Shown here one piece after another: positions 1 to 64,000 of a DNA stretch of 64,000 nt. Origin of the DNA: an uncultured Chloroflexia bacterium. Its GTDB lineage: Bacteria > Chloroflexota > Limnocylindria > Limnocylindrales > CSP1-4. Under the pieces are notes generated by a model. That model had not been told where the DNA came from, searched no databases, and was given only the letters and a program-made list of their open reading frames with translations. Location of the stretch: positions 723,841 through 787,840 of the forward strand of contig CAVZVH010000026.1 in assembly GCA_963778645.1 (NCBI GenBank). The letters are read 5' to 3'. How positions within the stretch are numbered: position 1 is the stretch's first letter; the number at the start of each line of letters is the position of its first letter. Both the position numbers and the translations under genes were made by a program.

Positions 1-1520
1 AACCCGTGGTTCTCGGAGATCACGACCGTCACATCGAGACCTTCCTGGAGGGCGGTGACGAGTTCTGTGGGTTGCATGAGGAAGGTCCCGTCGCCGATCA
101 ACGCGATCACGGCTCCGTCCGCCTGGGCCAGCCGAACACCGAGCGTCGCCGGCAGCTCGTAGCCCATGCATGAGAACCCGAATTCGAGGTGGCACGCGCG
201 CCCGCCGGTGGCGTCCCAGACCTTGAGGAGATCGCCCGGCGGACCGCCGGCCGCGGCGACGATGGTATCCCCCGGCCTGGCCGCCTCCTGGAGGACGCCG
301 ATCAACTGGGCCTGGGTCATCAGCGCGTCGTTCGCTGGTTCTGGCTCAGGCGCCGCCAGCGCCGCCGCGCGGACCGGGAGCCAGGCGGCTTTCACGGCCC
401 GGGCTCGCGCTTCCCACGCTGGTCGCGGACGGACGCCTGCCTCGCGTCCAGCGGAGAGCAGGGCCTGCAACCCGCGACGAGCGTCGGCGACGATCGGGAT
501 CGCGCCCTGCTTGCGCGCGTCGCGGTCGGTCACGTTGATCGAGGCGAATCGAACCTCGGGGTCCGCAAAGATCGACTGCGAGGCCGTGGTGAAGTCCGTC
601 AGGCGCGTGCCGACGTGCAGGACGAAGTCGGCCTCGGCCGCCAGCGCGTTCGCCGCGGGATTGCCTTCCACGCCGATGCCGCCCATGCCCCACCACGCCT
701 CGGCCCCGACGGCACCCTTGCCCGCGAAGGTCTCTGTGACCGGGACCCCGAACGCCTCGGCGAGCTCGGCCAGCTGATCGCCGGCGTCCGAGTAGTGGAT
801 GCCTCCGCCGGCGACGATCAACGGTCGTTCGGCGACGGCCAACAGGCGAGCGACGTCCGCGACGACATCGAGGTCCGGCGCCGGCCGGGCGATCGCCCAG
901 TCACGTGGTGCGAGGAAGGCCGCCGGGTAGTCGTGCGCCTCGGTCTGGATGTCCTGGGGCAAGGCGATCACGACCGCGCCCATCTCGGATGGGCTCGTCA
1001 GGATGCGCATCGCCTCGGGCAGCGCGGTCAGGAGCTGTTCCGGACGCGTGATCCGGTCGAAGAAGCGCGCGACAGGACGGAAGCAATCGTTGACGCTGAC
1101 ATCGCCGGCCGACGGGTTCTCGAGCTGCTGCAGGACCGGACCCTGACGCCGAGTCGCATACGTGTCGCCAGGGAGCAGCAGTACGGGCAGGCGGTTGATC
1201 GTGGCGAGGGCCGCACCGGTGACCATGTTCGCGGCGCCAGGCCCGATCGATGCGGTCACCGCGAGCAACGAACGCCGACGCGACGCCTTCGCGAACGCCG
1301 TCGCCACGTGGACGAGCGACTGCTCGTTGCGGCCCTGGACATAGGGCATCTCCGCCCGGAACTCGTCGAGCGCCTGGCCGAGACCAGCGACATTGCCGTG
1401 ACCGAAGATGCCGAGCATCGCGGGGATCGAACGCCGGCGCTCGCCATCGGCGACGGTGTGCTGCTGGCCCAGGTATCGAACGACGGCCTGTGCCGTCGTC
1501 AGTCGAACGGTCGTCGGCAT
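1..1520 (-). CDS. iolD: IolD-type thiamine-diphosphate enzyme (3D-(3,5/4)-trihydroxycyclohexane-1,2-dione acylhydrolase), 3' end off window
   Basis: The minus frame is open from the window edge to ATG at 1518-1520; it is missing from the ORF track because no stop lies in the window. My translation reads MPTTVRLTTAQAVVRYLGQQHTVADGERRRSIPAMLGIFGHGNVAGLGQAL...GPGAANMVTGAALATINRLPVLLLPGDTYATRRQGPVLQQLE...FFDRITRPEQL. Near the edge is the TPP motif GYELPATLGVRLAQADGAVIALIGDGTFLM. AGGAGG lies upstream of the ATG. Confidence 0.85.
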   Translation of the reverse strand, partial: MPTTVRLTTAQAVVRYLGQQHTVADGERRRSIPAMLGIFGHGNVAGLGQALDEFRAEMPYVQGRNEQSLVHVATAFAKASRRRSLLAVTASIGPGAANMVTGAALATINRLPVLLLPGDTYATRRQGPVLQQLENPSAGDVSVNDCFRPVARFFDRITRPEQLLTALPEAMRILTSPSEMGAVVIALPQDIQTEAHDYPAAFLAPRDWAIARPAPDLDVVADVARLLAVAERPLIVAGGGIHYSDAGDQLAELAEAFGVPVTETFAGKGAVGAEAWWGMGGIGVEGNPAANALAAEADFVLHVGTRLTDFTTASQSIFADPEVRFASINVTDRDARKQGAIPIVADARRGLQALLSAGREAGVRPRPAWEARARAVKAAWLPVRAAALAAPEPEPANDALMTQAQLIGVLQEAARPGDTIVAAAGGPPGDLLKVWDATGGRACHLEFGFSCMGYELPATLGVRLAQADGAVIALIGDGTFLMQPTELVTALQEGLDVTVVISENHG

Positions 1521-1644
1521 ATCGTCGCGGCCCCTCCTGTCAGACGGCTCCGCGGTGACGGTCGGGGCCGCTGCCATTGTGGGCTTCTCCGGCTCGATGC
1601 GTCCTAGTAGAAGGTGGCGACCGCGTCGGTTTGCGAGCTGGATC

Positions 1645-1680
1645 GAAAACGCCGAGCGGGGGAACCTGCTCGGCGTTTTC
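1645..1680 (-). terminator. Rho-independent-type hairpin downstream of the 1699..2670 gene
   Basis: GAAAACGCCGAGC-(loop gggggaacct)-GCTCGGCGTTTTC is a perfect GC-rich stem flanked by an A-run and a T-run. It starts about 20 nt after the minus-strand stop at 1699. Confidence 0.7.
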
Positions 1681-1698
1681 GTCAGAGAGGCTTGACGT

Positions 1699-2670
1699 CT
1701 ACTGGAACGTGCCGGCGTGCACCTGATCGGCGATCTTGCGCATCCAGCCGACCATCTGCGGATCGCGCCGCTGATCGCTCTGGTAGCTCGAGTTCTGGAA
1801 GGTATGGAAGGCGATGCCGGACACCTTCGCGTACGTGAAGCCGTCGCGGACCTGCTTGCGCAGGCGGGCCTCGCTCGGACGCTGCTTCTTGTGGCAGGCG
1901 GGTGCGAGGTACTTGTGGGTCTGGACCATCAGCCAGATCGGCGTGCCCGGGGTCTTGGCGTTGACCGTCGCGCGGACGGTCTTGAAGTGCTTCGGGCCGG
2001 TCGTCTGGACATCGACGCCTGACCTCGAGCAACCGTTGCGGGCCGTCTCGACCGGATACCAGTCGATGATGAGGATGTCCGCCATCCCCGTCCCCCACTT
2101 GTTGCCGGTCTGATTGAAATGCGGGATGTCACCGAAGATCGCGAGCACCGGGTGACCCGGATCCGCCTTGTGGAAGGCCGCGTACATGGAGCGCACTTCG
2201 GCGGACGAGATGCGGTGCCACGAGGGCTCCTTGACCGTCAGGTAGCCGAAGAAGGCGGGATGACCCTTGACGATGTTGGCCCACTTGGCGGCCCTCGAGG
2301 GGTAGACCCTGCCGGTCGAGTGGTTCACGGTCTCGGGGAAGTGGAAAATGACCTTGAGGCCGCAGCGCTGCGCCGCGGCGAGGTAGTTCCTCGCGTTGCT
2401 CGACCCGGCCGCGTTCTTCATGACATGGGTGAACCCACCGTTGCAGATCCCGCGCTTGTTCGCCGCGAGGTCGGCCAGGGACACGTTCTGGAGCACCATC
2501 GGGGCCGCGGTCGCTGCCGCTGGGACACGAGCGTTGGCGGTCTGCGCGCCGACCACCGCAGCACCGGCGCTGACCGTCGCGGAGCCGAGCGAGGCGGCGG
2601 CCAGCATCGCGAGGATGACGGGCGCCAGGTATCGGCTGAGGCGGCGCGGGCGCGCGATCGGGTGAGTCAT
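1699..2670 (-). CDS. Secreted hypothetical protein, possible TIM-barrel glycoside-hydrolase-like fold
   Basis: Internal ATG at residue 77 of ORF 1699..2898, with GGAG upstream. N-terminus MTHPIARPRRLSRYLAPVILAMLAAASLGSATVSAGA is signal-peptide-like. The body (LKVIFHFPE, ILIIDWYPVE, IWLMVQTH) has alternating beta/alpha-barrel-like motifs. Function is inferred only. Confidence 0.6.
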   Translation of the reverse strand: MTHPIARPRRLSRYLAPVILAMLAAASLGSATVSAGAAVVGAQTANARVPAAATAAPMVLQNVSLADLAANKRGICNGGFTHVMKNAAGSSNARNYLAAAQRCGLKVIFHFPETVNHSTGRVYPSRAAKWANIVKGHPAFFGYLTVKEPSWHRISSAEVRSMYAAFHKADPGHPVLAIFGDIPHFNQTGNKWGTGMADILIIDWYPVETARNGCSRSGVDVQTTGPKHFKTVRATVNAKTPGTPIWLMVQTHKYLAPACHKKQRPSEARLRKQVRDGFTYAKVSGIAFHTFQNSSYQSDQRRDPQMVGWMRKIADQVHAGTFQ

Positions 2671-2810
2671 GCGATCTGTCGCTCCGGAGGTGGTGGGGGA
2701 TGGTCCCTGCCGGCAGGATGGCAGGACCGACACGTTCCGGGTATGCCGCTGTTGGGGCATGGCCGAGGGTACTGGGGTCATGTGCAGGCTCGCACCATGA
2801 ACCCGAAACG

Positions 2811-4646
2811 TCAACCGCGACAGGCCCCCGCGGGCCGCAGGCGGACCGCTGACACGGCGCCGCCCGGGCCGACGCCAAGGCCGTCGCGACTGACACAAGC
2901 GGCCTCCCCCAGGCGACCGAGCAGCGCGTCGAGGTCCCCGCCGGAGACGACCGGTTCGACCGCCAGGAAGCGCGCGATCGCCCCGGCCTCACCGTCGGCC
3001 GGCGCGGCCAGGTCGAGCCAGGCCATCGCCGCGTCGGCGCTCGCGTGCAAGGGGATCGTCTCCGAAGCGGCGGCCACGGTCGCCGGGTCGACGGCGAACA
3101 CCTCGGCCCGATCCTCCCCGTCGTCGAAGCGCTCGTCGAGGAGGAGGCCGGCAACGTGACCGGCCGCCAGGCTGGCGGCCAGAGCGTCCGGCGTGAACGG
3201 ATGCGGGCCGGACAGGACGAGGTAGCGCGCCGGAGGCATGGCCAGGACCTTCGTCCACGCCGACCGTGTGTACCCGAACAGCTGGCGGTCGCGGAGACCC
3301 ACCCAGACGTACGTCGTGAGGTCGTCGGCGGGGTCGACGCGGACGGCGGGCAGGCTCACCATCTCGACCGAGTCGAACAGGCGCAGCGCCATGGACTCGC
3401 GGTCCTTGAACGTCATCGCGACCCGGTCGCCAGCACTCGTGTTCGCCCTGAGCCAGGCCGCCAGTCGATCGGGCACGAGCGCGCTGGGTGGCCGTCCGGC
3501 GGAGCGCTGGCCAACGACGATGCCGCCAACGAGGCCCAACCCCAGCACGGCCAGGAGGGCCGCGGCGGCGACGCGCCGAGGGCCGGTCGGCGCCCCCGAT
3601 GTCGCTCGGGGCGTCTCGTCGCCGGACGTGGTGCCGGACCGGGCGAGGCGGCGCCGGATCGAGGCCACCGACCATGCCCCGGCGATGCCGAGGGCGGCCG
3701 CGGACAGGACCGCCAGGCCGGCGTAGTTGCGGGCGTTGAGGCTCTGCGATGCCGCATACAGGGCGGCTGGCAACAGACCGGCGGCGGCCGCGACCAGCAG
3801 CCGGGGTCCCCGCTCGGTCCGGGCACGCCAGGCCACCGCCACCCACGATGCCGCGAAGAGGCCGATCAGGACCAGCGCCGGGCGTGCGACCCGAACATCC
3901 AGCCCGACATCGCGGCCCTCGATCACGCCGATCGCGTTGAGCGGGAACAGGTCGCCCGCGCTCAGCCAGACGACTGCCCACCACCAGCCGGCGGTGACGA
4001 GCGCGGCTCCGAGATAGACGCCCAGGTACGTCGCCACCCGTCGTGCGGGTTCGAGGCCGAGCAACGCGAGTGGCAGCAGCGCCAACGGAAGCACCGTCTC
4101 CTTGACCAGGATCGTCAAGCCGAACAGGACACCGGCGAACGCCCACCGGCGTTGCGAGGGACGCCAGACGGTGAGCAGGATCGCGACCACCCCGGCCGTC
4201 TGGGGCAGGTCGATGCGAAGGGACGGCACGAGGCGCCAGACGATCGGTGTCGCGAGCAGCGCGAGCATGGTCCCCACCGCCCCGCCAGGACCGGCCACCA
4301 GCCAGCCGATCCGGGTGACGCCCAGCAGGCACGCCATCGCCAGGACGAGGGCGACGATCCGGGCACCGGTCATGGGGTCGCCGCCGACCACCGTGCTCCC
4401 GGCCGCCAGCAGCAGCCCGTACACCGGCGAGCGCAGCAGGAACGTCGTTCCGGACGGCGTGACCGGCCCGTCACCCGCGAGGACCGACAGGCCGACGAAG
4501 AGGTAGCGGGCGTCATCGGGCGCCACGGGCGACCAGCCGAACAGCGCCGTCCGGAGCAGAACGACGGCGACCAGGGCCGCCCCAAGTCCGATCGCGATCG
4601 GCCAGTCGTCGCGTGCGCGGCGCCGGATCTCGGTCAGGTTCGCCAC
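2811..4646 (-). CDS. Large GT-C (ArnT/PMT-like) integral membrane glycosyltransferase-like protein with C-terminal soluble domain
   Basis: This is the C-terminal 611 codons of ORF 2811..5972, starting at GTG 4644-4646. The upstream part of that ORF is Arg/Pro-rich shadow. There are about 10 hydrophobic segments (DDARYLFVGLSVL, LTILVKETVLPLALLPL), followed by a ~250-aa non-membrane domain. Confidence 0.7.
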   Translation of the reverse strand: MANLTEIRRRARDDWPIAIGLGAALVAVVLLRTALFGWSPVAPDDARYLFVGLSVLAGDGPVTPSGTTFLLRSPVYGLLLAAGSTVVGGDPMTGARIVALVLAMACLLGVTRIGWLVAGPGGAVGTMLALLATPIVWRLVPSLRIDLPQTAGVVAILLTVWRPSQRRWAFAGVLFGLTILVKETVLPLALLPLALLGLEPARRVATYLGVYLGAALVTAGWWWAVVWLSAGDLFPLNAIGVIEGRDVGLDVRVARPALVLIGLFAASWVAVAWRARTERGPRLLVAAAAGLLPAALYAASQSLNARNYAGLAVLSAAALGIAGAWSVASIRRRLARSGTTSGDETPRATSGAPTGPRRVAAAALLAVLGLGLVGGIVVGQRSAGRPPSALVPDRLAAWLRANTSAGDRVAMTFKDRESMALRLFDSVEMVSLPAVRVDPADDLTTYVWVGLRDRQLFGYTRSAWTKVLAMPPARYLVLSGPHPFTPDALAASLAAGHVAGLLLDERFDDGEDRAEVFAVDPATVAAASETIPLHASADAAMAWLDLAAPADGEAGAIARFLAVEPVVSGGDLDALLGRLGEAACVSRDGLGVGPGGAVSAVRLRPAGACRG

Positions 4647-5902
4647 GACAGCGCCATTCGGACGTCCCGCCAGAGCCCGCCGGCGCCGTCCGCGGCCAGG
4701 AGCCGCCAGGCCACGACCAGCGCGATGAGGACGGCCAGGCCGTTGACGCCGAGGGCGTGGGTGCGGGCCACGAAGACGACGAGGAGCGCCCCCGCGATGA
4801 TGTCGCCGGTCCCGTGCCGGCGTCGCGCCAGGAGCGCACCCAGGCGCTCGATACCGACACCGAGCAAGGCGAACAGGCCCAGGCCAGCCGGCCCGAAGTT
4901 CGCCCACGCCTCGCCGACGATCCCGGGCGCCAGGTAGCCCGGCGGATCCTGGGCGGGGAAGACGCGCGGATAGATCCAGTAGCCGAGGTTCGGGATGTCG
5001 TCGCGCCCGACGAGCGGGCCGAGACGCCGGGCCCACGTCAACCCGCCGAAATACGGCTGCTCGTCCGGGATGACGTCCTGGAGCGCCTCGAGCGTGCGCG
5101 GCTGGATCAGGATGACGCGGTTGATCGTGCGCTCGACGGCGAAGGCGAGCTCCCGGCCGGCCGCCTGCTCGTAGGCGCGCAGGATCTGGATGCCGCCGAA
5201 GGCGAGGACGCCCACCACGGCCGCCGTGGCCAGCCATCGCCAGGGCAGCCGCCATCCCGCCAGCCCGACACCGACGAGGAGGACGGCCACGAGCTCCGCG
5301 GCGAGATAGCGGCTCGCGAGGGCGATCTCGAAGGCGAGGAGCGCCACGATGGTCGCGTACGAGGCCAGTCGCCACGCCCGTGGCCGTCCGGCCGCTGTCA
5401 GGACCAGCCCCAGGGCCAGGGCCGGGAACGCCACGCGCAGTTCCTGGACCGTGAGGCCGGTCAGCTCGCTCCGCGCCCCGGTGATGTCGTCGGCCAGGGC
5501 GGGCAGGCCGACTCGGGCGATCGTCGGCAGGATCAGGACCAGTCCCAGCACCGCCAGGCCGATCGCCACGACCGGGCGCCAGTGGCCGGCATCCAGCTGG
5601 CCGTCGCTGTCGGGAATGTCGGTCGCCGGGTGGGCCGGACCCGCCCGCCGGCGCGCGACGCGGTCGCTGATCGCGACACCGAGGGCCAGCGCCAACGTGC
5701 ATCCCGCGACGTAGAGAGCCGGTCCGGTGCGGTCGTCGATGGCGAGCCTGACGCTGCCGATCCCGAAGAAGACCGCGTGCAGGACCAACCAGGCGATCGC
5801 CGGATGCCACACGCCCAGCCCGGTCCGTCGGACGGCCGGCAGGACGAGGCCAGCCGCGGCCACGAAGGCGCCGATGACCAGCAGTGAAACGAGCAGGTTC
5901 AC
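4634..5902 (-). CDS. Wzy-like oligosaccharide repeat-unit polymerase (polytopic membrane protein)
   Basis: 422-aa ORF with a GTG start. It is multi-TM and carries a periplasmic-loop-like segment and PGYLAPGIVGEAWANFGPAGLGLFALLGVG, which is typical of O-antigen polymerases. Its 3' end overlaps the downstream start by 13 nt. Confidence 0.65.
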   Translation of the reverse strand: MNLLVSLLVIGAFVAAAGLVLPAVRRTGLGVWHPAIAWLVLHAVFFGIGSVRLAIDDRTGPALYVAGCTLALALGVAISDRVARRRAGPAHPATDIPDSDGQLDAGHWRPVVAIGLAVLGLVLILPTIARVGLPALADDITGARSELTGLTVQELRVAFPALALGLVLTAAGRPRAWRLASYATIVALLAFEIALASRYLAAELVAVLLVGVGLAGWRLPWRWLATAAVVGVLAFGGIQILRAYEQAAGRELAFAVERTINRVILIQPRTLEALQDVIPDEQPYFGGLTWARRLGPLVGRDDIPNLGYWIYPRVFPAQDPPGYLAPGIVGEAWANFGPAGLGLFALLGVGIERLGALLARRRHGTGDIIAGALLVVFVARTHALGVNGLAVLIALVVAWRLLAADGAGGLWRDVRMALSWRT

Positions 5903-6930
5903 ACTGGCCCCTCGACGCGCTCGGTCTGGAGCGCGTCACTGGCAGCCCGCGCCGCCGCGTCGGCTCCGCCATCGGGCAGGCTCGCCGAGAGGCGAGCGTA
6001 GGAGACCACCCCCGCGAGGCCCAGCGGCAACGTCGAGACGATGCGGAAGCCGAACACGATCGCGACGGCTTCGGCCGACGGGACCCCGGCCACGGTCAGC
6101 AGACCGGCCACGACGAGGTCCGTGGACCCGAGCCCGAACGGCAACAGGGAGACGACGCCGGCCACGATCCCGAGGCCGAGGGCGCCCCAGGCCACGGCCG
6201 GGTCCAGTTCGACACCGATCGCGGCGCCGACCAGCATCAACTGCGCGGTGTACGCGGCAAACACGACCGCCGTCCAGGCCGCGAACTCGAGCGCCCGCCC
6301 CCGATCGACCAGGAGCCGGGCGACGACATCGTCGACCCGGGCGAGGGCGCCACCGGCCGCCAGCCACCGGTCGCGTCCGAACAGGCGGCCCAGGGGTAGC
6401 GCCCGGATCAGCGCGGACGGCCGACCACCGGCGCGATAGAACAGGTTCGGCAGGACCACGATCACGAACAGCGCGACGACGATCACGACGGACGGAAGGT
6501 CCAGCCACCAGGCCGCCCACAACACCGCCGCGCTGGCGCCAAGGAAGGCGATGGCGACAAAGCGCTCGATCAGGACGACCGCCGCGCCGATCCGGTACTC
6601 GACGCCGTGGTGCGCCCGCAGGAGATAAAGCCGCGCCAGCTCGCCCACCGATCCGGGCGTCAGGTTGTTGATGGTGTTCGCGAACGCGGTCATCGGGACC
6701 AGCGGGAGGACCGGGACCGGCCGTCCCGCGGCCGCCAACAGGCCGGCCGAGCGCATCGCCCAGGCCACGAGGATCACCACGTTCAGGGCCAGGGCCAGGA
6801 CGATGGCCCGGCCGTCCGCTGTGCCGAGTCGATCGCCGAGTTCCCACGGCCTCGCCCGCCACGCCACGAGCGCCAGCAACGCGACCGAGATCGTGCCCCA
6901 GACCAGGGGGTTTCGGAGGGCACGGATCAT
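5899..6930 (-). CDS. UPF0104 / lysyl-PG-synthase-TM-like flippase-like membrane protein
   Basis: Last 343 codons of ORF 5899..9114, starting MIRALRNPLVWGTISVALLALVAW. Motifs TAFANTINNLTPGSVGELARLYLL and LLPFGLGSTDLV are present. Its ATG overlaps the upstream stop as ATGA at 6927-6930. Confidence 0.7.
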   Translation of the reverse strand: MIRALRNPLVWGTISVALLALVAWRARPWELGDRLGTADGRAIVLALALNVVILVAWAMRSAGLLAAAGRPVPVLPLVPMTAFANTINNLTPGSVGELARLYLLRAHHGVEYRIGAAVVLIERFVAIAFLGASAAVLWAAWWLDLPSVVIVVALFVIVVLPNLFYRAGGRPSALIRALPLGRLFGRDRWLAAGGALARVDDVVARLLVDRGRALEFAAWTAVVFAAYTAQLMLVGAAIGVELDPAVAWGALGLGIVAGVVSLLPFGLGSTDLVVAGLLTVAGVPSAEAVAIVFGFRIVSTLPLGLAGVVSYARLSASLPDGGADAAARAASDALQTERVEGPV

Positions 6931-9114
6931 CGGGTGCGACCCCAGACGACCGCATCGTCGGTCTCGGTCAGAGTCTGCCAGCCGGGTGGCGGACCGTCGT
7001 CGGGCACGTACCCGGTCACCGACTGGATCGCGATCCGGTCCGCCGCCTCGATCACCAGCGGCTCGCCGGCGGCCAGGGTCACCGCCGATCGCACGACCTG
7101 GAATTCCGCGCTGCCCGTGTAGGGCACGGCGATCTCCTCGACGAGGCGATCTCCCGCCAGGATGCGAATGCGTCGTGTGGCGTCGGCGCCTCCCGGACCC
7201 AGCGCGCCCGCGGTCGCGTCGGGCGGCGTCGGGGCGAGGTCGTCGACCGCGCCGGCGCCACCCGAGCCCGTCTGACCGGTGTCGTCCGGGGTCGCGCCCG
7301 CTCGCGTGAGGACGCGGATCTCGAGCTCGATCGGCTCGGCCGCGCTCGCCAGCGCGAAGGAGAGGCTCGATCCGGGTTCCAGCACGACCGCGTCCCAGCC
7401 GTTGCCCGGCAGGATCCGGGTCGACCCGGTCGTGGCGCCCGGGGCCATCGCGGCCAGCGCGGCCACGCGACTGATGCGACCCACCGCGTCGCCTCGTCGC
7501 CCGAGCACGATCCGGTCCGCGCCATACCGGTCGGCGACCGCCGTCAGGGCCGCCGTGTCGCCGGTCAGGGCCCCGGCGAGGTCCCGTCGGCGCTCGTCCT
7601 GTCCGGTGCCCGTGAACACGGCCGGATCGAAGCCCAGCTTCGCGTAGCCCGGCGGTTCGACGGCCACGACCGAGGCCCCGGTCTCGTACCAGACCAGCGA
7701 CGACCAGTCCTCGTAGGTGAGGATCGTCGGGCGCGGTCCGGTCACCGCTGAGCAGCTCGGACATGTCCGGGACGCGGTCGGGGCCCAGTTGCAGATGGGC
7801 GTAGCGCGGGTCCGTCCAGAGCGTCCAGAGCAACCGCTCAGTGGCGAGGGACGTCGGCACACACGCGAGCAGGAGCACGATCGCCAGGCCGGCCGACACG
7901 AGGCGTGGGCGGGCAACCTGGCGAGCCCGAACGAGCTCGACCAGCGCCACCAGGCCGATGGCCGCCAGGATGAGCCCCGGCTGGCTTGACACCATCCACA
8001 TCCGTTGCGGCCGAAGCGCGTCCTCGAGCGGCCAGGTGGGTTGATAGAGCACCGCCAACGCGAACGGGACGAGCCACCACGCCAGGAGGAGCAGCGGGCC
8101 CTCCGATGGCCGGGGCGCCCATCGGCCGGAGCCGCCCACCGGCGGCCCACTCGCCCGTCGGAGGAAGGACAGCGCGACGCCTGCCCCGACGATCGTCAGT
8201 GGCAGGATCAGCCCGAACTGGATGGGGTACTGCCAGAACCCGATGCGGACCGGCAGCAGGTCCTCGGAGGAATCGATGGAGACCCCGCCGTTCGTGCGGA
8301 TCGTCCCGACGAGGTACCCGAGCCACGGCGTCACGAGGACGGCCGCCACCGCTCCGGTCACGACCAGGGCGCCGATCAGGCGGCCCCAGCGCGACGGGTG
8401 CCGGAGCCCGACGACGACGATCAGGGTCGCCAGCGCGATCGGGATCGGGATCAGCAACTGGATCTGGACGAGCCCGCAGATGCCCAGCAGGACTCCGGCG
8501 AGCGCGGCCCAGGCCATGGTCCGTGAGCCTTCGTCGGTGGCCCGCAGGAAGGCCAGGATCGCGAACGGGAGCAGCCCGAACACCAGGTCGCGCGGATAGG
8601 CCGGGTAGAACGCCTGCCCGACCATGAACATCGAATTGACCCACAGCCGGTCGTCGGAGAGGTCGAACCCGCCGGCGAACGAGGTCAGGACGGCGGCCAC
8701 CAGGGCCACGTCCTTTCGTCCGGTCAGGCGGCGGGTCAGGAGGTAGGCACCGAGCGGGATCACCGGCAACCAGATCAACCCGAGCAGGGTGGTGGCGGTC
8801 GGTGCGTCCGTCCCGAACAGCCGGGCGATCCCCGCGAGCAGGAGGTGGAAGCCCGGCGGGTAATAGGCCGGCAGGCCCGCGTACGGGCCCTCGGCCGGGA
8901 ACGTGCCCAGCAGGATGGTGTTGGTCAGGCCCCAGTGGTAGAGGAGGTCGCCACGGACGTAGAACGGAGCCAGCGCTCGGGCGCCATAGACGGCCATCGC
9001 GCCGACCAGGAGGACGCCGAGCCACCGTTCCGCCCGAGGGATCGTCGCCAGGCGCTGTCGTACACTCCGGACCGATCCCCATACGCGGCGGCCGATCGCC
9101 AGGTCGCTGCTCAC
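6927..9114 (-). pseudogene. GT-C (ArnT/PMT-like) membrane glycosyltransferase-like gene with one frame disruption near 7735-7750
   Basis: The N-terminal membrane domain is in the frame of ORF 5899..9114 (through ...LQLGPDRVPDMSELLSG). The C-terminal domain continues in the frame of ORF 6927..8150 (PRPTILTYEDWSSLVWYETGASVVAVEPPGYAKLGFD...). Architecture parallels 2811..4646 and 9145..11259. Confidence 0.65.
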
Positions 9115-9144
9115 GCGCCCTGTTCGAGGTAGGACCGACGCTCC

Positions 9145-11259
9145 ATGGATCCCATCGCGCTCGTTGCGTCCGCCGTCTGGGCGACGATGGTGTCCATCCT
9201 CCTGTTCCTGTTGCCCGGTGCCGCGCTCGGGCCGGTCGTCCTGCCTGGCGCCTCGACGCCGCTCGCACGAGTGGGTCGCGCGGCCGGCGTCAGTCTACTG
9301 GCGACCCTGCTCCTGTGCACCATCCTGGCCCGCCTCGGCTGGCTCACGGTCCCGGCGATCATCGCCTCGCTGATCGGTCTGACGGTGCTCGGCCTGGCCT
9401 GGCGCAGGCCGCGCGTCGGACGACCGTCCGATCGATGGCGCCGCTGGTGGCTGGCGGGGTTCGCGGGGATCCTCCTGGCCGCTGCGCTCATCGTCGTGCC
9501 GTCGGCGGCCTCGGCGTGGCCGGACCTGCTGCCGAAGAGCTCGACCACCTGGTATTACGCCAACCTGGCCCAGTCGATGGCCCAGCTCGGCGCGATCCCG
9601 GACGCGCTGGCGGAGTGGGGGGCCTTCCGGCCATTCCAGACCGACTACCTGCCCGTGACCGCCCACACCGCCGCCACGATGCTGCTGTTGCCCGGTGACC
9701 TGCTGGCCGATCTCGAGGTCTACCGCCTCGCCACCCTCGTGCTCGGCCTGCTGTTCGCGACGCTCCTGTTCCGACGATGGGTGTCCGGCTGGGCGGCGGT
9801 GCTCGGCGCCATCCTCCTCCTGGGCACGGTCCGCCTTGACCAGAAGTTCGACGGGTACCGGCCGGAGACGCTCGCACTCGTCGTGGCGCTGTTCACGCTC
9901 TGGGTCGCGGACCGGGCGTTCGCCGAACGAAGTCGCCGCGCGTTCGGCGTGGCGCTCGTCGGGACCGCGCTCGTGTTCCTCAGTCACGCGGAGGTCTTCC
10001 TGATCCTGGCCCCCGCCCTCGTCGGCATCGCCCTCGCCAGGCTGGTCGTCGCCGATGGGCCGCGCCCGACCCGTCTCGGCCTGCGCCGTCGATGGCCTGC
10101 GCGGGCCTTTGCGGCTCCGGTGCTCGCGGTCGCGCTCGTCCTCGGCGGTGTCGCCCTGGGTGCAGCTGGCGGCTGGGCGCTGACCGGCGAGAGCCGGGTG
10201 CTCGGCTATGTCGTGGGGGATCCGGGCGCCGTCACGGATCCCAACGCCTCGCGCGGCCGACCGGGCGAGGTCCCGGCCGGCTGGACATTCACGGACGACG
10301 CGACGTGGGACTTCTACATCGCCTCGGTGGCGCCGGGGTTGAACGGCGCACAACCACCGGATGCCTTCACGGACACGCTCATGCTGCCCCGGTCCATCCT
10401 CCTCATCTGGCCGGGCCTCGACGGACGATTCCGATCCGGCCTGGTCGTGCTCGTGGCCCTGTTGATCGCCCCGCTGCTGGCCTGGCCGTTCCTGGACACG
10501 CGTCGGCGGCGGTTCGTGCTCGGGTGGGGGATCTTCGGGGTCGGCCTGATCGTCGGGTCGCTGCTGCTCTACGCCATCGCTGACACGTACGTGCCGCAGC
10601 GCACACCCGGGCGGCGGCTGATGCCCTATCTGCTGCTGCTGCCGGTCGTGGCGATGACCGCGGCGCTCTGGGTGACGGGCCGCCTGCTGGCACCCGCGTG
10701 GCGTGCGCTTCTGCCGGGGCGCGGGCGGGCCCTGGCGGCCGGACTCGCCCTGGCCCTCCTCACGGCCGGCGCCGTGTCCGCGTCACCCCTCGCGGTCGCT
10801 GGGGCCGACGATGGCGACGCCGCACTCAGCCAGACCGGCTACGACGCGTACCGATGGATCGATGCGAACCTGCCCGCCGATGCGCGGCTCCTGACCAACG
10901 CCTACACGGATGGGGCGGTCGCGGCGGTCGCCCATCGGGTCGGGATCGTGGATGGGCGGGCCGTGTACCTGGAGAACGCGGCCTTCCTCGCCGAGTCGAC
11001 GGCGCTCTGTCTCGGCGCGCGCGTCGTGTTCGGGACGCCGGCCGCGCCGGGCGCCACGACGTACCTCGATCGCGAGCGCGTGACGCACCTGCTCGTGGCG
11101 ACGAACGGGCCCAACGGGACGGATCTGGGCGGGTACCTGCTGTTCGAGACCGACGTCGACGCACTGCGGGCCGACCCGCGCCTTCGACTGGTCCGCTCGT
11201 TCGACGATGGCCGGCTGCTGCTGTTCGAGATCGCCGGCCGGACCGCATCGGCTGGCTAG
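9145..11259 (+). CDS. Large GT-C (ArnT/PMT-like) integral membrane glycosyltransferase-like protein with C-terminal soluble domain
   Basis: Intact 704-aa ORF with about 12 hydrophobic segments, then a ~170-aa C-terminal domain (YDAYRWIDANLPADARLLTNAYTDG...RLLLFEIAG). It is divergent from 9114 with only ~30 bp between the starts. Confidence 0.7.
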   Translation: MDPIALVASAVWATMVSILLFLLPGAALGPVVLPGASTPLARVGRAAGVSLLATLLLCTILARLGWLTVPAIIASLIGLTVLGLAWRRPRVGRPSDRWRRWWLAGFAGILLAAALIVVPSAASAWPDLLPKSSTTWYYANLAQSMAQLGAIPDALAEWGAFRPFQTDYLPVTAHTAATMLLLPGDLLADLEVYRLATLVLGLLFATLLFRRWVSGWAAVLGAILLLGTVRLDQKFDGYRPETLALVVALFTLWVADRAFAERSRRAFGVALVGTALVFLSHAEVFLILAPALVGIALARLVVADGPRPTRLGLRRRWPARAFAAPVLAVALVLGGVALGAAGGWALTGESRVLGYVVGDPGAVTDPNASRGRPGEVPAGWTFTDDATWDFYIASVAPGLNGAQPPDAFTDTLMLPRSILLIWPGLDGRFRSGLVVLVALLIAPLLAWPFLDTRRRRFVLGWGIFGVGLIVGSLLLYAIADTYVPQRTPGRRLMPYLLLLPVVAMTAALWVTGRLLAPAWRALLPGRGRALAAGLALALLTAGAVSASPLAVAGADDGDAALSQTGYDAYRWIDANLPADARLLTNAYTDGAVAAVAHRVGIVDGRAVYLENAAFLAESTALCLGARVVFGTPAAPGATTYLDRERVTHLLVATNGPNGTDLGGYLLFETDVDALRADPRLRLVRSFDDGRLLLFEIAGRTASAG

Positions 11260-11269
11260 ACTGTCGTCG

Positions 11270-12808
11270 ATGACCGAGCCCGAAGCCGCGACGCTGGAGC
11301 CGCGCCCGCTGGGAGGCATCCCCGACTTCTACGGCGCGATCTGGGCCGGAGCTCGCGTGGCCGCCGCTCGTTGGCGGGTGGCGCTCATCGTCGAGGTCGC
11401 GATGGTCGTCGCGTGGTTCATCGTCCGCTCGACCGCCAGCATCGACGGCCGAACCTACGCGTTGTGGGTCATCGCGGCCGGTGCCCTGGCGCTCGTGGCG
11501 CCGCTGTCCGGACTCGTCGTCTTCGTCGCCACCTCGGTCGCTTTCGAGCCTGACACGGTCGCCCGGACGCTGTCGTCGCGCGAGCTCGTCCTGCTGCCGC
11601 TGACCGTGGGCGTGTTGCTGCGGGTCGGCGCCGACCGGTTCCGCTGGCGGCCCGTGCCCGCCGATCTGGCTCGCGCTGGCGCATCCTGCTCGGGACGGCC
11701 CTGGGGCTCGCGAACACGTTCGCGCGGTTCGACAGACGACTTCGCCTGGCGTGCGGCCCAGTCCTGGTACGGCAACATGGCGGCGCCCGTGATCGTGCTC
11801 GTCGCGGCGGCGTGGACGGCCCGGGGCGGCTCGACGCGGGTCATCGTCGCGGCCGCATCGTCGCGGTCGTCAGCGCGATCGTGTGTCTTGCTCGAGTACG
11901 CGTCGCCGGGCCTGATCTCGCGGGAGCCGGTTCGAGTGGGTCGGGTTCTGGAAGGACTTCGGGGTGCGGCTGTCGGGCACGATCCCGTCGCCGAACGCCC
12001 TGTCCGCCCAGCTCGATCGTGCCGACCGCGGTGCTGCTGGCGGCCGTGCTCCTGGCACCGGACCTGCGGCTCAAGGTGCTGGCCGCGTTGGCGCGTCATC
12101 CCGCTGCTCGTCGCCCATTACCTGACGTTCAGCCGGTCGCCGTTGCTCGCGTGCTACGCGTTCGCCGTCATCGTCGCCTGGCGCGTTCGCCGCGCGGTCG
12201 GCATCGCCGTGCTCGTCGGCGGCCTGATCCTCGGGGCGGTCCTGCTGCCCGCGTACCTGCGAACTGCGGAGCGCGACGACCCCGAGGGCGCAGGTCATCC
12301 CGGGCATCGATCCTGGTCGCCACCGACCAGTATCGGATCCAGGCCTGGGGCGCCGCGATCGAGATGTGGGCGCGACGAACCGCTGATCGGCCAGGGCTAT
12401 CTCGCGTACAAGGAACTCGGGCCGCGCTTCGGCGATCCAGTTCTGGGCTCGCCCCACAACGAGTGGCTTCGGTTCTTCGCCGAGGAGGGGACGATCGTCG
12501 GCCTGGTGGGCTCGCGTTCGTCGTCGCGACCGCGTGGTCGCTCGCGACGCGTCCCGGGCTGGCTCGGGACCGGCGATCCTCGCCGGATTCCTCGGCTACG
12601 TCATCGCGGCGTCGTTCAACAACCCGTTGCTGTTCGTCCGGGTCAGCGCCGTGGCGTTCTCGATCATCGGGGTCGGGCTGGCACTGGCCGAGCGGGCCCG
12701 TGCGCCGGCCCCGGCGACGGAGCGGTCGAGGCGATCGATGCGTCGCCATCGACCGACGAGTCGTCCGCGCCAGATGCACCGGAGACCGCCGAGCCGAGCC
12801 CAGCCTGA
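11270..12808 (+). pseudogene. O-antigen ligase / Wzy_C-family membrane protein, heavily frameshifted
   Basis: Protein-like pieces alternate among all three plus frames. They are MTEPEAATLE...RFRWRPVP, ILLGTALGLANTFARFD, DDFAWRAAQSWYGNMAAPVIVLVAAAW, WVGFWKDFGVRLSGTIPSPNALSAQL, IPLLVAHYLTFSRSPLLACYAF, SILVATDQYRIQAWGAAIEMW, PLIGQGYLAYKELGPRFGDPVLGSPHNEWLRFFAEEG and PAILAGFLGYVIAASFNNPLLF. Confidence 0.7.
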
Positions 12809-12867
12809 CACCGGGAGCGAGTCGACGCCGCGGGTCGCGTCGTCTCGCGGCGCTACACTTCCCCGGC

Positions 12868-13920
12868 ATGCCGATCAGTCTCCTGCGCATCGCCGGTCTG
12901 GTCCTCGCGGTCGTCCTCGTGCTCGTCGCGATCGGTCGACTTCGGCGACGCGGTGCCGGGAGCCGGGTGCCCGCCAGCGGGCTGCTCGTCGTCGGTCTTG
13001 GCCTGCTCGGCGTCGCCCTCTTCCCGGACCTGGTCCGGCCGATCCAGGACATCCTGGGCCTGGAGGGTGAGCCGCTCGGTCGGCTCGTCACCGTCCTCGT
13101 CATCTCCACGGCGATCGCCTACCTGCTCGTCTTCTATGCGCTGAGTCGGGCCGATCGCGCGAACCAACGCGTCAGCCGCCTGGTCCGGGCCCTGTCGGCC
13201 GCACAATTGGAAGCGGCCCGTGGCGAACGCTGGGGCGGGGTGCTCGTGTGCATCCCGGCCTTCGATGAGGCGGACAGCCTCCCCGGCGTCCTGGCCGAGG
13301 TTCCCCCGGAGGTGGCCGGCCTGGCGACCCATGTGCTGGTCATCGACGATGGCTCGCGGGATCGAACGGCCGAGGTCGCCCGTGCCAAGGGCGCGCACGT
13401 CGTGAGCCATCCAGTGAACAGCGGCCAGGGGGCGGCGCTCCAGACGGGCTATCTCGTGGCCGAACGACTCGGTGTCGATGTCGTGGTGACCCTCGACGCC
13501 GACGGCCAGCACGACCCGGGCCAGATGACGCGGCTCGTCGAGCCGATCGTGGCCGACGAGGCGGACTTCGTGGTCGGCTCGAGGCGCATGGCCGAAGGCG
13601 AGAGCGAGGGCGCCTCGAAGGCGCGCGATGCCGGCATCACCGTTTACACCCGGCTCATCAACCTGATCGGCGGCACCGAGGTGAGCGACATCGCCAACGG
13701 ATATCGGGCGATCCGCGCCTCCCGCCTGGCGGACATCGCGTTCACCGAGGACCAGTTCCACAATCCGGAGTTGCTGCTCGGCGCGGCCCGTGCCGGCCTG
13801 CGGGTCGTGGACGTGCCCGTCACGATCCGGCGCCGGACCGCCGGATCGTCGAAGAAGGGGACGGACCTGCGCTACGGCCTCGGCTTCCTGCGGGTGATGC
13901 TCAAGACCTGGCTGCGCTGA
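12868..13920 (+). CDS. DUF2304-like membrane domain fused to GT2 polyprenyl-phosphate sugar synthase-like glycosyltransferase
   Basis: ATG at 12868 within ORF 11812..13920, 350 aa. The N-terminal ~115 aa has hydrophobic helices. It is followed by VLVCIPAFDEADSLPGVL...VLVIDDGSRDRT...VVVTLDADGQHDP...DIANGYRAI, a DPM1/GtrB-like GT2 core. Confidence 0.8.
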   Translation: MPISLLRIAGLVLAVVLVLVAIGRLRRRGAGSRVPASGLLVVGLGLLGVALFPDLVRPIQDILGLEGEPLGRLVTVLVISTAIAYLLVFYALSRADRANQRVSRLVRALSAAQLEAARGERWGGVLVCIPAFDEADSLPGVLAEVPPEVAGLATHVLVIDDGSRDRTAEVARAKGAHVVSHPVNSGQGAALQTGYLVAERLGVDVVVTLDADGQHDPGQMTRLVEPIVADEADFVVGSRRMAEGESEGASKARDAGITVYTRLINLIGGTEVSDIANGYRAIRASRLADIAFTEDQFHNPELLLGAARAGLRVVDVPVTIRRRTAGSSKKGTDLRYGLGFLRVMLKTWLR

Positions 13921-14818
13921 GCGCGGTCTCCACGATATCGGCCAGGGTCCGGTCCATCGGGATCGCTGGCCGCCAGCCGACGGCACCTTCGATCGCCGAC
14001 GCGTCGCCGACGATGTCCGGGGCATCCGTCGAGCGGACGAGGTCCGGGTCGACCTCGATCGATGGTCGAACGCCGATCAGCTCGGACAGCCGGTCCAGCA
14101 CCTCCCCGATCGCGATGCTGTGGCCGGATGCGACGTTGAAGGTGGCACCGCCCGGTGCGATGGCGCCGGTCGCGAGGCCCTCGAGCAGGAGCCGATAGGC
14201 GACGACCACGTCCCTGACATCGGTGAGGTCGCGACGGACGTGCAAGTTGCCCACCCGGACGCGATCCGTCGTTCCCCTTCGGACCGCGATGAGCCGTTCG
14301 GTGAGGGCCGGGACCACGAAGTCCGATCGTTGGCCCGGGCCGATGTGGTTGAACGCGCGGGTGACCACGACCCGCAGGCCGTGCCGACTCGCGTAGGCCA
14401 GGGCGACGGCCTCCTGCGCCGCCTTCGACAACCCATAGGTCGTCGCCGGGGCGAGGGGCTGGGTCTCGCGCAGCGGCAGATCTTCCTGGCTCGGGAGGCC
14501 ATACACCTCGGACGAGCCCGTCACGAGGACGACCGGCGAGGGCTCCAGCCCGCGAACCGCCTCCATGAGCGCGATCGTTCCGGCGACATTGACCTCGAAC
14601 GCCTCGGCGGGACGAGCGCGAGCGTCCGGCCCGAACGAGACGGCCGCGAGATGCGCGATGGCATCCGGCCGCACCGAACCGAGCCAGGCGCGGAGATCGT
14701 CGCCGCGGCGAATGTCCAGGCCGTGCTCGAGAGCGACCGACTCGTGCTCCGCCGAACCGAGGTCGGCGGTCAGCCATCGACCGACGAAGCCATGGGCCCC
14801 CGTGACGGCGACGCGCAA
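13901..14818 (-). CDS. rmd: GDP-4-dehydro-6-deoxy-D-mannose reductase (GDP-D-rhamnose forming), SDR family
   Basis: 305 aa. Motifs are MRVAVTGAHGFVGRWL, TTYGLSKAAQE (YxxxK) and RVGNLHVRRDLTDVRDVV. It lies immediately downstream of gmd on the same strand. Confidence 0.75.
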   Translation of the reverse strand: MRVAVTGAHGFVGRWLTADLGSAEHESVALEHGLDIRRGDDLRAWLGSVRPDAIAHLAAVSFGPDARARPAEAFEVNVAGTIALMEAVRGLEPSPVVLVTGSSEVYGLPSQEDLPLRETQPLAPATTYGLSKAAQEAVALAYASRHGLRVVVTRAFNHIGPGQRSDFVVPALTERLIAVRRGTTDRVRVGNLHVRRDLTDVRDVVVAYRLLLEGLATGAIAPGGATFNVASGHSIAIGEVLDRLSELIGVRPSIEVDPDLVRSTDAPDIVGDASAIEGAVGWRPAIPMDRTLADIVETALSAARS

Positions 14819-14834
14819 CGTTGGCCCGACGCCT

Positions 14835-15875
<1,041 letters not shown>

Positions 15876-16026
15876 TCAAGCCCAAGGACTCGACGGTCCC
15901 GCGACTGGACAGGCATGGCATCGTTGGTCGCGACCGTCGGCGGGTCACCCGACCGACGCCGCGTCGAGGGAGGCCGCGGATCCATGGACGACACCGCGAT
16001 GCGCGGGGCACGACCCGGAGGCGATC

Positions 16027-16764
16027 GTGGACGCTGACGAACTGGCTCGGCGGGCCCGGGACATCAACTGGTATCACACGATGGATCTGGGCCAGGGCGT
16101 CACGTCCAAGGGGTTCTATGAGCCCGCGAAGTTCGTGAATCGATTCCACCTGCCCGATCGCCTCGATGGCAAAGCGGTCCTGGACATCGGCGCGTGGGAT
16201 GGCTTCTACTCGTTCGAGGCGGAACGTCGAGGGGCGAGCCGCGTCCTCGCGGCTGACCATTACCAGTGGGATGGCTCCGGGTGGGGATCGAAGGCCGGTT
16301 TCGAACTCGCCCGCGAGGCCTATGGATCCAAGGTCGAGGACCTCCTGATCGACGTCATGGACCTGTCCAGCGAACGGGTCGGGACGTTCGATGTCGTGTT
16401 CTTCTTCGGCGTCCTCTACCACCTGAAGCATCCGCTGTATGCGCTGGAGCGAGTCTTCGACGTGACGGGCGAGCAGCTCATCCTCGAGACCGAGATCGAC
16501 ATGACCTGGACGCGTCGTCCGGCCGCGGCGTTCTACCCGGGCCGCGAGTTGGCCAAGACGGACTCCAATTGGTGGGGCCCGAACATCACGGCAGTCGAGG
16601 GCATGCTCAAGACGGTCGGGTTCCGTGAGGTCCGGCTCGTCTTCACCCGTGGGTTCGCGGTTCGCCTGGCTCGAGGCGCCCGGTCCAAGTTCATCCGGCG
16701 CGAGAAGGTCGCCCTGCGACACTTGGTCCAGCGCGACCGCGCCGTCTTCCACGCATTCCGGTAG
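16027..16764 (+). CDS. Class I SAM-dependent methyltransferase
   Basis: In frame with ORF 15802..16764. The first plausible start that does not overlap gmd is GTG 16027, so the start is uncertain. Motifs are DINWYHTMDLGQGVTSKG, VLDIGAWDGFYSFEAERRGA and FDVVFFFGVLYHLKHP. Confidence 0.75.
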   Translation: MDADELARRARDINWYHTMDLGQGVTSKGFYEPAKFVNRFHLPDRLDGKAVLDIGAWDGFYSFEAERRGASRVLAADHYQWDGSGWGSKAGFELAREAYGSKVEDLLIDVMDLSSERVGTFDVVFFFGVLYHLKHPLYALERVFDVTGEQLILETEIDMTWTRRPAAAFYPGRELAKTDSNWWGPNITAVEGMLKTVGFREVRLVFTRGFAVRLARGARSKFIRREKVALRHLVQRDRAVFHAFR

Positions 16765-16782
16765 GACGCGGCCGGGACGGAT

Positions 16783-17907
16783 CTACTCGGCGGCGTACAG
16801 CGCCGGGTCGACGCCGCACCGCTTGAAGAGCTGGCGCCACCGGTCCAGGAAGACGAGCCGGTCGAATTCCTCGGCGCGCCTCCGGATCGTCGATCGATCG
16901 AGGTCGAGCCCGCCGAGGCGCTCGACGGCGTCGATGAGCGAGTCCACGACCGGCTCGTCGAAGAACGCGCCCGTAACGCCGTCCACGACCGTCTCTCGAA
17001 CCCCGCCCGCCCGGAGCGCGACCACCGGCTTGCCGGCGGCCATCGCCTCGACCGGGGCGATCCCGAAATCCTCCTCGCCCGGGACGAGGTAGGCGTGGCA
17101 CCTGGCGAACAGGTCCAGGAGCGTCGCTCGATCCACCTGGCCGAGGAAGCGCACCGACGGCCCGGCCGTCGCCTGGAGGCGATCGCGCACCGGCCCCTCA
17201 CCGACCACGATGAGCTCTCGACCGAGCCGGGTCGCCGCGGCCACTGCCAGGTCGACCCGCCGATATGCGAGCAGGCGCGCCGCGACCAGGAGGTACCCGT
17301 CGTCGCGATCGGAAACCGGGATCTCGGCCGTGTCGACCGGTGGGTAGATCACGGCATCGGCCTCTCGGCCCCATGCCGTCCGGATCCGATCGCGGACGGT
17401 CTCTGAGATGGCGACGACCACGCCTGCGCGCCTGGCGGTCAGCACGTCCCAGCGACGGAGGAGCGGGCGGATGGTCCTCGCCGCGATCCGGCTCGGGAGG
17501 GTCAGGCTCGAGCCGGCGAGGTACGTCTCGAGGTCCCACGCATAGCGCATCGGGGTATAGACGTAGCTGACGTGGACGGCATCGCGACGCGTCCGTACGG
17601 CTTTGCAGAAGGCGACGGAGCTCGAGAGGACGAGGTCGTGATCCCTCAGGTCGCGGGTCATGAACCAGACCGGATAGAGCGGGAGGAGCGCCCGGAAGTG
17701 ACGGGTCGGCCCGAGTAGTCGCTGCATGGGCCACGTCCGCACCCGGCCAGGGTCGATGCGGTCGGCGAAACGCTCGCGGTCGAAGAAGGTGGTCTCGATG
17801 GTGGCGTCGGGCAGGAGTCGGGCGAACTCGATCGCGCATCGCTCGGCGCCGCCGTCCTGGATGAAGAAGTCGTGGGCGATGGTTGGCCGGACCCCCCGCA
17901 GGGTCAA
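16783..17907 (-). CDS. GT4-family glycosyltransferase
   Basis: C-terminal 374 codons of ORF 16783..18630. The putative TTG start overlaps the upstream stop as TTGA. Motifs are IAHDFFIQDGGAERC and EDFGIAPVEAMAAGKPVVALRAGGVRETV (the EX7E region). Confidence 0.8.
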   Translation of the reverse strand: MTLRGVRPTIAHDFFIQDGGAERCAIEFARLLPDATIETTFFDRERFADRIDPGRVRTWPMQRLLGPTRHFRALLPLYPVWFMTRDLRDHDLVLSSSVAFCKAVRTRRDAVHVSYVYTPMRYAWDLETYLAGSSLTLPSRIAARTIRPLLRRWDVLTARRAGVVVAISETVRDRIRTAWGREADAVIYPPVDTAEIPVSDRDDGYLLVAARLLAYRRVDLAVAAATRLGRELIVVGEGPVRDRLQATAGPSVRFLGQVDRATLLDLFARCHAYLVPGEEDFGIAPVEAMAAGKPVVALRAGGVRETVVDGVTGAFFDEPVVDSLIDAVERLGGLDLDRSTIRRRAEEFDRLVFLDRWRQLFKRCGVDPALYAAE

Positions 17908-18800
17908 TGCAACTTGCTCGGGCTGTCTCCTGGTCCGGTGGCGTATCCGAGGAGCTGGCCCGCGCCCGTGCAGTACTCGAGCCACACGATCCAGGGGATC
18001 GCGGCGATGAGGGAGCGCCGGGGCATCCGCTTGCGCGACGCCATCGACACCATCCGAGCCGATCGATAGAGCGGGAGCACGCCCGCGGTGGCGACCCTGG
18101 CCCAGTCGCGCCGGTCCATGAACTGCCGCCGGAACCCCCCGAGCGTCCGGCCGTTGTGGAACTCGACGGACGACGTGCCGACGAACCCCATCGACTGGTA
18201 GTGGGTGACGACAAGGGAGTCGTCCTGCAGCAGGATCTCTCCGTCCGACGCGACTTCTGCAACGTCGAAGAGCTCGATCGTGCCGAACCCATCGTGCGAG
18301 GGCAGTCGTTCGACAGCTCGCCGTTTCATCGACACGTTCGCCGCGCCGGTCGTGCGCGGGACCGCTCCGCTGGGCAGGGGTGCGAGGGCAGGGGCCTGCG
18401 TCACGATGAAGGCGGCCCAGTCCATCAGGCTGCCCACGGTGCCGTTCTCCAGGGCGCCACCGATGGCCGCAGCTTCCGGATGCTCGGCGTGGGCATCCAG
18501 GATCCGACGACACCATCCCGGCATGACCAGGCAATGGTCCTCGGTGGATGCGACGATCTCGCCGCGCGACTCCTTGTACGCGATCTCCCGGAGCTGGAAG
18601 ACGGTCATCGATGTCGGCTGGGGGAGCCACCGGACCGATGGCCCTAGATCGGGGGCGACCTGTCCACTCGAATCGACGACGATCAGCTCGCCCCCGACGT
18701 CGCGGACCTGACCGAGGACCGCCTCGATCTGTGGCGCGATGGTCGGCCAGCCGTCGCGGGTGGCGACCAGTACGGACAGGGGGATCGAGCCATCGGGCAC
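17904..18800 (-). CDS. GT2-like glycosyltransferase
   Basis: 298-aa ORF beginning LSVLVATRDGWPTIAPQIEAVLGQ...ELIVVDSSG, a GT-A N-terminal pattern. It heads a two-gene unit with 16783..17907. Confidence 0.65.
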   Translation of the reverse strand: MPDGSIPLSVLVATRDGWPTIAPQIEAVLGQVRDVGGELIVVDSSGQVAPDLGPSVRWLPQPTSMTVFQLREIAYKESRGEIVASTEDHCLVMPGWCRRILDAHAEHPEAAAIGGALENGTVGSLMDWAAFIVTQAPALAPLPSGAVPRTTGAANVSMKRRAVERLPSHDGFGTIELFDVAEVASDGEILLQDDSLVVTHYQSMGFVGTSSVEFHNGRTLGGFRRQFMDRRDWARVATAGVLPLYRSARMVSMASRKRMPRRSLIAAIPWIVWLEYCTGAGQLLGYATGPGDSPSKLH

Positions 18801-18934
18801 AGGCAGACTCCGCTGATCGTGATCGTGGGTCTCGCGGATAGGCGCTACGCCGATACCATACGTGACGTCCGGTCGCCGTGCGGGTCGCTAGCTCGCATCT
18901 CGTCCGTCCTGACCCGGAGGTGAAGGTGGCGGCG

Positions 18935-20068
18935 ATGCGACCCAGCGCGCTCCGTGTGGCATTTGACGCTGCCCCAGCGCGTCGCGACCCGACCGGCGTC
19001 GGCGTCTACGTCCGGGACCTGGCCATGGCACTGCTGGCGCGGGACCCGGAGTCGATCGCCCTGATCGGCGTCCGCCCAGACGGGCCGCTGGCCGACGCCG
19101 CGCGCAAGGTCACGCACCGCACGTATCTGGCATCCGGGGGGCATCAACGCTGGCTCGTCACCAAGGCGCGACACGACGTGTCCGAGGTCGGGGGCCAGCT
19201 TGCGCATTTCACGAATGCCGCCGCGCCGCCCCGGCCCGGTCGGCCGTTCGTCTTGACCATCCAGGATCTCTCGCTGCTCCGCTACCCCCAATACCATCCG
19301 CCCCTGCGCGTGGTCGCCTCCCCGTTCATCGTGATGGCGGCCCGTCGGGCGGCCGCGGTGATCGTGCCCTCGCAGGCGACCCGTGACGAACTTCGTCGCT
19401 TGCTGCATGTATCAGGTCGGCGTGTCGTCGTCGTCCCCCATGCTGCCTCGACGCACGTGGGCCCCGAACCGCAGGGGGGGCCGACGGCGCTCGACGACGC
19501 CCGGCAGGAGATCGGGCTCGACGACGACCCCTACATCCTCTCGGTCAGCACGCTCGAGCCCCGGAAGAACCACGCCCGCCTGGTCCACGCCTTCGAGGTA
19601 CTGACCGCGCGTCGCCCGGCACTGCGTCTGGTCCTGGTGGGCGATCCCGGTTGGCGAGGTGAGGGTCTCCGCCGATCGATCCTCGGGAGTCCAGCAGCCG
19701 ACCGAATCCATGTCACCGGCTACGTGGCCCCGGAGCGGCTCTCGGCCCTGATGGCCGGGGCCGCCGTGTTCGTGTACGTCTCTCTGTATGAAGGCTTCGG
19801 CTTGCCGATCCTCGATGCGATGCGCGCCGGCGTGCCGGTCGTCACGTCATCCGTCTCGTCGATGCCGGAGGTCGCCGGTGATGCGGCGGTGCTCGTGGAT
19901 CCCCACGACCCGACGGCGATCGCGGCGGGCCTGGAGCAAGCGATCGCCCGGCGACCAGATCTCGTGTCCGCGGGCCTGTCGCGTGTGTCGCGCCGCTGCT
20001 GGAGTGACGTCGCCGCGGAGACGTGGGACGTGTACCGCTGGGCAGCGGGCCTCGATGGCGGGACCTAG
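18935..20068 (+). CDS. GT4-family glycosyltransferase (mannosyltransferase-like)
   Basis: ATG at residue 20 of ORF 18878..20068, preceded by GGAGGTGAAGG. Motifs are YILSVSTLEPRKNH and SLYEGFGLPILDAMRAGVPVVTSSVSSMPEVAGDAA. Confidence 0.8.
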   Translation: MRPSALRVAFDAAPARRDPTGVGVYVRDLAMALLARDPESIALIGVRPDGPLADAARKVTHRTYLASGGHQRWLVTKARHDVSEVGGQLAHFTNAAAPPRPGRPFVLTIQDLSLLRYPQYHPPLRVVASPFIVMAARRAAAVIVPSQATRDELRRLLHVSGRRVVVVPHAASTHVGPEPQGGPTALDDARQEIGLDDDPYILSVSTLEPRKNHARLVHAFEVLTARRPALRLVLVGDPGWRGEGLRRSILGSPAADRIHVTGYVAPERLSALMAGAAVFVYVSLYEGFGLPILDAMRAGVPVVTSSVSSMPEVAGDAAVLVDPHDPTAIAAGLEQAIARRPDLVSAGLSRVSRRCWSDVAAETWDVYRWAAGLDGGT

Positions 20069-20781
20069 CGCCGGGCTTCCACGATGTAGTGGGTCGCGAG
20101 ATCCCGTCGTCCGGAGCGCATCGCCCAGTCCTCGTACTTGAGGTACAGCCATTGCGCCGGTGGCAGGAACCGAAGATACGTCGCGCCCGTGTATCGAGGC
20201 GTGACATCGGCGTGAGCCCACGGCGCGAGGATCTGGCGCAGTTCGCTGTCCCGGCATCGATGGAAGTGGGCCGGAAACACGCTGCCGGCGTCGCGTTCGG
20301 TGAACCGATCGACCAGCCACGCGGTGACCCGATGGGGGATGAGCCGATTGGCGAGCGCGAAATACGACCAGGCGCCCGAGAACTGGCCGATGAACGTGCC
20401 GCCGGGGCGCAGGTACGTGTGCACGTTGTCGAAGGCGGCGTCGAGGGGTCTGACGTGTTCGAGGACCTGCCAGCTGATGACGAGGTCGAACCGGCCCTCC
20501 AGCTCGGACACGCGCTGGGTGACATCGGCGACCCAGGTCTCGTCGTAGGCATCCGTGCCGGCCATCGCGAGTTCGGCGGCGGAGACGTCCAGACCGACGT
20601 ATTGGGCTCCCGGCGGTCGACGGTCCGGCGGGATCGTTGGGTGACGGCCGGCCCCGACGTCGAGGATGGACATCCCAGGTCGGACGAGCGACTCGACCCG
20701 TTCGAGGAACGGCGCGCGCCAGATACCTTGATAGCGTGCAGGCAGGTCGGGCCGGCGGAGGCCGAGGTTGCCGATGCGCAT
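20065..20781 (-). CDS. Class I SAM-dependent methyltransferase
   Basis: ORF 20065..20814; the internal ATG at 20781 is preferred (MRIGNLGL...). Motifs are ILDVGAGRHP, YVGLDVS and FDLVISWQVLEHV. Confidence 0.75.
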   Translation of the reverse strand: MRIGNLGLRRPDLPARYQGIWRAPFLERVESLVRPGMSILDVGAGRHPTIPPDRRPPGAQYVGLDVSAAELAMAGTDAYDETWVADVTQRVSELEGRFDLVISWQVLEHVRPLDAAFDNVHTYLRPGGTFIGQFSGAWSYFALANRLIPHRVTAWLVDRFTERDAGSVFPAHFHRCRDSELRQILAPWAHADVTPRYTGATYLRFLPPAQWLYLKYEDWAMRSGRRDLATHYIVEARR

Positions 20782-20924
20782 CGGTGGCAGGGTAGCAGGG
20801 CACCCTTGGTACATCCTTGGTAGGCCGTCGCTATCATGGCCCGGTGTCCGACCGACGGCCGAACTCCGGCGCCACTACGACCGGCGCAGGGTGGTCGACG
20901 ACCGTGATCGATCGAGCCGAGACG

Positions 20925-22424
20925 ATGGATGGGACACGCTTGGACGACCAGGCCGATGTGGTCGGGAGCGGACAAGGCGTCGATGCGCGCCTCATCGACG
21001 TGCTCGCGGTGGTCGTCGTCGTGGGACTCCCGGTGGCTTGGTGGCTGTCGCTCCTGCTGCTCGTCCAGACGTCCGTCGTCGACCTGACGCCGCCGAAGCT
21101 CCTCGCGGTCCTCGGACTCGGGCTCGCCCTGCTCGCGCGCCCGTGGCGGCTTGTCTCCAGGGCGGACGCGCTCAGCCTGGGTCTGTTCGCCGCCTACGCC
21201 GGCTGGTTCATCCTCGCCTCTGCCCTCCGGGCAACGGCTGCGGATGTGAAGTTGACCGCGGGCTACGCACTCTTCCTCGGGGCACCCATGCTCGGCGCCT
21301 ACGTCGCGACGCGCGTCGCGCCCAGACGGACCAGCATCCTCCTGGTCGGCACGGTGCTGATTGCGCTCGGACTGAGCCTCGTCGGCGTCATCATCGAGCG
21401 ATACACGTACCCGGGTCTCGATCAGGCGGATCCGCTCGCCGCCCTATGGTCCTTCTTTCGCCCGCAGAACGGGATGGAGGACGCGGTGCTGGGCACGCTC
21501 GCCCCGCCGCCGCTGCACTTTCCGACCGGCGACCCGATGATCCCGCGAGTGGCGGCATGGTTCGCGCACGTGAACTACCTGGCGTTCTTCGCGGTCCTCG
21601 CAGGCACGCTCGGCGCCGTCCTGATGCTCTGGGGGATCCGCCGGGCTGACCGGGTCATGTCGGTCGTCGGCGGGATAGCGGTCGCCGCGGCGAGCCTGAT
21701 CACCGCCTGGACCTATTCGCGCGTGGGCCTGGTCGGGCTCCCGATCGGCATCGTCGCGGTGGTGGTCGTCGAGCTCGTCGGTCGGGGCCGGCCGACCCGC
21801 CCGGTGCGATGGGCCGCCCTGGCAAGCCCCGCCGTGGTCGTCGGACTGGTCCTCGCCGCGACCCTGCTCGTCGATCAGGTCGGCCTGCGACGGTTGGTCC
21901 AGGACGTGGATCTGTCGACCCCTGGGCGGACGCCCGGCGAGCGGGCCGCGGCGATCGAAGCCAGCGCCGAACGGTCCACGGCCCTGCGGCTCTCCATGCA
22001 GCGGACGGCGGTCGCGATGATCCTGGAATCGCCGGCCTCCGTAGTCATCGGCCCGGGCCAACGGGCATACGAGACCGCGGTCCACAGTCCTGGCAACCCA
22101 CGCTACGTCGCCGATGCCGTGGGCGTTCGCGATCCGAATTCGCTGTGGCTGTCGGTGGCGCTGTCCGGCGGTATCGTCGGTGTCATCCTCCTGATCGCCG
22201 CCTTGACCGTCGTGGCCCTTCGGCTATGGCGCGTCATCAGATCGCGCTCCGAGACACCATCGAACCTGGTGGTCACGTGGCTTGCCGCCTGGCTCGTGAC
22301 CTGGGCGGGGATGCAGTTCTTCGGGACGTATCCGTTCGCGACGGCCGAAGCGGCGATCCTCGGCACGCTTGTCGGCGTCATGATCGGGCTCTCCAGCACC
22401 GGAGAACGGACCCCCGTCCGGTGA
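20925..22424 (+). CDS. O-antigen ligase / Wzy_C-family polytopic membrane protein (intact)
   Basis: ORF 20817..22424; the start could be 20817 or ATG 20925. It is multi-TM, with AAWFAHVNYLAFFAVLAG, TYSRVGLVGLPIG and a large loop (LSTPGRTPGERAAAIEASAERSTALRLSMQRTA). Confidence 0.7.
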   Translation: MDGTRLDDQADVVGSGQGVDARLIDVLAVVVVVGLPVAWWLSLLLLVQTSVVDLTPPKLLAVLGLGLALLARPWRLVSRADALSLGLFAAYAGWFILASALRATAADVKLTAGYALFLGAPMLGAYVATRVAPRRTSILLVGTVLIALGLSLVGVIIERYTYPGLDQADPLAALWSFFRPQNGMEDAVLGTLAPPPLHFPTGDPMIPRVAAWFAHVNYLAFFAVLAGTLGAVLMLWGIRRADRVMSVVGGIAVAAASLITAWTYSRVGLVGLPIGIVAVVVVELVGRGRPTRPVRWAALASPAVVVGLVLAATLLVDQVGLRRLVQDVDLSTPGRTPGERAAAIEASAERSTALRLSMQRTAVAMILESPASVVIGPGQRAYETAVHSPGNPRYVADAVGVRDPNSLWLSVALSGGIVGVILLIAALTVVALRLWRVIRSRSETPSNLVVTWLAAWLVTWAGMQFFGTYPFATAEAAILGTLVGVMIGLSSTGERTPVR

Positions 22425-23617
22425 GGATCGCGTTCGTCACGGGCGACGCCCCGTGGCCGCCCACCGCGGGTGGCCGCCTGCGTGATGTCGCCACGTACGA
22501 GGCTGCGGCCGCTGTCGGCCAGGTCTGCCTCGTTTCCTTCCCGTTCGCGGTCCAGCCAGACGCCGCCGATCTGCCGGCCGGCGCACGGATCGAACGGATG
22601 CCATGGCCGACATCGCGTGTCACCCGGCTGGCGAATCGGGCGCGGGCGACGCTCCACCGGCGACATGTCTTCCAGCAGCATCTCATCGACATGGGCGCCC
22701 TGCCTCGGCTCGAAGCCGCGCTTGCCGACATCCGTCCCGACGTCACGATCATGGGCTACCCGCTGTACGGGGAGCTGCTCAAGGTGGCCAGGGCAGCATC
22801 GCCCCGGTTGTTCGTCGATCTCACTGAGTTGCGCCTCCGAGACGCCAGATCGCGCCGACGGTCCCCGAACCCGATCGAGGGCCGGTTGCGTGCGACGCTG
22901 GACGCGTACGTGCTGGGGCGGGTCGAGCGCGACATCGCCCGCTACGCGGACGAGGTCTGGTTCGTGACCGAGGAGGACGCGGAGGCGTATCGCGTGGCGA
23001 CCGGGGTCCCGACGCGAGTCATTCCGAACACTGTTCCGGCGGCGGCCCTCGAGCACCACCGCGCGGTCCGGCCGGCGGCTGGTGGGTACGCCTACCTTGG
23101 CGCGTTCGACCACGGTGCCAACGTCCAGGCGGCCACCCGGCTGATCCAGCGCATCCACCCGCTCGTCCGAGAGGGGGAACCCTCGGCTCGCCTGTCGCTC
23201 ATCGGCCGACGGCCTCCCGACGACCTGCGTCGCCTGGCCGAGACCACGCCCGGCGTATCGCTCCATGGCGATGTGCCAGACGCGGTCGGCGAGCTTGCCG
23301 CTACGGGGCCGTTGCTCGCTCCGCTCGAATGGGGAAGTGGGACGAAGTTGAAGTTCCTGGAGGCCGCGGCCGCCGGCATTCCCATCGTCACCTCGCCCCA
23401 GGGCCTCGATGGGCTGGATTTCGAGCCCGGCAAGGAGATCCTCGTGGCCAGCACGGACGGCGACTTCGCCGCGGCGCTGCTGCGCCTGTGGCGGGAGCCG
23501 ACGCTGGTCGAACGGCTTCGAGATGGGGCAACGCGTCGCGTCCTCCGCCAGTACGACCGGCCGGTCGCGGCGCGGGCGATCCGGGCCGCACTCGAGGGCG
23601 CGGCTCCGGCTTCATGA
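22421..23617 (+). CDS. GT4-family glycosyltransferase
   Basis: GTG 22421 overlaps the upstream stop as GTGA. It is in frame with ORF 21809..23617. Motifs are VRIAFVTGDAPWPPTAGGRLR and PLEWGSGTKLKFLEAAAAGIPIVTSPQG. Confidence 0.8.
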   Translation: MRIAFVTGDAPWPPTAGGRLRDVATYEAAAAVGQVCLVSFPFAVQPDAADLPAGARIERMPWPTSRVTRLANRARATLHRRHVFQQHLIDMGALPRLEAALADIRPDVTIMGYPLYGELLKVARAASPRLFVDLTELRLRDARSRRRSPNPIEGRLRATLDAYVLGRVERDIARYADEVWFVTEEDAEAYRVATGVPTRVIPNTVPAAALEHHRAVRPAAGGYAYLGAFDHGANVQAATRLIQRIHPLVREGEPSARLSLIGRRPPDDLRRLAETTPGVSLHGDVPDAVGELAATGPLLAPLEWGSGTKLKFLEAAAAGIPIVTSPQGLDGLDFEPGKEILVASTDGDFAAALLRLWREPTLVERLRDGATRRVLRQYDRPVAARAIRAALEGAAPAS

Positions 23618-24333
23618 TCGGTCCCGGGCATCGCCTGCGCCTCGGCCTGTGGCGAGCTCGCCATCCCGGCATGCAGCGACGATGTCCAGCGTGCGGGACG
23701 AGCGTCGCTCGGTTCGCGCCGTACGGCGTGGCACGCCGACCCGATGCGCAGTGTCCGGGCTGCGGGTCGCTCGAACGGCACCGCGCTCTGTGGCTCTACC
23801 TGGAGCGGCACACTCCCTTCTTCGAGCGATCGCTCAGGGTGCTGTTGATCGCCCCGGAGCCGGTGCTCGACGCAGCAGGACGGCGACGGCACCCGGACTT
23901 CCTGTCCATCGACATCGTGCCGGGACATGCGATGCGACGGATGGACCTGACCGCGCTCGAACTGCCATCGGAGGACCGCGACCTCGTGATCGCCTACCAC
24001 GTCCTGGAGCACATCCCGGATGATGCGGCGGCCATGAACGAGATCCGCCGTGTGCTCAAGCCGGACGGCGTGGCCCTTGTGGAAGTGCCAGTATCAGACG
24101 GTGACACCGATGAGCGCTACGCGTCGGCGCCTCCGGAGATCCGAGCGGAGCACTACGGACAGCCTGACCACGTTCGGCTGTACGGCCGGTCGGATTTCGA
24201 GGCACGGCTGCTCGCCCACGGCTTGGAGCCCGAGGCCGTCCGTGTCGGCGACGTGATGCACGCGGATATCCAGCGGGCCGCCCTCGACCCCGACGAGATC
24301 TTCTATCGAGTCGTGCGGGCTCCGGGTGCGTGA
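23614..24333 (+). CDS. SAM-dependent methyltransferase with N-terminal Cys4 zinc ribbon
   Basis: ATG 23614 overlaps the upstream stop as ATGA. Motifs are CPACGTS...CPGCGSLERH, then VLLIAPE and DLVIAYHVLEHIPDD. Confidence 0.75.
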   Translation: MIGPGHRLRLGLWRARHPGMQRRCPACGTSVARFAPYGVARRPDAQCPGCGSLERHRALWLYLERHTPFFERSLRVLLIAPEPVLDAAGRRRHPDFLSIDIVPGHAMRRMDLTALELPSEDRDLVIAYHVLEHIPDDAAAMNEIRRVLKPDGVALVEVPVSDGDTDERYASAPPEIRAEHYGQPDHVRLYGRSDFEARLLAHGLEPEAVRVGDVMHADIQRAALDPDEIFYRVVRAPGA

Positions 24334-25475
24334 TGCGGATCCTCCACCTGGACCACAGCCCGGTCCTGGGTGGCGCCGAACGATCGGTCCTCGAGCTCGC
24401 AAGGGCGCAGCGGACGCTGGGGCACGAGGCCGTCGTCGGGGTGGGACGCGACGGGGCGTTTCGTTCGGCGCTACGAACCGCCGGACTACCCGTCGTTGAC
24501 CTGAAATGGTCGTCGCGTTACACGGATGCGAGCCGGAATGCCGGTCTGTCGAGGTCGGCCTTCATGGTGCCGTCCATCGTGATGGCGGCCGTTCGGCTCC
24601 GCCGGATCGTCAACCGGCTGCGGCCAGACATCGTCCACGCCCACACCCGCAAGAGCCAGCTGGTCGCGGCCGCGGCGCTGGTCGGGTCTGGCGTCCCACT
24701 GGTCTGGCATCTTCGTGATGACGTGCCCGATCGCCCGGCGCTGCGTCGTGCCATGCGGCTGGGCATCTCGCGAGCCGCGCACGCGGTGGCGCTGGCGCGA
24801 TGGCTGGCGGACGGCTACAGATCCGCGGCCATCGTACCCATGAGTGGCGAGATCGGGATCGTGCCGAGCGGCATCGACCCGGCCGGTCTTCACGGCTTGG
24901 CTACTCCATGGCTCGACGGCGAACGTGACCCGATCGTCGGATACATCGGCCAGATCGCCAGGTGGAAGGCGCCGCACCTCCTGGTCGACGCGGCGGAGAT
25001 GCTCATCGATCGGCCGGACGTGCGGTTCGCGATCATCGGCGACGTCTGGTTCCCGCAGTCCGACGACGGCTACGGATCGTGGCTGGAACGACGCATCGCC
25101 GAGTCGCCGGTACGCGATCGGATCCGTCGCCTCGGGACGAGGTCGCCGGTAGCGGCGTTCCGCGAGATCGACGTCCTCGCCCACACCAGCGCCGAACCCG
25201 AGCCGTTCGGCCGGGTCATCGTCGAAGCGATGGCGTCCCGACGGCCGGTCGCCGCATTCCGCCGAGGCGCGGTCTGCGAGATCGTCGACGACACGACAGC
25301 GAGCCTGGCCGAGGGTTTCGACGCCGTGGCGCTGGCCGACGCTATCCGCTCGGCGGTCTCGGACCGGGCGCACGCACGCGAGCTAGCGACGGCGGCAGCC
25401 GCGGCAGCCGAACGGTTCACGCCGGCCAGTGTGGCTGCGACCATGGATGAGGCCTACCGCGTGGTCACCGGGTGA
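24330..25475 (+). CDS. GT4-family glycosyltransferase
   Basis: 381 aa; the start overlaps the upstream stop. Motifs are MRILHLDHSPVLGGAERSV and SAEPEPFGRVIVEAMASRRPVAAFRRGAVCEIV. Confidence 0.8.
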   Translation: MMRILHLDHSPVLGGAERSVLELARAQRTLGHEAVVGVGRDGAFRSALRTAGLPVVDLKWSSRYTDASRNAGLSRSAFMVPSIVMAAVRLRRIVNRLRPDIVHAHTRKSQLVAAAALVGSGVPLVWHLRDDVPDRPALRRAMRLGISRAAHAVALARWLADGYRSAAIVPMSGEIGIVPSGIDPAGLHGLATPWLDGERDPIVGYIGQIARWKAPHLLVDAAEMLIDRPDVRFAIIGDVWFPQSDDGYGSWLERRIAESPVRDRIRRLGTRSPVAAFREIDVLAHTSAEPEPFGRVIVEAMASRRPVAAFRRGAVCEIVDDTTASLAEGFDAVALADAIRSAVSDRAHARELATAAAAAAERFTPASVAATMDEAYRVVTG

Positions 25476-26605
25476 AGGTCCTGGTCGTCGGGCTCGCCAC
25501 CTTCTCGGAGATGGCCGGTGGGTCCGCGAGATACCTGGGCGGGATGGTCGAGGCCCTGCGATCCGATGGCCATGACGTCAGCGTGTTGACGTCGGCGAGC
25601 TCGATCGACGCCAGCCGCTACGTGGTCCCGGGGATCATCGGCCAGATCGCGCGCTCGCTCCGCCGCCTGGTGCTCTTTCATCCGCGTGTGGCAGCCACCG
25701 TCTTTCGCGAACGCCCCGATATCGTCAATGTCCACTTCGCGTTCGACGGCCTTGGGGCCGTCCTCGCCGGGCGCCTCCTGCACATCCCGATCGTGGTCAT
25801 GTTCCAGGGACCATGGGCCCGCGAAGCGGAGGCGACCCAGATGCGCGGGCGTTGGCCGCTGAGCACACGGATCCGTCGGTTCGTCGAGCGCCGGGTGTAC
25901 CGGTCTGCGGCCCGCTGCATGGTCCTGTCGACGGCGTACCGCGACCTGCTCGTTGACGACTACGGCGTCGCCCGGAGCCGGATCCGGGTGATCCCGGCCG
26001 GGATCGACCTTGGCCCCTACCTGGACCTGCTCGACCGGGCCGCGGCCCGTCGCAGGCTCGGTCTGACGACGGAGGGCCCTGTCATCGTGACGGTCCGCCG
26101 ACTCGTCCGGCGGATGGGCCTGGATCTCCTGCTGTCGGCCATCGCGAGCCTGCCGAAGGATCGACGACCCCTGCTCGCCATCGCAGGCACAGGTCCGGAG
26201 CTGGACGCGCTGCAGGCGCATGCGTCGTCCCTCGGTGTGGCCGATCGGGTCCGTTTCCTCGGCCGCGTGCCGGATGCGGACCTGCCCGTGCTGTATGCCG
26301 CCGGCGATGTGTGCGTGGTCCCGACCCGAGAACTCGAAGGCTTCGGTTATGTGGCCCTGGAGGCGTACGCGGCCGGCACGCCGGTCATCGCCACCGCGGT
26401 CGGCGGACTGGTCGATCTTGTCGGGACCTTCGACCCTGGCGCACTGGTCGCACCCGAGTCCGGGGCGATCGCACGGGCGATCGAAGGGTCCCTCGCCGGA
26501 GGCGCCAAGGACCGGGACGCTTGCCGGGCCTACGCGGCCACATTCGCCTGGGACGCGATCGGCCCGCGTGTCGAGGCAGTCTTCCGCGAGGTCGCGGTCG
26601 CGTGA
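25472..26605 (+). CDS. GT4-family glycosyltransferase
   Basis: 377 aa with a GTGA overlap with the upstream stop. Motifs are MKVLVVGLATFSEMAGGSARY and ELEGFGYVALEAYAAGTPVIATAVGGLVDLV. Confidence 0.8.
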   Translation: MKVLVVGLATFSEMAGGSARYLGGMVEALRSDGHDVSVLTSASSIDASRYVVPGIIGQIARSLRRLVLFHPRVAATVFRERPDIVNVHFAFDGLGAVLAGRLLHIPIVVMFQGPWAREAEATQMRGRWPLSTRIRRFVERRVYRSAARCMVLSTAYRDLLVDDYGVARSRIRVIPAGIDLGPYLDLLDRAAARRRLGLTTEGPVIVTVRRLVRRMGLDLLLSAIASLPKDRRPLLAIAGTGPELDALQAHASSLGVADRVRFLGRVPDADLPVLYAAGDVCVVPTRELEGFGYVALEAYAAGTPVIATAVGGLVDLVGTFDPGALVAPESGAIARAIEGSLAGGAKDRDACRAYAATFAWDAIGPRVEAVFREVAVA

Positions 26606-28170
26606 CCGGGCAGATCGTGCCCCCCGACGAAACCCCTGTGAGCGGGGTGGACGGGTCGGTCGCTGCGGACGACCTGGCAGGGACGGGCACGCGGACGATC
26701 GGTCGACAAGCGATGCTGAACGTGGGGAGCGTCCTGCTGGCAGGCGTGTACACGATCTGGCTGACGTCCTACCTGCTCAGTTGGCTCGGCAGCGCAGGCT
26801 ACGGCGCCTGGGCCACGATCACCGCTGTCCTGACCCCGCTGATGGTCCTCGATGCCGGTCTGGGGCTCCTGGTGGTCCGCGCGGCCGCGGGTCACGGCAA
26901 CCGCGAGACCGAGTCCGCGATCGAGGTCACGACGGCCCATGGGCTCTACCTGGGCCTCGGGACCATCGGCCTCATCGCCGGGATCGTCCTCGGGTTCGTG
27001 CCCGGCGCGTTGCTCGGGCTGTCGGACGCCGATGCCCAGCAAGCCCGGTTGACGGCCTGGACGCTGGCCGCCGACTTCGCCCTGATCATCGGCACGAGCG
27101 CCTTGCCGGGCCTCCTCCGGGGACGTCGCCGCTACGGCGCGCTCATGGGTGCGTCGCTCGTCCAGGTCGTCAGCGGTGTGGCGTTGACGATCGTGTTCGT
27201 GCCGATCATGGGGCTGGTCGGCGCGGCGCTCGCACAGCTCGTCTCACACGCGATCGGCAGGATCGTGCAGCTCGTCCTCGTGCGCTGGTTGGTGCCGTGG
27301 TTCTCGCCGGTGCCACGACCGCCCCGATGGGCGTACCTTCGGACCGTGCTGCGGTTCTCGGGACCGCTGATCGTGATCTCGATCGCATCGCAGATCAGTT
27401 TCTCGACCGACGTGGTCGTGGTCGGCGCCATCGCTGGCGCCACGGCCGCGAGCTCGATCGCGATCGGTGCTCGGCTGCCGATCCTCGCGGTCTCCCTGCT
27501 GTCGGTAGCCACGGACGTGCTGTTCCCGGTCTTCGTGCAGGAGGAACGGCGCGAGCCCCGCCGGCCGCCGGCACTCCTGCGGCGTGCGCTGTTGACGGCC
27601 GGACTGATGAGCGGCTGCGCGTTTCTGTTCCTGGCCTCGGCGCGGACCGAGATCCTCGCCATCTGGGTTCCAGGCGTCGACCCGATCGCCGGCACGGTCT
27701 TCGCGATCTACTGCGCGACCTGGGCGATCCACGGACCCGCGCATATCCTCGCGCTCGTGGTCATCGCGCATGATCGGCACATGCTCCTGGCCCCGATCGT
27801 CCTGGTCGAGTCGGTCGCCAACCTCGCGCTGAGCATCGGCCTCGTCCTGGCCATCGGGCCAGTCGGCGCGGCCATAGGCTCCTTGATCGCGGTCGGGATC
27901 TCGAACGGCATCGTGCTCCCCATCGTGACCCGAGCACGCATCGGGATGGGCGTCGGCCGGATCATCGTGGCATCGGCCGCCGGCCTGCTGGGTGGTGGGC
28001 TGGTCGCAGCGCTCGCCTGGGGGATCGTCGAGGTTGCCGCGCTCGAAGGCGCAGCGAGGCTCATCACCCAGGCCGCCGTCACCGCGACGCTCGGTCTCAT
28101 CGCCCTGGTCATCGCCTGGAGTGGCGTACGCTCGGTCCTCGGGACCCGCGGGCTGTGGCCGTCCCGATGA
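26602..28170 (+). CDS. Wzx-type oligosaccharide flippase (MOP superfamily)
   Basis: GTG 26602 overlaps the upstream stop as GTGA. It is in frame with ORF 26311..28170, 522 aa, with about 12-14 TM segments. It has LNVGSVLLAGVYTIWLTSYLLSWLGSAGYGAWA and RTVLRFSGPLIVISIASQISFSTD. Confidence 0.75.
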   Translation: MTGQIVPPDETPVSGVDGSVAADDLAGTGTRTIGRQAMLNVGSVLLAGVYTIWLTSYLLSWLGSAGYGAWATITAVLTPLMVLDAGLGLLVVRAAAGHGNRETESAIEVTTAHGLYLGLGTIGLIAGIVLGFVPGALLGLSDADAQQARLTAWTLAADFALIIGTSALPGLLRGRRRYGALMGASLVQVVSGVALTIVFVPIMGLVGAALAQLVSHAIGRIVQLVLVRWLVPWFSPVPRPPRWAYLRTVLRFSGPLIVISIASQISFSTDVVVVGAIAGATAASSIAIGARLPILAVSLLSVATDVLFPVFVQEERREPRRPPALLRRALLTAGLMSGCAFLFLASARTEILAIWVPGVDPIAGTVFAIYCATWAIHGPAHILALVVIAHDRHMLLAPIVLVESVANLALSIGLVLAIGPVGAAIGSLIAVGISNGIVLPIVTRARIGMGVGRIIVASAAGLLGGGLVAALAWGIVEVAALEGAARLITQAAVTATLGLIALVIAWSGVRSVLGTRGLWPSR

Positions 28171-28892
28171 GTGTCCGAGTCCTGCAGCGGCGACCCGACA
28201 TCGAAGCGGCCGCGGTGCGCCTGAGCGATCGCGGCCTACAGCCGCGGCGGGGAGACGGCGACCTCGCCTGGTGCGTGCGTTTTGTTCTCCGGACCGGCCA
28301 TCGGCCGCGCCCGCCCGATGCCATCAAGTCCTGGGACGTCGAACACACGCTCGCCGCGATCGAGCAGCACGTCACCGCTGACGAGCGCGTCGTCGATCTT
28401 GGTGCCGAGAACTCGGCTGTGCTGTTCGCCCTTGCCCGGCTCGGTTACCGGGAGCTCGACGGTGTCGACCTCAACCCGGACCTCGCTGTCGCCCCTCGGC
28501 GGGACCGGATCAACTACCACGTGGGCGACTTCCACTCGATGCCCTACCTGCCGAATGGGTCATGCACGGCCGTCACCGCCATCTCCACGATCGAGCACGG
28601 ATGGCGAGGGTCCGAGCTGCTGCGGGAAGTCGCGCGCGTGCTCCGTCCGGGCGGGATCTTCGTCGCCTCGACCGACTACTGGCCGGACAAACTGGACACC
28701 TCCGACCGGGCCATGTTCGGGATGCCCTGGACGATCTTCAGTCGGGCGGAGATCATCGGCTTGCTGGCCGAGGCGGCGTCGGTCGGCCTCGTCCCGGTCG
28801 GCGACGTCGAGCTCGATGCGGCGGAGCCGGTCATCGACTGGAACGGCCGGCGCTACACCTTCGTCCACATCGTGCTTCGCAAGGCCGGCTGA
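28167..28892 (+). CDS. Class I SAM-dependent methyltransferase
   Basis: ATG 28167 overlaps the upstream stop as ATGA. Motifs are VVDLGAENSAVLFALARLGY, AVTAISTIEHG and LRPGGIFVASTDYW. Confidence 0.7.
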   Translation: MSVRVLQRRPDIEAAAVRLSDRGLQPRRGDGDLAWCVRFVLRTGHRPRPPDAIKSWDVEHTLAAIEQHVTADERVVDLGAENSAVLFALARLGYRELDGVDLNPDLAVAPRRDRINYHVGDFHSMPYLPNGSCTAVTAISTIEHGWRGSELLREVARVLRPGGIFVASTDYWPDKLDTSDRAMFGMPWTIFSRAEIIGLLAEAASVGLVPVGDVELDAAEPVIDWNGRRYTFVHIVLRKAG

Positions 28893-28910
28893 CACGGCGG
28901 CGATCCCCGG

Positions 28911-30083
28911 TCAGTTCTCGACGCGGAACTCCGCGCGGTGCCACACCTCGATCCCGCGACCCCGGATGACGTTGAGCCAGCCCAGCGCGAACGCCGCGTT
29001 CACGACGGCGAACGAGCGGGCGAAGGCGACGAGCCGAGGCGGCCGCCGGCCGGCCCCGATGATGAGGTGCGCGACGCCTGCCAGGAGCACGCCGAGGACT
29101 ACGGCGATCGGCACGGCGAGGTAGGCGGGCGAACCGCCAAGAGTGCCCAGCCATAGCCCCGTGATCGAGGCGAGGGCGATGAACCAGGGCGTCGCCCAGC
29201 GGAGCAGCTTGTGCGACCAGATCGCGAGGGCCGGACCCGGATGGCGCCAGGGCGCCAGCTTGCGAACCATCGAGAGGTTCGCCCGGATGCCCCGCGTGGC
29301 GGTGCGCGTGCGATTGCGGAACTGCTCGCGCAGGCCGCTGATCGGACGATCCGTCGCGATCGCCGCCGGGACGTACACGACGAGGCCGCCGGCCTCACGC
29401 ACGTAGAGCGGCAGCAGATGGTCCATCGAGGCGGTCAACGGCACCGGCCGGTAGACCACCCGACGGACCGCCAGGAGCGCGCCGGTCACGGCGGTCAGGA
29501 CGCCGGCCCGGCTCTCCATCTCGCGGACCCGACGCTCGTAGCGCCAGTAGAGGCCCTCCTGCGCCGATGTCGCCGTGGCGCCTTCATCGCGCCACTCCAG
29601 TCGACCCGTCGCACAGCCGACGCGTGGGTCGCGCAGCGCCTCCGCCAGCGCGGCCAGGCAACCTGGCGCGAACCGGGTCTCCGCATCGGTCAGCACCACG
29701 ACGTCGCCGCGGGCGGCCTCGAACAGGGCCGCCTGGGTCGCGGTCTGGCCGCCCCGCGGCAGCGCCAGCAGCCGCACCTGGGGGTCCTGGGCCGCCATCG
29801 CCGCCACGATCGCTTCGGTGGCATCGGTCGACCCGTCCGAGCCGACGAGGACCTCCGCGATCCGGGCGCCGCTGTGCGTCTGGGCGAAGGCGTCCTCGAT
29901 CCGATCGGAGATGTGGTCGGCCTCGTCGTGGACGGCGATCGCGATCGACAGCGTCGGCGGTTCGTTCGTGCGTTCTGGGACGACCGGCCTCTTCCGGGCG
30001 AGCAGCCAGACGGTGAGCGGGTAGCCGAGGTATACCCAGACGAGGGCGGCGATCGAGGCCCAGAACACGATCTCGGCGAGCAC
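28911..30083 (-). CDS. Membrane-anchored GT2 glycosyltransferase (synthase-like topology)
   Basis: 390 aa. It has an N-terminal TM, a GT-A core (LSIAIAVHDEADHI, VLVGSDGSTDAT, VVVLTDAETRF) and a QxxRW-like stretch EQFRNRTRTATRG. About 4 C-terminal TM helices follow. Confidence 0.75.
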   Translation of the reverse strand: MLAEIVFWASIAALVWVYLGYPLTVWLLARKRPVVPERTNEPPTLSIAIAVHDEADHISDRIEDAFAQTHSGARIAEVLVGSDGSTDATEAIVAAMAAQDPQVRLLALPRGGQTATQAALFEAARGDVVVLTDAETRFAPGCLAALAEALRDPRVGCATGRLEWRDEGATATSAQEGLYWRYERRVREMESRAGVLTAVTGALLAVRRVVYRPVPLTASMDHLLPLYVREAGGLVVYVPAAIATDRPISGLREQFRNRTRTATRGIRANLSMVRKLAPWRHPGPALAIWSHKLLRWATPWFIALASITGLWLGTLGGSPAYLAVPIAVVLGVLLAGVAHLIIGAGRRPPRLVAFARSFAVVNAAFALGWLNVIRGRGIEVWHRAEFRVEN

Positions 30084-30100
30084 GCGCAGAGCCTACGCGC

Positions 30101-31282
30101 TCAGCGCTCCCACGGCAGGTCGGGCCACCAGGTCCGCCAGCGTCCGACGAGCCGGCTGGCTTCGGCCGATCGGGTGTGGGCGGCGGCGAAGACATGGGCT
30201 CGCCGGCGCCGATCGTCGATCGCGGCCGCGTCCATCGACTGCAGGCGTTTCCACGCCGCGAGGACCGCCTCGGCCTCGGGTGCGCGGATCGGCTCCAGGA
30301 GGTCCGCCGCGACCAGCGCCGCGACGGCCCCGGCAGGCACGGCAAGCACGGGCAGGCCGACCGCGAACGCATCGAGCACGACCTTGGGGAAGCCTTCGGC
30401 CGGCGACGGGAAGACGAAGGCATCGGCGGCCGCCAGACGGTCGAGGTACGACACGCGATCGGCGACGTAACCGAGCCACCGGATCCGATCGCCAGCCCCC
30501 GACGACGTCGCGAGCTCGCTCAGGCGCTCCCGGTCCGGCCCGTCGCCCAGGATCTCGAGCTCGAGCGCCGGATCGGCGGCCACCGCGGCGATCATCGATT
30601 CGAGCCCCTTGCCGGCGGCCAGCCGTCCGGCCCAGGCGAGCCGGATCGGGCGTCCGTCGGATCCGGGTGCCCACGCTCGGGCGTTCGGATCACGCAGTTC
30701 CTGCGGCTCCACCAGGCTGGCCACGACTCCGTCGCCATGGACGACTCCGTCACCGACGACGACGCGATGCCCGCCGACGCCGGCCAGCCGACCGATCGCG
30801 TCGTAGCCGAGGCCGATCAGCCCGGCCCCGATGCGAGCGACCCCGCGGTACCTGGCGCCGGCCACGTCGGCCGCGCTGCCGGCGACCCACACGAAGCGAG
30901 GCGTGCCGGCTCGACGCGCGATGATCGCGGCCAGGGTCGCGTTCGACGCCGGGACCTTCAGCCAGAGGAGGTCGGCCTCGCCGATGGCGCGTCGCAGCGT
31001 GGACCGGTTGGCGCCGAGGAGGCCGGGCAGGTGACGGAGGTAGCCGGCGATCCCCTCGAATGGCGCCGTGCCGACCACCTGGATCCGGGGATCGACGGGC
31101 TGGGTGGCCGGCGGCGTCGCTGCGTCGCGCAGGGGCACGCACGAGATGATCGAGGCGACCGGCGATCCGGGCAGGTCCAGCAGACCCGCCACGAACCGCT
31201 GGAACGTGGCGTTGACCGGGTAGATCCGCCCCTCCCACGCCAGGTGCGGGTTGTCGTCGACCACGACCAGGGCGATGCCCAC
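30101..31282 (-). CDS. GT4-like glycosyltransferase
   Basis: C-terminal 393 codons of ORF 30101..32455, from GTG 31280-31282, 2 nt after the upstream stop. Motifs are VGIALVVVDDNPHLAWEGRIYP and PSPAEGFPKVVLDAFAVGLPVLAVPAGAV. Confidence 0.7.
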   Translation of the reverse strand: MGIALVVVDDNPHLAWEGRIYPVNATFQRFVAGLLDLPGSPVASIISCVPLRDAATPPATQPVDPRIQVVGTAPFEGIAGYLRHLPGLLGANRSTLRRAIGEADLLWLKVPASNATLAAIIARRAGTPRFVWVAGSAADVAGARYRGVARIGAGLIGLGYDAIGRLAGVGGHRVVVGDGVVHGDGVVASLVEPQELRDPNARAWAPGSDGRPIRLAWAGRLAAGKGLESMIAAVAADPALELEILGDGPDRERLSELATSSGAGDRIRWLGYVADRVSYLDRLAAADAFVFPSPAEGFPKVVLDAFAVGLPVLAVPAGAVAALVAADLLEPIRAPEAEAVLAAWKRLQSMDAAAIDDRRRRAHVFAAAHTRSAEASRLVGRWRTWWPDLPWER

Positions 31283-31284
31283 GC

Positions 31285-32769
31285 TCAGCGCTCCTCGCCC
31301 GGCTCGCGCTCGCCGATGACGAGATCGGCCGCGCCTTCCCCGCCGCGCAGCCCGACGATCGGCCCGTGACGTCGACCGGTAAGCCGGCCGACGATCGCCC
31401 GCAGCGCGGCCACCAGCGCCACGATGTCGGACCGACGGATCACCAGGGTCTCCCCCCAGCCCCGGCCGGACAGCCGGTGGAAGACGATGAGCGTGAGAGC
31501 CGCCGTGGCCAGGTAGGAGATCGACGAGGCAGCCGCCGCGCCGCTGATCCCGTAGGCCGGAATGAGCACGAGGTTGGCCGCGATGTTGATGACCAGCCCG
31601 GTCACCATGATCAGCGTGCTGGTCCCCGGGCGTCCGCCCCCGACGATGTAGCGCGACAGGACCGCCACGACGCTGTACGCGACGATGCCGGGCAGGATGA
31701 GCCGGAGCGCCACGCCCGCATCGGCGAAGGCCGAGCCATAGACGAACCGGACCAGCCGCGGGCCGATGATGAACGCCGGGACCGCTGTCACGAGCGCGAC
31801 GGCGATCGTGGTCCGGGTCAGGACCGACGCGATCCGGCCCGCATCCGCCTTGGGGTCGACGGCCCGGCTGAACATGACCGTCCCGAGGGCGTTCGGGACG
31901 TACCAGAGCGTTTCGGCGAGGCCGCTCGTGACCGAGTAGATGCCCGTCTGGCGGACGCCCAGGATGGCGTTGACGAGGAACGCATCCGAACGGAACTGGA
32001 GCCGCTCGGCGAGCGCGCCCGGCAGGGATCGCGCGCCGAACCGCAGCTCCTCGACCAGGAGCGGCATCGACGGTCTGAAGCCGAGACTCCCGTCGCGGGC
32101 GGCGACCCACAGGATGAGCGCGCCCGTCGCCCCCAGGGCGACGAGGTTGAGGAACAGGGCCAGGTCCAGGCTGAGCCGGGCGATCGCGGCGGCCGCGAGG
32201 ATGAAGAGCAGCAGGAGCCCCCGTCGCGCCACGCGGATGAGGCTGTAGTCGACCACGCGCTTCCGTCCAAGGAGGGCGTACAGGCCGATGCCGAAGAAGA
32301 GTTCGCCGGGCAGCGCCAGCGCGGCATACGTGAACTGCGCCGCGGAGAGGTTCGGGATGAGGATCGCCAGCGGTCCGTCGGGCCGCGTGTTCGTCGGCAG
32401 GCCGTACAACCAGCCCGACAGCACGACCGAGAAGCCGCCGACGACCGCGGTCCACAGGATGGCGTTGGCCATCCCGCGCCGCGCCGTCTTCTGGTCACGA
32501 CCGGCCACGACGGCCAGCGCCTGGTCCATCCCGACGCCGACGAGCAGGGCCGCCAGCTGCGAGTAGAGGAGGACGAGCGCAAACCGTCCCTTGGCCGATG
32601 GGCCGAGCAGGCGGGCCAGCGCGATGTCGGTCGCGAAGATGAGGACCGCCAGCCCGAAGCGGGTGACGATGGTGACCAGCGCGTCGCGCAGCAGCGGCGA
32701 CGGGCCGGCCACCGCCGGCGGCCCGGGCGCCGTCGGAGCGGCGACCGCGTCGGCCGCTGGCTCGCTCAT
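31285..32769 (-). CDS. Wzx-type oligosaccharide flippase (MOP superfamily), second copy
   Basis: ATG 32767-32769 within ORF 31285..33372, 494 aa, multi-TM. It has LLRDALVTIVTRFGLAVLIFATDIALARLLGPSAKGRFALV and LRFGARSLPGALAERLQFRSDAFLV. Confidence 0.75.
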   Translation of the reverse strand: MSEPAADAVAAPTAPGPPAVAGPSPLLRDALVTIVTRFGLAVLIFATDIALARLLGPSAKGRFALVLLYSQLAALLVGVGMDQALAVVAGRDQKTARRGMANAILWTAVVGGFSVVLSGWLYGLPTNTRPDGPLAILIPNLSAAQFTYAALALPGELFFGIGLYALLGRKRVVDYSLIRVARRGLLLLFILAAAAIARLSLDLALFLNLVALGATGALILWVAARDGSLGFRPSMPLLVEELRFGARSLPGALAERLQFRSDAFLVNAILGVRQTGIYSVTSGLAETLWYVPNALGTVMFSRAVDPKADAGRIASVLTRTTIAVALVTAVPAFIIGPRLVRFVYGSAFADAGVALRLILPGIVAYSVVAVLSRYIVGGGRPGTSTLIMVTGLVINIAANLVLIPAYGISGAAAASSISYLATAALTLIVFHRLSGRGWGETLVIRRSDIVALVAALRAIVGRLTGRRHGPIVGLRGGEGAADLVIGEREPGEER

Positions 32770-32782
32770 CGGCCGGCTGCGC

Positions 32783-33760
32783 TCACTCCGAACCGGACGC
32801 CGCGTGGGGAGTGACGCCGGCCAGGGCCGGCTCCGCGAGGGCCGTCCTGAACCAGGCCGCGGTCCTCGCCAGCCCATCGTCCAGGCCGACCGTGGCGCGA
32901 TAGCCGAGGACCCGCGCGGCCTTCTCGACCGCGGCCACGTTGCGGCGGACGTCACCGGCCCGGGCCGGCCCGTGGACGACCTCCAGCTCCCGTCCCACGG
33001 CACGCCCGACGCCCGAGGCCAGTTCCTCGATGGTCGTCTCGATCCCGGTCCCGGCCTGGAAGAGCTCGCCCGCGACGCGGTCCTCGGGGGCATCGAGCGC
33101 GGCCGCGATGGCCGACGCGAGGTCGTCGACGAAGACCAGGTCGCGCGTCTGCTGCCCGTCGCCGTGGATCGTGATCGGCTCGCCGGCGATCGCGGCTCGC
33201 AGCCAGGCCGCCACCACGCTGCGCTTGTGCAGCGAGTTCGGCCCGTAGGCGTTGGAGAAGCGCAGTGAGCAGGCGGCCAGGTCGTAGGTCGCGGCATACG
33301 CGCCGGCATACGCTTCGATGGCCAGCTTGGAGGCGCCGTACGGCGAGACCGGGTGGGGCAGGTCGGACTCATCGCTGGGTGGCTCGTGGTCGCCAGCCGC
33401 GGCGTTGGAGGATGCGAACACGAACCGGCGGACGCCGGCCTGCCGGGCGGCCTCCAGCAGCCCGACGGACCACGCCACGTTCGCCTCGAAGGTGCCGAGC
33501 GGGTCGCGCACGGAATCGTCGATGCCGGCCCGCGCCGCCAGGTGGACGACGGCGTCCACGCCGGTCACGGCCTGCCGGACGGTCGCCGGATCGGCGAGCG
33601 ACCCGCGCTGGAGTTCGTGCGGCGTGCCAGACAGGTACGCCGCGTGCCCGATCGAGAGGTCATCGAGGATCCGGACGCGGTCGCCCCGGGCGGCCAACCA
33701 CCGGGCGAGGTTGGAGCCGATGAAGCCGGCGCCCCCGGTCACGAGGACGGTTCGCGTCAT
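32783..33760 (-). CDS. NAD-dependent sugar-nucleotide epimerase/dehydratase (SDR)
   Basis: 325 aa. Motifs are VLVTGGAGFIGSNLARWL and SPYGASKLAIE (YxxxK). Substrate is not assignable from sequence alone. Confidence 0.8.
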   Translation of the reverse strand: MTRTVLVTGGAGFIGSNLARWLAARGDRVRILDDLSIGHAAYLSGTPHELQRGSLADPATVRQAVTGVDAVVHLAARAGIDDSVRDPLGTFEANVAWSVGLLEAARQAGVRRFVFASSNAAAGDHEPPSDESDLPHPVSPYGASKLAIEAYAGAYAATYDLAACSLRFSNAYGPNSLHKRSVVAAWLRAAIAGEPITIHGDGQQTRDLVFVDDLASAIAAALDAPEDRVAGELFQAGTGIETTIEELASGVGRAVGRELEVVHGPARAGDVRRNVAAVEKAARVLGYRATVGLDDGLARTAAWFRTALAEPALAGVTPHAASGSE

Positions 33761-33775
33761 GGGGCGTCGGCCGCG

Positions 33776-34960
33776 TCAGACGCGGACCGACTCGCGCGGC
33801 GGCTCGGGGACCCAGCGGACGTTCTGGACCAGTGTGGCCGGATCGATCAGCTGCTGGTGGGCCTTGATCTTGGCGAGCATCGTGTCGATCAGTTCCTCAC
33901 CGAGCAGGTGCGGCTCCAGCCCGAGCCCCAGGAGCTTGGTGTGCTTGGCGTTGTAGTAGTGCTCCTCGAGCTCCTTGCGCGGATTGGTCGTGTGCTCGAT
34001 GGCCACGTCCCAGCCAAGATGCTCGCCCGCGGCGCGGACCCGTTCGGCCAGCTCCAGGACGCTGAACTGCTCCGTGAACTGGTTGTAGACCCGCAGCTCA
34101 CCCCGGTCGGCCGGGTTCGCAGCGGCCAGGCCGATGCACGCCACGGTGTCGCGGATGTTCAGGTAGCCGCGCGTCTGGCCGCCTTTCCCGTACACGGTCA
34201 ACGGATGCCCGATGACCGCCTGGACGCAGAATCGGTTGAGCGCCGTCCCGAAGACCTCGTCGTAGTGGAAGCTGGTCGCCAGACGTGGGTCGAGTGCGGA
34301 TTCATCGGTCTCGACGCCGTACACGACGCCCTGGTTGAGATCGGTGGCGCGCAGGCCCCAGATCCGGCAGGCGAAGTGGATGTTATGGCTGTCGTGGACC
34401 TTCGAGAGGTGGTACATCGAGCCGGGCGTCTTGGGATAGAGGAAGGTGTGCTGGCGACCGTTGTGGTCGACGGTCAGGTAGCCCTCCTCGATGTCGATAT
34501 CGGGCGTGCCGTACTCGCCCATCGTGCCGAGCTTGACCAGGTGGATCTCCGGGTCGATGTCGCGGATGGCGAACAGGACGTTCAGGTTGCCGATGACGTT
34601 GTTGGCCTGGGTATAGGCAGCGTGACGGACGTCGATCATCGAGTACGGCGCGGACGGCTGCTCCCCGTAGTGGACGATCGTGTCCGGCCGGAAGCCGCTG
34701 ACCACCGACTCGACGAAGGCGTAGTCGGTCAGGTCGCCGACGAAGAGCTCGATGTCGTGCTCGGTGACCTCGCGCCACGCCCGGACGCGTTCGTGCAGCG
34801 TCGGGATCGGGAATAGGGGGCGGACGCCAAGCTCCAGTTCCCACTGGCGCTTCGCGAAGTTGTCGACGACGGCCACGCGCCCACCGGCGCGCGAGAACGC
34901 CATGGCAGTCGGCCAGCCCAGATAGCCGTCGCCGCCGAGGATCAGGATCCTGTCGGTCAC
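33776..34960 (-). CDS. sqdB: UDP-sulfoquinovose synthase
   Basis: 394 aa, nearly collinear with the SqdB/SQD1 signature as I recall it. Shared stretches are ILILGGDGYLGWPTA, KLGTMGEYGTPDIDIEEGYLTV.HNGR, YHLSKVHDSHNIHFACRIWGLRATDLNQGVVYG, FGTALNRFCVQAVIGHPLTVYGKGGQTRGYLNIRDTV, VYNQFTEQFSV and ELEEHYYNAKHTKLLGLGL. Confidence 0.9.
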   Translation of the reverse strand: MTDRILILGGDGYLGWPTAMAFSRAGGRVAVVDNFAKRQWELELGVRPLFPIPTLHERVRAWREVTEHDIELFVGDLTDYAFVESVVSGFRPDTIVHYGEQPSAPYSMIDVRHAAYTQANNVIGNLNVLFAIRDIDPEIHLVKLGTMGEYGTPDIDIEEGYLTVDHNGRQHTFLYPKTPGSMYHLSKVHDSHNIHFACRIWGLRATDLNQGVVYGVETDESALDPRLATSFHYDEVFGTALNRFCVQAVIGHPLTVYGKGGQTRGYLNIRDTVACIGLAAANPADRGELRVYNQFTEQFSVLELAERVRAAGEHLGWDVAIEHTTNPRKELEEHYYNAKHTKLLGLGLEPHLLGEELIDTMLAKIKAHQQLIDPATLVQNVRWVPEPPRESVRV

Positions 34961-34998
34961 GCTGTCATCTCCGGTTGGGGGGCACGGGGATGGCCATC

Positions 34999-35044
34999 TG
35001 AGGCCGCGGTCGAGTCTAGCATCGGGCTCGACGAGACGGCCTCA
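34999..35044 (-). other. Imperfect GC-rich hairpin at the boundary between the decayed cassette and the sqdB operon
   Basis: GAGGCCG..GTCGAG pairs with CTCGAC....CGGCCTC. There is no U-tract. It lies between the pseudogene stop (35110) and the sqdB start (34960). Confidence 0.3.
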
Positions 35045-35109
35045 GCCCTCCCAGGGGCTCGTCACGAGCCCGGCTACGCGATCCGCCGAGCGGCCATCCA
35101 ATGGGCCCA

Positions 35110-36561
35110 TCACACGCTCGATTGCTTCGCGTCGGGTCGAATAAATCGCTTCGCCGACTCCGGATCGGACAGTCTCGTCGCCTCCTCGGAAAGCGCAGCA
35201 CCATCACGAACCGACGTCAGGTCGAGTCCGGCCAGCTCTGCGCTCGCAATCGAGGGTTCACCAGTCTCGACCACGATCACCGGGCACTCGGCAGCCAAAG
35301 CCTCGCCAGCCACGGTCGAACGATGAACGACGACGACGTCCGCCCAGCCGAGAAGAGGCTCGACAGGCGATCGATCAATGACCTTCGTGCGTCGTCGGAT
35401 CTCGTGGTTCCACGCCGGTTCGCGGAGAACTTCGCTCCAGTCGCTTCCGCCCGGATGCAGCTTGATGACCAGCGCCGCGGAGGGCAGGTGCGTCAGCGCC
35501 TCCAGCATCGTCTCGACCAGTTTTCGATTGGAGTCCACTGACGCCACGCTGAGAGCGAGCAGGATTCGTGGAGCTCCGACAGTCGCGAGAGCCCGGTCCA
35601 CGCCGAGTTCGGTCGCCGAATCGGTCGCGAGCGCCAAGCCAGTCGAGACGCGGGTTGCCAACCACCCTGACACGGGCAGCCGGCGTTCCGCGTTCAACGA
35701 ACCAACGAGCCGACGCTTCACTCCACGCCGCCAATCGATCGGCGGCGAGCGGGAGGTAGCCGAGCGTCGCCTGAGGTAGACCATGCTGCAGGACGACTGA
35801 ACGGAATTCCGAGATCCGCCGCGACGTGGGTCGTCAGGCGACCGATCCGATGCTGGTCCGTTGCAACGACCACAGTCAATGGCCTCGAACGCTCGAGGAA
35901 CGTTCTGATCGCGGTGGCCTCGATGACGATCCATGGGAGAGATCGTCGAACCACCGGTCGGGCAGCCTGCATGGCCGTCAAAGCCACGTCGACGCCGCCG
36001 ATCAGGAGTGGAGGGGGAGATCGGCTGGCCGCCTGCCAGCAATCCTCGACAGATCCGTGCAGGGAGCGGAGCCGGCGGAATTCGGCAACAGGCGACAGGA
36101 CGAGCGGGCTGGCGTGGTGGCCGGACGACCGCCAGCGGCGAAGTGCGCGCGGGTCGGCAACGCCGACGGACGGGGGATCGGGTACCTGATTCGCGACGGC
36201 GACCAAGCCATCGAGCGTTGACGGCGTCGCCAGCTCAGAGATAATTGCCACGTTGGAGCGAGCGGGACCGGTAGTGAACGACGTGGGCGCGACGGCTCGC
36301 AGTCCCCACGCTCGGATCGCACGATCCAGCCCGCGCTGTCTTCAAGCCCCGATAGATCGGCCGTCCGATGACGCGGGCCGGCTGTCCAATCAGAGGGAGC
36401 ACGGCGGCAAGGACCGCATCCGCGACCTCGATGTGGATTGCCCAACCGGATGGAAGGCCGTCCAACGAGAGGAGGTCCTCGCCAGACGGACCCAGGAACC
36501 ACGATTTGGCCCAGCGCTCGACCGACACCAATGCGTCTGCGTGGGTTCCGCGCCCCGTCAT
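35110..36561 (-). pseudogene. GT-B-fold capsule/teichoic-type transferase-like gene (CDP-glycerol glycerophosphotransferase / capsule-synthesis-like), at least 3 frameshifts
   Basis: Pieces occupy all three minus frames. They are MTGRGTHADALVSVERWAKSWFLGPSG...IGRPIYRGLK, GLDRAIRAWGLRAVAPTSF...VAIISELATPSTLDG...ADLGIPF, VVLQHGLPQATLGYLPLAADRLAAWSEASARWFVERGTPAARVRVVGNPRLD and ALATDS...LVIKLHPGG...ADVVVVHRSTVAGEALAAECPVIVV. Shifts lie near 36330, 35780 and 35645. Confidence 0.6.
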
Positions 36562-37923
36562 AGGGCGGGCTCGGAGGGGGTTGCCACGTCAGCCGCCGGC
36601 GTCAGCGACCCGGCTCTGGTCGAAGGTAGGCCCGGGAGGCGCCGCGCCGCGATCCTGGCCCGCCATCGAAGGCCGAGGCTGTACAGGACCATCGCCAACG
36701 CTGAGGCCGCGGACACGCCCAGCAACCCATAGCCGAGCTGGAGGAGGATGATGGCCATGGCGAGGTCGGCGGCGATGGCGGCCACCTGGATGGCCAGATA
36801 CTCGCGCTGGGCCCCGACGCTCGTCAAGACGCTAGCGAAACCCGATGCCCATGCGTAGACCAGCGCGCCAAGCATCGAGATCAGGAGTGGCCCGCGGGCA
36901 TCGTCGAAAGCCGGCAGGAACACAGGGATGGCGAGCCACGCAGCGAGTCCAAGGGTAGCGATCAGCGTGCCGGCGAACGCGACAGCGAGCCGGGATTGCC
37001 GTTGAGCGAGCGCGAGCAACTCGGCGCCGGAACTCCCTGCCCCGAACGCAAAGGCGAGGTGTGGGTACGCCTGCTGAGCGAGGATCGTCACGACTACCAA
37101 CAACGCGCTGACCGCGAGACCGACGAGGCCGTAGATCCCGACGGCCTCCGTCCCGAGGAACGTCAGCACGAGCCATCGGTCCAGCGTGGTCAGGGCCATA
37201 AAGGCAAGACCCGCCAGCATCAGCGGCAGACCAACCGAGATGAGTCGCCGTGCCGTCGGAGGATCCCAGCGCAGGCGAGGAGGTCGCTCGAGCAGGAGCA
37301 CCGTAATCACCAAGCTGGTCAGCTGGGCGAGGACCTGGGCCGCGATCAGGCCCGACAGACCGAACCGTAGCGAGCGACAGTCCTCCCACAAGGGTGACAC
37401 CTCCCACCGCCGCGAGCTGGATCGCCGCGGCTCGGAACGCGAAACGCGACCGAAGGAGGATCTGAGCCAGCAGGAATAGCTGCTGGCTGAACGCGGCGGC
37501 GGCGACTAGAACGACGAGCAGGGCGTCGCCGCCCACGCTTGGCTCGCCGATCGTCCTGACGATGACGCCCACCGCTATGGCTCCGATGAGGCTGGTCCCG
37601 ATGGTGGCCACGAGGGACACGTCCTCCGCCAGCTCAGCGTCCGCTTGACGACCTGCCCCAAGCCGCAGCGGTACCTCACGGCCGAGCCCGTTCGGGATTC
37701 CTAGCGAAAGGAAGGAGACGTACTGGAGAACCAGCACGATGAGTACCCACTCCCCGAACGCCGAGGGCCCCAGGTAGGCCGCAGCCACGACGCTGAGAGC
37801 CAGCCGACAGCCCTGGAAGACCAGTGTCCCGAGCGCGAATCTGCCGATGTCCCCCGTGACCGGCAGGAGGTATCTGCGAAATCGCGAAGATGAAGCTGCG
37901 AGAGCCGCCCGGAACGATCCCAT
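36558..37923 (-). pseudogene. Wzx-type flippase (third copy) with a frameshift near 37365-37375
   Basis: The N-terminal half is in ORF 36832..37923 (through ...QLAAVGGVTLVGGLSLATV). The C-terminal half is in ORF 36558..37400 (FGLSGLIAAQVLAQLTS...). Its stop overlaps the downstream ATG as ATGA at 36558-36561. Confidence 0.7.
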
Positions 37924-37994
37924 GCGATCTGTCTAGGCCTGACGAGTCCACGGGGCCGGCGCCGGCGCTGTCATTCCGCTGCTGGTGCGCGTTC

Positions 37995-39490
37995 TCACCC
38001 ACGACCCGACGTTGGGATCGGGGCGATCGATGGGTCCGGTGCGGCAGATGTCGTCGTCGTTGGCCTAGCACCAACGGGCTCGGTCTCACCAGGCAAGGGG
38101 ATGGAGATCCGCTCGGAGACCGCGACGGCGAGCCCCACGGCACTCGCGATCAGAAGCCACTCGAGCGAGCCGTTTCGCGGGTTGAACAGGTGGGAGTTCG
38201 TCAGTGCGGCGACCGGGAACAGGACGGACGCGATCGCGATCCCCATGCCGGCCCAGCCGACAGCGGCTCGCGCCGCGCGTGCGCGGAATACCCACGCGAT
38301 AGTGCCCAGACTGGCGGCAAGCAACAGGAGGTATAGCGTCAGCGTAGGCAGTCCGAACTCCGCCCCGACCTGCAGGTAAGCCAAATGCGTGTCGGCCACG
38401 ACCAAGGGACCGGTCGGGTCCAGGACATAGCGCTGGATGTTCATCTGGAATGGCCCGACTCCGAAGAGAGGATCAGACTCGACCATCGTCAAGGCCGCGG
38501 TCCAGAACGCGCTTCGTGACGAAATTTCCGCCGCCGCGGCGGAGTCGTCGATGTTGCCCACCGCTTCGCCGGTGGAGCCTGGGTCGATGACGCTCAGGGT
38601 ACGCCCGCCGGCATCAGCGACGCTTGATGCAGCCAAGGTGGCGACCACGATGAGGCCGGCGATGACGATCGAGCGGACCTGCGCCACCCCGATCCGTACG
38701 GGGTAGGCGACGACCGCCAGCACAGCGGCTCCAAGCAGAAGCAGGAGGGCCATCCGTGTTCCGGTCTGCATCATCGCGAAGATGCATGCGATCGCGATCA
38801 GGCCGCACAACGAGGCGCGCAGCCAGCGTGCGCGTCGTTCGTCCAGATCGGATGCATACCGAAAGGCCATCCCCGCTGCTGCGACCGCTACGACGGTCAG
38901 AGCGACCGCGAGACCATTGCGCCCGAACGTCTTGGCCGTGAACCGATCCGGACTGTCGCTGATGGTCGTATAGACGCCATTGCCGAGCAGAAACAGGCCT
39001 CCGGCCGCGATGGCCAGTCCGAGGCGGCTGCCGTCGCCCAACTCATCGCGGAGTGCACCCGCGAGAAGGAGATAGGCCGGGATCCTCACCGAACAGGATC
39101 ACGCCCCGCACGACCGCGCCGGGCTCGACCCCGCTGACCAACGCTGCCAGCGTGGACAGTGTCGCGACGCCGGCGAGGACGATCCCGAGCGGCATCAGGC
39201 GCCGGGTCCAGCCCGGCAGGTCCGTCGCTCGCGGATCGTCAGCACCAGGGCCCAGGCCAGGAGCAGGTCGTTGAAGGTCAAGACCGGAGCCATCGCATTG
39301 GCCAACGGGTGGAGATTCAACGTCATCTGCGGGAACACGTCGTCCACGTTGCCCGGGATGGCCAGGAGTCCGAATGCCAGAGCGGGGATGCGCCACGTCG
39401 GGCGCGTTTCGAGGATGGCGAGGCCGACCACCATAGCCAGGCCAGCGACGAAGATGGCGGTGGTCAAGCTGTCTCCGACTCCGCGAACTG
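37995..39490 (-). pseudogene. O-antigen ligase/polymerase (Wzy_C-like) with at least 2 frameshifts; 5' end uncertain
   Basis: The main part is ORF 37995..39089 (FAMMQTGTRMALLLLLG, DTHLAYLQVGAEFGLPTL). N-terminal pieces sit in two other frames: SLTTAIFVAGLAMVVGLAILE...LLLAWALVLTIRE, and PLGIVLAGVATLSTLAALVSG. Confidence 0.6.
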
Positions 39491-39578
39491 AGGACGTCGC
39501 GAATTCTAGTCGATGCTCTTTGCCGATGACGACGGTCGGCCCTCCCCGTGAAGGGAGTCGCGGGACATACTTGCGGAC

Positions 39579-40514
39579 ATGTCGCCTTCGATCGGGAGCT
39601 GCCCCGCTTGCGGTTCTGATTGGCTCCCAAGCCCCACCAGCATCAGGGTCGAAGGCTTCGTCATCGAGCGTTGCTCGTCCTGCGGACTTGGGAGGCTCCG
39701 GGAGCCGCCTGCTGACGAGGAGCTGGCCAGGCTCTACGCAGCCGACCTCTATGCCCCTGGCACCCCGAGGGCGTGGCCGCTGATCCGGTCGCTCCATCGC
39801 CGACTCAATCGCCGACTGCTCAGTCGGCTGGGGGAGCCGAGCGGACGCTTGCTCGACGTCGGCGCTGGTAAGGGACACTTCCTCGCCGCAGCCAGGGCCG
39901 CCGGCTGGGATGCCGATGGTCTCGAGTACTCGGCCACATCGGCAACGGCCGCCAGGAACCTCTACGGCGTCGAGGTGCGGGTCGCGGACTTCATGGCCCT
40001 GCCGCCCTGGCCGGCCCACTACGATGTGCTGTCGATGATCCACGTGCTGGAGCACCTGCCGGACCCCGGCCGCGCGCTAGATGTGGCGCGCACGCTGCTG
40101 ACGCCTGGAGGACGGATCCTCATCTCGGTCCCGAACGCGGCGAGTCTCCAGGCACGGTCGTTTGGGCGGCATTGGCTGCATCTCGACCTGCCCCGGCACC
40201 TGTTCCACTTCACGCCGCAGTCCCTCGCGATCCTCTTGCGACGGGCAGGCTTCTCCATGCTGCAGTCCGATACCTCATCGCCAGACATGGATGTGACCGG
40301 CTTCGTGCAGTCGACGCTGAATGTCGCAGGCTTCGAACGCAACGTCGCCCTTCGCTTCGTCAAGCGAGATGCGGCCGCAGGAAGCATCCGGGGCACCCTC
40401 GGGCCTCTCGCGATCGCAGCCGCCGCCATCCCGGCCGCGGTCGGATGGTCGATCATCGCCCCCCGGCTCGGCGGTGGAGCGAGCATTCAAGTCGTCGCTC
40501 GCCTCGATCACTGA
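39579..40514 (+). CDS. Class I SAM-dependent methyltransferase with N-terminal Cys4 zinc ribbon (intact)
   Basis: Unbroken 311-aa ORF. Motifs are CPACGSDW...CSSCGLG, LLDVGAGKGHFLAAARAAGW, YDVLSMIHVLEHLPDP, LTPGGRILISVPN and WLHLDLPRHLFHFT. Confidence 0.8.
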   Translation: MSPSIGSCPACGSDWLPSPTSIRVEGFVIERCSSCGLGRLREPPADEELARLYAADLYAPGTPRAWPLIRSLHRRLNRRLLSRLGEPSGRLLDVGAGKGHFLAAARAAGWDADGLEYSATSATAARNLYGVEVRVADFMALPPWPAHYDVLSMIHVLEHLPDPGRALDVARTLLTPGGRILISVPNAASLQARSFGRHWLHLDLPRHLFHFTPQSLAILLRRAGFSMLQSDTSSPDMDVTGFVQSTLNVAGFERNVALRFVKRDAAAGSIRGTLGPLAIAAAAIPAAVGWSIIAPRLGGGASIQVVARLDH

Positions 40515-41710
40515 GACGTCGGCCGGCGGCCGGACCTCGGACGGACCATGCGGACGAACAGCGCCTCGTACTGGTCGGTGACGTGATCCCACGCAAAATG
40601 CAGCGCGAGCCCGATCGGCGGCCGCGGACCCGAGACGCTGACGTTCGGCCGCGTTACCAACCAGCTGACGAAGCTCCCCGGCAAGGGATCCAGGATCGTT
40701 GCGGTCGTAATACCGGCCCGTGTCACCGAGGACCTCGCGGTGTTCGGGCACGTCGTTGGCGACGATCGCCGCTCCGCGGCCCATCGCCTCGACCAGGGCC
40801 GGATGCGTGCCGCCGACCTCGGTCGCCTGGACGTAGGCCATGGCGTTCGACTGAAGCTCCGCATAACCCTCGCCGAAGACATATCCAGTGAGCGTGACGC
40901 CCGGAGTCTCTGCGGCGATCGCCTCGAGTGAGGCCTTATAGGCGGTCGCATATGGCGCGTCGCCGACGATGACCAGCGGCACGCCTAGCCGACAGCCCGC
41001 CGCCTGCGCGGTAGCCGTCGATGACCGTATGGGCGTGGTTCTCCGGTTCCAGTCGACTCACGTACAGGATGTAGCGACCCGCCTCGAGGCCCAGCCGGGC
41101 CAGCGTCTCGCCCGCGGGCAGGCGTCGTGCGTCCGATGCCGTACGGGATGTACACGGTCGCCTTGCCGTACCGCTCCTCGTACCAACGCGCGATGACCTG
41201 CGGCGTCAGATACCAGGACGATGGGCAGTTTCGGCGCCAGCCACGCGCAACGCCTTGTAGTACCAGCGACCAAGTCGGTTCCATTTGCCGCGCTCCCATT
41301 CGAGGCCGTCGACGTTGAGGACGACCCTTGCGCCCCCAAGGCGAGGCACCATGGCGAAGGGCGCGTTCGCGTTGTTGCAGATCAGGACGATGTCGAATCT
41401 TCGGAGCAGGCCGTCGACGACGACTCAGTGCTGTATGGGCGATCGTATCGAGATACTTGTGGCGGACTGACGGGCAGCACTCGAAGCCGCATCCCGCGGT
41501 GCTCACGGACGCCAGCCGGGACATGTGCGACCGACCGTAGACGGTGACGACATTCCGCGCGCTCGACGAGGCGGACGCCCAGCTGCTCCGCAAAGGTCTC
41601 GAAGCCGCCGTATGCCGCCGGCACGCCGCGCGTGCCCATGATCGCGATCCGGAGTGTGCGGGCGCCCGGATCGCCGAGCGTGAGCGTCCTGGTTGCGCAC
41701 GGCCCTTTCG

Positions 41711-41714
<4 letters not shown>
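40508..41714 (-). pseudogene. DUF1972-type GT4 glycosyltransferase, at least 5 frameshifts
   Basis: Pieces in three frames: LRIAIMGTRGVPAAYGGFETFAEQLGVRLVER, VTVYGRSH...RHKYLDTIAHTALS, DIVLICNNANAPFAMVPRLGGARVVLNVDGLEWERGKWNRLGRWYYKAL, PQVIARWYEERYGKATVYIPYG, YILYVSRLEPENHAHTVIDGY, VPLVIVGDAPYATAYK...GGTHPALVEAMGRGAAIVANDVPEH and HFAWDHVTDQYEALF. Confidence 0.7.
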
Positions 41715-44285
<2,571 letters not shown>

Positions 44286-44401
44286 CGACCGTACGTCCGT
44301 ACCAGTCGTGTCGGGACCGATGGTCCGCCGTCGGGACGCGACACCGATGCCACCATCGGCACGTGAGCGTTCGTCATCCCGTCGGCGACCGCGAGCCCGG
44401 C

Positions 44402-46558
44402 ATGTCCGGGTCCCGGCCGACCGCTCCGCCTCGCACCGGCCCCGGGCCGTCCGTCTTTCGACGACTGCTCGGCGGTCAGGTCGCAACGGCGCCCCTCCCG
44501 TCGGTCGCGGGCGATCGCTCGCTGGAGATCGAACTCGCCGAGCGCCTGGACTCGGTCCTCGGCATCGCCGAACGATTGGCCGCCTCCCACGACCGCCAGG
44601 AGCTCTTTCGAACGATCGTGGATGAGACCCGGCGGGCTCTTCGCGCCGACTGCACGACGATCCGCATCCTCCACGAGGACCGGCTGGACGTGGCCGCCTG
44701 GGCCGGCCTGTCGGATGAGATGGCGGCCCGTCTGCCGGTCTTCACGCGGGACGAAGGCTGGGTCGGCGAAGTCCTCCGGACGGGTCGGGTCCTGGCGTTT
44801 CCCGATGTCCGCCAGATCGACGCGTACGGCTTCGACCGCTACGCGGACGTCCTCCAATTCGCCGGCGAGCTCGTCGCGCCGCTCATCCACCACGACCGGG
44901 TCATCGGGGCGCTGACGGCGGTCACGTACGAGCCGCGCGACTGGACGAGTGGGGATGTCGCGTTCATCACCACGCTCGCGACGCACGCCGCCATCGCGCT
45001 GACCAACGCGGAGCTCTTCGAACAGACGGAGGCACGAGCGGCGCAGTTGGGCGTCCTGCAGGCGGCCTCCGCGCGGTTGAGCCGGGCCGGCTCGGTCGAG
45101 GAGATCGGCCGGACCGTCATCGAGGAGACCCGCCGGATCATCGACTACCACAACGCCCGGGTCTATGTGGTCGAGGCCGACGAGGTGGTCCCGATCGCCT
45201 TCGCGGGGATCGTCGGTGCCTACGAGCAGGTGGACCTCGCGCTCCTGCGCTGCCGTCTCGGCGAGGGCTTTACCGGCTGGGTCGCCCAGCACGGCGAGGC
45301 GCTGCTCATCAACGACGCGAACGCGGACACCCGCGGCGCGACGATCGCCGGCACCGAGGATGTCGACGAATCGATGCTCGTCGTCCCGATGCGCTACGAC
45401 CAGACCGTCGTCGGGGTCATCACGCTCTCGAAGCTCGGCCTCGACCAGTTCGATCCCGACGACCTGCGGCTCCTCACGATCCTCGCCGACCAGGCGGCCA
45501 CGGCGGTCGAATCGGCCCGGCTGCTGGCACGGACCCAGGACCTCGCCGGGGAGTTGCGCCGGCTCCTGGACATGAGCGCCGAGCTGTCGGAGAGCCTGGA
45601 TCCGCGACAGGTGGCGAACCTGATGGCCGGTCACCTGGCCCTGGCCATGGGCGTCGACGAGTGCGCCATCAGCTACTGGGACCGGCCCGCCGGCCGGGTC
45701 GAGTCGCTGGGCTACTACCCTCCCCTCAAGGTCGGGGAGATGGAGCCGTATTACGAGGTCGGGCGCTACCCCGAGACCCTTCGCGTCCTGGAGCGACAGG
45801 ACACGGTCATCATCGAGGCGGACGATCCCTCGGCCGACCCGGCCGAGGTCGCGCTCCTGAAACGCGAAGGCAACCATGTCCTGGCGATGCTGCCGCTCGT
45901 GGCGAAGGGGCAGTCGATCGGCCTCGTCGAGTTGTTCTCGAGGGCGACCATCACCTGGGACGCCGAACGACTGCAGCTGGGTCGGACCATGGCCAACGAG
46001 GCGGCCATGGCGCTCGAGAACGCCCGCCTGTACGAGGACGCCCGCAACCGCGCCGATCGCGACCCGTTGACCAACTTCTACAACCACCGGTTCCTGCATG
46101 AGCGGTTGGGCGAGGAAGTCGTCCGGGCGCAGCGGGCCAGGCAGCCGTTGAGCGTGCTGATGCTGGACCTCGACGACTTCAAGCTGGTGAACGACACGTT
46201 CGGCCACCTGTTCGGCGACCGGGTCCTGACCTGGACGGCGGAGCTCCTGCGGTCGACGTTGCGGGCGTCGGACGTGCCCGCCCGCTACGGCGGCGACGAG
46301 TTCGCGATCATCCTGCCCGAGACCGACGCGGCGGAGGCCCGGTCGGCCGCGAACCGCATGCTGGACGCCTTCCGCGACAACCCGTTCGTCGGCGAGCAGC
46401 GCGGGCCGGTGCCCATCGGCGCATCGATCGGGGTCGCGACGTTCCCCCTCGACGGCCGGACCGCCACGGACCTGATCCTCGCCGCCGACCGCGCCCTGTA
46501 CCAGGTCAAGCGAGGCGGTGGTCACGACGCCGCGGCCGCCTCCGACACGGCCGCCTGA
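44402..46558 (+). CDS. Multi-GAF sensor diguanylate cyclase (GGDEF)
   Basis: In frame with ORF 44159..46558; the start is ATG 44402 or GTG 44363. It has three GAF-like repeats, then DPLTNFYNHRFLHERL...LDLDDFKLVNDTFGHLFGD...RYGGDEFAIILP. I saw no EAL or HD-GYP domain. Confidence 0.85.
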   Translation: MSGSRPTAPPRTGPGPSVFRRLLGGQVATAPLPSVAGDRSLEIELAERLDSVLGIAERLAASHDRQELFRTIVDETRRALRADCTTIRILHEDRLDVAAWAGLSDEMAARLPVFTRDEGWVGEVLRTGRVLAFPDVRQIDAYGFDRYADVLQFAGELVAPLIHHDRVIGALTAVTYEPRDWTSGDVAFITTLATHAAIALTNAELFEQTEARAAQLGVLQAASARLSRAGSVEEIGRTVIEETRRIIDYHNARVYVVEADEVVPIAFAGIVGAYEQVDLALLRCRLGEGFTGWVAQHGEALLINDANADTRGATIAGTEDVDESMLVVPMRYDQTVVGVITLSKLGLDQFDPDDLRLLTILADQAATAVESARLLARTQDLAGELRRLLDMSAELSESLDPRQVANLMAGHLALAMGVDECAISYWDRPAGRVESLGYYPPLKVGEMEPYYEVGRYPETLRVLERQDTVIIEADDPSADPAEVALLKREGNHVLAMLPLVAKGQSIGLVELFSRATITWDAERLQLGRTMANEAAMALENARLYEDARNRADRDPLTNFYNHRFLHERLGEEVVRAQRARQPLSVLMLDLDDFKLVNDTFGHLFGDRVLTWTAELLRSTLRASDVPARYGGDEFAIILPETDAAEARSAANRMLDAFRDNPFVGEQRGPVPIGASIGVATFPLDGRTATDLILAADRALYQVKRGGGHDAAAASDTAA

Positions 46559-46577
46559 CCCCCGCCCTGACGCACGA

Positions 46578-46671
46578 GTAGTACGGAAGTACTACGTCAC
46601 CGAGGGCCAGTCGTACCAGCCACGGGACTGGACGGAACGTCTCCGGACCCGCATCCTTTACTTCCGACGTG
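46578..46671 (+). promoter_or_regulatory. Candidate structured leader upstream of the second GGDEF gene
   Basis: An unusually AT-rich palindrome GTAGTAC-ggaa-GTACTAC lies at 46578-46595. Its CGGAAGTA (46584-46591) is also complementary to TACTTCCG (46659-46666), 2 nt before the GTG at 46669. Confidence 0.25.
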
Positions 46672-47925
46672 ACCGAACCCACCCACCGCCGGACAAGCGA
46701 CGGCCTGATGCCAGACCAGCGCATCCGACGCTCCTGGTGGATCTTCGCCGACACGTTCATCCTGCTGACGGTCCTCCTGTTGGCGCGCCTGCTGACCGAT
46801 GGCGGGCGCTCGCTCGACTGGGTCGTGGCGGCGCTCGCACTGATCGTGGGGATCGCCGCGTTCCGTCATCGCCGGGCGGTCGCCGACCTGGAGGCGGGTC
46901 GACGAGCCGAGGCGGAGTCGTTCGCCCGGATCCTTTCGGGGCTGTCCCGCTCGGTCTCCGAGGACGCGATCGTCGGCGCGATCGTCGAGGAACTCGCGAG
47001 CACGGCCGGCGCGGATCACATCGTCGTCGCGCGCCGAAGTCCCGAGGCGAACGCCGTCGAGGCCACGCTCATCAGCGCGCGGCCGGGCGTGGCGCCGTCG
47101 ACGACCCTGTTGGCGGCTGCCGGACTCGATCGACCGCTCGTCAGGCCGGCGCGTCGACAGGTCGGTCTCCATGGTCGACCCGGATCGGCGGCGTCGATCG
47201 AGAGCGAGGCGGCCCAGGCCATCGCCGACCGGATCGCCGAGCAGGTCCGCAGCGCCTATGGGCTGACCCACATGCTGGCGGCGCCGCTGCGAGCACCCGA
47301 CGGGGTCGTGGGCGCCATCGTCATCTCGCGTCGTTCGGCGGAACCGTGGTCCGGCATGACCCGACGGCTCCTCAATGGCGCCGCACTCGAGGCGTCGGCC
47401 GCCCTGTCGCGGGCCGGCTCGCTTCGTACGGCCGAGATGCAGGCGTCGACGGATGCGCTCACCGGGCTGCCCAATCGTCGCTACTTCGACGAGTTCTGTG
47501 GGCTGCTGGCGCGTCGACGACGCGCCGAGGACGCCGTCGGCGTGCTCATGGTCGATATCGACCGGTTCAAGGTCCTCAACGACCGGTTCGGCCATGCGGC
47601 CGGTGACGACGTCCTCAAGGCGGTCGGGCGGGCCATCGTCGGGGCGGTGCGCGACGACGATGTGCCGGCGCGGTACGGCGGCGAGGAATTCGTCGTCCTG
47701 CTGCGCAACCCGAGCGAACCCGTCGCGCTCGAGATCGGCGAGCGCGTGCGCGAGAGCGTCGCGGCGCTCGACCTGTCGGCTCTCGGCATCCCGGCCGTCT
47801 CGGTGTCGGTCGGGGTCGCCGTCGCCGACCGCCCGGACCAGCCGATCGGCGAGCTCGTCGAGATCGCGGACCAGGCCCTCTACCGCGCCAAGCGGGCGGG
47901 GCGCGACCGGGTGGTCGCCGCGTAG
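46669..47925 (+). CDS. Membrane-anchored diguanylate cyclase (GGDEF)
   Basis: 418 aa; start is GTG 46669 or ATG 46708. It has two N-terminal TM helices and a GAF-like middle region. The catalytic part reads DALTGLPNRRYFDEF...VDIDRFKVLNDRFGHAAGD...RYGGEEFVVLL. Confidence 0.85.
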   Translation: MTEPTHRRTSDGLMPDQRIRRSWWIFADTFILLTVLLLARLLTDGGRSLDWVVAALALIVGIAAFRHRRAVADLEAGRRAEAESFARILSGLSRSVSEDAIVGAIVEELASTAGADHIVVARRSPEANAVEATLISARPGVAPSTTLLAAAGLDRPLVRPARRQVGLHGRPGSAASIESEAAQAIADRIAEQVRSAYGLTHMLAAPLRAPDGVVGAIVISRRSAEPWSGMTRRLLNGAALEASAALSRAGSLRTAEMQASTDALTGLPNRRYFDEFCGLLARRRRAEDAVGVLMVDIDRFKVLNDRFGHAAGDDVLKAVGRAIVGAVRDDDVPARYGGEEFVVLLRNPSEPVALEIGERVRESVAALDLSALGIPAVSVSVGVAVADRPDQPIGELVEIADQALYRAKRAGRDRVVAA

Positions 47926-47941
47926 CCGCTACCATCGGGCG

Positions 47942-49810
47942 GTGACCCACGAACCCCTCGAAGACCGACGCGACGGACGACGAACCGACGCTGACCAACG
48001 GCGACCTCGCGCGGATCTTCCACGAGATCGGCGACATGCTCGAGGTCAAGGGCGAGCTCGTGTTCAAGACCGTCGCCTACCACCGCGCCGCCGATGCGAT
48101 CGGGCGCAGTCCGGTCGACCTGGTGGCCGCCTACCGGTCCGGGACGCCGCCGCGCATCCCAGGCGTCGGGGCGGCGATCAGCGACAAGCTCGCCGAACTG
48201 GCCAGGACCGGCCACCTCGCGTTCTACGATCGGCTGCGCGCCGAGATCCCGCCCGGGCTCGTGGCGCTGCTGCAGATCCCGGGATTGGGCCCCAAGACCG
48301 TCCGTCAGCTCAACATGGAACTCAAGATCGAGTCGATCGAGGACCTGCGCGCAGCCGCGGATGCCGGCCTGTTGCGCGACCTGCGCGGGATGTCGGAGAA
48401 GACCGAAGCGCTCGTCCTCGAGGGGATCGCGCGCCTGGAATCGACGCCGCAGCGGATGCTCCTCGATCGGGCCGAGGAGCGCATCGACGAGCTGATGAGC
48501 GCCCTCGCGGACACCCCGGGCCTCCGTGGCGTGGAGCCGGCCGGATCGTTCCGCCGCCGGCTCGAGACGATCGGGGACCTGGACCTCCTCGCCGAGACGG
48601 ACGACGCCGGTGCCCTGATCGGGCGATTCACGTCGCTCGGGGTCGTCGACCACGTCGTGAACCAGGGTGGCTACAAGGCGGCCGTCCGGCTGATGCGCGG
48701 CCCCCAGGCCGACCTGATGGTCATGCCGCCCGGGCGAGGCCGGCACGTACCGCATCCACTTCACGGGCTCCAAGGAGCACAACGTCCGACTGCGGGCGAT
48801 GGCCCGTGACCACGGCTGGAGCCTCTCCGAGAAGGGCTTCCTGCGCATCGACGAGAAGGGCGAGCCGCTGACCGGCGACGCCGCCGAGCTGCGGACGTTC
48901 CCGACCGAGCCCGAGGCCTACGCGTTCCTCGGGTCTGCCGTTCATCGAGCCGGAGCTGCGCGAGGACGCCGGCGAGATCGAGGCGGCGCTCGCCGGTCGC
49001 CTGCCCGCCTGGTCACGCATCGACGACCTGCGCGGCGACCTGCACACGCACTCCGACTGGACCGACGGTGTCCACCCCATCGAGGTCAGATGGCCGAAGC
49101 CGCCCGACGGCGCGGCTACGCGTACCAGGTCCTGACCGACCACACCCAGTCGCTGGCCATCGCCCGCGGACTCCGGCCGGACCAGGTGGCCGAGCAGCGC
49201 GAGATCATCGCGGCGCTCAACGCCCGGTTCGCCGCCGAGGAGGCGGCCGGGCACCGCGCCGCCGGAGACGCCGGCCGGCGGGTTCCGGCTGCTGCATGGC
49301 TGCGAGCTGGAGATCCGGGCCGACGGGACGCTCGACTTCGAAGACGACCTGCTCGCCTCGTTCGACCTCGTCGTCGCGTCGCTCCACGTCTCGCGCCGAC
49401 AGCCGCGGGCGGACCTGACGCGGCGAACGCTGAACGCGATCCGGAGCCCGCACGTGGACGTCATCGCCCACCCGGCCGGCCGGATGATCGGCACGCGGGA
49501 CGATCTCGATCTCGAGTGGGACCAGGTCTACGCCGAGGCCGCCCGGACCGGCACCGTGCTGGAGATGAACGGATCGCCCCACCGGCTCGACCTGGCGGTC
49601 GAGCGAGCCCGTCGGGCGGTCGCCGATGGGTGCCTCCTGTCGGTCGACTCCGACGCCCACAAGACCGGCGAGCTCGACTACGTCCGGTGGGGCATCAGCC
49701 AGGCCCGCCGCGCGTGGGTCGAGCCCGCGAACGTCCTCAACACCCGCAACCGTGAGGACCTGCTCGCGTGGGTGGCCGCGAAGCCGACCGGACGTGAGGT
49801 CGGAGTGGCG
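47942..49810 (+). pseudogene. polX: DNA polymerase X family protein with PHP domain, at least 5 frame disruptions
   Basis: Pieces: GTG 47942 then (E)PSKTDATDDEPTLTNGDLARIFHEIGDMLEVKGELVFKTVAYHRAADAI...IPGLGPKTV...DLDLL...ADLMVMPP / GTYRIHFTGSKEHNVRLRAMARDHGWSLSEKGF...EAYAFLG / LPFIEPELRED...DLHTHSDWTDG / AEAARRRGYAYQVLTDHTQS / FRLLHGCELEIRADG...VVASLH...VDVIAHPAGR...SVDSDAH. Shifts lie near 47955, 48735, 48935, 49085 and 49270. There is no in-frame stop before 49811. Confidence 0.75.
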
Positions 49811-50660
49811 ATGAGCGTCTCGCGTACCATCCCCGCGATGGACGACCGACTCGCCCGCCGCGACCTCGCGCTGGCGGCGATGACCGTCGTCGGGCTGTCG
49901 CGCCTCATGGAGCCTCCGGCGCTGTGGCTGGTCGCGGTGCTGCTGCTCGTCGCGATGCTGTTCGGGACGCTCCAGGTGCTCGCCGACGAGAGTCATCCGG
50001 CCGAGGCCTTGGCCGGTGTCGCCATCGAAGCCCTGATCCTGCCGTCGGTCGCGGCGGTCGCCTGCCTCGGGGCCATCCGCCTCGTGCCGTTCGGCTTGTG
50101 GCTGATCCCGGCACTACTGGTCACCGGTCTGCTCGTCGCCCAGGCGCTGGCCATGGAGGCCAGGATCCACGCGGACCAGGAGGACCTCTCGTCAGCCGAT
50201 CGGACCTCGCTCCTGGTCACGATCCTGCTGATCGGGTTCCTGGGGTTCACCGGCGTCGCAGCGATGGTCCCGGGCGGCCTCGTCCAGCCGACCGCCGATG
50301 GCGGCGTCACGCCGCCGATCCCCGAGACCGACCTCCTGACGCTCGCGGCCGGGGACGCGGTCATCGCGTTCCTCCTTGGCTACCGGGCTGCCTCGTTGCG
50401 GCTCGTGACCCTTCGCGACGCCCTGTGGTCCGCGCTGACCTACGCCGCTCGCGATCGCGATCGGTGCCGCCGCCCTGCGCGCGATGGCGATCCCGCGCCT
50501 GATGGGGCCTGCCCTGCTGACGCTGGCCTTCTACCTGTGGGACGCGTTCCACGGGGCGTCGCCGGCCCGCCGCCGCGACATCAACTGGATCTGGCAGACG
50601 GTCCTGCTGGCGGGCCTCGGGGTCATCGTGGTCGCCTGGAACCTGCTCCTGCGCGGCTGA
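49811..50660 (+). pseudogene. Hypothetical polytopic membrane protein with a frameshift near 50447
   Basis: ATG 49811 follows GGAG. MSVSRTIPAMDDRLARRDLALAAMTVVGL... has about 6 hydrophobic helices in the ORF 49454..50713 frame. The last part (AIAIGAAALRAMAIPRLMGPALLTLAFYLWD...NLLLRG-stop at 50658-50660) is in another frame. Confidence 0.5.
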
Positions 50661-50719
50661 GCCACGGGGCGCGGCGCCCACCCGCGTTTGACGTGCCGGC
50701 CGGACGGTGCTAGAAAGCT

Positions 50720-51668
50720 ATGCCCGCGCAGCGGCCCGGCCGTGGCCGCGCGCCCCGAACCCGAACCGCCCGAACTTCGCCGCGCCCCGAAAGGACCAGC
50801 CACCCGTGACCTTCCGCCCGACGTCGAGACCACGCCCCAGAGCCCGGTCAATCTCACCCGCACCGAAGCGCCAGCTGGCCGACCAGGCCATCGCCCAGGC
50901 GTCCGCCGCCCAGTGGGCCGATGCCGCGGCCACGAACCGCAAGCTCCTCGAGCTCGGGCCGGACGCAGAGGCCGAGAACCGCCTCGCCAAGGCGCTCTGG
51001 GAGCTGGGTGAGCTCGCCTCCGCGCGCGAGCACTACCAGACGGCCCTCGCGCTCGATCCCGACCAACCGCATCGCCGAGCGCAACATCGACCGGCTCAAG
51101 ATGCTGCTGGTGGCCGCCGGCGAGAAGACCGTGCCCGGCCCAGGAGGGCAGCAAGGCCCCGGTCGGCATCTTCGTCGAGGAGACCGGCAAGACCGGGTTC
51201 GCCTTCCTGACCGACCTCCCCGACCCGCGCCAGCTGGCCCAGGTCAATCCGGGCGACAACGTCGAGCTGATGCCCGAGGGCAACCGGCTCATCGCCATCA
51301 GCAACGGCATGCGCATCGGCGTCGTCGAGCCGCGCGTCGCGGCCCGCCTCCTCAAGCTGATCGCCGACGGCAACAAGTACGCCGCCGGCGTCACGTCGCT
51401 CGGCGACAAGGACGTCCGGATCATCATCCGCGAGGTCTTCCAGGACCCGCGCAACTACGGCAAGGTCAGTTTCCCGACCGCGGCCAAGTCCACGGACCTG
51501 CGCCCGTACACGAAGGGCACGCTCGTCCGCGAGGAGATGGAGCTCGAGGACGACCTGGAGGACGACGAGGAGGACGAGGAGATCGAGGACCTCGATCGCG
51601 TCCTGCCGCCCGAGTCGACCACGGACGAGGCGTTCGAAGAGGAGCCCGACGAGCTCGACGAGGCGTAA
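50720..51668 (+). pseudogene. TPR-like protein with conserved-looking middle domain and acidic C-terminal tail, 2-3 frame disruptions; 5' end uncertain
   Basis: Pieces: QLADQAIAQASAAQWADAAATNRKLLELGPDAEAENRLAKALWELGELASAREHYQTALALDP / NRIAERNIDRLKMLL / KAPVGIFVEETGKTGFAFLTDL...MPEGNRLIAISNGMRIGVVEPRVAARLLKLIADGNKYAAGV...EEMELEDDLEDDEEDEEIEDL. Shifts lie near 51065 and 51110-51150. Confidence 0.5.
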
Positions 51669-51729
51669 GGGCCGCTGACCGCGACCCGAACCCGCTTGGG
51701 GGTATCGCCGGTCCGCTAGCATCCTGTTG

Positions 51730-54570
51730 ATGACGGGTCGACACGCGCCCGCGAGCCTCACGCCCGGCTTCTCGCTGCCGGCCTTCGAGAAGTCGGCGCC
51801 GCCACCGCCCCCCGGCCTGGTCGCGGCGCGCATCGACATGCACTCGAGCTCCGGCGACGTCGTCGCCGATCTCTTCGGGCGGGGCGGCTGGGTCGCGCGG
51901 GCAGCCGTCGACCGGCAGCGGCGCGCCGTCTCCCTCGAATCGACGCCGCTGACCCGGATGCTCGCCGAGGTGGTGCTGCGGCCGCCGGACGTCCGCCACC
52001 TCGACGCCGCGTTCCAGGGCATGGCCGCCTCGCCGCGACGCGAGTCGAGCCTCAAGGTGTCGCTCGGCGACCTGTACGCGACGCGCTGCGCGACGTGCGG
52101 CCGGATGCTGGTCGTCGACGAGATCGTGTGGGGCCTCGACGAAGGCATGGACGTCGCGACCGCGGACGCCACGGCCGCCAAGCCGATCGCCCGGAATTAC
52201 CGATGCACGGTCTGCCGCGACCAGCGGGGCGGGTCGGAGCAGCGCTCGGGGCCGCTCGACGACGACGACCTCGCCAAGATCGCCGCCGACGTCGGCGTGG
52301 ACGAGGTGCGGGCCAGCTTGCGCGGACGGTTCGCGCCGGTCGATGGCGCCGAATCGCTGGTCGACGAGCTGCTGGCGCTCCACACCCCACGCCAGCTGGT
52401 CGGGCTCGCGGCCATCCTCGACCGCATCGAGAGCGACCTCCGCGCCGCGCCCGTCCTGGCGGCGCTCCGACTGGCCTTCCTGCACAGCATCCTGCCGGCC
52501 AGCCGCCTGGCCACCACCAACGGGCGGATCGCGAACCTGCGCATCAACGGCGGCCACGTGCGGCTTCCGACGGCGACGCAGTGGCGGGAGCGCAACCCGT
52601 GGTTGGCCTTCGAGGATGCCGTGCGACTGGTCCGGGGCTTCGTCCAGCGGCTCGAGGGTGGTGCGCTCGGACCCCTTCAGGCCCGCCTCGGCGAGGACCT
52701 GCGGAGCCTGGGGGAGGGGACGGCGACCGCGGTCCTGGCCCTCTCGAGCCCATCCGGCCTGCGCGTCCTCCACGACCAGCCCGACGTCCAGGGTCGGGGC
52801 GCGCCGGCCCCGCGGATCCGCCTGGTCCTTGGCCAGCCGCCGGTCCGGCCCGGTCTCGAACGCCTGGGCATCGCCTACCACGCGACGTCCTGGGTGCTCG
52901 GGCGCGATGCCGCCTCACTGCTCCCGATCGACGCCCTGGCCGGATCGTCGCTCCGGGCGCCCTGGAGCTGGCAGGCCGTGACGATCGGACGGGCGCTCGA
53001 AGCCGCCGCACCCGCGATGGCCCGGGATGGTCGTGCGGTCCTGCTGGCCGACAGCGGGCCGGAGGGTCTGGCGGCGGCCGTCCTTGGCGGAGCGAGCGCG
53101 GGCTATCGACTGGTGAGCGCCCGCCTGGCCGACGGCGACGACGAGGTCGGCGGGTCGGTGGAATTCCTGCCGCCCGGTGCCGCGCGGCCGCCCGCGCCGC
53201 GGACCCGGTCCAATGTGTCGTTGCCGCCGATCCCGGGCGGCGCCGGCGATCCGGACCTCGTGCCCGGGCCGGGCCTCTTCTCCGCCCCTGAGCGCTTCGA
53301 CCAGCGGCCGTTCTCCGCCGCGGAGGCGGCGCAGACCGTGACCGACACGGCCGTGGAGACGCTGCGAGCCCGCGGCGAACCGGCCCGCTACGAACGGCTC
53401 TTCGGCGAGGTCCTCGTCGGGCTGGATCGGGCCGGGCAGCTCCGCCGGCTCGCGACGGTCGACTCCGAACGAGGCCGCGCGGCGGCGCGACGCATCGACG
53501 GATCGGGCGCGACCGAGTGGCCCGAGACCGAGGAGCCACCGAGCGACGGGCCGGTCGGACCCACGTCAGCAGCGGGACGCGACTCGGACGGGCCACCGGC
53601 ACGCCGGCGTGCCGACCGAGCGGTCGGGGCACCGCCGGACCTCCGCTCGGGCTCGTTGCGAGTGGCTTCAGCAGGCGAGGCATCGCCCGACCCGGTCGAC
53701 CGGCTCCTCTCGCTCGTGCGCGACGAGATGACGCGGCCCGGGAATGGCCGGCTCATGGAGATCGAGCCCGGCCGCTGGTGGCTCGCCGACCCGAAGGACC
53801 AGGAAGCGGCGGCCATCCCACTCGCAGACCGCGTCGAATGGGCCGTGTTCAGCCTCCTCTCGACCGCGGGCCCGCTCTCCGAGGCCGCGTTCTTCGAGCG
53901 CATCGCGACGCTCTTCACCGGCCATGACCTGCCCGACGAGGGCCTGGTCCGGGCCTGCCTGGAGAGCTATCGGAGCATGGCCAGCACGCCGGACCGTCTG
54001 GTCACGACGGACGACCTGCTTCGCCGTAGCCAGGAGCACACCGACCTGCTCGCGACGCTCGCTGACGCCGGTCATCGACTCGGCCTGCGGGTCTGGCTGG
54101 CCCAGCGCGAGCAGACCCGACGGACGCACGGCACGCTGCTCGGCGACCGGCTCGACCGACGCGAGCGGCAGGCGTACCTGGGCGCGATCAGCCGGCCGGC
54201 CGAGGATCTCGCCGACGTCGACTGCATCTGGTACGTTCGCGGCAAGGTCGCGCTGCTGTTCGAGGTCGAGTGGACCGCGATGCTGGGCGAGCCGCTCCTG
54301 CGCCGTCATGCCCGGATCCCGCCGAACGATTCGCTCGTGCGGTTCCTGGTCATCGCCCCGGAGCGGACCGAGCTCGTCCGCTACAAGATCGGTCGCTCGC
54401 CGCTGCTGCGTGCCGCCCTCGAGGCCGGCGCCTTCAACATCGTCAAATCGGACCACCTCCGGCGTTTCCTCGACGTCGAGAAGCCGGATCTCGCGGATCT
54501 CGAGCCGTACCTGGGCCTCGATCCGATGATCGAGCGGAGCGGGGAGCAGATGCCGCTGTTCGGGGGCTGA
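51730..54570 (+). CDS. Large Zn-ribbon DNA-methylase-like protein (COG1743-like layout) with degenerate catalytic motif and PD-(D/E)xK-like C-terminal domain
   Basis: Unbroken 947-codon ORF (TTG 51727 or ATG 51730). Features: PPGLVAARIDMHSSSGDVVADLFGRGGWVARAAVDRQRRAVSLE (SAM motif-I-like FGxGG), a Cys4 ribbon CATCG...CTVCRD, HTPRQLVGLAAIL, WRERNPW, LVLGQPPVRPG where DPPY is expected, and the C-terminal DVDCIWYVRGKVALLFEVEW. Confidence 0.6.
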   Translation: MTGRHAPASLTPGFSLPAFEKSAPPPPPGLVAARIDMHSSSGDVVADLFGRGGWVARAAVDRQRRAVSLESTPLTRMLAEVVLRPPDVRHLDAAFQGMAASPRRESSLKVSLGDLYATRCATCGRMLVVDEIVWGLDEGMDVATADATAAKPIARNYRCTVCRDQRGGSEQRSGPLDDDDLAKIAADVGVDEVRASLRGRFAPVDGAESLVDELLALHTPRQLVGLAAILDRIESDLRAAPVLAALRLAFLHSILPASRLATTNGRIANLRINGGHVRLPTATQWRERNPWLAFEDAVRLVRGFVQRLEGGALGPLQARLGEDLRSLGEGTATAVLALSSPSGLRVLHDQPDVQGRGAPAPRIRLVLGQPPVRPGLERLGIAYHATSWVLGRDAASLLPIDALAGSSLRAPWSWQAVTIGRALEAAAPAMARDGRAVLLADSGPEGLAAAVLGGASAGYRLVSARLADGDDEVGGSVEFLPPGAARPPAPRTRSNVSLPPIPGGAGDPDLVPGPGLFSAPERFDQRPFSAAEAAQTVTDTAVETLRARGEPARYERLFGEVLVGLDRAGQLRRLATVDSERGRAAARRIDGSGATEWPETEEPPSDGPVGPTSAAGRDSDGPPARRRADRAVGAPPDLRSGSLRVASAGEASPDPVDRLLSLVRDEMTRPGNGRLMEIEPGRWWLADPKDQEAAAIPLADRVEWAVFSLLSTAGPLSEAAFFERIATLFTGHDLPDEGLVRACLESYRSMASTPDRLVTTDDLLRRSQEHTDLLATLADAGHRLGLRVWLAQREQTRRTHGTLLGDRLDRRERQAYLGAISRPAEDLADVDCIWYVRGKVALLFEVEWTAMLGEPLLRRHARIPPNDSLVRFLVIAPERTELVRYKIGRSPLLRAALEAGAFNIVKSDHLRRFLDVEKPDLADLEPYLGLDPMIERSGEQMPLFGG

Positions 54571-54730
54571 GCCGGATCACGCAGGCCCGATACGCGGGGG
54601 ACACGACGGCGCTACATTAGGCGCCCAGTGCGGCTGTCGGGCCGCGTATCCCGACGCGGCTGACGGGCCGCAGCAGCTCTCATCCCGCGGCATCGGGCCG
54701 CGCCAGGGGACGCGCATGAGGAGGTCCTAG

Positions 54731-56417
54731 GTGACCACGCCCCGTTATGCCGGCTCGCCGGTCGATGAGCTCGCCGATCGCTTCTGGGAGGCGATCCTGG
54801 AGCTGAACCCGACGACCGCCACGTTCTACGGCGACCCGCGCTACGCGGACCGCCTGGAGGATCCGGGGCCCGAGGGCCGGGCCAAGACTCGCGCACTCAT
54901 GGAACGGACCGCGGAGGAGGCGCGTGCCATCTCGACCGATGGGCTGCCCACCGAGGAGCGCATCACCCGCGACATGCTGCTCGTCATCGCGGAGCTCAAC
55001 ATCGAGGAGGACGACCAGCGCCTGCACGAGCTGCGGGTCGTGGACCAGATGGGCGGCCCGCAGCAGCTGCTGCCCCAGATGACCCAGTTCCAGCCGGCCG
55101 ACACACCCGAAGGACTCGAGGCCTTCATCGGTCGCCTCAACGCGTACCCGGCGTTCATGGCGGCGAATTCGCAGATCCTCATCGATGGGATGCATTCAGG
55201 TCTCACGGCGCCGAGGATCGTGACCGAGCGCACGATCGCGCAGATCGAGCGGATGCTGTCGGTGCCGATCGACGAGGCGATCATCCCCTCGATGGTCACC
55301 GTCGCGTCGGACGCCGACCGTGAGCGCATCCGCGAGATCGTCCGCGACGTGGTCGTCCCCGCCGACACGGCCTTCCTCGACACCCTGCGCGGCGAGTACC
55401 GGCACGCCAGCCGCGAGGAACCGGGCATCTGGTCGGCACCCAACGGCGACCAGCTCTACCGGACCGCGATCCGCAGCTGGACGACCCTCGACCTCGACCC
55501 CGAGGACGTCCATCGGACGGGCCTGGCGGACATCGAGCAGATCGAACTCGAACGCCGCGAGATCGCCCGAGCGGCCGGCTTCGGTGACGACACGGCCGCG
55601 TACCGGGCGGCGCTCGATGCCGATCCGGCCAACACGCCCAAGACCAAGGCGGAGCTCGTGCGAACGCGCCGCCGAGGACATCGAGCGCGCCATGGCGGCC
55701 GCACCGCGCTTCTTCGGCGTCCTGCCCAGGGCCGGCTGTGATGTCCGCCCGGTCGAGGAGTACAAGGAGAAGGACGCGCCCTTCGCGTACTACTACCCGC
55801 CGGCCGCCGACGGCTCACGGTCGGGCATCTACTACGCCAACGGGTACGACCTCCCGAGTCGCAAGTACACCAAGCTCGCCACGACGACCTACCACGAGGC
55901 GGCGCCCGGTCACCATTTCCAGATCACCCTGGAGATGGAGAACCCGCACCTCAACACGTTCCGACGCCTCGGGGCGCGGATGGTCGGCGGGGCTTACGTC
56001 GAGGGCTGGGGCCTGTACAGCGAGCGCCTTGCCGACGAGATGGGGCTGTTCCGCGACGAGGCCGAGCGCTTCGGCATGCTCGATGCCCAGGCGTGGCGCG
56101 CCGCGCGGCTCGTTGTCGATACCGGGCTGCACGCCCTTCGTTGGGAGCGCCAGCGTTCGATCGACTTCCTCCAGCAGACGGGCCTGTCGGAGACCGACGC
56201 GGTCATCGAGACCGACCGCTACATCTGCTGGCCGGGCCAGGCGCTGACCTACAAGGTCGGCCAGCGCGAGATCGAGCGGTTGCGGGCCGAGCTCTCGGCA
56301 CGGGACGGCTCCGACTTCGACCTGCGCGCGTTCCACGACGCCGTCCTCGGTCACGGGTCATTGCCACTGGCGACGCTCTCCCGCGAGCTCCCGAACTGGG
56401 TGGCCACGCCGGCCTGA
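54731..56417 (+). pseudogene. DUF885-family protein with one frameshift near 55655-55665
   Basis: The N-terminal 310 aa are in ORF 54731..55741 (GAGGAGG upstream of the GTG start). The C-terminal part is in ORF 55320..56417 (RAAEDIERAMAAAPRFFG...TTYHEAAPGHHFQ...DRYICWPGQALTYKVG). Confidence 0.75.
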
Positions 56418-56540
56418 CCGACCGGGCGGGCGACGTTCACGGGACGTTCATCAACGCGAACCCCTGTTCGGTTGCGACTAATCGGCCGACAGCGCACGAT
56501 TGGCAGTCCTCGGGGAACGCAGCGATGTGGAGGAGGTCCC

Positions 56541-58273
56541 ATGACCGCACGCACCCGGCCCCTGGCGCCAGCGCGCCTCATCATCCTGATCGGCGGCCGT
56601 GGCGCTCGTCGCCGGGCTGGCCGGCACTGCCGGCGCGGCCGGGCCGCCCGGGTTCCAGACGACAAAGGGCTCGATGCTCACCCCGACCGTGCCGCGCGCC
56701 TGGGTCGACCCGATCATGACCGTCGGCGATGACATCGGTGCCTATCAGTTCGAGTCGATCCCGGACGGGATCGCGATCCGCAAGGCGTCCGGTCACGGCA
56801 AGGCGGAGGTCTACGTCAACCACGAGACCTCGACCGTGCCATTCCCGTACGTTGCGACCGGACCGACGGCCGCCAACTCGCAGAACGACTTCGACAACGC
56901 CCAGGTGAGCAAGCTGATCATCGATACCGACGATGCGAGCGTCCTCCAGGCGTCGATGGCGATCACCAGCGCCGAGGGCTACCAGCGGTTCTGCTCGAAC
57001 TTCCTCGCCACCAAGGCGCATGGGTTCTCGCGCGAGCTGCTGTTCACGAACGAGGAAGCCGTCGACTGGGTCAAGCGATCCGGCCCGCCGTTCTGGCCGA
57101 CGATCGAGGGCGCAGACGACTCACGCCAGCGGGCGTCGTCGTGGCCCTCGACCCGAAGACCGGCGAACGACGACCGATCTGGGGCATGGGTCGCCACAAC
57201 CACGAGAACAGCGTGGCGCTGCCCGGCTACAAGAAGCCGGTCGTCCTCTCGGGTGACGACACCTTCGTCAACTTCCCCTCGCAGTCACAGCTCTTCTCGT
57301 ACATCGCCCCGAACGCGAACGCGGTCTGGAACGACACGGGCGATCTGTGGGCGTTCGTGTTGGACGATCCGAGGCTGCAGTACGAGGACTTCGTCCTGAA
57401 CGACACGGCGGCCCCCGCCGGTCACTTCATCAAGGTGCCCAAGCTCATCGCGACCGGCAGGAACCCGGACGGGACCGAGGTCATGTCCACGGATGCGGAG
57501 TTGGCGCTGGGCCTCCCCGGCCAGTTCGCGGTGCCGACCGACGGGTCGTTCTCGCGCCCGCCCGGGCATGACGACCGGCGCCAAGCGTCGACGGCCCCCA
57601 GTGGGTCCTCGAGCGCTGGTCCCAGCTCAACGGCGTCTTCAAGTTCATCCGCCTCGAGGACATGGCCTACGACAAGCGCCATGGCATGTCCAACGTCGTC
57701 TATATCGTGGACTCCGGTCGCGGCGCATCGGGCGCAGTGGCCAACGGCAAGTCGACGAACGGGCGCGTCTGGAAGATGGTCTTCGACAAGAACGACCCGA
57801 CCAAGGTGACGTCGCTGTCGATCCTCATCGAGGGCGACGACAGTCCGATCAAGACGATCGGCGAGATCCACCAGCCCGACAACATCGAGTCCACCACGCG
57901 CGGCCTCTACCTCACCGAGGATCCGGGCGGTGGCCAACAGTTCAACTTCACCGATCCGCTGCACATCAACGATCCGAACCGGACTCCGGCGCGGATCTGG
58001 CAATACAAGCTCAGCGGCGGTGCGACGTCGGTCGTCGCGGTGGTCGATCAGTCGACCGATGAAGCAGTCGGCGACGTCGACACCACGAGCCGCGGGAACC
58101 TCGGCGCGTGGGAAGCCAGTGGCATCGTGGACGTGTCCGACTTCTTCGGGTCCGGCACCTTCCTGGTGACGATCCAGGCCCATACGATCTTCATCGAGAT
58201 CGCCGACGCGGGGACCTGGCTCAACAAGCGCGAAGGCGGCCAGCTGGTGCTGTTGCGGATCCCAGGCGCCTGA
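56541..58273 (+). pseudogene. DUF839/PhoX-like secreted beta-propeller protein (putative phosphatase), at least 4 frame disruptions
   Basis: ATG 56541 follows GGAGGAGG. Pieces: MTARTRPLAPARLIILIGG / VALVAGLAGTAGAAGPPGFQ...EGYQRFCSNFLATK...LLFTNEE / VVVALDPKTGERRPIWGMGRHNHENSV...VVLSGDDTF / VDGPQWVLERWSQLNGVFKFIRLEDMAYDK...VYIVDSGRG...GRVWKMVFD...LYLTEDPGG...GAWEASGIVDVS. Shifts lie near 56595, 57115 and 57550-57590. Confidence 0.6.
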
Positions 58274-58300
58274 CAGCGCAACGCGCCATCAGGGCAAGAA

Positions 58301-58324
58301 AGCCCCGGTCCTCGGACCGGGGCT
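58301..58324. terminator. Bidirectional hairpin between convergent genes
   Basis: AGCCCCGGTC-ctcg-GACCGGGGCT is a perfect 10-bp GC-rich stem. It lies between the stop at 58273 (+) and the stop at 58335 (-), flanked by AAGAA and TCTCC. Confidence 0.6.
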
Positions 58325-58334
58325 TCTCCTACCC

Positions 58335-59740
58335 TCAGGAATCGAACCCGATCCCAAGGGCGTCGAGCGTCTGGAGGATGAGGCCGCGGCGACCCTCGTT
58401 GCGGTCGGCGCGATCCAGCTCGTGGCGGACGGTCTCGACCGCCATGGACCGCAGCGGTTCGGGCGGGAAGGGGATCGGTGCGCTCGAGACGATGCGCAGT
58501 CGCAGCCGGTCCTCGTCGGGTCGCAGGATGAAGTCCCGCACGACGCCGCCCGCCCACCGGCTGGCCCCGACCCCGAGGCCCGTGTAGCCCAACGCGTACG
58601 TCACGCGACCACCCATCGTCTGGCCGAAGGTGACCGTGAACCGCGACGTCGTGTCGATGGCGCCGCCCCAGCGATACGGAAACCCCAGGCCCTCGAGCTG
58701 CGGAAACGCTCGGAAGAACTGGGCCTCGAGCTTGTCGAACGTCGCTGGCCGACGATCCAGCTCCGGTCCCACCCGGCTGCCGTAATGGTGGATCGCGTCG
58801 TACCCGCCCCACAGGATCCGGTCGTCGGCGGTCAGTCGGAAGTAGTGGAACTGGTTGTTGCCGTCCGACAGACCCTGTCGCCGCACCCAGCCGAGCGGAT
58901 CCGCGCATCAGAGGGCGTCAGCGGTTCGGACACCAGCACGTAGTCGTAGACCGGCACGAACAGCGGTGACAACCGCCGAAACCAGTTCGAATAGGCCGAC
59001 GTGGCGACGACCACCTGGCCGGCATGGACGGTGGCGCCGTCGGCGGTTCGGAGCACGACGGCGCCGGCGACTCGTTCCAGCGTCGTCACCTTCGTCCGCT
59101 CGTGGATCCGGACACCGCGCGCCCGGGCGACGCGGGCGATCCCGCGGCACAACGCCACCGGATCGACGAGGACATCCCGACCGGGCGGCCGATACAGGCC
59201 GGCCTGCCAGATCGGTGAGCGGACCTCGGCCTGGGCAGCGTCGCGGTCGAGGAATTCGAGATGCTCGCCGTGCTCGGCCGCCTCGTCCACCCACGCACGG
59301 AACTCGTCGACCTGGTAGCCCTGGTCGGCCAGGGTGAGCGTGCCCGTCTCCTCGAGGTCGCAGTCGATGCCGTGCTCGCGCGTGAACGCGATCAGTCCCT
59401 GCAGGTTCTCGATGCCTTCCCGCTCGAGGCGCTCGAGCTCATCCGGGAAATGCTTGATCCCGTTCGCCAGGCCGTGCGTCAGGCTGGCCTCGCAGAACCC
59501 GCCGTTGCGGCCGCTCGCCCCGAATGCGACGGTCTCCGCCTCGAGGACGAGGACCCGCAGTGAGGGATCCGTATCGGTGAGCGCGATCGCCGTCCACAGG
59601 CCGGTGAACCCGGCGCCGACGATCGCGACATCGACCGTCGTCGGCTCGCCGGGGGTCAACGAAGGGTCGGCGGGAGGGCCCGGGTCTCGGAGCCAGTAGC
59701 TGATGGGTTGCTGGCCGTTAGCCCCGGGCCGGTCGGTCAT
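58335..59740 (-). pseudogene. FAD-dependent oxidoreductase (DAO family, gamma-glutamylputrescine-oxidase-like) with one frameshift near 58895-58905
   Basis: The N-terminal 280 aa are the last part of ORF 58832..61162 (MTDRPGANG...VDVAIVGAGFTGLWTA...GASGRNGG). The C-terminal part is in ORF 58335..58886 (GWVRRQGLSDGNNQFHYFRLTADDRILWGGYD...). Confidence 0.7.
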
Positions 59741-59953
59741 CCGCGCATGGTGCCACGGCCAACGAGACGCGCGCATCGCGCAGGCCAGGGCCCGATCCAG
59801 GCCGGGATTCGCACCCAGCCAAGGGCAACGGACACGAATGTCGCGTTGACGACGCAACGGCCGGTATGGCACGATGGCCCGGCGCCCCGTCCCACTCCGC
59901 GCAACTCCTGTCCCACGGACCGGGCCGTCCCAACCCGTACGCAGAGGACCTTC

Positions 59954-61354
59954 ATGGCCACAGAGCCCGCCGCCCGCCCGACGCCGTCGATCACGCGCGA
60001 CCGCCAGCACGAGCTGTACGAGCGAGCGTTGCGGCATCTGCCCGGCGGCGCCAACTCGAACTTCCGGGCGTGGGGCGACGACACCATCTATGTCGACCGC
60101 GGCCAGGGTGGGCTCGTCTGGGACATGGACGGCAACGAGTTCGTCGACCTGCGGATGGGCTACGGGCCGGTCATCCTCGGCCACGGTGACGCACGCGTCG
60201 ACGACTACGTCAACGAGCGGATGCGCCGGGGCGTCAGCTTCAGCCTGACCAGCGAGGACGAGATCCGCGCGATCGAGCTCGTGTGCGAGCTGACCGGCTG
60301 GGTCGAGATGGCGCGGATGACGGTCTCGGGCACCGAGGCCACGATGCACGCGATGCGCATCGCGCGCGCCTACACGGGCCGCGAGAAGATCGTGAAGTTC
60401 GAAGGCCAGTACCACGGCGTCCACGACTACGCGCTCATCAGCGTCGGGCCTGACGACATGTCCGAGCTGGGTGACGCCGAGAAGCCGGTCGCGCTCGCGT
60501 GGGGTCGCGGCATCCCGGGAGCGGTCGCCGACACGATCATCCCGGCCCGCTACAACAACATCGACTTCCTGCGCCGGTTGTTCGAGGAGCAGGGACACGA
60601 GATCGCGGCGGTGATCGTCGAACCCGTGCTCGGCAACGCCCAGGGGATCATGCCCAAGCCAGGCTTCCACAAGGCCATGCGGGCCCTCACCGAAGAATTC
60701 GGCATCCTGCTGATCTTCGACGAGGTCAAGACGGGCTTCCGCTTCGCCCGGGGCGGCGCCGCTGAATTCTTCGGCATCACACCGGACCTCGCGACCTACG
60801 CCAAGGCGATGGGGAACGGCTATCCGGCGGCGGCGTTCGGGGGGTCGCGCGAGGTCATGAGTGTGCTGCCGGACAAGGTCAGCCATGGCGGCACCTACGC
60901 GGGCAACCGCATCGCGGCCGCGGCCGCGGTGAAGACGCTGACCATCCTCAAGGAGACGGACGCCCTCGAGACGATCCACGCCACCGGGCGCCGCCTGCAG
61001 GACGGGCTCAAGGAGATCCTGAACCCGGTCGGGATCCCGTACCACTTCACCGGGCACCCATCCATGTTCGGGATCATGTTCCGAGAGGAGGAGGCGTCCG
61101 AGTACCGCGACTGGGCCACAACGGACCACGAGCTGTACGACGCGATCGCGATCGGCATGCACGCTCGCGGCGCGATGCCCGAGCCCGATTCACGCGAGCC
61201 GTGGTTCCTCTGCGAAGCGCACGCGAAAGGCGACCTCATCGATCGCGTGCTCACCGCGTTCTCCGACTCGCTGGACGCAGCGCTCGAAGACCGCGCACAT
61301 CACGCACCGCCGCCGACGCCGCATGGCGGGATGGCATCGCCCGGCGCGGGCTGA
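59954..61354 (+). CDS. Class-III (aspartate aminotransferase family) PLP aminotransferase, GSA-aminomutase-like
   Basis: ATG at residue 83 of ORF 59708..61354. Motifs are LPGGANSNFR, VDLRMGYGPVILGH, MTVSGTEATMHAMRIARAYTGR, IFDEVKTGFR and ATYAKAMGNGYP. Confidence 0.85.
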   Translation: MATEPAARPTPSITRDRQHELYERALRHLPGGANSNFRAWGDDTIYVDRGQGGLVWDMDGNEFVDLRMGYGPVILGHGDARVDDYVNERMRRGVSFSLTSEDEIRAIELVCELTGWVEMARMTVSGTEATMHAMRIARAYTGREKIVKFEGQYHGVHDYALISVGPDDMSELGDAEKPVALAWGRGIPGAVADTIIPARYNNIDFLRRLFEEQGHEIAAVIVEPVLGNAQGIMPKPGFHKAMRALTEEFGILLIFDEVKTGFRFARGGAAEFFGITPDLATYAKAMGNGYPAAAFGGSREVMSVLPDKVSHGGTYAGNRIAAAAAVKTLTILKETDALETIHATGRRLQDGLKEILNPVGIPYHFTGHPSMFGIMFREEEASEYRDWATTDHELYDAIAIGMHARGAMPEPDSREPWFLCEAHAKGDLIDRVLTAFSDSLDAALEDRAHHAPPPTPHGGMASPGAG

Positions 61355-61376
61355 CACGGAAGCGAGGGGTAACGAC

Positions 61377-62186
61377 ATGGTCCTCGATGGCAACGCGGTC
61401 CGCTCGGTCGACCGGGCGGCGGCCCTGCTCCTTGCCCTCGGGGACAGTCAGGGCGAGGCCGGGGTGACCGAGCTCGCCCGACGCCTCGGCCTGCACAAGT
61501 CAACGGCCTCGCGTCTGTTGGCGACGCTCCAGAAGCGCGGTCTGGTCGAGCAGGACGACGAGACCGGCAAGTACCGGCTGGGTCTCGTGGTCATCCGCCT
61601 GGCCGAACGGGCCGAACGGACCCTGGACCTGCGTGGCATCGCGCTGCCCGAGCTCGAACGCCTGGCGCGCCTCACCCACGAGACGACCGGCCTGGGCGTG
61701 CTGGACGGCGAATCGATGCTCGCCGTCGCGCAGGTCGATGGCCCGAATCTCATCGCGGTCGGCGATTGGACCGGGCGCGCCACACCACTCCATTGCGTCG
61801 CCTCCGGCAAGGTCCTGCTGGCGGCCCTGGCCGAGCGGGAGGTGCTTCGCATCGTCCGCCATGGCCTTGTCAGTTACACGGAACGAACGATCACCGAGCT
61901 CGAGCCGCTCCTCGAGGAGCTGGCCCGCATCCGCCGGCGCGGTTACGCGACGGCGATCGGTGAGTACGAGTTGGGACTCAACGCGGTGGCCGCACCGGTG
62001 CACGACGCCCGCAGCAACGTCATCGCGGCGGTCGACATCTGGGGGCCGGCCTTCCGCCTGACCCCACGCCGAGTGCCGGAGCTCGCGGCCCAGGCGCGCG
62101 AGGCCGCGGCGGCCATCTCGGTCCGCCTGGGCGGTACGGTTCCCGAGCGCGATCCCGCACGAACACCGACGACCGCCACCGCCTGA
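61377..62186 (+). CDS. IclR-family transcriptional regulator
   Basis: ATG at residue 19 of ORF 61323..62186. It has the HTH VTELARRLGLHKSTASRLLATLQKRGLV and an effector-domain pattern (GYATAIGEYELGLNAVAAPV). Confidence 0.85.
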   Translation: MVLDGNAVRSVDRAAALLLALGDSQGEAGVTELARRLGLHKSTASRLLATLQKRGLVEQDDETGKYRLGLVVIRLAERAERTLDLRGIALPELERLARLTHETTGLGVLDGESMLAVAQVDGPNLIAVGDWTGRATPLHCVASGKVLLAALAEREVLRIVRHGLVSYTERTITELEPLLEELARIRRRGYATAIGEYELGLNAVAAPVHDARSNVIAAVDIWGPAFRLTPRRVPELAAQAREAAAAISVRLGGTVPERDPARTPTTATA

Positions 62187-62230
62187 GTCCATCGGCGTCA
62201 CCGGCGTGCGCCCGGGTGCGTCCGAGCGAC

Positions 62231-63070
62231 ATGACCAGAAGAAGCGCCGCCGCCGCCGTCCTGTCCCTGCTGCTCGTCGTCGCCTGCGGTCAGGCGCCCG
62301 CGACGGATAGCCCGTCCTCGCCGCCGGGCAGCGCCTCTACGACCACGGCGCCATCGACCGCGACCGGCCCCGAGCCGACGCCGTCCGCTCCCGTCCCGGT
62401 CATCACGCCGCCGACCAGCGACGACCCGGCGTCGATCCTGCTGACCTGCGGTGGCGAGGAACGCTTCCCCTCGGCGGCACTCGCCGGCATCGGTCTCGCG
62501 GAGTTCGAGAACGATGCTGCGGCGGCGGTCCTCAAGTCGATCATCGCGGAGTCCGCCGAGCCCGATATCTTCCCGGATCACGGCTGGCATCGGGTGGCGG
62601 CCGGACCAGGCGGCGTCGTGTTCGTCGGCCCGTTCGTCGCGCCGGGCCCCGGCGATCCGGCCTGGGTCATGGTCGAGGCCGCGCCGGGTCCGGACGGCTG
62701 GACGGCCGATGCCTACGGTGCCTGCCACGCCCAACCCGTGTTGCCCGACCGGATCTGGCACGCGGACTTCTGGCTGGACCCGGCCGCACCGCCGCCCGGG
62801 CCGGACGCCACCACGCTCCACGGCCTGATCGTCGAGCGGGCCTGCGCCAGTGGCCAGCCACCGAACGGTCGGGTCCAGGCACCGGTGGTCGTCTACGACG
62901 AGCATGCCGTCACGGTCACCGTCACGGTCCGCGAGACGCCTGGCGGCGCGGACTGCCCCGGCAATCCGGAGGTGCCGATCACGATCGAGCTCGAACAGCC
63001 GCTCGGCGACCGCGTGATCCTTGACGGCTCCGTCTTCCCGCCCCGCACCACGAACGTGCCGCCGGGCTGA
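62231..63070 (+). CDS. Lipoprotein of unknown function
   Basis: ORF 62216..63070. MTRRSAAAAVLSLLLVVACGQ carries the lipobox L-V-V-A-C. A Ser/Pro/Thr-rich linker follows. Confidence 0.65.
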   Translation: MTRRSAAAAVLSLLLVVACGQAPATDSPSSPPGSASTTTAPSTATGPEPTPSAPVPVITPPTSDDPASILLTCGGEERFPSAALAGIGLAEFENDAAAAVLKSIIAESAEPDIFPDHGWHRVAAGPGGVVFVGPFVAPGPGDPAWVMVEAAPGPDGWTADAYGACHAQPVLPDRIWHADFWLDPAAPPPGPDATTLHGLIVERACASGQPPNGRVQAPVVVYDEHAVTVTVTVRETPGGADCPGNPEVPITIELEQPLGDRVILDGSVFPPRTTNVPPG

Positions 63071-63120
63071 CACCCCGACGACCTGAGCGTCCGGTGCCGG
63101 TCGCCGGGCGAGCCCGCGGG

Positions 63121-63666
63121 CTACGTTTCGGAGTGGGTCGCGCGGTACTGCTCCACGGCCTCCCGCAGCAGGTTGCCCGTCGACCCGTCGACCGCTGACT
63201 CGAGCTTCGGGTCGGCGGCGGCGATCTCCGGCACCTCGGTGAGGGCATCGTGCATGCGATCGCGGAACTCGGGCGTGACCGTCAACACGAGCACGGTCCG
63301 GCCCTCGCGCATCAGGCCCGCAACCGACTCCAGGTCCTTGTTCTTGAGGCCGCTGTCATGCAGCACGGCGGCCACGGCCCCGATGCCGGTCGCGGCCGCT
63401 GCGCCGGCCCATCCGATCGGCCCGGCCATGACCAGGAGGGCGCCCGCCACGCCGCCGGCGACCGCCCCGCGCGCGGCGCCCGCATCGCTGCTCGTGCTCT
63501 CGCGGGTCGTCACCTTGCCGCCGGGCGCCTTCGTGACGATCGCCCAGTCGGCGATCTTGAGGTATCGGTCCGTGCTCAACTCGTGGATCTCGGCGAGCGC
63601 CGCGTCGGCGAGCGCCTCGTCCGGATAGCCGAGAGCGAAGAGATAGCGCTCCTGCTGGTCGCCCAT
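63121..63666 (-). CDS. DUF1269-like membrane protein
   Basis: 181 aa. It has a Gly-zipper hydrophobic core GAARGAVAGGVAGALLVMAGPIGWAGAAAATGIGAVAAVL flanked by soluble segments. Confidence 0.6.
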   Translation of the reverse strand: MGDQQERYLFALGYPDEALADAALAEIHELSTDRYLKIADWAIVTKAPGGKVTTRESTSSDAGAARGAVAGGVAGALLVMAGPIGWAGAAAATGIGAVAAVLHDSGLKNKDLESVAGLMREGRTVLVLTVTPEFRDRMHDALTEVPEIAAADPKLESAVDGSTGNLLREAVEQYRATHSET

Positions 63667-63797
63667 CGTGTGCCTCCCGCGTCGCGCGTTGCCGCGGCCG
63701 ATCCGGGATCGGTGGCCGCGACGGCCATGGTACCCATGCGGCCCGACCGACGACGGCTGGCTAGAATGACCGGGCCAGCCGCCGAATGGAGGGATCC

Positions 63798-64000
63798 GTG
63801 AGCGTCGAGCCGTCCCCTGCCTCGCCCGAGATCGAGAACCTGCTCGCCGAGACGCGGACGTTCCCGCCCGATCCGGCGTTCACGGCGCAGGCGAATGCGA
63901 CGGCCGCCCTCTACGCCGAGGCGGAGGCGGACTTCGAGGCCTTCTGGGCCAGGCTGGCTCGCGAGCGGGTCGATTGGTTCGAACCGTTCGACATGACGCT
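63798..64000 (+). CDS. acs: Acetyl-CoA synthetase, N-terminal fragment (runs off window)
   Basis: GTG 63798 follows GGAGGG. The sequence ...ENLLAETRTFPPDPAFTAQANATAALYAEAEADFEAFWARLARERVDWFEPFD fits the Acs N-terminal pattern (DxExFW...W..PF). Confidence 0.65.
   Translation, partial: MSVEPSPASPEIENLLAETRTFPPDPAFTAQANATAALYAEAEADFEAFWARLARERVDWFEPFDMT

Follow-up and report, generated by a model that had tools for sequence, protein, structure and literature searches.

A predicted sulfoquinovose cassette grouped with GT-C and Wzx/Wzy modules in a cell-envelope glycan locus of an uncultured Chloroflexota bacterium

Introduction

Two wall-polysaccharide systems come closest to the locus described here: the group A carbohydrate side chain of Streptococcus pyogenes, which involves GacI, GacJ, GacK and GacL, and the dual-chain rhamnan-PSP system of Lactococcus with WpsA/WpsB, the flippase WpsG, the GT-C enzymes WpsH and WpsJ, and LCP anchoring. 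In Mycobacterium tuberculosis, PpgS (Rv3631), Rv3632 and Rv3779 carry out the galactosamine modification of arabinogalactan; Rv3632, a DUF2304/GacJ homologue, stimulates PpgS, and a GT-C enzyme completes the transfer. Sulfoquinovose is known from the SQDG sulfolipid pathway (cyanobacterial SqdB/SqdX, plant SQD1/SQD2, and the SqdBDC proteins of Rhodobacter and Sinorhizobium), and its sole established non-lipid glycoconjugate is the Agl3-dependent N-glycan of Sulfolobus acidocaldarius surface proteins. D-Rhamnan systems include the common polysaccharide antigen of Pseudomonas aeruginosa, which uses a Wzm/Wzt ABC transporter, and the S-layer glycan of Aneurinibacillus.

Like the Gac and Wps systems, our locus combines a polyprenyl-phosphate glycosyltransferase of the GT2 type and its DUF2304 activator (here fused, with DUF2304 N-terminal) with a Wzx-type flippase, extracytoplasmic GT-C enzymes and, by analogy, a rhamnose-based wall polymer; it likewise has a conserved and a strain-variable part, and LCP ligases are found in its relatives. 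It differs in supplying rhamnose via GDP-D-rhamnose (gmd/rmd) instead of dTDP-L-rhamnose, in lacking an ABC exporter, in carrying three GT-C genes, a UPF0104 protein and an attached sulfoquinovose cassette, and in its host, Chloroflexota instead of Lactobacillales. With Wzx/Wzy O-antigen and capsule loci it shares Wzx, Wzy_C, several GT4 and GT2 enzymes, methyltransferases and a lower-GC variable centre between conserved modules, although the window holds neither a primer nor a chain-length regulator. The gmd+rmd pair recalls the D-rhamnan systems, but the locus has no Wzm/Wzt transporter of the Pseudomonas type. The Chloroflexota envelope is monoderm; if this applies here, an LPS context is not expected.

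Results

Gene content and host

The window is the whole 64,000-nucleotide stretch that was analysed. Coding regions were called from codon log-odds and GC3, and domains were assigned by Pfam, NCBIfam and PDB searches. An initial annotation had described positions 2811-34960 as a composite envelope-glycan locus. The analysis confirmed that this span is a genuine large cell-surface glycan gene cluster, with nearly all domain matches at E-values of 1e-5 to 1e-156. The 27 genes counted earlier, 25 of them frame-intact, became 26 coding regions, of which 24 are uninterrupted, with a GC3 of 0.80-0.93, similar to that of the housekeeping genes. Six GT4 genes were found (16783-17907, 18920-20068, 22421-23617, 24330-25475, 25472-26605 and 30101-31282); the presumed seventh, 4634-5902, was rejected as a GT4, since it encodes a protein of 10 TM helices that bears no GT signature. 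The remaining inventory was confirmed: three GT2 including the DUF2304 fusion (12868-13920), two Wzx flippases (26602-28170 and 31285-32769), an intact Wzy_C protein (20904-22424) besides a second, disrupted one, gmd+rmd, an SDR epimerase and sqdB (all by profile or PDB matches), four methyltransferases, a UPF0104 protein and three GT-C proteins. Both cytoplasmic and GT-C-type extracytoplasmic glycosylation are encoded.

For a flanking CstB-like gene as well as for the genes of the cassette, the best relatives come from 'Candidatus Limnocylindrales'/Chloroflexota MAGs (85-96% identity). The host is accordingly assigned to uncultured soil Limnocylindria-type Chloroflexota; it is neither an actinobacterium nor the high-GC Gram-positive-type organism originally supposed.

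We compared the span with about 90 related loci. Judged by this comparison, it comprises three modules of different evolutionary behaviour, not the single unrecognised pathway proposed before. Counterparts of all three modules have been described, namely the GacIJKL/WpsAB-WpsJ wall-polysaccharide systems, Wzx/Wzy repeat-unit loci and the SQD1/Agl3 synthases. The borders also shift, as the conserved module begins at 1699 and a decayed cassette runs on to about 42700. The earlier interpretation is partly supported: the envelope-glycan locus stands, and the single pathway, host and borders do not; the window contains neither the primer nor the LCP ligases that would complete the pathway. What these data show are the gene identities, the fold of one GT-C enzyme, the pattern of conservation by module and the lineage of the host.

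The sulfoquinovose cassette

Module A (28911-34960) consists of sqdB-epimerase-Wzx-GT4-GT2 and is gained or lost as a unit.

28911-30083, minus strand: g21, membrane-embedded GT2 of the Glyco_tranf_2_3 type (4.8e-19), TM helices at both ends
30101-31282, minus strand: g22, GT4 of 393 aa, candidate sulfoquinovosyltransferase (6.9e-20)
31285-32769, minus strand: g23, Wzx/MurJ-type (MOP) flippase (Polysacc_synt_3 2.4e-10, MurJ 1.4e-7)
32783-33760, minus strand: g24, NDP-hexose 4-epimerase-family SDR (Epimerase 5.6e-62)
33776-34960, minus strand: g25, predicted UDP-sulfoquinovose synthase, SqdB/SQD1 (PDB 1i24/1qrr, E 7e-156)

On sequence grounds, g25 is a true SqdB, that is, a UDP-sulfoquinovose synthase. 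It aligns over its full length (residues 3-383) with the SQD1 structures 1i24/1qrr, and its residues T146, Y183, H184 and K187 match T145, Y182, H183 and K186 of SQD1, which we take to be the catalytic set. More than 8000 homologues were found, the best 120 at ≥ 81% identity. The score of 462 bits against NF041015, the NCBIfam model for UDP-sulfoquinovose synthase, lies below the cutoff of 575; with respect to the Agl3 system, g25 is closer to plant SQD1 than this NCBIfam cutoff would require. The best PDB matches of g24 are 6wjb (2e-53) and the UDP-glucose 4-epimerase 4zrm (7.4e-50), and its gene always adjoins sqdB in relatives. For g22, no specific NCBIfam model was matched.

The arrangement sqdB-epimerase-Wzx-GT4-GT2 is present in every one of the 12 sqdB-positive loci whose flanks are long enough. 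Among 18 sqdB-positive loci, 12-15 have orthologues of g21-g24, whereas the 64 sqdB-negative loci have none; all 12 g21 orthologues and all 14 g23 orthologues fall in sqdB-positive loci, and g22 orthologues are confined to this group. The cassette also has recurrent neighbours. The g06 fusion of module C abuts it in L010, L011 and L031, with a GT-C gene alongside in L010 and L011, and in L007 and L012 its neighbour is a g02 orthologue.

Could module A instead produce a phosphate-sparing sulfolipid of the membrane (SQDG or a different sulfoquinovosyl glycolipid), perhaps together with a hexosyl-diacylglycerol from the membrane GT2 and the epimerase, and only happen to lie in an island of functionally separate glycan genes? 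The known role of bacterial SqdB is in making SQDG, in partnership with a GT4 (SqdX), and the cassette holds one GT4 of fitting size; its GT2 belongs to the Glyco_tranf_2_3/GT21 type, which includes lipid glycosyltransferases. Two loci, L036 and L056, have sqdB without the remaining cassette genes, and phototrophic Chloroflexus contains SQDG. We nevertheless consider this explanation unlikely. The conserved flippase is not needed for SQDG synthesis, g22 lacks the N-terminal Glyco_transf_4 match shown by the other GT4s of the locus, and the polyprenyl-phosphate-dependent glycosylation genes of module C repeatedly abut the cassette. Despite a full-length, high-identity SQD1 homologue with catalytic residues, module A departs from the SQDG pathway in always containing a 4-epimerase and a Wzx/MurJ flippase, usually a membrane GT2, and in its linkage to polyprenyl-phosphate/GT-C genes. 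Such a pairing of a sulfoquinovose cassette with glycan-export genes in place of the usual sulfolipid enzyme is unusual in a locus otherwise built from known module types. The unusual element, narrower than first claimed, is an SqdB locked into a Wzx/GT cassette tied to GT-C machinery.

The conserved GT-C module

Module C (1699-13920) is conserved. Besides three GT-C genes and the GacJ-GacI-type fusion, it contains UPF0104, a Wzy-like orphan and a Wzy_C protein.

1699-2670, minus strand: conserved 323-aa protein, last gene of the module, one N-terminal TM helix
2811-4646, minus strand: g01, GT-C glycosyltransferase, PMT_2 / GT39-83-like, 611 aa (PMT_2 28.8 bits, cutoff 26.1)
4634-5902, minus strand: g02, 10-TM orphan membrane protein, candidate Wzy-like repeat-unit polymerase
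5899-6930, minus strand: g03c, UPF0104/LPG_synthase_TM 'flippase-like' membrane protein, 343 aa (PF03706 3.1e-28, 99.6 bits)
6927-9114, minus strand: g03ab, GT-C-like DUF6541 protein, ~727 aa when stitched, frameshifted
9145-11259, plus strand: g04, GT-C fold glycosyltransferase, 704 aa, candidate partner of the GacJ-GacI fusion (AF2 and Foldseek)
11270-12808, plus strand: g05, Wzy_C (O-antigen ligase/polymerase-like) membrane protein, frame-disrupted (25.9 bits, below the cutoff of 31.7)
12868-13920, plus strand: g06, DUF2304::GT2 fusion, GacJ-GacI / WpsB-WpsA type polyprenyl-phosphate glycosyltransferase

The 323-aa protein matched no Pfam family even at E 10. A 73% identical, syntenic copy follows the g01 orthologue in L084, and in L085 and L087 the corresponding position is taken by proteins of 304-321 aa. 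Orthologues of g01, which has ~7 or more TM helices and a C-terminal soluble part, are present in L084 and L085. For g02, no match was obtained in Pfam, NCBIfam or PDB, and its poor AF2 model (pLDDT 59.5) gave no fold matches. It belongs to a narrow family of 111 clusters in 1.84 billion; three of 10 distant members pass PF01901 (O_anti_polymase), and one g02-UPF0104 fusion was found (P0133). The assignment of g03c is supported by TIGR00374 (65.7 bits, cutoff 43.2) and by orthologues of 338-344 aa; its start codon, the ATG at 6930, shares an ATGA with the stop of the upstream gene.

The AF2 model of g04 (pLDDT 84.8, pTM 0.89) matched solely GT-C enzymes in Foldseek at E≤1e-3, namely STT3, AglB, DPY19, AftA, PglB, ArnT and AftD, and 19 of 32 family members match PMT_2. 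In L010, the g04 orthologue stands beside that of g06 and the sqdB cassette. In g06, DUF2304 (1.9e-8) precedes Glycos_transf_2 (4.7e-23), an orientation that is active in an engineered WpsB-WpsA fusion and present in natural GacJ-GacI fusions. Its best PDB matches are ArnC and DPMS, and its best NCBIfam matches PpgS and AglJ. Among NCBIfam models, the GT2 domain matches PpgS best (4.5e-32), but at 111 bits it remains far below the equivalog cutoff of 370 bits, and the mycobacterial proteins are separate rather than fused.

Two module C genes, g03ab and g05, are the disrupted ones of the span. In g03ab, the coding frame switches at about 7727-7800 (near 7742-7745); the stitched protein reaches 30.5 bits for DUF6541 (cutoff 29) and has 8 TM helices followed by a soluble C-terminal domain, and each orthologue is one uninterrupted ORF, 684-697 aa long in L085/L087 and 624 aa long in L084. 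The g05 frame flips repeatedly, with many 1-nt indels relative to L084, whereas the L085 orthologue is intact (487 aa, with Wzy_C). Because frameshifts also split unrelated genes of the window (DUF885, DAO, PolX), both disruptions may be assembly errors rather than biology.

The variable Wzx/Wzy block

Module B (13901-28892) is a Wzx/Wzy block between modules C and A. Its GC content is 0.695, compared with 0.718-0.721 in modules A and C.

13901-14818, minus strand: g07, GDP-4-keto-6-deoxy-D-mannose reductase, Rmd-like (PDB 2pk3 4.1e-47, 6x3b 2.2e-45)
14835-15833, minus strand: g08, GDP-mannose 4,6-dehydratase, Gmd (PF16363 1.6e-128; TIGR01472 420.6 bits, cutoff 415)
16027-16764, plus strand: g09, SAM methyltransferase, Methyltransf_9/23 (3.1e-14)
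16783-17907, minus strand: g10, GT4 glycosyltransferase (Glycos_transf_1 4.7e-24)
17904-18800, minus strand: g11, GT2 glycosyltransferase, weak match (Glycos_transf_2 24.5 bits, cutoff 23.3)
18920-20068, plus strand: g12, GT4 glycosyltransferase (2.7e-31)
20065-20781, minus strand: g13, SAM methyltransferase (Methyltransf_23 3.4e-15)
20904-22424, plus strand: g14, Wzy_C protein, 11 TM helices, candidate polymerase of the variable unit (49.6 bits, cutoff 31.7)
22421-23617, plus strand: g15, GT4-like glycosyltransferase, Glyco_trans_1_4, stp1-like (TIGR03087 8.4e-34, below cutoff)
23671-24333, plus strand: g16, SAM methyltransferase with N-terminal zinc ribbon (Methyltransf_11 1.4e-11)
24330-25475, plus strand: g17, GT4 glycosyltransferase (3.2e-22)
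25472-26605, plus strand: g18, GT4 glycosyltransferase (5.5e-35)
26602-28170, plus strand: g19, Wzx flippase of the variable block (Polysacc_synt 1.2e-15)
28155-28892, plus strand: g20, SAM methyltransferase (8.8e-13)

The zinc-ribbon motif of g16 reads CPACG...CPGCG, and its start is probably the ATG at 23671. The order A-variable-C recurs in two other genomes (L001+L084 and L088+L085), in which module B differs; in three more (L010, L011 and L031) it is missing, and A abuts C. Parts of the block recur elsewhere. The flank fetched for L059 contains g17-g20, with g18, g19 and g20 orthologues 77%, 73% and 77% identical, and the rest of B lies beyond it. Homologues of g11 at 43-44% occur in L003, L027 and L043, and in L087 a gmd+rmd pair also adjoins the g06 orthologue.

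Discussion

Our preferred reading, to which we assign a probability of roughly 0.55, is that the span forms the intact core of a super-locus for a cell-envelope glycan, at least 40 kb long and made up of modules A, B and C. By analogy with streptococcal and lactococcal rhamnose wall polysaccharides, it would direct assembly of a peptidoglycan-linked heteroglycan onto which GT-C enzymes graft a sulfoquinovose-containing unit. An anionic, methylated heteroglycan, as predicted initially, is reasonable given the encoded sugar supply and methyltransferases. The sugars other than those set by the synthase steps, the sequence of reactions, the acceptor and the end product are inferred as follows. SqdB would convert UDP-glucose plus sulfite into UDP-sulfoquinovose, and g24 would supply a second UDP-hexose or epimerise the sulfosugar. 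On a polyprenyl carrier, the cassette GT4 and membrane GT2 would assemble a short unit that contains sulfoquinovose and is exported by the cassette flippase. In module C, g06 would load a sugar onto polyprenyl monophosphate, alongside the flippase-like UPF0104 protein, three extracytoplasmic GT-C transferases and two polymerase/ligase-like membrane proteins. Module B would act as an ordinary strain-variable repeat-unit block, with GDP-D-rhamnose supply, five GT4, one GT2, four putative O-methyltransferases, Wzx and Wzy. Outside the membrane, GT-C and Wzy-like proteins may graft or polymerise the flipped lipid-linked units onto the wall polymer, as in the group A carbohydrate and the lactococcal rhamnan-PSP. 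In relatives, a Bac_transf phosphoglycosyltransferase would prime this polymer and LCP proteins would anchor it to peptidoglycan. Module C is followed there by LCP, CoA_binding_3+Bac_transf, LCP and UGDH, and the two LCP ligases and the primer point to peptidoglycan attachment.

Several observations count against this reading. Of 12 informative loci, only 3 have the g06 gene directly beside the cassette, two module C genes are disrupted in this genome, and the genes fall into at least nine transcription units of alternating orientation. The window holds neither a priming phosphoglycosyltransferase nor an LCP ligase, and it lacks a chain-length regulator and an acceptor protein; a TPP enzyme lies left of 1699 in place of the primer/LCP genes.

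Glycosylation of a surface (S-layer or sheath) protein instead of a wall polysaccharide appears somewhat less probable still than sulfolipid synthesis. The transfer step would fall to a Wzy_C-type O-oligosaccharyltransferase (g05 or g14) or to a GT-C protein acting like OST/PMT. Wzy_C is a domain of PglL/WsaB-type O-oligosaccharyltransferases, g04 finds its best structural matches in the oligosaccharyltransferases STT3, AglB and PglB, and in S. acidocaldarius a UDP-sulfoquinovose synthase likewise feeds a lipid-linked glycan that a GT-C enzyme (AglB) transfers to protein. Aneurinibacillus, from which the Rmd structure 2pk3 matched by g07 originates, has D-rhamnose S-layer glycans. However, g04 scores no higher against oligosaccharyltransferases (TM-scores 0.43-0.50) than against DPY19 or AftA, a WWDYG-type motif was not seen by eye after the last TM helix, and no S-layer or acceptor protein gene was found within the window; the LCP and primer genes of relatives also argue against it. 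The Sulfolobus system, moreover, is archaeal, dolichol-based and protein-targeting, and protein glycosylation is not indicated here.

Next to the span lies a region that did decay.

34961-42700, minus strand: decayed second glycan cassette with Wzx, Wzy_C, methyltransferase (plus strand), GT4-DUF1972 and a gmd paralogue

That the span itself is a similarly decaying mix of unrelated glycan genes, with real frameshifts and no coherent product, is improbable: two of its genes are disrupted and the adjoining 7.7-kb cassette is heavily degraded, but the other 24 are uninterrupted with housekeeping-like GC3, the split genes elsewhere in the window suggest assembly indels, and the disrupted genes are intact in other genomes, with synteny kept across 83-93% SqdB identity.

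The genes of the decayed cassette are broken into many frame pieces, and the region, with a GC content of 0.667, is missing in close relatives. Its stitched translations matched GDP_Man_Dehyd (2.6e-104), DUF1972 and Polysacc_synt. The gmd paralogue is 72-78% identical to the intact gmd at the nucleotide level, with 1-2 nt offsets.

Gene content of the locus

Because the GC content of the window is ~70%, raw lists of open reading frames (ORFs) are meaningless here. Genes were therefore called by codon log-odds, with ORFs of high GC3 as the training set, and the frames were checked for consistency; families were assigned from Pfam, NCBIfam, and PDB sequence searches. Between 2811 and 34960, we obtained 26 tightly packed coding regions, frequently with 4-bp start/stop overlaps. 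Apart from small counts, the gene content matched the initial annotation, which had listed 27 genes with seven GT4 enzymes; we found 26 genes and six GT4 enzymes, and the surplus GT4 was an orphan membrane protein (4634–5902).

Coding regions in the span 2811–34960
2811–4646: GT-C protein (PMT_2, 28.8 bits, above cutoff)
4634–5902: 10-TM protein without any family (g02)
5899–6930: UPF0104/LPG_synthase_TM protein
6927–9114: GT-C protein, DUF6541 (30.5 bits for the stitched protein, above cutoff)
9145–11259: GT-C protein of 704 aa (g04)
11270–12808: Wzy_C protein (sub-threshold)
12868–13920: DUF2304::GT2 fusion (g06)
13901–15833: Rmd-like protein and Gmd
20904–22424: Wzy_C protein (g14; 49.6 bits)
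Within module A: SQD1-matching protein of 394 aa (g25; full-length match to Arabidopsis SQD1)
Also in the span: four SAM methyltransferases, six GT4, two further GT2, two Wzx, and an NDP-hexose 4-epimerase

A Wzx/Wzy pair is present, with g19 and g23 matching Polysacc_synt/Polysacc_synt_3 and g14 carrying Wzy_C, a domain that fits a polymerase, a ligase, and an O-oligosaccharyltransferase equally. The scanned window ORFs included no priming phosphoglycosyltransferase (Bac_transf or MraY-like), no chain-length regulator family (Wzz/PCP) appeared in the Pfam scans of the window, and the window yielded no LytR-CpsA-Psr (LCP) ligase genes. At its N-terminus, the methyltransferase at 23671–24333 carries a zinc-ribbon motif (CPACG...CPGCG), and its Pfam match begins at profile position 43; a canonical GxGxG motif I was not seen in it by eye.

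Host lineage

The locus had been attributed to a high-GC Gram-positive-type organism, which is wrong. The flanking MBL-rhodanese gene (42825–44285) was scanned against one genome per species, and its matches were almost exclusively from Chloroflexota. The best 65 (58–88% identity) were all Chloroflexota/'Candidatus Limnocylindrales' MAGs, and other phyla contributed weak matches only (37–47% identity), plus one fragment of 196 residues. In the best loci, the rhodanese gene was 85–88% identical and the neighboring sqdB, epimerase, Wzx, and GGDEF genes were 84–96% identical. Homologues of g02 and g04 belonged to Chloroflexota or Limnocylindrales wherever they were named. An actinobacterial origin is ruled out, since all close relatives are Chloroflexota/Limnocylindrales MAGs.

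A conserved cassette with an SQD1-like protein

By tblastn and phmmer, every protein of the window was set against 82 related loci, and further pieces were fetched from three related genomes. From this comparison, three modules emerge, which we call A, B, and C. Module A (28911–34960) has the order sqdB-epimerase-Wzx-GT4-GT2. The sqdB gene was found in 18 of the 82 related loci, and the whole cassette, its order unchanged, in all 12 sqdB loci with enough flanking sequence; two loci had no cassette gene but sqdB. The remaining four genes had orthologues in 12–15 of the sqdB-positive loci, and the 64 sqdB-negative loci had none of them. Thus, the cassette behaves as one unit.

The g25 protein aligned with SQD1 (1i24/1qrr) at an E-value of 7e-156, residues 3–383 matching residues 12–392 of the chain. 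The motifs GTMGEYG and YHLSKVHD were conserved, with T146, Y183, H184, and K187 in g25; T145, Y182, H183, and K186 (1qrr numbering) are the catalytic Thr/Tyr/Lys and the SQD1-specific His of the plant enzyme. The protein scored below the cutoff of the NCBIfam equivalog model NF041015 (462.1 versus 575 bits); the match to SQD1 carries far more weight in identifying g25. As for its partners, the g22 protein gave generic GT4 matches only, a PDB sequence search with the membrane GT2 g21 returned no match, and the epimerase g24 grouped with UDP-hexose/UDP-GlcNAc 4-epimerases.

Given the known role of bacterial SqdB and the GT4 partner in the cassette, module A might make SQDG or another sulfoquinovosyl glycolipid and merely be located in a glycan island. 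Against such a lipid product, which we consider unlikely, stand the MOP flippase conserved in the cassette and the polyprenyl-phosphate/GT-C genes attached to it.

A full-length SqdB homologue (58% identity) is also encoded beside a GT2 gene on the Pseudonocardia autotrophica plasmid pPA12743CP (281945–283093), with a MurJ-annotated flippase ~4 kb away, so the same kind of association recurs. The plasmid was dropped as a comparator because the neighbors are not orthologous to g21–g23 (BLASTP E-values of 0.002, 4e-4, and 2.8).

GT-C proteins, fusion enzyme, and orphan membrane protein of module C

Module C (1699–13920) comprises genes for a conserved 323-aa protein, a GT-C, the 10-TM orphan, the UPF0104 protein, and the DUF6541 GT-C, followed by a divergent arm with the 704-aa GT-C, Wzy_C, and DUF2304::GT2. 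This order is common to the related loci L084, L085/L086, and L087, the last without a called g01 (the GT-C gene at 2811–4646). Following module C, L084, L085, and L087 carry an LCP ligase, a CoA_binding_3+Bac_transf primer, and a second LCP ligase, which is followed by a UDP-glucose dehydrogenase in L084 and L085. The primer is present in L085 and L087; of it, L084 has just the CoA_binding_3 part. A TPP enzyme adjoins module C in the window in place of these genes, so that primer and ligases are out of view. The start codons of the divergent GT-C genes are 30 bp apart in the window (9115–9144) as well as in L085 (6907–6936), leaving almost no space for conventional promoters and leaders.

The confident AlphaFold model of g04 (pLDDT 84.8, pTM 0.89) retrieved only GT-C enzymes in Foldseek at E ≤ 1e-3 (STT3, AglB, DPY19, AftA, PglB, ArnT, and AftD), and PMT_2 was matched by 19 of the 32 members of its family. 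PDB sequence searches with g01, g04, and the g04 family profile gave no match, and no pairwise similarity between g04 and g01 was detected by BLASTP. The sequence 'TWDFY' in g04 was not taken as the WWDYG motif of an oligosaccharyltransferase (OST), because the family consensus and the predicted model place it in a mid-protein loop and not after the last TM helix. The OST-like top fold matches and an archaeal precedent would fit a locus that glycosylates a surface protein. Fold scores, however, do not separate GT-C families, and the LCP/primer context indicates peptidoglycan, which makes protein glycosylation quite unlikely.

In g06, DUF2304 (residues 11–110) lies N-terminal to the Glycos_transf_2 domain (127–285), and the best matches of the latter are PpgS, AglJ, ArnC, and DPMS. 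GacJ, the DUF2304 prototype, activates GacI, the enzyme that makes GlcNAc-P-undecaprenol, and Rv3632 does likewise for PpgS. Natural GacJ-GacI fusions are known, and an engineered WpsB-WpsA fusion with the domain order of g06 is active. Candidates for flipping a lipid-linked sugar are the two Wzx proteins and the flippase-like UPF0104 protein.

The orphan g02 had no Pfam match even at an E-value of 10 and no NCBIfam or PDB match by sequence or profile; AF2 yielded a poor model (pLDDT 59.5), whose Foldseek matches were meaningless. Its family is very narrow, lineage-restricted, and without a Pfam model, comprising 111 clusters (50% identity) among 1.84 billion proteins. The model PF01901 ('putative O-antigen polymerase') was passed by three of ten distant members, one homologue (P0133) carries a UPF0104 domain as a fusion, and g02 has a highly conserved, extracytoplasmic-looking stretch (PRTLEAL...GEAWANFG). 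Transitively, via the distant homologues, we read g02 as a putative divergent Wzy-like polymerase.

A variable block between modules A and C

Module B (13901–28892) lies between A and C and contains gmd, rmd, four methyltransferase genes, five GT4, one GT2, Wzy_C, and Wzx. Its GC content is 0.695 versus 0.718–0.721 for A and C. L001/L084 and L088 have other genes in its place. L010, L011, and L031 lack it, and there the DUF2304::GT2 gene directly adjoins the GT2 of the cassette; in L010 and L011, a GT-C gene stands beside this fusion gene. The cassette is adjoined by the g02 orthologue in L007 and L012. For L059, g17–g20 alone were in view, the rest lying past the fetched flank. The order rhodanese gene–module A–variable block–module C–LCP/primer genes recurs in two other genomes, with SqdB identities of 83–93%. 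We looked for tRNA genes and long flanking repeats, and found none marking the module borders.

The gmd-rmd pair may belong to the conserved part rather than to the variable block, since it adjoins the fusion gene in L087. Gmd reached 420.6 bits with TIGR01472 (cutoff 415), and the top matches of Rmd (g07), 2pk3 and 6x3b, are two characterized GDP-6-deoxy-D-lyxo-4-hexulose reductases. As far as the sequence goes, Rmd could possibly be a variant forming GDP-6-deoxy-D-talose. In the related locus L043 (84–2794), three tandem homologues of the weak GT2 at 17904–18800 lie beside a GT4 related to that at 18920–20068.

Frame disruptions and a decayed second cassette

Two genes of the span 2811–34960 are disrupted. 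The DUF6541 GT-C gene (6927–9114) switches frame near 7742–7745, its orthologues being single ORFs of 624–697 aa, and the first Wzy_C gene (11270–12808) shows repeated changes of coding frame. Unrelated window genes are split too, namely PolX (48036–48809, reduced to HHH domains), DUF885 (54731–56417, two ORFs), and a DAO oxidoreductase (58335–59740, two ORFs), and related long-read MAG contigs are similarly fragmented. The splits in the non-glycan genes suggest assembly indel errors rather than gene decay; thus, in the two glycan genes, assembly indels are as likely as pseudogenization. A decaying, incoherent gene set is very improbable in view of the intact orthologues, the conserved synteny, the normal GC3, and the frameshifts also seen in unrelated genes.

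The region 34961–42700 is an insertion when compared with close relatives, in which the gap between sqdB and the rhodanese gene is ~100 bp. It contains Wzx, Wzy_C, methyltransferase, GT4-DUF1972, and gmd paralogue genes, is heavily frameshifted, and has a GC content of 0.667. The gmd copy is 72–78% identical at the nucleotide level to the intact gmd (14835–15833), with offsets of 1–2 nt.

Proposed pathway

By analogy, the streptococcal/lactococcal rhamnose wall-polysaccharide scheme is the closest working model for the locus. The scheme has undecaprenyl monophosphate charged with a sugar by a GacI/GacJ-type enzyme. This lipid-linked sugar can be flipped and serve a GT-C directly, or cytoplasmic transferases can first extend it to an oligosaccharide. 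The oligosaccharide undergoes Wzx-type flipping, polymerization, and GT-C grafting onto a rhamnan that is primed on undecaprenyl diphosphate and LCP-anchored. The compact loci L010 and L011 consist of a GT-C, the GacJ-GacI fusion, GT2, GT4, Wzx, epimerase, and SqdB, and nothing else. Measured against the scheme, these parts would exactly suffice for such a unit, with no need for a diphosphate primer. On the basis of this gene content, we propose, at somewhat better than even odds, that module A, the fusion enzyme, and one GT-C build and graft a sulfoquinovose-containing side unit. Module B would contribute a repeat unit that varies between strains, contains D-rhamnose, and is O-methylated, made in the ordinary Wzx/Wzy manner. 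Outside the membrane, chains would be joined or decorated by the other GT-C and Wzy-like proteins that module C encodes. The analysis directly shows the enzyme families, one fold, that module A is inherited together, that A and C are repeatedly adjacent, and the LCP/primer neighborhood in relatives; we infer the transferase using UDP-sulfoquinovose, the epimerase substrate, the carrier (mono- or diphosphate), the acceptor, and the product.

A farther-reaching reading, to which we assign a probability of roughly 0.35, is that Limnocylindria put sulfoquinovose, or its 4-epimer, into a peptidoglycan-linked wall glycan via a polyprenyl-phosphate/Wzx/GT-C route. The 4-epimer, a sugar of the sulfofucose type, would come from the conserved epimerase encoded next to sqdB.

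Comparison with known systems

A GT2 with a DUF2304 activator, a GT-C, and a flippase are common to the locus and the GacIJKL/WpsAB systems. The extracytoplasmic glycosylation genes have their described counterpart in GacIJKL/Wps/PpgS, the layout in Wzx/Wzy variable loci with conserved flanks, and g25 in the SQD1/Agl3 synthases. Gmd/Rmd supply of D-rhamnose along with methyltransferases is found for the Pseudomonas common polysaccharide antigen and Aneurinibacillus S-layer glycans. In the walls of Chloroflexus, a polysaccharide with a high content of O-methyl sugars is bound to peptidoglycan, which fits the methyltransferases and LCP ligases. The Wzx/Wzy block, the D-rhamnose supply, and the methyltransferases are ordinary strain-variable surface-glycan genetics.

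The initial annotation had regarded the 32-kb combination as unrecognized. Every module is of a described kind, and what stands of the claim is the coupling of the sulfoquinovose cassette to GT-C machinery: we found no description of such a coupling for a bacterial UDP-sulfoquinovose synthase that is a fixed part of a flippase/transferase cassette. The novel part is narrower than had been claimed, and the locus is not categorically new. A recent review presents sulfoquinovose as a phototroph product and the headgroup of the lipid SQDG. To our knowledge, an archaeal N-glycan is the sole non-lipid sulfoquinovose glycoconjugate. Literature searches returned nothing relevant that links Limnocylindria/Chloroflexi to sulfoquinovose synthesis or UDP-sulfoquinovose to flippases, and a genomics paper on Limnocylindria does not mention wall glycans.

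The highly conserved SQD1-type synthase, the flippase/GT cassette, and the GT-C linkage across many Limnocylindria MAGs point to an unrecognized bacterial use of sulfoquinovose, and to a possible non-phototrophic source of this sugar in an uncultured Chloroflexota class. Together, cassette and linkage offer a specific, testable hypothesis on an unstudied envelope, the product-level claims being ones that we infer from sequence. If the farther-reaching reading is correct, the product would be a phosphate-free, sulfonated anionic wall polymer, functionally like teichoic or teichuronic acids, and the first bacterial non-lipid sulfoquinovose glycoconjugate, with sulfite perhaps derived from the neighboring CstB-like persulfide dioxygenase. 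The compact seven-gene unit of the L011 type is suited to heterologous testing.

Genes flanking the locus

The rhodanese protein (42825–44285) is a CstB-like persulfide dioxygenase (PDB 3tp9, 8.5e-94; 3r2u, 4.8e-53). Its gene is the divergent neighbor of sqdB in 18 of the 82 related loci and occurs without sqdB in 64. CstB-like enzymes make sulfite/thiosulfate and SqdB needs sulfite; it is therefore possible that the protein feeds sulfite to SqdB. Two diguanylate cyclase genes (GAF-GAF-GGDEF and GAF-GGDEF; 44363–47925) adjoin the CstB-like gene, a position kept in relatives, and the glycan locus beside them could conceivably be under c-di-GMP control.

Follow-up and report, generated by a model that had tools for sequence, protein, structure and literature searches.

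A moderately supported polyprenyl-phosphate-sugar-dependent extracytoplasmic glycosylation system in a conserved cell-wall glycopolymer locus of Limnocylindria

We favor, with moderate confidence, the view that a gene block in a soil genome, a Limnocylindria-type Chloroflexota MAG and not an actinobacterium, is the conserved core of a Limnocylindria cell-wall glycopolymer locus with a polyprenyl-phosphate-sugar-dependent extracytoplasmic glycosylation system. The block lies in a 64,000-nucleotide stretch of DNA, which we call the window. An earlier note on this DNA had proposed a module with a GT2 enzyme that charges a lipid, a membrane protein that re-orients this carrier, and GT-C enzymes that pass the sugar on outside the membrane. 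This interpretation is partly supported: the charge-flip-transfer logic holds, as far as computation goes, because of the GT-C fold, the type of GT2, and the invariant acidic residues described below. The module does not stand alone: its genes form part of a conserved Wzy/LCP/priming-transferase core, which had gone unrecognized.

Results

Locus organization and conservation

Coding regions were located with GC3 frame plots and ORF translations at 2811-4646 (minus strand, gene A), 6927-9114 (minus, D), and 9145-11259 (plus, E), showing that the genes first listed are real and correctly placed; within the same span, however, the Wzy-like genes B (4634-5902, minus) and F (11270-12808, plus) had been overlooked. 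The GT2 gene, G (12868-13920, plus), was said to adjoin the GT-C genes; it is in the same block, but F separates it from E. Along D-C-B-A, consecutive genes overlap by 7, 4, and 13 nt, with overlapping stop and start codons. The block runs in the order G-F-E/D-C-B(-A), after which come genes for an LCP enzyme, a priming phosphoglycosyltransferase, and another LCP enzyme. The arrangement is not due to chance, given the D-C-B-A overlaps and the finding of this block at 41 species-representative loci of Chloroflexota, which correspond to about 40 species genomes of Limnocylindria. Among 26 long loci from different species, LCP is present in 26, B, E, and F in 25 each, C and G in 24 each, the priming transferase in 23, and A in 11; synteny across these loci marks D and E as universal in the block and A as accessory. 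G is the sole cytoplasmic glycosyltransferase of the conserved core, to which the priming transferase and the LCP ligases also belong, and the sugar-nucleotide genes at the block edge vary, those of three loci (L001, L002, and L003) being other than those of the window.

Two sets of genes flank the block. A conserved secreted protein of ~323 aa with an N-terminal signal-like helix ("sec", 1699-2670, minus; identified from its GC3 frame and translation) had no match in Pfam, NCBIfam, or the PDB, and its orthologs adjoin the module in 15 of the 26 long loci. Outside the conserved core on the other side, Pfam identifies an SDR reductase/epimerase (13901-14818, minus) and a GDP-mannose 4,6-dehydratase (14835-15833, minus). 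This pair, with GDP_Man_Dehyd scores of 429 and 163 bits, is the start of a variable Wzx/Wzy glycan cassette that extends to ~35 kb.

A putative polyprenyl-phosphate sugar synthase

In the 350-aa G protein, Pfam recognizes a GacJ/Rv3632-like DUF2304 domain with three transmembrane (TM) helices (35 bits), fused to a GT2 catalytic domain (Glycos_transf_2, 82 bits). The best NCBIfam matches are PpgS (111 bits), AglJ (103), Dol-P-hexose transferase (75), and ArnC (55), and the best PDB matches are ArnC (1.4e-12) and DPMS (8.4e-12). Judged by this grouping with PpgS, AglJ, ArnC, and DPMS, G is a putative polyprenyl-phosphate sugar synthase; it is not a PpgS ortholog, because 111 bits compares with an equivalog cut-off of 370. 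The GT2 is anchored in the membrane by DUF2304, and its best matches are all polyprenyl-phosphate glycosyltransferases, in keeping with the lipid-charging role first proposed for it. DUF2304 partners bind and stimulate polyprenyl-P-sugar synthases in the GacJ/GacI and Rv3632/PpgS pairs, and DUF2304-GT2 fusions have been reported in other bacteria (Rush et al. 2017, 10.1101/180810). No gene of the block is conserved more strongly than G, at 69-94% identity, whatever sugar genes flank it.

The candidate flippase

Gene C (5899-6933, minus) encodes a 344-aa UPF0104/LPG_synthase_TM flippase-like membrane protein, which scores 104 bits against Pfam PF03706 (LPG_synthase_TM; GA 33.4) and 68.7 bits against the NCBIfam "flippase-like domain" model TIGR00374 (cut-off 43.2). 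In 24 of the 26 long loci, C and the GT-C genes share an operon; by analogy with the flippase domain of MprF, and given this position, C would most likely be the flippase of the polyprenyl-P-sugar, although UPF0104 proteins are not known to flip such a lipid. UPF0104/COG0392 proteins have been predicted to be glycosylation flippases in archaea, where they lie near PMT/STT3-like and AglD-like genes (Makarova et al. 2015, PMC5898192).

There is a smaller but appreciable chance that the DUF2304 domain of G, or else a Wzx-like protein, flips the lipid, with C moving a different one, such as a polyprenyl-PP-linked primer or a glycolipid or lipoglycan anchor. The DUF2304 protein Rv3632 is itself listed as a putative flippase, the streptococcal flippase is the Wzx-like GacK (Rush et al. 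2017, 10.1101/180810), and the Citrobacter system uses a MATE-family protein (Kelly et al. 2024, PMC11127046). Three Wzx-like flippase genes occur in the window, within the same 41-kb locus; moreover, the conserved core includes a priming transferase but no Wzx or ABC exporter of its own, and C could therefore handle the primed intermediate. Yet the effect shown for GacJ is stimulation of synthase kinetics and not flipping (Rush et al. 2017, 10.1101/180810), the Wzx-like genes sit in the variable cassette outside the conserved block, and it is C that shares an operon with the GT-C genes.

Three unrelated GT-C families

As first described, A, D, and E have a common architecture: by hydropathy and, for D and E, AF2 models, the N-terminal part of each is polytopic and the C-terminal part lies outside the membrane (~9-11 TM helices and ~228 aa in A, ~11-13 and ~295 aa in D, ~14 and ~150 aa in E). 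They had also been called paralogous, but no paralogy is detectable at the sequence level, with best pairwise BLASTP E-values of 0.11, 1.5, and 0.38 and profile-profile hhalign probabilities of 0.65%, 0.46%, and 5.3%. A, D, and E are three separate families, and the GT-C fold is the only thing common to them. Assignment of that fold, which the original proposal required, comes from AlphaFold/Foldseek for D and E and from the Pfam PMT_2 model for A. The family models of D and E are of high confidence, and all of their significant full-length matches in the PDB are GT-C enzymes, the best being AglB, STT3, AftA, PglB, DPY19, ArnT, AftD, and EmbC (E 1e-11 to 1e-4). All three proteins carry invariant acidic residues in the first outward loop (D44/D45 in A, D56 in D, E157/D167 in E), with Arg-rich N-termini or loops on the opposite side.

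A (611 aa) is predicted to be a GT-C enzyme because it passes the PMT_2 gathering score (28.8 bits, GA 26.1) and because 32 of the 43 members of its family match this model; its invariant D44-D45-A-R-Y follows immediately after TM1. D, ~729 aa once its frame is mended, belongs to family DUF6541 (31.2 bits, GA 29) and has invariant D56, Y59, and H60 past TM1. The AF2 model of its family (P0001, 78% identical to D, pLDDT 86.5) matches AglB (1.8e-11), AftA (6.5e-11), ArnT (2.7e-6), and CBM6/35 (4e-4) in Foldseek; the C-terminal part comprises an alpha/beta region and a CBM6/35-like beta-sandwich, with matches to CBM6/35/22. This terminal module suggests that the acceptor is a glycan. E (704 aa) has three additional N-terminal TM helices and, in its first large outward loop, invariant E157-W-G and D167-Y. 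Its PMT_2 score of 19.4 bits is under GA, and 27 of 45 family members match PMT_2; the family model (pLDDT 87.1, pTM 0.90) matches STT3A (8.8e-8), AglB, AftA (1e-5), PglB, DPY19, and ArnT. GT-C enzymes can alternatively take polyprenyl-PP-oligosaccharide donors, and the top structural matches of E are oligosaccharyltransferases, an observation that runs counter to a monosaccharide donor.

A recognizable carbohydrate-binding fold was found in the C-terminal domain of D alone, and not in those of A and E. That the three C-terminal domains reflect three acceptor specificities, as the earlier note suggested, is speculation.

Two Wzy-like proteins

B is a Wzy-like polytopic membrane protein of 422 aa and a putative glycan polymerase, classified through remote family members. 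The window protein had no Pfam match; O_anti_polymase was found in 6 of 24 remote members (E 3.4e-7) and O-ag_pol_Wzy in 2 of 24 (E 4.5e-8). The family has only 93 matches among 1.84 billion representatives, and the gene, located between A and C, is syntenic in 25 of the 26 long loci. F is a Wzy_C (O-antigen ligase/polymerase-type) membrane protein, recovered by aligning the DNA, with frameshifts allowed, to the unbroken 562-aa ortholog of L001 (66% identity, with 16 frame changes from 11663 to 12794). The intact ortholog scores 59.9 bits against Wzy_C (GA 31.7), and a single-frame reading of F in the window scores 25.8.

Discussion

A proposed pathway

Family membership suggests that G, working at the cytoplasmic face of the membrane, would charge polyprenyl phosphate with a single sugar taken from a nucleotide sugar. 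The polyprenyl-P-sugar would then reach the outer leaflet, most likely via C, given its operonic position and the MprF precedent. D and E, joined in some genomes by A, would take this lipid-linked sugar as donor and add residues to a glycan outside the membrane, and D may dock on the polysaccharide through its CBM6/35-like module. Synteny further suggests that B and F polymerize or join undecaprenyl-PP-linked units, that the neighboring priming phosphoglycosyltransferase begins these units and the variable Wzx/Wzy cassette next to the block completes them, and that the two LCP enzymes attach the product to peptidoglycan.

A different use of the same enzymes, which we consider unlikely, is that the GT-C proteins build a whole homopolymer domain from the polyprenyl-P-sugar of G by priming, elongation, and branching outside the membrane, as for arabinan or mannan. 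In mycobacteria, AftA, Emb, AftC, and AftD build with decaprenyl-P-arabinose. One donor synthase alongside several unrelated GT-C enzymes, with D and E universal and A accessory, would suit such assembly, as would the presence of AftA, AftD, and EmbC among the structural matches and the high conservation of G regardless of flanking sugar genes; furthermore, a core with no cytoplasmic glycosyltransferase besides G, but with a priming transferase and LCP ligases, follows the logic of arabinogalactan assembly. However, the core invariably adjoins a GT4/GT2-rich variable cassette that includes Wzx and Wzy genes, implying that a conventional repeat-unit polymer is made too, and the oligosaccharyltransferase, ArnT, and DPY19 matches are as good as the Aft/Emb ones, so the fold cannot separate decoration from polymerization. 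The arabinan and lipomannan systems of mycobacteria and corynebacteria (AftA-D, EmbA-C, MptA/B) resemble the block in combining several unrelated GT-Cs with one lipid-linked monosaccharide (decaprenyl-P-arabinose or polyprenyl-P-mannose), a priming transferase, and an LCP ligase. In contrast, Wzy-like proteins are present here and the donor synthase is a GT2, whereas decaprenyl-P-arabinose is made via a phosphoribosyltransferase; no sequence-level relationship to the enzymes of these systems was found.

Whether the pathway operates in this organism depends on the reading frames of D and F. D is a real gene, as first annotated, but its span of 2188 nt is not divisible by 3, and a single surplus base near 7746 splits the frame; with the breaks in F, this makes 17. 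If real, these breaks would make the system inactive in this genome, D and F being true pseudogenes of a decaying, relic cluster. The breaks are strongly clustered, since ~7.5 kb of neighboring genes (A, B, C, E, G, and sec) have none; even so, we regard decay as improbable. The pieces of F keep their identity to the intact ortholog and a GC3 bias in each local frame, and in related long-read "contig_" MAGs frameshifts are scattered over many different block genes, with essentially none in short-read assemblies, the pattern expected of a technical artefact. Thus, the breaks are most likely long-read assembly errors, and the organism itself probably has unbroken copies of D and F.

Glycosylation of secreted or S-layer proteins, rather than polysaccharide, by one or more of the GT-C proteins, above all A and E (PMT_2) or E (STT3/AglB-like), is very improbable. 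In its favor, the A and E families match PMT_2, STT3 and AglB top the Foldseek list of E, its C-terminal domain is weakly like the C-terminal globular domain of AglB (E 0.02), and in archaea the N-glycosylation enzyme AglD carries a fused UPF0104 domain (Makarova et al. 2015, PMC5898192). However, translations of A, D, and E lack the WWDXG motif and have no match to Pfam STT3 or MIR, PMT_2 covers GT-C enzymes broadly, ArnT-like lipid and glycan transferases included, D has a carbohydrate-binding-module-like domain, and the context of LCP ligases, priming transferase, and Wzy-like proteins fits cell-wall glycopolymer machinery.

Relationship to known systems

Decoration of a wall glycopolymer, the reading that we favor, has parallels in several systems. 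GacI/GacJ/GacK/GacL of Streptococcus pyogenes produces the GlcNAc side chain of the group A carbohydrate (Rush et al. 2017, 10.1101/180810). Like the Limnocylindria block, it pairs a GT2 polyprenyl-P-sugar synthase and a DUF2304 partner with a GT-C enzyme acting on an extracellular cell-wall polysaccharide, and LCP attaches the polymer. It differs in that DUF2304 and GT2 are a single polypeptide here, the co-operonic flippase candidate is UPF0104 instead of the Wzx-like GacK, there are two to three GT-C enzymes of unrelated families instead of one, the block includes two Wzy-like proteins, and the phylum is Chloroflexota. The PpgS (Rv3631)/Rv3632/Rv3779 system of Mycobacterium tuberculosis, which places galactosamine on arabinogalactan, includes the best NCBIfam match of G, and its adjoining membrane protein, Rv3630, is MATE-like rather than UPF0104. 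Skovierova and colleagues are said to have found, in 2010, that a GT-C enzyme then moves the sugar of this system onto the wall polysaccharide. PpgS is stimulated by Rv3632, which belongs to the DUF2304 proteins (Rush et al. 2017, 10.1101/180810).

In archaea, GT2-UPF0104 proteins of the AglD type and an adjoining PMT/STT3-like arCOG00563 protein (Makarova et al. 2015, PMC5898192) bring together the same three families, namely a Dol-P-sugar-type GT2, UPF0104, and GT-C. UPF0104 is often fused to the GT2 in archaea, whereas here DUF2304 is fused and UPF0104 separate; the archaeal systems serve N-glycosylation of S-layer proteins, and the flippase role of UPF0104 is a prediction in both.

The three-component systems GtrA/GtrB/GtrC, CsbB/GtcA/YfhO, ArnC/ArnEF/ArnT, and Citrobacter PPPRS/MATE/GT136 follow the same logic of lipid-linked monosaccharide, flippase, and GT-C. 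The C-terminal CBM of Citrobacter GT136 binds substrate (Kelly et al. 2024, PMC11127046), a role that, by analogy, we propose for the C-terminal module of D. Their flippases belong to the GtrA, SMR, or MATE families instead of UPF0104, and these systems are accessory modifiers with a single GT-C, whereas here a multi-GT-C system would be a universal part of the core locus of the lineage. The charge-flip-transfer logic known from streptococci and mycobacteria would be carried out in Limnocylindria by an unusual set of parts.

Gene Map and Conserved Gene Block

Because the G+C content of the window is ca. 70%, genes were called from frame plots of third-codon-position G+C (GC3) together with stop-to-stop ORFs. 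Four genes on the reverse strand overlap successively by 7, 4, and 13 nt: D (6927-9114, 2188 nt, with a reading-frame switch near 7746), C (5899-6933, 344 aa), B (4634-5902, 422 aa), and A (2811-4646, 611 aa). A and D encode large membrane proteins, C a UPF0104 protein, and B a Wzy-like protein. The overlaps indicate that these four genes make up one operon with translational coupling. A gene for a secreted protein of ca. 323 aa (sec, 1699-2670, same strand) adjoins A. On the forward strand lie E (9145-11259, 704 aa), which encodes the third large membrane protein; F (11270-12808), of the Wzy_C type and with 16 frame changes; and G (12868-13920, 350 aa), a DUF2304-GT2 fusion. The start codons of the divergent genes D and E are separated by a 30-bp gap (9114-9145), a spacing that is the same in two related loci (L001 and L002); thus, both promoters must overlap coding sequence or each other. 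The positions given for A, D, and E in the earlier note were correct by frame plot and ORF, but it had overlooked B and F, as well as the frame switch in D. Rfam detected no RNA family in the window.

We compared this arrangement with three neighborhoods carrying precomputed Pfam annotation (L001-L003) and with 41 species-representative loci. All homologs come from Chloroflexota and, where named, from Limnocylindrales or Limnocylindria. An actinobacterial origin, initially taken from the G+C of 70%, was rejected on the strength of these names. The recurrent block comprises G and F, in either order, and E; divergently from these, D, C, B, sometimes A, and sometimes sec; and then a gene for an LCP enzyme, a priming phosphoglycosyltransferase gene (Bac_transf), and a second LCP gene. 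Among the 26 loci of ca. 20 kb or more, over which genes were counted, LCP was present in 26, F, E, and B in 25 each, G and C in 24 each, and the priming transferase in 23, with sec syntenic in 15 and A found in 11. G, C, and the D/E/A proteins are encoded within 11 kb and conserved together in ca. 24 of these 26 loci, so that the grouping treated as a module in the earlier note does co-occur in these loci. A TPP-enzyme gene occupies window positions 3-1928, as in L001, and the LCP/priming part of the block is expected immediately outside the left end of the window. On the other side of G, the gene content changes from locus to locus: GMD and a reductase here, DegT and an acetyltransferase in L001, and different genes in further loci.

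The GT-C Proteins A, D, and E

A matched the Pfam PMT_2 model at 28.8 bits (GA, 26.1), as did 32 of its 43 relatives, which gave no other match; by this HMM match, A is assigned to the GT-C superfamily. The N-terminal part of D matched DUF6541 (31.2 bits; GA, 29). E scored 19.4 bits with PMT_2, below GA, and 27 of its 45 relatives matched this model. Single-sequence and profile searches of the PDB returned nothing meaningful for any of the three proteins, and fold comparison alone succeeded. An AlphaFold2 model of the D family, made on a relative 78% identical to D of the window (P0001; pLDDT 86.5, pTM 0.87), matched AglB (1.8e-11), AftA (6.5e-11), and ArnT (2.7e-6) in Foldseek, with further matches to yeast and human STT3, PglB, DPY19, AftD, and EmbC. 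The model of E from the window (pLDDT 87.1, pTM 0.90) matched STT3A (8.8e-8) and AftA (1e-5), as well as AglB, PglB, DPY19, ArnT, AftD, and ALG12. The models thus clearly predict a GT-C fold for D and E, and, with the PMT_2 match of A, they agree with the GT-C assignment originally proposed for all three proteins. We ruled out E as a member of the oligosaccharyltransferase family, the likeness being at the level of the fold only: the WWDXG motif is absent from the translations of A, D, and E, and Pfam gave no STT3 match.

The C-terminal beta-sandwich of D resembled CBM6, CBM35, and CBM22 modules in Foldseek (E 4e-4 to 3e-3, target TM 0.6-0.73); Pfam gave nothing usable for the C-terminal domains of A, D, and E at E-values up to 1. 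Our literature search found no paper mentioning DUF6541; the model would now make this family one of GT-C fold that carries a carbohydrate-binding module.

Family alignments also point to the conserved acidic residues that the earlier note anticipated in the first extracytoplasmic loop. In A (43 sequences), D44-D45-A-R-Y is invariant in the predicted first outward loop, after TM1; in D (49 sequences), D56 is invariant, with Y59 and H60, again after TM1; and in E (45 sequences), E157-W-G and D167-Y are invariant in the first outward loop, which here follows TM4. According to the secondary structure of the D-family and E models, the invariant acidic residues are located at juxtamembrane helices.

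The proposal that A, D, and E are paralogs did not hold up. The best BLASTP E-values among them were 0.11, 1.5, and 0.38, and hhalign comparisons between the three family alignments gave probabilities of 0.65%, 0.46%, and 5.3%. Their sole link is at the superfamily level, through PMT_2, which the A and E families touch, and DUF6541, which 2 of the 45 relatives of E touch in Pfam.

A Putative Polyprenyl-Phosphate Glycosyltransferase and a Candidate Flippase

Of all genes in the block, G shows the strongest conservation, with 69-94% identity. Its product has three N-terminal TM helices, with DUF2304 (35 bits; GA, 25.5) fused at the N-terminus to a Glycos_transf_2 domain (82 bits) in Pfam, a fusion also present in L001-L003, and the translation shows DAD and DDG motifs. 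The best NCBIfam scores, relative to the equivalog cut-offs, were 111/370 bits for PpgS, 103/325 for AglJ, and 55/529 for ArnC, with a Dol-P-hexose transferase at 75 bits; the best PDB relatives were ArnC and Pyrococcus DPMS (E ca. 1e-12). All of these matches are of the polyprenyl-phosphate glycosyltransferase type and, together with the predicted membrane anchor, they support the earlier placement of the GT2 in that class. G did not reach equivalog-level identity to a characterized enzyme in NCBIfam and, because its scores fall far below the cut-offs, its sugar is not assignable. We rejected a reading of the donor sugar from the neighboring GMD and reductase genes, because the neighbors differ among genomes while G stays this similar.

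C scored 104 bits with LPG_synthase_TM/UPF0104 (PF03706; cut-off 33.4) in Pfam and 68.7 bits with the "flippase-like domain" model TIGR00374 (cut-off 43.2) in NCBIfam; these sequence matches place C in the UPF0104/MprF flippase-domain family. PDB searches with C found nothing.

In working terms, we describe this as a three-component extracytoplasmic glycosylation system, in which the co-located polyprenyl-phosphate GT2, flippase, and GT-C enzymes would correspond to G, C, and D/E/A. Established knowledge of its family suggests that G would make a polyprenyl-monophosphate-sugar. GacJ and Rv3632, which are DUF2304 partners of polyprenyl-phosphate-sugar synthases, bind these enzymes and stimulate them; fusions are also on record (Rush et al. 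2017, 10.1101/180810). Given its operon position and a prediction in the literature, C would be the flippase for the polyprenyl-phosphate-sugar: UPF0104/COG0392 proteins are predicted to flip lipid-linked sugars, and archaea show the same three families in association (Makarova et al. 2015, PMC5898192). The GT-C enzymes would then use the polyprenyl-phosphate-linked donor on the outer face, as their family and the co-operonic G and C suggest. The three-component GT136 system of Citrobacter includes a GT-C enzyme with a substrate-binding C-terminal CBM (Kelly et al. 2024, PMC11127046).

It is possible, though doubtful, that flipping is done by the DUF2304 domain or by a Wzx-like protein and that C moves another lipid. 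The listing of Rv3632 as a putative flippase speaks for the DUF2304 domain in this role. Wzx-like genes are confined to the variable cassette next to the block, and Pfam found no GtrA, Wzx/MATE, or SMR flippase, the validated types, in the conserved block of the window or of L001-L003. We also consider it unlikely that the GT-C enzymes, instead of adding side branches, polymerize an entire domain in the manner of mycobacterial arabinan. Both alternatives are refinements of the three-component model, not contradictions of it.

Frame Breaks in D and F

Aligned with an intact 728-aa relative, D has exactly one extra base and is 79% identical over the full length. A frame-aware alignment of F with an intact ortholog of 562 aa from a relative placed its 16 frame changes between 11663 and 12794, with 66% amino acid identity kept. 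This ortholog scored 59.9 bits with Wzy_C (PF04932; cut-off 31.7), which places F in this family; F of the window, read in one frame, scored 25.8 bits because of the frame breaks. The breaks in F are mostly single extra bases and fall within 1.1 kb, while ca. 7.5 kb of neighboring genes has none and D has one; long-read error leaves this clustering without explanation.

Across the 44 related loci, compared by tblastn, breaks were spread widely, affecting many different genes, in the long-read MAGs (records labeled "contig_" and "MFD" isolates) and were essentially absent from the same gene block in short-read assemblies (k141, NODE, and scaffold records). The simplest reading of the breaks in D and F is therefore indel error in a long-read assembly, rather than pseudogenes or a programmed frameshift. 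Because several relatives of D are truncated near a similar length, we considered a programmed frameshift or a split gene; this was rejected, since the break positions differ among the relatives and track long-read assemblies. That the module is decaying in this genome, with D and F as true pseudogenes, is improbable against the pattern across assemblies.

A 793-aa database protein (P0057) consists of the C-terminal part of a D ortholog joined to a UPF0104 ortholog, followed by frameshifted sequence. This apparent fusion is a gene-calling artifact arising from the 4-7 nt gene overlap and indels, and it illustrates how false fusion proteins from such assemblies reach public databases. Frame breaks in long-read data call for caution with every gene call in this Chloroflexota lineage.

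Adjoining Glycan Genes and the Proposed Acceptor

B itself has no direct Pfam match, and its family is tiny, with 93 matches among 1.84 billion representatives. We regard B as Wzy-like because remote family members match O-antigen polymerase models (PF01901, 6 of 24; PF14296, 2 of 24). The sec protein had no match in Pfam (E up to 1), NCBIfam, or the PDB; its sequence pattern loosely suggests a glycoside-hydrolase-like barrel, which is an impression.

The region at 15757-35041 is a variable, conventional Wzx/Wzy polysaccharide cassette encoding six GT1/GT4-type transferases (five typed GT4), two GT2 enzymes, four methyltransferases, two epimerases/dehydratases, two Wzx/MurJ-like flippases, and a second Wzy_C protein (20796-22424). 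Module and cassettes together form a glycan locus of ca. 41 kb, in which four genes are Wzy-like and three are Wzx-like. In a further, partly fragmented set of glycan genes at 35000-42750, G+C is lower, at 0.66-0.68, and the codon-position signal is weak. The set includes a GT1-like gene (35110-36042); a Wzx-like gene whose two parts lie in different frames (36558-37400, 36832-37923); a third Wzy_C gene (37995-39089); a methyltransferase gene (39579-40514, forward strand); and fragments of a GT4 gene (40275-40982) and of a GMD-like gene (42020-42733). It may represent a cassette that was acquired or has degraded, or else a stretch laden with errors. Outside the glycan locus, forward-strand genes at 42771-46558 encode a metallo-beta-lactamase-fold protein with rhodanese domains and a triple-GAF GGDEF diguanylate cyclase.

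The genomic context suggests that the acceptor would be a wall glycopolymer, which the priming transferase would start, the Wzy-like B and F proteins would handle, and the LCP enzymes would anchor. Pfam gave no PMT (PF02366) or MIR match for A, D, or E, the PMT_2 match being generic, and Pmt1-Pmt2 was a weak structural match to the D family and E (E 1.5e-3 or worse in Foldseek). Lacking the WWDXG motif and any STT3 or MIR match, the three proteins are not STT3-type oligosaccharyltransferases or GT39 PMTs by membership, and we regard protein glycosylation as very unlikely.

Comparison with Known Systems and Significance

The closest relatives of this system are GacI/J/K/L and PpgS/Rv3632/Rv3779. 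It differs from both in having a UPF0104 protein in place of a GtrA, Wzx, or SMR flippase; in the fusion of DUF2304 to the GT2; in its two or three GT-C proteins from unrelated, lineage-restricted families, one of them the uncharacterized DUF6541; and in the two Wzy-like proteins that belong to the block. Moreover, the block is a universal core here, not an accessory serotype modifier.

The three-component logic of GT2, flippase, and GT-C is well established, with the flippase as its least understood step, and the practical impact of our findings is modest for that reason. Limnocylindria are a widespread uncultured class of Chloroflexota in soil and freshwater. It is conceivable, although we hold it to be unlikely, that in this class a universal wall polysaccharide is assembled mostly outside the membrane by several unrelated GT-C enzymes, which one polyprenyl-phosphate-sugar feeds, with a stand-alone UPF0104 protein as flippase; such an arabinogalactan-like assembly line would have arisen independently of that in Corynebacteriales. 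The value of the locus lies in DUF6541 as a predicted GT-C protein with a CBM and in a test case for a UPF0104 flippase within an uncultured, abundant class. C offers a clean bacterial case for the 2015 UPF0104/COG0392 prediction, being stand-alone, co-operonic with GT-C genes, and conserved in ca. 40 species. If the model holds, the block would supply a concrete set of genes, open to testing, for the synthesis of cell-wall glycopolymers in a major uncultured class of Chloroflexota; and if UPF0104 is indeed a polyprenyl-phosphate-sugar flippase, this would be the first functional assignment of a very large family outside aminoacyl-phosphatidylglycerol translocation.

Follow-up and report, generated by a model that had tools for sequence, protein, structure and literature searches.

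Gene organization of the sqdB cassette

The window (the whole 64-kb stretch of DNA analyzed) contained a ~40-kb glycan island surrounding a five-gene cassette, and this cassette displayed the minus-strand gene organization sqdB–GalE-like epimerase gene–MOP flippase gene–GT4 gene–membrane GT2 gene. All five genes were intact open reading frames with high GC3, and they were separated, from sqdB to the GT2 gene, by gaps of 15, 13, 2, and 17 nt, bearing out the gene positions and the gaps of 2–18 nt given in an earlier sequence-only reading; with gaps of 2–17 nt, the cassette showed no internal promoter or terminator signal of note.

sqdB (33776..34960, minus strand; 394 aa) started with GTG and had GGAG 8 nt upstream. 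Its product matched the SQD1 structures 1QRR/1I24 gaplessly over residues 3–383 (E 1e-155) and shared 59% identity with Arabidopsis SQD1 across 380 aa with zero gaps, in line with the near collinearity with SqdB/SQD1 noticed earlier. T145, M146, E148, Y149, S180, Y182, H183, K186, H96, Q209, R263, and R327 were all retained in the alignment; this set included all the catalytic residues (the Thr/Tyr/Lys marked for checking in the earlier reading, T145, Y182, and K186, plus H183) together with the other positions shown to be important in Agl3. The match to NCBIfam NF041015 reached 462 bits (E 1e-138), below the equivalog cut-off of 575 bits, and this model appears, as we infer, to be built from archaeal Agl3-type sequences. 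SQD1 Arg101 was replaced by Pro, at a position that was variable among bacterial homologues generally. SqdB of the window is thereby assigned to the plant/cyanobacterial SQD1 type, as a genuine UDP-sulfoquinovose synthase.

The epimerase gene (32783..33760, minus strand) encoded a 325-aa GalE-like NDP-hexose C4-epimerase, which matched PF01370 (210 bits) and carried the motifs GGAGFIGS at residue 9, SS at 117–118, and YGASK at 141–145. Its top 14 structure matches were mostly labelled C4 epimerases (TmGalE 4ZRM, 2P5U, WbgU, and WbpP), plus MoeE5, and some bore generic labels only. This gene was located directly 3′ of sqdB in 37/38 Chloroflexota loci and also adjoined sqdB in loci L053 and L042. 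The enzyme is a candidate UDP-sulfoquinovose 4-epimerase or, alternatively, a UDP-Glc/UDP-Gal supplier; no feature tying it to a sulfonated substrate was found in its sequence.

The MOP-superfamily (Wzx/MurJ-like) flippase gene (31285..32769, minus strand) started with ATG at 32769 (494 aa) or, alternatively, GTG at 32712 (475 aa). The flippase had ~12 hydrophobic segments, matched Polysacc_synt_3 (E 2e-10) and MurJ (E 1e-7), scored far under the MurJ equivalog cut-off (26 versus 235 bits), and was kept in 34 loci at 62–91% identity. Characterized Wzx/MurJ-type MOP proteins transport polyprenyl-linked substrates.

Glycosyltransferases and search for an SQDG synthase

The GT4 gene (30101..31282, minus strand) encoded a 393-aa retaining GT-B enzyme with a divergent N-terminal domain, Pfam coverage (Glycos_transf_1) being confined to residues 208–327 in the C-terminal half. 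It was conserved full-length among relatives at 37–82% identity. Its similarity to database proteins bearing the name SQD2 (P0133; 49 bits, 30% across 122 aa) was of the generic C-terminal GT4 kind, and another GT4 of the window outscored it against SQD2 (80 versus 49 bits); the cassette GT4 was thus rejected as an SqdX/SQD2 orthologue, and grouping with SqdX, which would have counted against the earlier reading, was not seen. Scans of the 64-kb window, and of the sqdB neighborhood (within 10 kb) in 80 related genomes, gave no SQD2-like gene above 82 bits, in agreement with the earlier statement that no SQDG synthase accompanied sqdB.

The last gene (28911..30083, minus strand) encoded a 390-aa membrane-embedded inverting GT2 (PF00535 [Glycos_transf_2]/PF13641), which was composed of one N-terminal membrane helix, a GT-A domain, and several C-terminal helices. 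Within its TDAE motif, D133 and E135 were invariant and T132 nearly so; D221 in SMDHLL was also invariant. The AF2 model was of moderate confidence (pLDDT 78.6, pTM 0.77), with pLDDT below 50 around residues 162–175 and 219–225, near the catalytic Asp. The best Foldseek match of this model was PcManGT 6YV7 (E 6e-14, TM 0.66/0.73), with hyaluronan and cellulose synthases ranking next. PcManGT is a membrane GT2 that is reported to function in archaeal N-glycan assembly; it is dolichyl-phosphate dependent. Sulfoquinovose in the Sulfolobus N-glycan is β-linked (PMC8993221), which fits an inverting GT2. GT2 homologues of 33–35% identity adjoined sqdB and a flippase gene in Acidobacteriota L062 and L064; GT2, not GT4, was the transferase that remained linked to sqdB across phyla, and it is the best candidate for the sulfosugar transferase.

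Upstream region and 7.8-kb insertion

Nucleotide homology of the sqdB upstream region with the counterparts in L001, L022, L033, and L002 ended at window positions 35025–35026, and the conserved 66-nt region 34961..35026 was the leftover of a divergent promoter region. It was followed by a 7.8-kb strain-specific insertion (35027..42803), whose flanks were only ~20 nt apart in L001 and L022. The insertion was lower in GC content (0.66–0.68 versus 0.72–0.73) and carried variable glycan genes (GT1-like, Wzy_C, methyltransferase, and gene fragments), for which no homologues were found in the compared relatives. In the window, this insertion separated sqdB from its ancestral divergent neighbor, a gene (42801..44285, plus strand) for a CstB-like persulfide dioxygenase-rhodanese protein. 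The latter comprised an MBL-fold persulfide dioxygenase domain (Lactamase_B) and two Rhodanese domains, and its PDB matches were 3TP9 (320 bits), 3R2U (186 bits), BpPRF (91 bits), and ETHE1 (45 bits). In 15 Chloroflexota loci, sqdB and the CstB-like gene were immediate divergent neighbors; the latter is a conserved partner of the cassette and its product a plausible candidate for the sulfite source. The earlier proposal that sqdB heads an operon held for the relatives, in which a divergent gene preceded sqdB, but not for the window, in which same-strand genes lay 85–150 nt upstream because of the 7.8-kb insertion.

Conservation and neighboring genes in relatives

The relatives compared were all uncultured MAGs. 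The five genes occurred in the same order in 26/29 Limnocylindria-type Chloroflexota loci (loci with ≥8 kb of sequence downstream), so the arrangement was not a matter of chance; the lowest identities across relatives were 51% (epimerase), 62% (flippase), 37% (GT4), and 51% (GT2), and the cassette flanks differed from genome to genome. The five genes are judged to be inherited as a single block.

Various glycan genes were associated with the cassettes of relatives: (i) a gene for a Bac_transf priming phosphoglycosyltransferase immediately following sqdB in L035 and immediately preceding it in L028; (ii) a Wzy_C gene within the cassette in L035, with genes of a family clustering with this Wzy_C gene just 3′ of the GT2 gene in four more loci; (iii) an MBOAT gene in L009; and (iv) a gene for a CWB2 wall-binding protein within the cassette in L015/L016. 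In L009, L012, and L026, genes for polytopic membrane proteins without family match came after the GT2 gene. The scanned ORFs of the window did not include a priming phosphoglycosyltransferase, nor did the conserved five-gene core. Wzy-like genes belonged to the variable flanks, outside the conserved cassette. L031 retained both sqdB and the dioxygenase gene but lacked the cassette.

Outside Chloroflexota, three Acidobacteriota loci displayed the gene organizations sqdB–epimerase–MurJ–...–GT4 (L053), sqdB–Wzx–GT2–GT2 (L062), and sqdB–MOP–GT2–methyltransferase (L064), and a Pseudonocardia plasmid had a GT2 gene divergently adjoining sqdB, with a MurJ-annotated gene ~4.4 kb away.

Proposed product and alternative explanations

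The co-occurrence of a synthase, a flippase, and transferases with no sulfolipid synthase suggested that the sulfosugar would probably reside in an exported cell-surface glycan. The best reading of the cassette product, as far as sequence can tell, is a flipped polyprenyl-linked glycan with sulfoquinovose or its C4 epimer sulfofucose. The sequence-only reading had likewise placed sulfoquinovose or an epimer in a flipped lipid-linked oligosaccharide, and it gained support from SqdB itself, the lack of an SqdX near sqdB, the conservation of the block, the surrounding glycan genes, and the Acidobacteriota loci. We put the probability that the module adds a sulfonated 6-deoxyhexose to an exported polyprenyl-linked envelope glycan in Limnocylindria-type soil Chloroflexota at roughly 55%.

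The proposed pathway would run as follows: (i) SqdB, identified from its sequence, would convert UDP-glucose plus sulfite to UDP-sulfoquinovose; (ii) the sulfite might be supplied by the CstB-like protein; (iii) the GalE-like epimerase would turn some UDP-sulfoquinovose into UDP-sulfofucose or supply a partner UDP-hexose; (iv) at the cytoplasmic face, the inverting GT2 and the retaining GT4, roles suggested by fold (a PcManGT-like "half-tunnel" for GT2) and gene context, would build a short unit containing the sulfosugar on a polyprenyl phosphate-linked acceptor; (v) the MOP flippase would translocate this unit, with its lipid carrier, to the outer face; and (vi) lineage-variable enzymes encoded in the flanks (Wzy_C proteins, methyltransferases, the L009 MBOAT, and the polytopic membrane proteins without family match) would polymerize, ligate, or decorate it. 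The expected product would be an anionic glycan of the cell surface or wall that bears sulfonate groups, rather than the membrane lipid SQDG. We know of no C-sulfonate donor sugar in bacterial polymers; if true, this would be a sulfosugar in an exported surface glycan previously undescribed in bacteria.

An unlikely alternative is a polyprenyl-monophosphate donor route like GacI/J/K/L of group A Streptococcus: sulfoquinovose would be transferred from UDP-sulfoquinovose to undecaprenyl phosphate, the MOP flippase would flip Und-P-sulfosugar, and, on the outside of the membrane, a GT-C membrane enzyme would decorate a wall polysaccharide or protein with side chains of one sulfosugar each. GacI/GacJ function has been described, and the Wzx-type flippase GacK has been proposed to flip GlcNAc-P-Und (bioRxiv 10.1101/180810). 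The window encoded a DUF2304-GT2 fusion (12868..13920, plus strand; PF10066 plus PF00535) of the GacJ-GacI/PpgS polyprenyl-phosphate sugar synthase type, through which the sulfosugar might alternatively enter, as well as an LPG_synthase_TM protein and, at 2811-4646, a PMT_2 GT-C protein; homologues of the fusion were found in the vicinity of the cassette in 12 Chloroflexota loci, and 12 loci from other phyla had one close to sqdB. The gene order in L052 was sqdB, DUF2304-GT2, and then a 13-TM protein gene, L048 and L066 had DUF2304-GT2 after sqdB and a homologue of the L052 membrane protein upstream, and the polytopic proteins 3′ of the cassette in L009, L012, and L026 also suit this route. 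However, the fusion of the window was 15 kb distant from the cassette, the closest relatives (L001, L002, and L022) had no such gene within 10 kb, and the route gives no role to the conserved GT4 and PcManGT-like GT2.

Also improbable is a sulfoglycolipid, with GT2 and/or GT4 acting as a non-orthologous lipid glycosyltransferase that would glycosylate diacylglycerol or some other membrane lipid with sulfoquinovose plus a second sugar, followed by transport to the outer leaflet. Chloroflexota membranes are glycolipid-rich, many lipid glycosyltransferases are membrane GT2/GT21 or GT4 enzymes, weak matches to the Glyco_transf_21, HpnI, CruG, MGlcDAG synthase, and GlcN-PG synthase models were found, and the five-gene core had no priming enzyme. 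Against this stood the polyprenyl-linked substrates of characterized MOP flippases, the priming transferase, Wzy, MBOAT, and CWB2 genes that joined the cassettes of relatives, the α linkage of SQDG, which an inverting GT2 would not produce, and the missing SQD2-like features of GT4.

More doubtful still is an incidental co-location, in which SqdB would feed SQDG through SqdX/SqdD encoded elsewhere and the other four genes would make an ordinary non-sulfonated glycan. The genome was examined over 64 kb only, sqdB and sqdX are unlinked in some cyanobacteria (PMC13436972), and L031 lacked the cassette, but the gene order was held across deep divergence within variable flanks, the Acidobacteriota linkages sqdB–flippase–GT2 and sqdB–epimerase–MurJ were independent in origin, and the narrow gaps showed no signals of note. 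That the SqdB homologue runs another reaction (e.g., a plain dehydratase/epimerase step) and no sulfosugar is made is highly improbable: the missed NF041015 cut-off and the Arg101 replacement are offset by the gapless SQD1 identity, the intact catalytic and Agl3-essential positions, the variability of residue 101, the apparent archaeal origin of that model, and the predicted sulfite-generating enzyme encoded beside sqdB in relatives.

Comparison with known systems

The proposed exported sulfosugar glycan resembled the Sulfolobus acidocaldarius Agl3 pathway in that a UDP-sulfoquinovose synthase supplies a lipid-linked flipped glycan, not SQDG. That pathway differs in being archaeal and dolichol-based, with the oligosaccharyltransferase AglB and genes scattered genome-wide, whereas the window harbored a compact bacterial cassette including an epimerase and a MOP flippase; Agl3 is only ~40% identical to SQD1 (PMC4388408), compared to 59% for SqdB of the window. 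The SqdB-SqdX (SQD1-SQD2) SQDG pathway of plants and cyanobacteria shares the type of first enzyme and the same-strand transferase genes downstream, but in place of an SqdX/SQD2 orthologue the cassette had a membrane GT2 along with a flippase and an epimerase, and its host belongs to a soil lineage of non-phototrophic type. Thermoplasma acidophilum N-glycan carries 6-C-sulfofucose, the C4 epimer of sulfoquinovose, for whose biosynthesis there is no known pathway (PMC12421959); sqdB with a C4-epimerase gene immediately behind it would be the simplest conceivable UDP-sulfofucose route.

Wzx/Wzy assembly of O-antigen, capsule, and EPS likewise combines nucleotide-sugar genes, glycosyltransferases, and a MOP flippase, with Wzy_C in the flanks here, and the likeness extended to the Bac_transf enzymes adjoining sqdB in L035 and L028; the core of the window differed in having no priming enzyme, polymerase, or chain-length regulator of its own, and in its proposed C-sulfonate donor sugar. 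GacI/GacJ/GacK/GacL, which make the side chains of streptococcal rhamnopolysaccharide, share the DUF2304-GT2 synthase, the Wzx-type flippase, and GT-C-like membrane proteins with the parts found around sqdB in several phyla; they differed from the window in that its DUF2304-GT2 lay apart from the cassette and the cassette transferases were of other types.

Gene content of the sqdB cassette and its proposed product

The window (GC about 70%) was annotated by GC3-based gene calling together with ORF listing. Five minus-strand genes were recognized as intact ORFs: sqdB at 34960-33776 (start GTG, with GGAG 8 nt upstream), an SDR gene encoding an epimerase at 33760-32783, a gene for a polytopic membrane protein (flippase) at 32769-31285 (ATG start at 32769, with GTG at 32712 as an alternative), a GT4 gene at 31282-30101, and a GT2 gene at 30083-28911. 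The intergenic gaps from sqdB to the GT2 gene were 15, 13, 2, and 17 nt, and the labels of the five products agreed with Pfam and NCBIfam; the close-packed, single-strand gene order described by the sequence-only reading was thus confirmed. The Rfam scan of the whole window gave zero matches, indicating no riboswitch or RNA marker there, and the promoter/terminator scan of 28.5-36.5 kb gave none above shuffle expectation.

The cassette was interpreted, on the basis of sequence, synteny, and one predicted fold and with a probability of roughly 0.55, as a determinant of a polyprenyl-linked, flipped, and finished sulfosugar glycan made in five steps: (i) the predicted SqdB activity would convert UDP-Glc plus sulfite to UDP-sulfoquinovose; (ii) the epimerase may go on to UDP-sulfofucose; (iii) the membrane GT2, the GT4, or both would transfer the sugar onto a polyprenyl-linked acceptor; (iv) the MOP protein would flip the glycan product; and (v) lineage-variable polymerase, ligase, and decorating enzymes would finish it.

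Conservation of the cassette among Chloroflexota relatives

With one genome scanned per species, 80 sqdB loci were obtained, 39 of which came from Chloroflexota MAGs (all uncultured, and labelled Limnocylindria/Limnocylindrales or 'uncultured Chloroflexia') with SqdB identities of 68-97%; the other loci belonged to Acidobacteriota, Actinomycetota (mostly Solirubrobacterales), Alphaproteobacteria, and others, with SqdB identities of 61-68%. The order epimerase-flippase-GT4-GT2 was kept in 26 of the 29 Chloroflexota loci having at least 8 kb downstream, and at least three of these four genes were present in 28 of the 29. The epimerase gene adjoined sqdB in 37 of 38 Chloroflexota loci, and also in L053 and L042. 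Identities to the window products across the Chloroflexota relatives were 51-90% (epimerase), 62-91% (flippase; the L035 flippase was 50% identical by direct BLASTP), 37-82% (GT4), and 51-88% (GT2). The window genes flanking the cassette were common to the closest relatives only, or to none; with variable flanks around five genes that were kept, these five were regarded as an inherited unit.

Relatives displayed additions to the cassette: (i) a Bac_transf priming phosphoglycosyltransferase gene and a Wzy_C gene between sqdB and the epimerase gene in L035, which continued with flippase, GT4, and GT2, and a priming enzyme gene directly upstream of sqdB in L028; (ii) an MBOAT O-acyltransferase gene plus its partner between epimerase and flippase in L009; (iii) a gene for a CWB2 cell-wall-binding protein between flippase and GT4 in L015 and L016; (iv) a gene family clustering with the L035 Wzy_C gene, found 3' of GT2 in four further loci; and (v) genes for polytopic proteins of 10 and 13 predicted helices without Pfam match, coming after GT2 in other loci and including homologues of a 10-helix protein of the window (4634-5902, minus strand) directly after the cassette GT2 in L009, L012, and L026. 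Judged from their families, the genes added by relatives are those that accompany an exported glycan rather than a membrane lipid. A sulfoglycolipid as the cassette product, in which the sulfosugar would likewise end in something other than classical SQDG, was accordingly ranked as unlikely.

A PF03601 gene (YeiH-type, 'putative sulfate exporter') was present in ten loci (L019-L021, L023, L025, L026, L030, L032, L038, and L051); it lay immediately upstream of sqdB in L026 and L030, and separated GT4 from GT2 in the other eight. This transporter was a further sulfur-related link to the cassette. Two Chloroflexota loci did not contain the cassette: L037 had, within its positions 2416-5069, sqdB followed by a DegT-type aminotransferase gene, and L031 retained only sqdB and the dioxygenase-rhodanese gene.

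Recurrence in other phyla and the DUF2304-GT2 fusion

Related gene combinations were found outside Chloroflexota: (i) sqdB, epimerase (45% identical), and MurJ (160 bits), with GT4 farther on, in L053 from Acidobacteriota; (ii) sqdB, Wzx, GT2, and a second GT2 that was 33% identical to the window GT2 over full length in L062; (iii) sqdB, a SpoVB-like MOP protein, GT2 (35% identical), and a methyltransferase in L064; and (iv) sqdB beside GT2, GNAT, and MurJ on a Pseudonocardia plasmid.

A DUF2304-GT2 fusion was encoded close to sqdB in 24 of the 80 loci (12 from Chloroflexota plus 12 others). Such a fusion is a polyprenyl-phosphate sugar synthase of GacJ-GacI/PpgS type (bioRxiv 10.1101/180810). 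L052 displayed the order sqdB, DUF2304-GT2, and a 13-helix membrane protein, while L048 and L066 had DUF2304-GT2 after sqdB and a homologue of the L052 13-helix protein upstream. This linkage hints at an Und-P-sulfoquinovose route. The corresponding alternative, a GacIJKL-like route using an Und-P-sulfosugar and a GT-C enzyme, would also place the sulfosugar in a product other than classical SQDG. The part types of the GacI/GacJ system were all present in the window, namely the DUF2304-GT2 fusion at 12868-13920 (plus strand), the cassette flippase at 31285-32769, and a PMT_2 GT-C glycosyltransferase at 2811-4646 (minus strand), but they were dispersed, and this route was held to be no likelier than the sulfoglycolipid.

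Cassette GT4 and the search for SqdX

An SqdX (SQDG synthase) reference was sought on plasmids, where the sqdB homologues were of alphaproteobacterial or archaeal types (35-47% identity) plus the one from Pseudonocardia; no SqdX reference was obtained from these records, the neighbour of Pseudonocardia sqdB being GT2, not SqdX. An Arabidopsis SQD2 sequence served as the probe instead, once the database had borne it out: a protein of A. lyrata/arenosa was 99% identical, and many entries carrying the name sulfoquinovosyl transferase SQD2 were 83-90% identical.

The cassette GT4 matched P0133, a database protein named SQD2, with 49 bits and 30% identity over 122 C-terminal residues, and its N-terminal domain had no Pfam match; another window GT4 (25472-26605) scored above it, with 80 bits over 326 residues, and the top SQD2-like score across the 64-kb window and 81 loci was 82 bits. 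The PDB sequence search with the cassette GT4 gave weak generic GT4 matches and none else. The assignment of the cassette GT4 as SqdX/SQD2 was rejected, since the similarity was not full-length and did not cover both GT-B domains; by these scores, neither window GT4 is an SqdX/SQD2 orthologue. The sequence-only reading, which had set the product apart from SQDG and hinged on the cassette GT4 being no SqdX, was not contradicted at the sequence level. In the 80 genomes sampled, the stretch up to 10 kb from sqdB contained no SqdX/SQD2 orthologue. SQDG could still be made via an unlinked SqdX, with sqdB and its neighbours co-located incidentally; set against the gene order kept among relatives, this was considered quite unlikely.

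UDP-sulfoquinovose synthase SqdB

The window SqdB matched the Arabidopsis SQD1 structures with E 1e-155 and 523 bits, and its alignment to 1QRR was gapless over residues 4-383, with 225 of 380 residues identical (59%). The NAD site GxxGxxG read GGDGYLGW (residues 9-16), as in an extended SDR. In SQD1 numbering (window numbering minus one), the catalytic residues T145, Y182, and K186 plus H183 were all there, and SqdB also kept M146, E148, Y149, S180, H96, Q209, R263, and R327; these 12 residues were invariant or nearly so among 80 homologues. Among them are the SQD1 triad and those positions (His95/96, Met, Glu-Tyr, and Ser180) at which mutation inactivates Agl3, a list taken from PMC4388408. 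The collinearity with SQD1 supposed at first reading thus held over the full length of the protein, and the catalytic residues singled out for checking were present.

Identities to other SqdB types from plasmid records were 42% (Sinorhizobium) and 36-41% (haloarchaeal), and by this comparison the window SqdB is much nearer to SQD1 than to them. SqdB scored 462 bits (E 1e-138) against the NCBIfam equivalog NF041015, below its 575-bit cut-off; this was attributed to a model probably centred on archaeal Agl3-type sequences. Arg101 of SQD1 was replaced by Pro in the window SqdB; the substitution was rejected as a mark of changed function and given no weight, because position 101 varies among bacterial homologues of all phyla. 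With the active-site residues kept and these two departures accounted for, a SqdB homologue of different chemistry would be highly improbable.

Epimerase, flippase, and membrane GT2

The epimerase displayed the motifs GGAGFIGS at 9-16 (GxxGxxG), SS at 117-118 within SSNAAAG (not the dehydratase TDE), and YGASK at 141-145; it was without the Asp/Glu pair of 4,6-dehydratases and fitted a GalE-like NDP-hexose C4-epimerase. For its substrate, UDP-sulfoquinovose, UDP-Glc, and UDP-GlcNAc are candidates, and the gene's linkage to sqdB is the one pointer among them. Among the best 14 matches to solved structures, most were labelled C4 epimerases (Thermotoga and Thermus GalE, WbgU, and WbpP), together with MoeE5, while the top two, 6WJ9 and 6WJB (presumably PelX), had a generic label only. 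The flippase had Polysacc_synt_3 and MurJ matches and about 12 hydrophobic segments, being of MOP (PST/MVF) type; it was rejected as a housekeeping MurJ, with 26 bits against the MurJ equivalog versus a cut-off of 235.

The PDB sequence search with the cassette GT2 gave no match, so a fold search was used. The GT2, to which the database protein P0241 was 100% identical, was modelled with AlphaFold2 from 45 homologues (pLDDT 78.6, pTM 0.77). The model contained N-terminal and C-terminal membrane helices (2-31, 251-273, 282-314, 319-343, and 350-373), and D133/E135 of TDAE and D221 were invariant. The best Foldseek match was PcManGT from Pyrobaculum (6YV7; E 6e-14; TM 0.66/0.73), with hyaluronan and cellulose synthases ranking below it. 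PcManGT, described by Gandini et al. in 2020, is reportedly dolichyl-phosphate dependent, with its gene lying within a putative N-glycosylation cluster. Its three membrane helices run antiparallel (PMC10569066), and this membrane GT2 uses an Asp as general base (PMC12595478). As modelled, the cassette GT2 fits this minimal cellulose-synthase-like fold in its GT-A domain, DxD-type motif, catalytic Asp, and helices. The QxxRW stretch read EQFRNRTRTATRG, without the Trp found in processive GT2 enzymes (BcsA/HAS/PgaC/NodC). A processive synthase was considered unlikely, given this degenerate motif and the minimal PcManGT as the best fold match, and the sequence suggests a non-processive GT2.

SQDG has an alpha linkage, and the GT2 as an inverting enzyme would form a beta linkage. 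Sulfoquinovose in the Sulfolobus N-glycan is beta-linked (PMC8993221), i.e., in the linkage expected of an inverting GT2.

CstB-like neighbour, 7.8-kb insertion, and GAF-GGDEF genes

The plus-strand gene at 42801-44285 encoded an MBL-fold domain plus two rhodanese domains, and its product matched 3TP9 (320 bits), 3R2U (186 bits; which we take to be Staphylococcus aureus CstB), the Burkholderia persulfide dioxygenase-rhodanese fusion BpPRF (91 bits), and ETHE1 (45 bits). Fifteen Chloroflexota loci, those of the nearest relatives L001 and L022 among them, had its homologue directly divergent from sqdB at a distance of about 100 nt. Since the sulfite released by persulfide dioxygenases is what SqdB takes as co-substrate, this linkage suggests that the CstB/PRF-like persulfide dioxygenase is a dedicated sulfite source for UDP-sulfoquinovose synthesis.

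By nucleotide alignment, L001 and L022 had no more than about 20 nt between the counterparts of window positions 35026 and 42804; the intervening 35027-42803 was thus recognized as a 7.8-kb insertion into the spacer from which sqdB and the MBL-rhodanese gene diverge. The insertion had a lower GC (0.66-0.68), and its genes had no homologues in relatives: a GT1-like gene (35110-36042), a gene for a 5-TM protein (36832-37923), a Wzy_C gene (37995-39089), a plus-strand methyltransferase gene (39579-40514), a GT1 C-terminal fragment (40275-40982), and an SDR fragment (42020-42733). Its content suggests a serotype-type module that was acquired not long ago and whose genes are in decay.

Beyond the CstB-like gene, there were two plus-strand GAF-GGDEF diguanylate cyclase genes (44576-46558 and 46669-47925), whose homologues were close to the cassette in 19 loci. 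The glycan may be under c-di-GMP control, as this linkage would allow; no PilZ or other receptor was identified.

Significance of a bacterial sulfosugar glycan

Sulfoquinovose is regarded as a phototroph product, made as the lipid SQDG via SqdB-SqdX, and its sole well-known use in a glycan is, to our knowledge, archaeal. A 2026 review of bacterial sulfoquinovose cycling treated biosynthesis only as SQDG via SqdB-SqdX (PMC13436972); for sulfofucose, a dedicated soil catabolic pathway is known, and its biosynthesis was stated as not known in a 2025 paper (PMC12421959). The literature searched contained no account of sulfofucose biosynthesis or of this cassette, and it placed neither sulfoquinovose nor sulfofucose in a bacterial glycan; searches for sulfoquinovose in Limnocylindria or bacterial polysaccharides were likewise negative. 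The enzymes are of known families, and the archaeal precedent of Agl3 is already known.

If the cassette makes a sulfosugar glycan, bacterial surface polymers would gain a new anionic class, and one might speculate on a phosphate-free stand-in for teichoic-acid-like polymers in phosphorus-poor soils. The first candidate sulfofucose pathway would be at hand, and heterotrophic soil lineages would become sulfosugar producers. A tentative and rather doubtful extension is that Limnocylindria and, by similar linkages, some Acidobacteriota/Actinomycetota make an anionic C-sulfonated envelope glycan, with sqdB-epimerase as the first UDP-sulfofucose route and sulfite coming from a dedicated persulfide dioxygenase. 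In that case, the soil sulfur cycle would receive sulfoquinovose and sulfofucose from non-phototrophic bacteria that are abundant in soil but have gone unrecognised as a source.

Glycan island around the cassette

Judged by its gene content, the window from about 2.8 to 42.7 kb is a single large envelope-glycan island, with many GT4 and GT2 genes and five methyltransferase genes. At one end, the PMT_2 GT-C gene and the 10-helix protein gene were accompanied by a minus-strand gene for an LPG_synthase_TM protein within 2811-6930. Genes for a GDP-mannose 4,6-dehydratase (429 bits) and then a second GDP_Man_Dehyd-family SDR, which may be a GDP-fucose synthase, occupied 13901-15833 on the minus strand; the island probably also makes a GDP-6-deoxyhexose. 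Three Wzy_C proteins (37995-39089, 20904-22424, and 11207-12808) were encoded in the variable flanks, not in the conserved core.

A second glycan operon (20904-28892, plus strand), convergent with the cassette, was composed of genes for Wzy_C, a GT, a methyltransferase, two GT4 enzymes, a second Wzx-like MOP flippase, and a methyltransferase; it was common to L001 only, and partly to L034. Compared to the Wzx/Wzy pathway, the cassette contained the MOP flippase, but no priming phosphoglycosyltransferase (PF02397 or PF00953) was present among the window ORFs scanned.

Farther along the window, the coding sequence of a DUF885 protein at 54731-56417 (plus strand) was divided between two overlapping ORFs, one matching profile positions 1-291 and the other 302-531; the cause is either an assembly error or a frameshift in a pseudogene.
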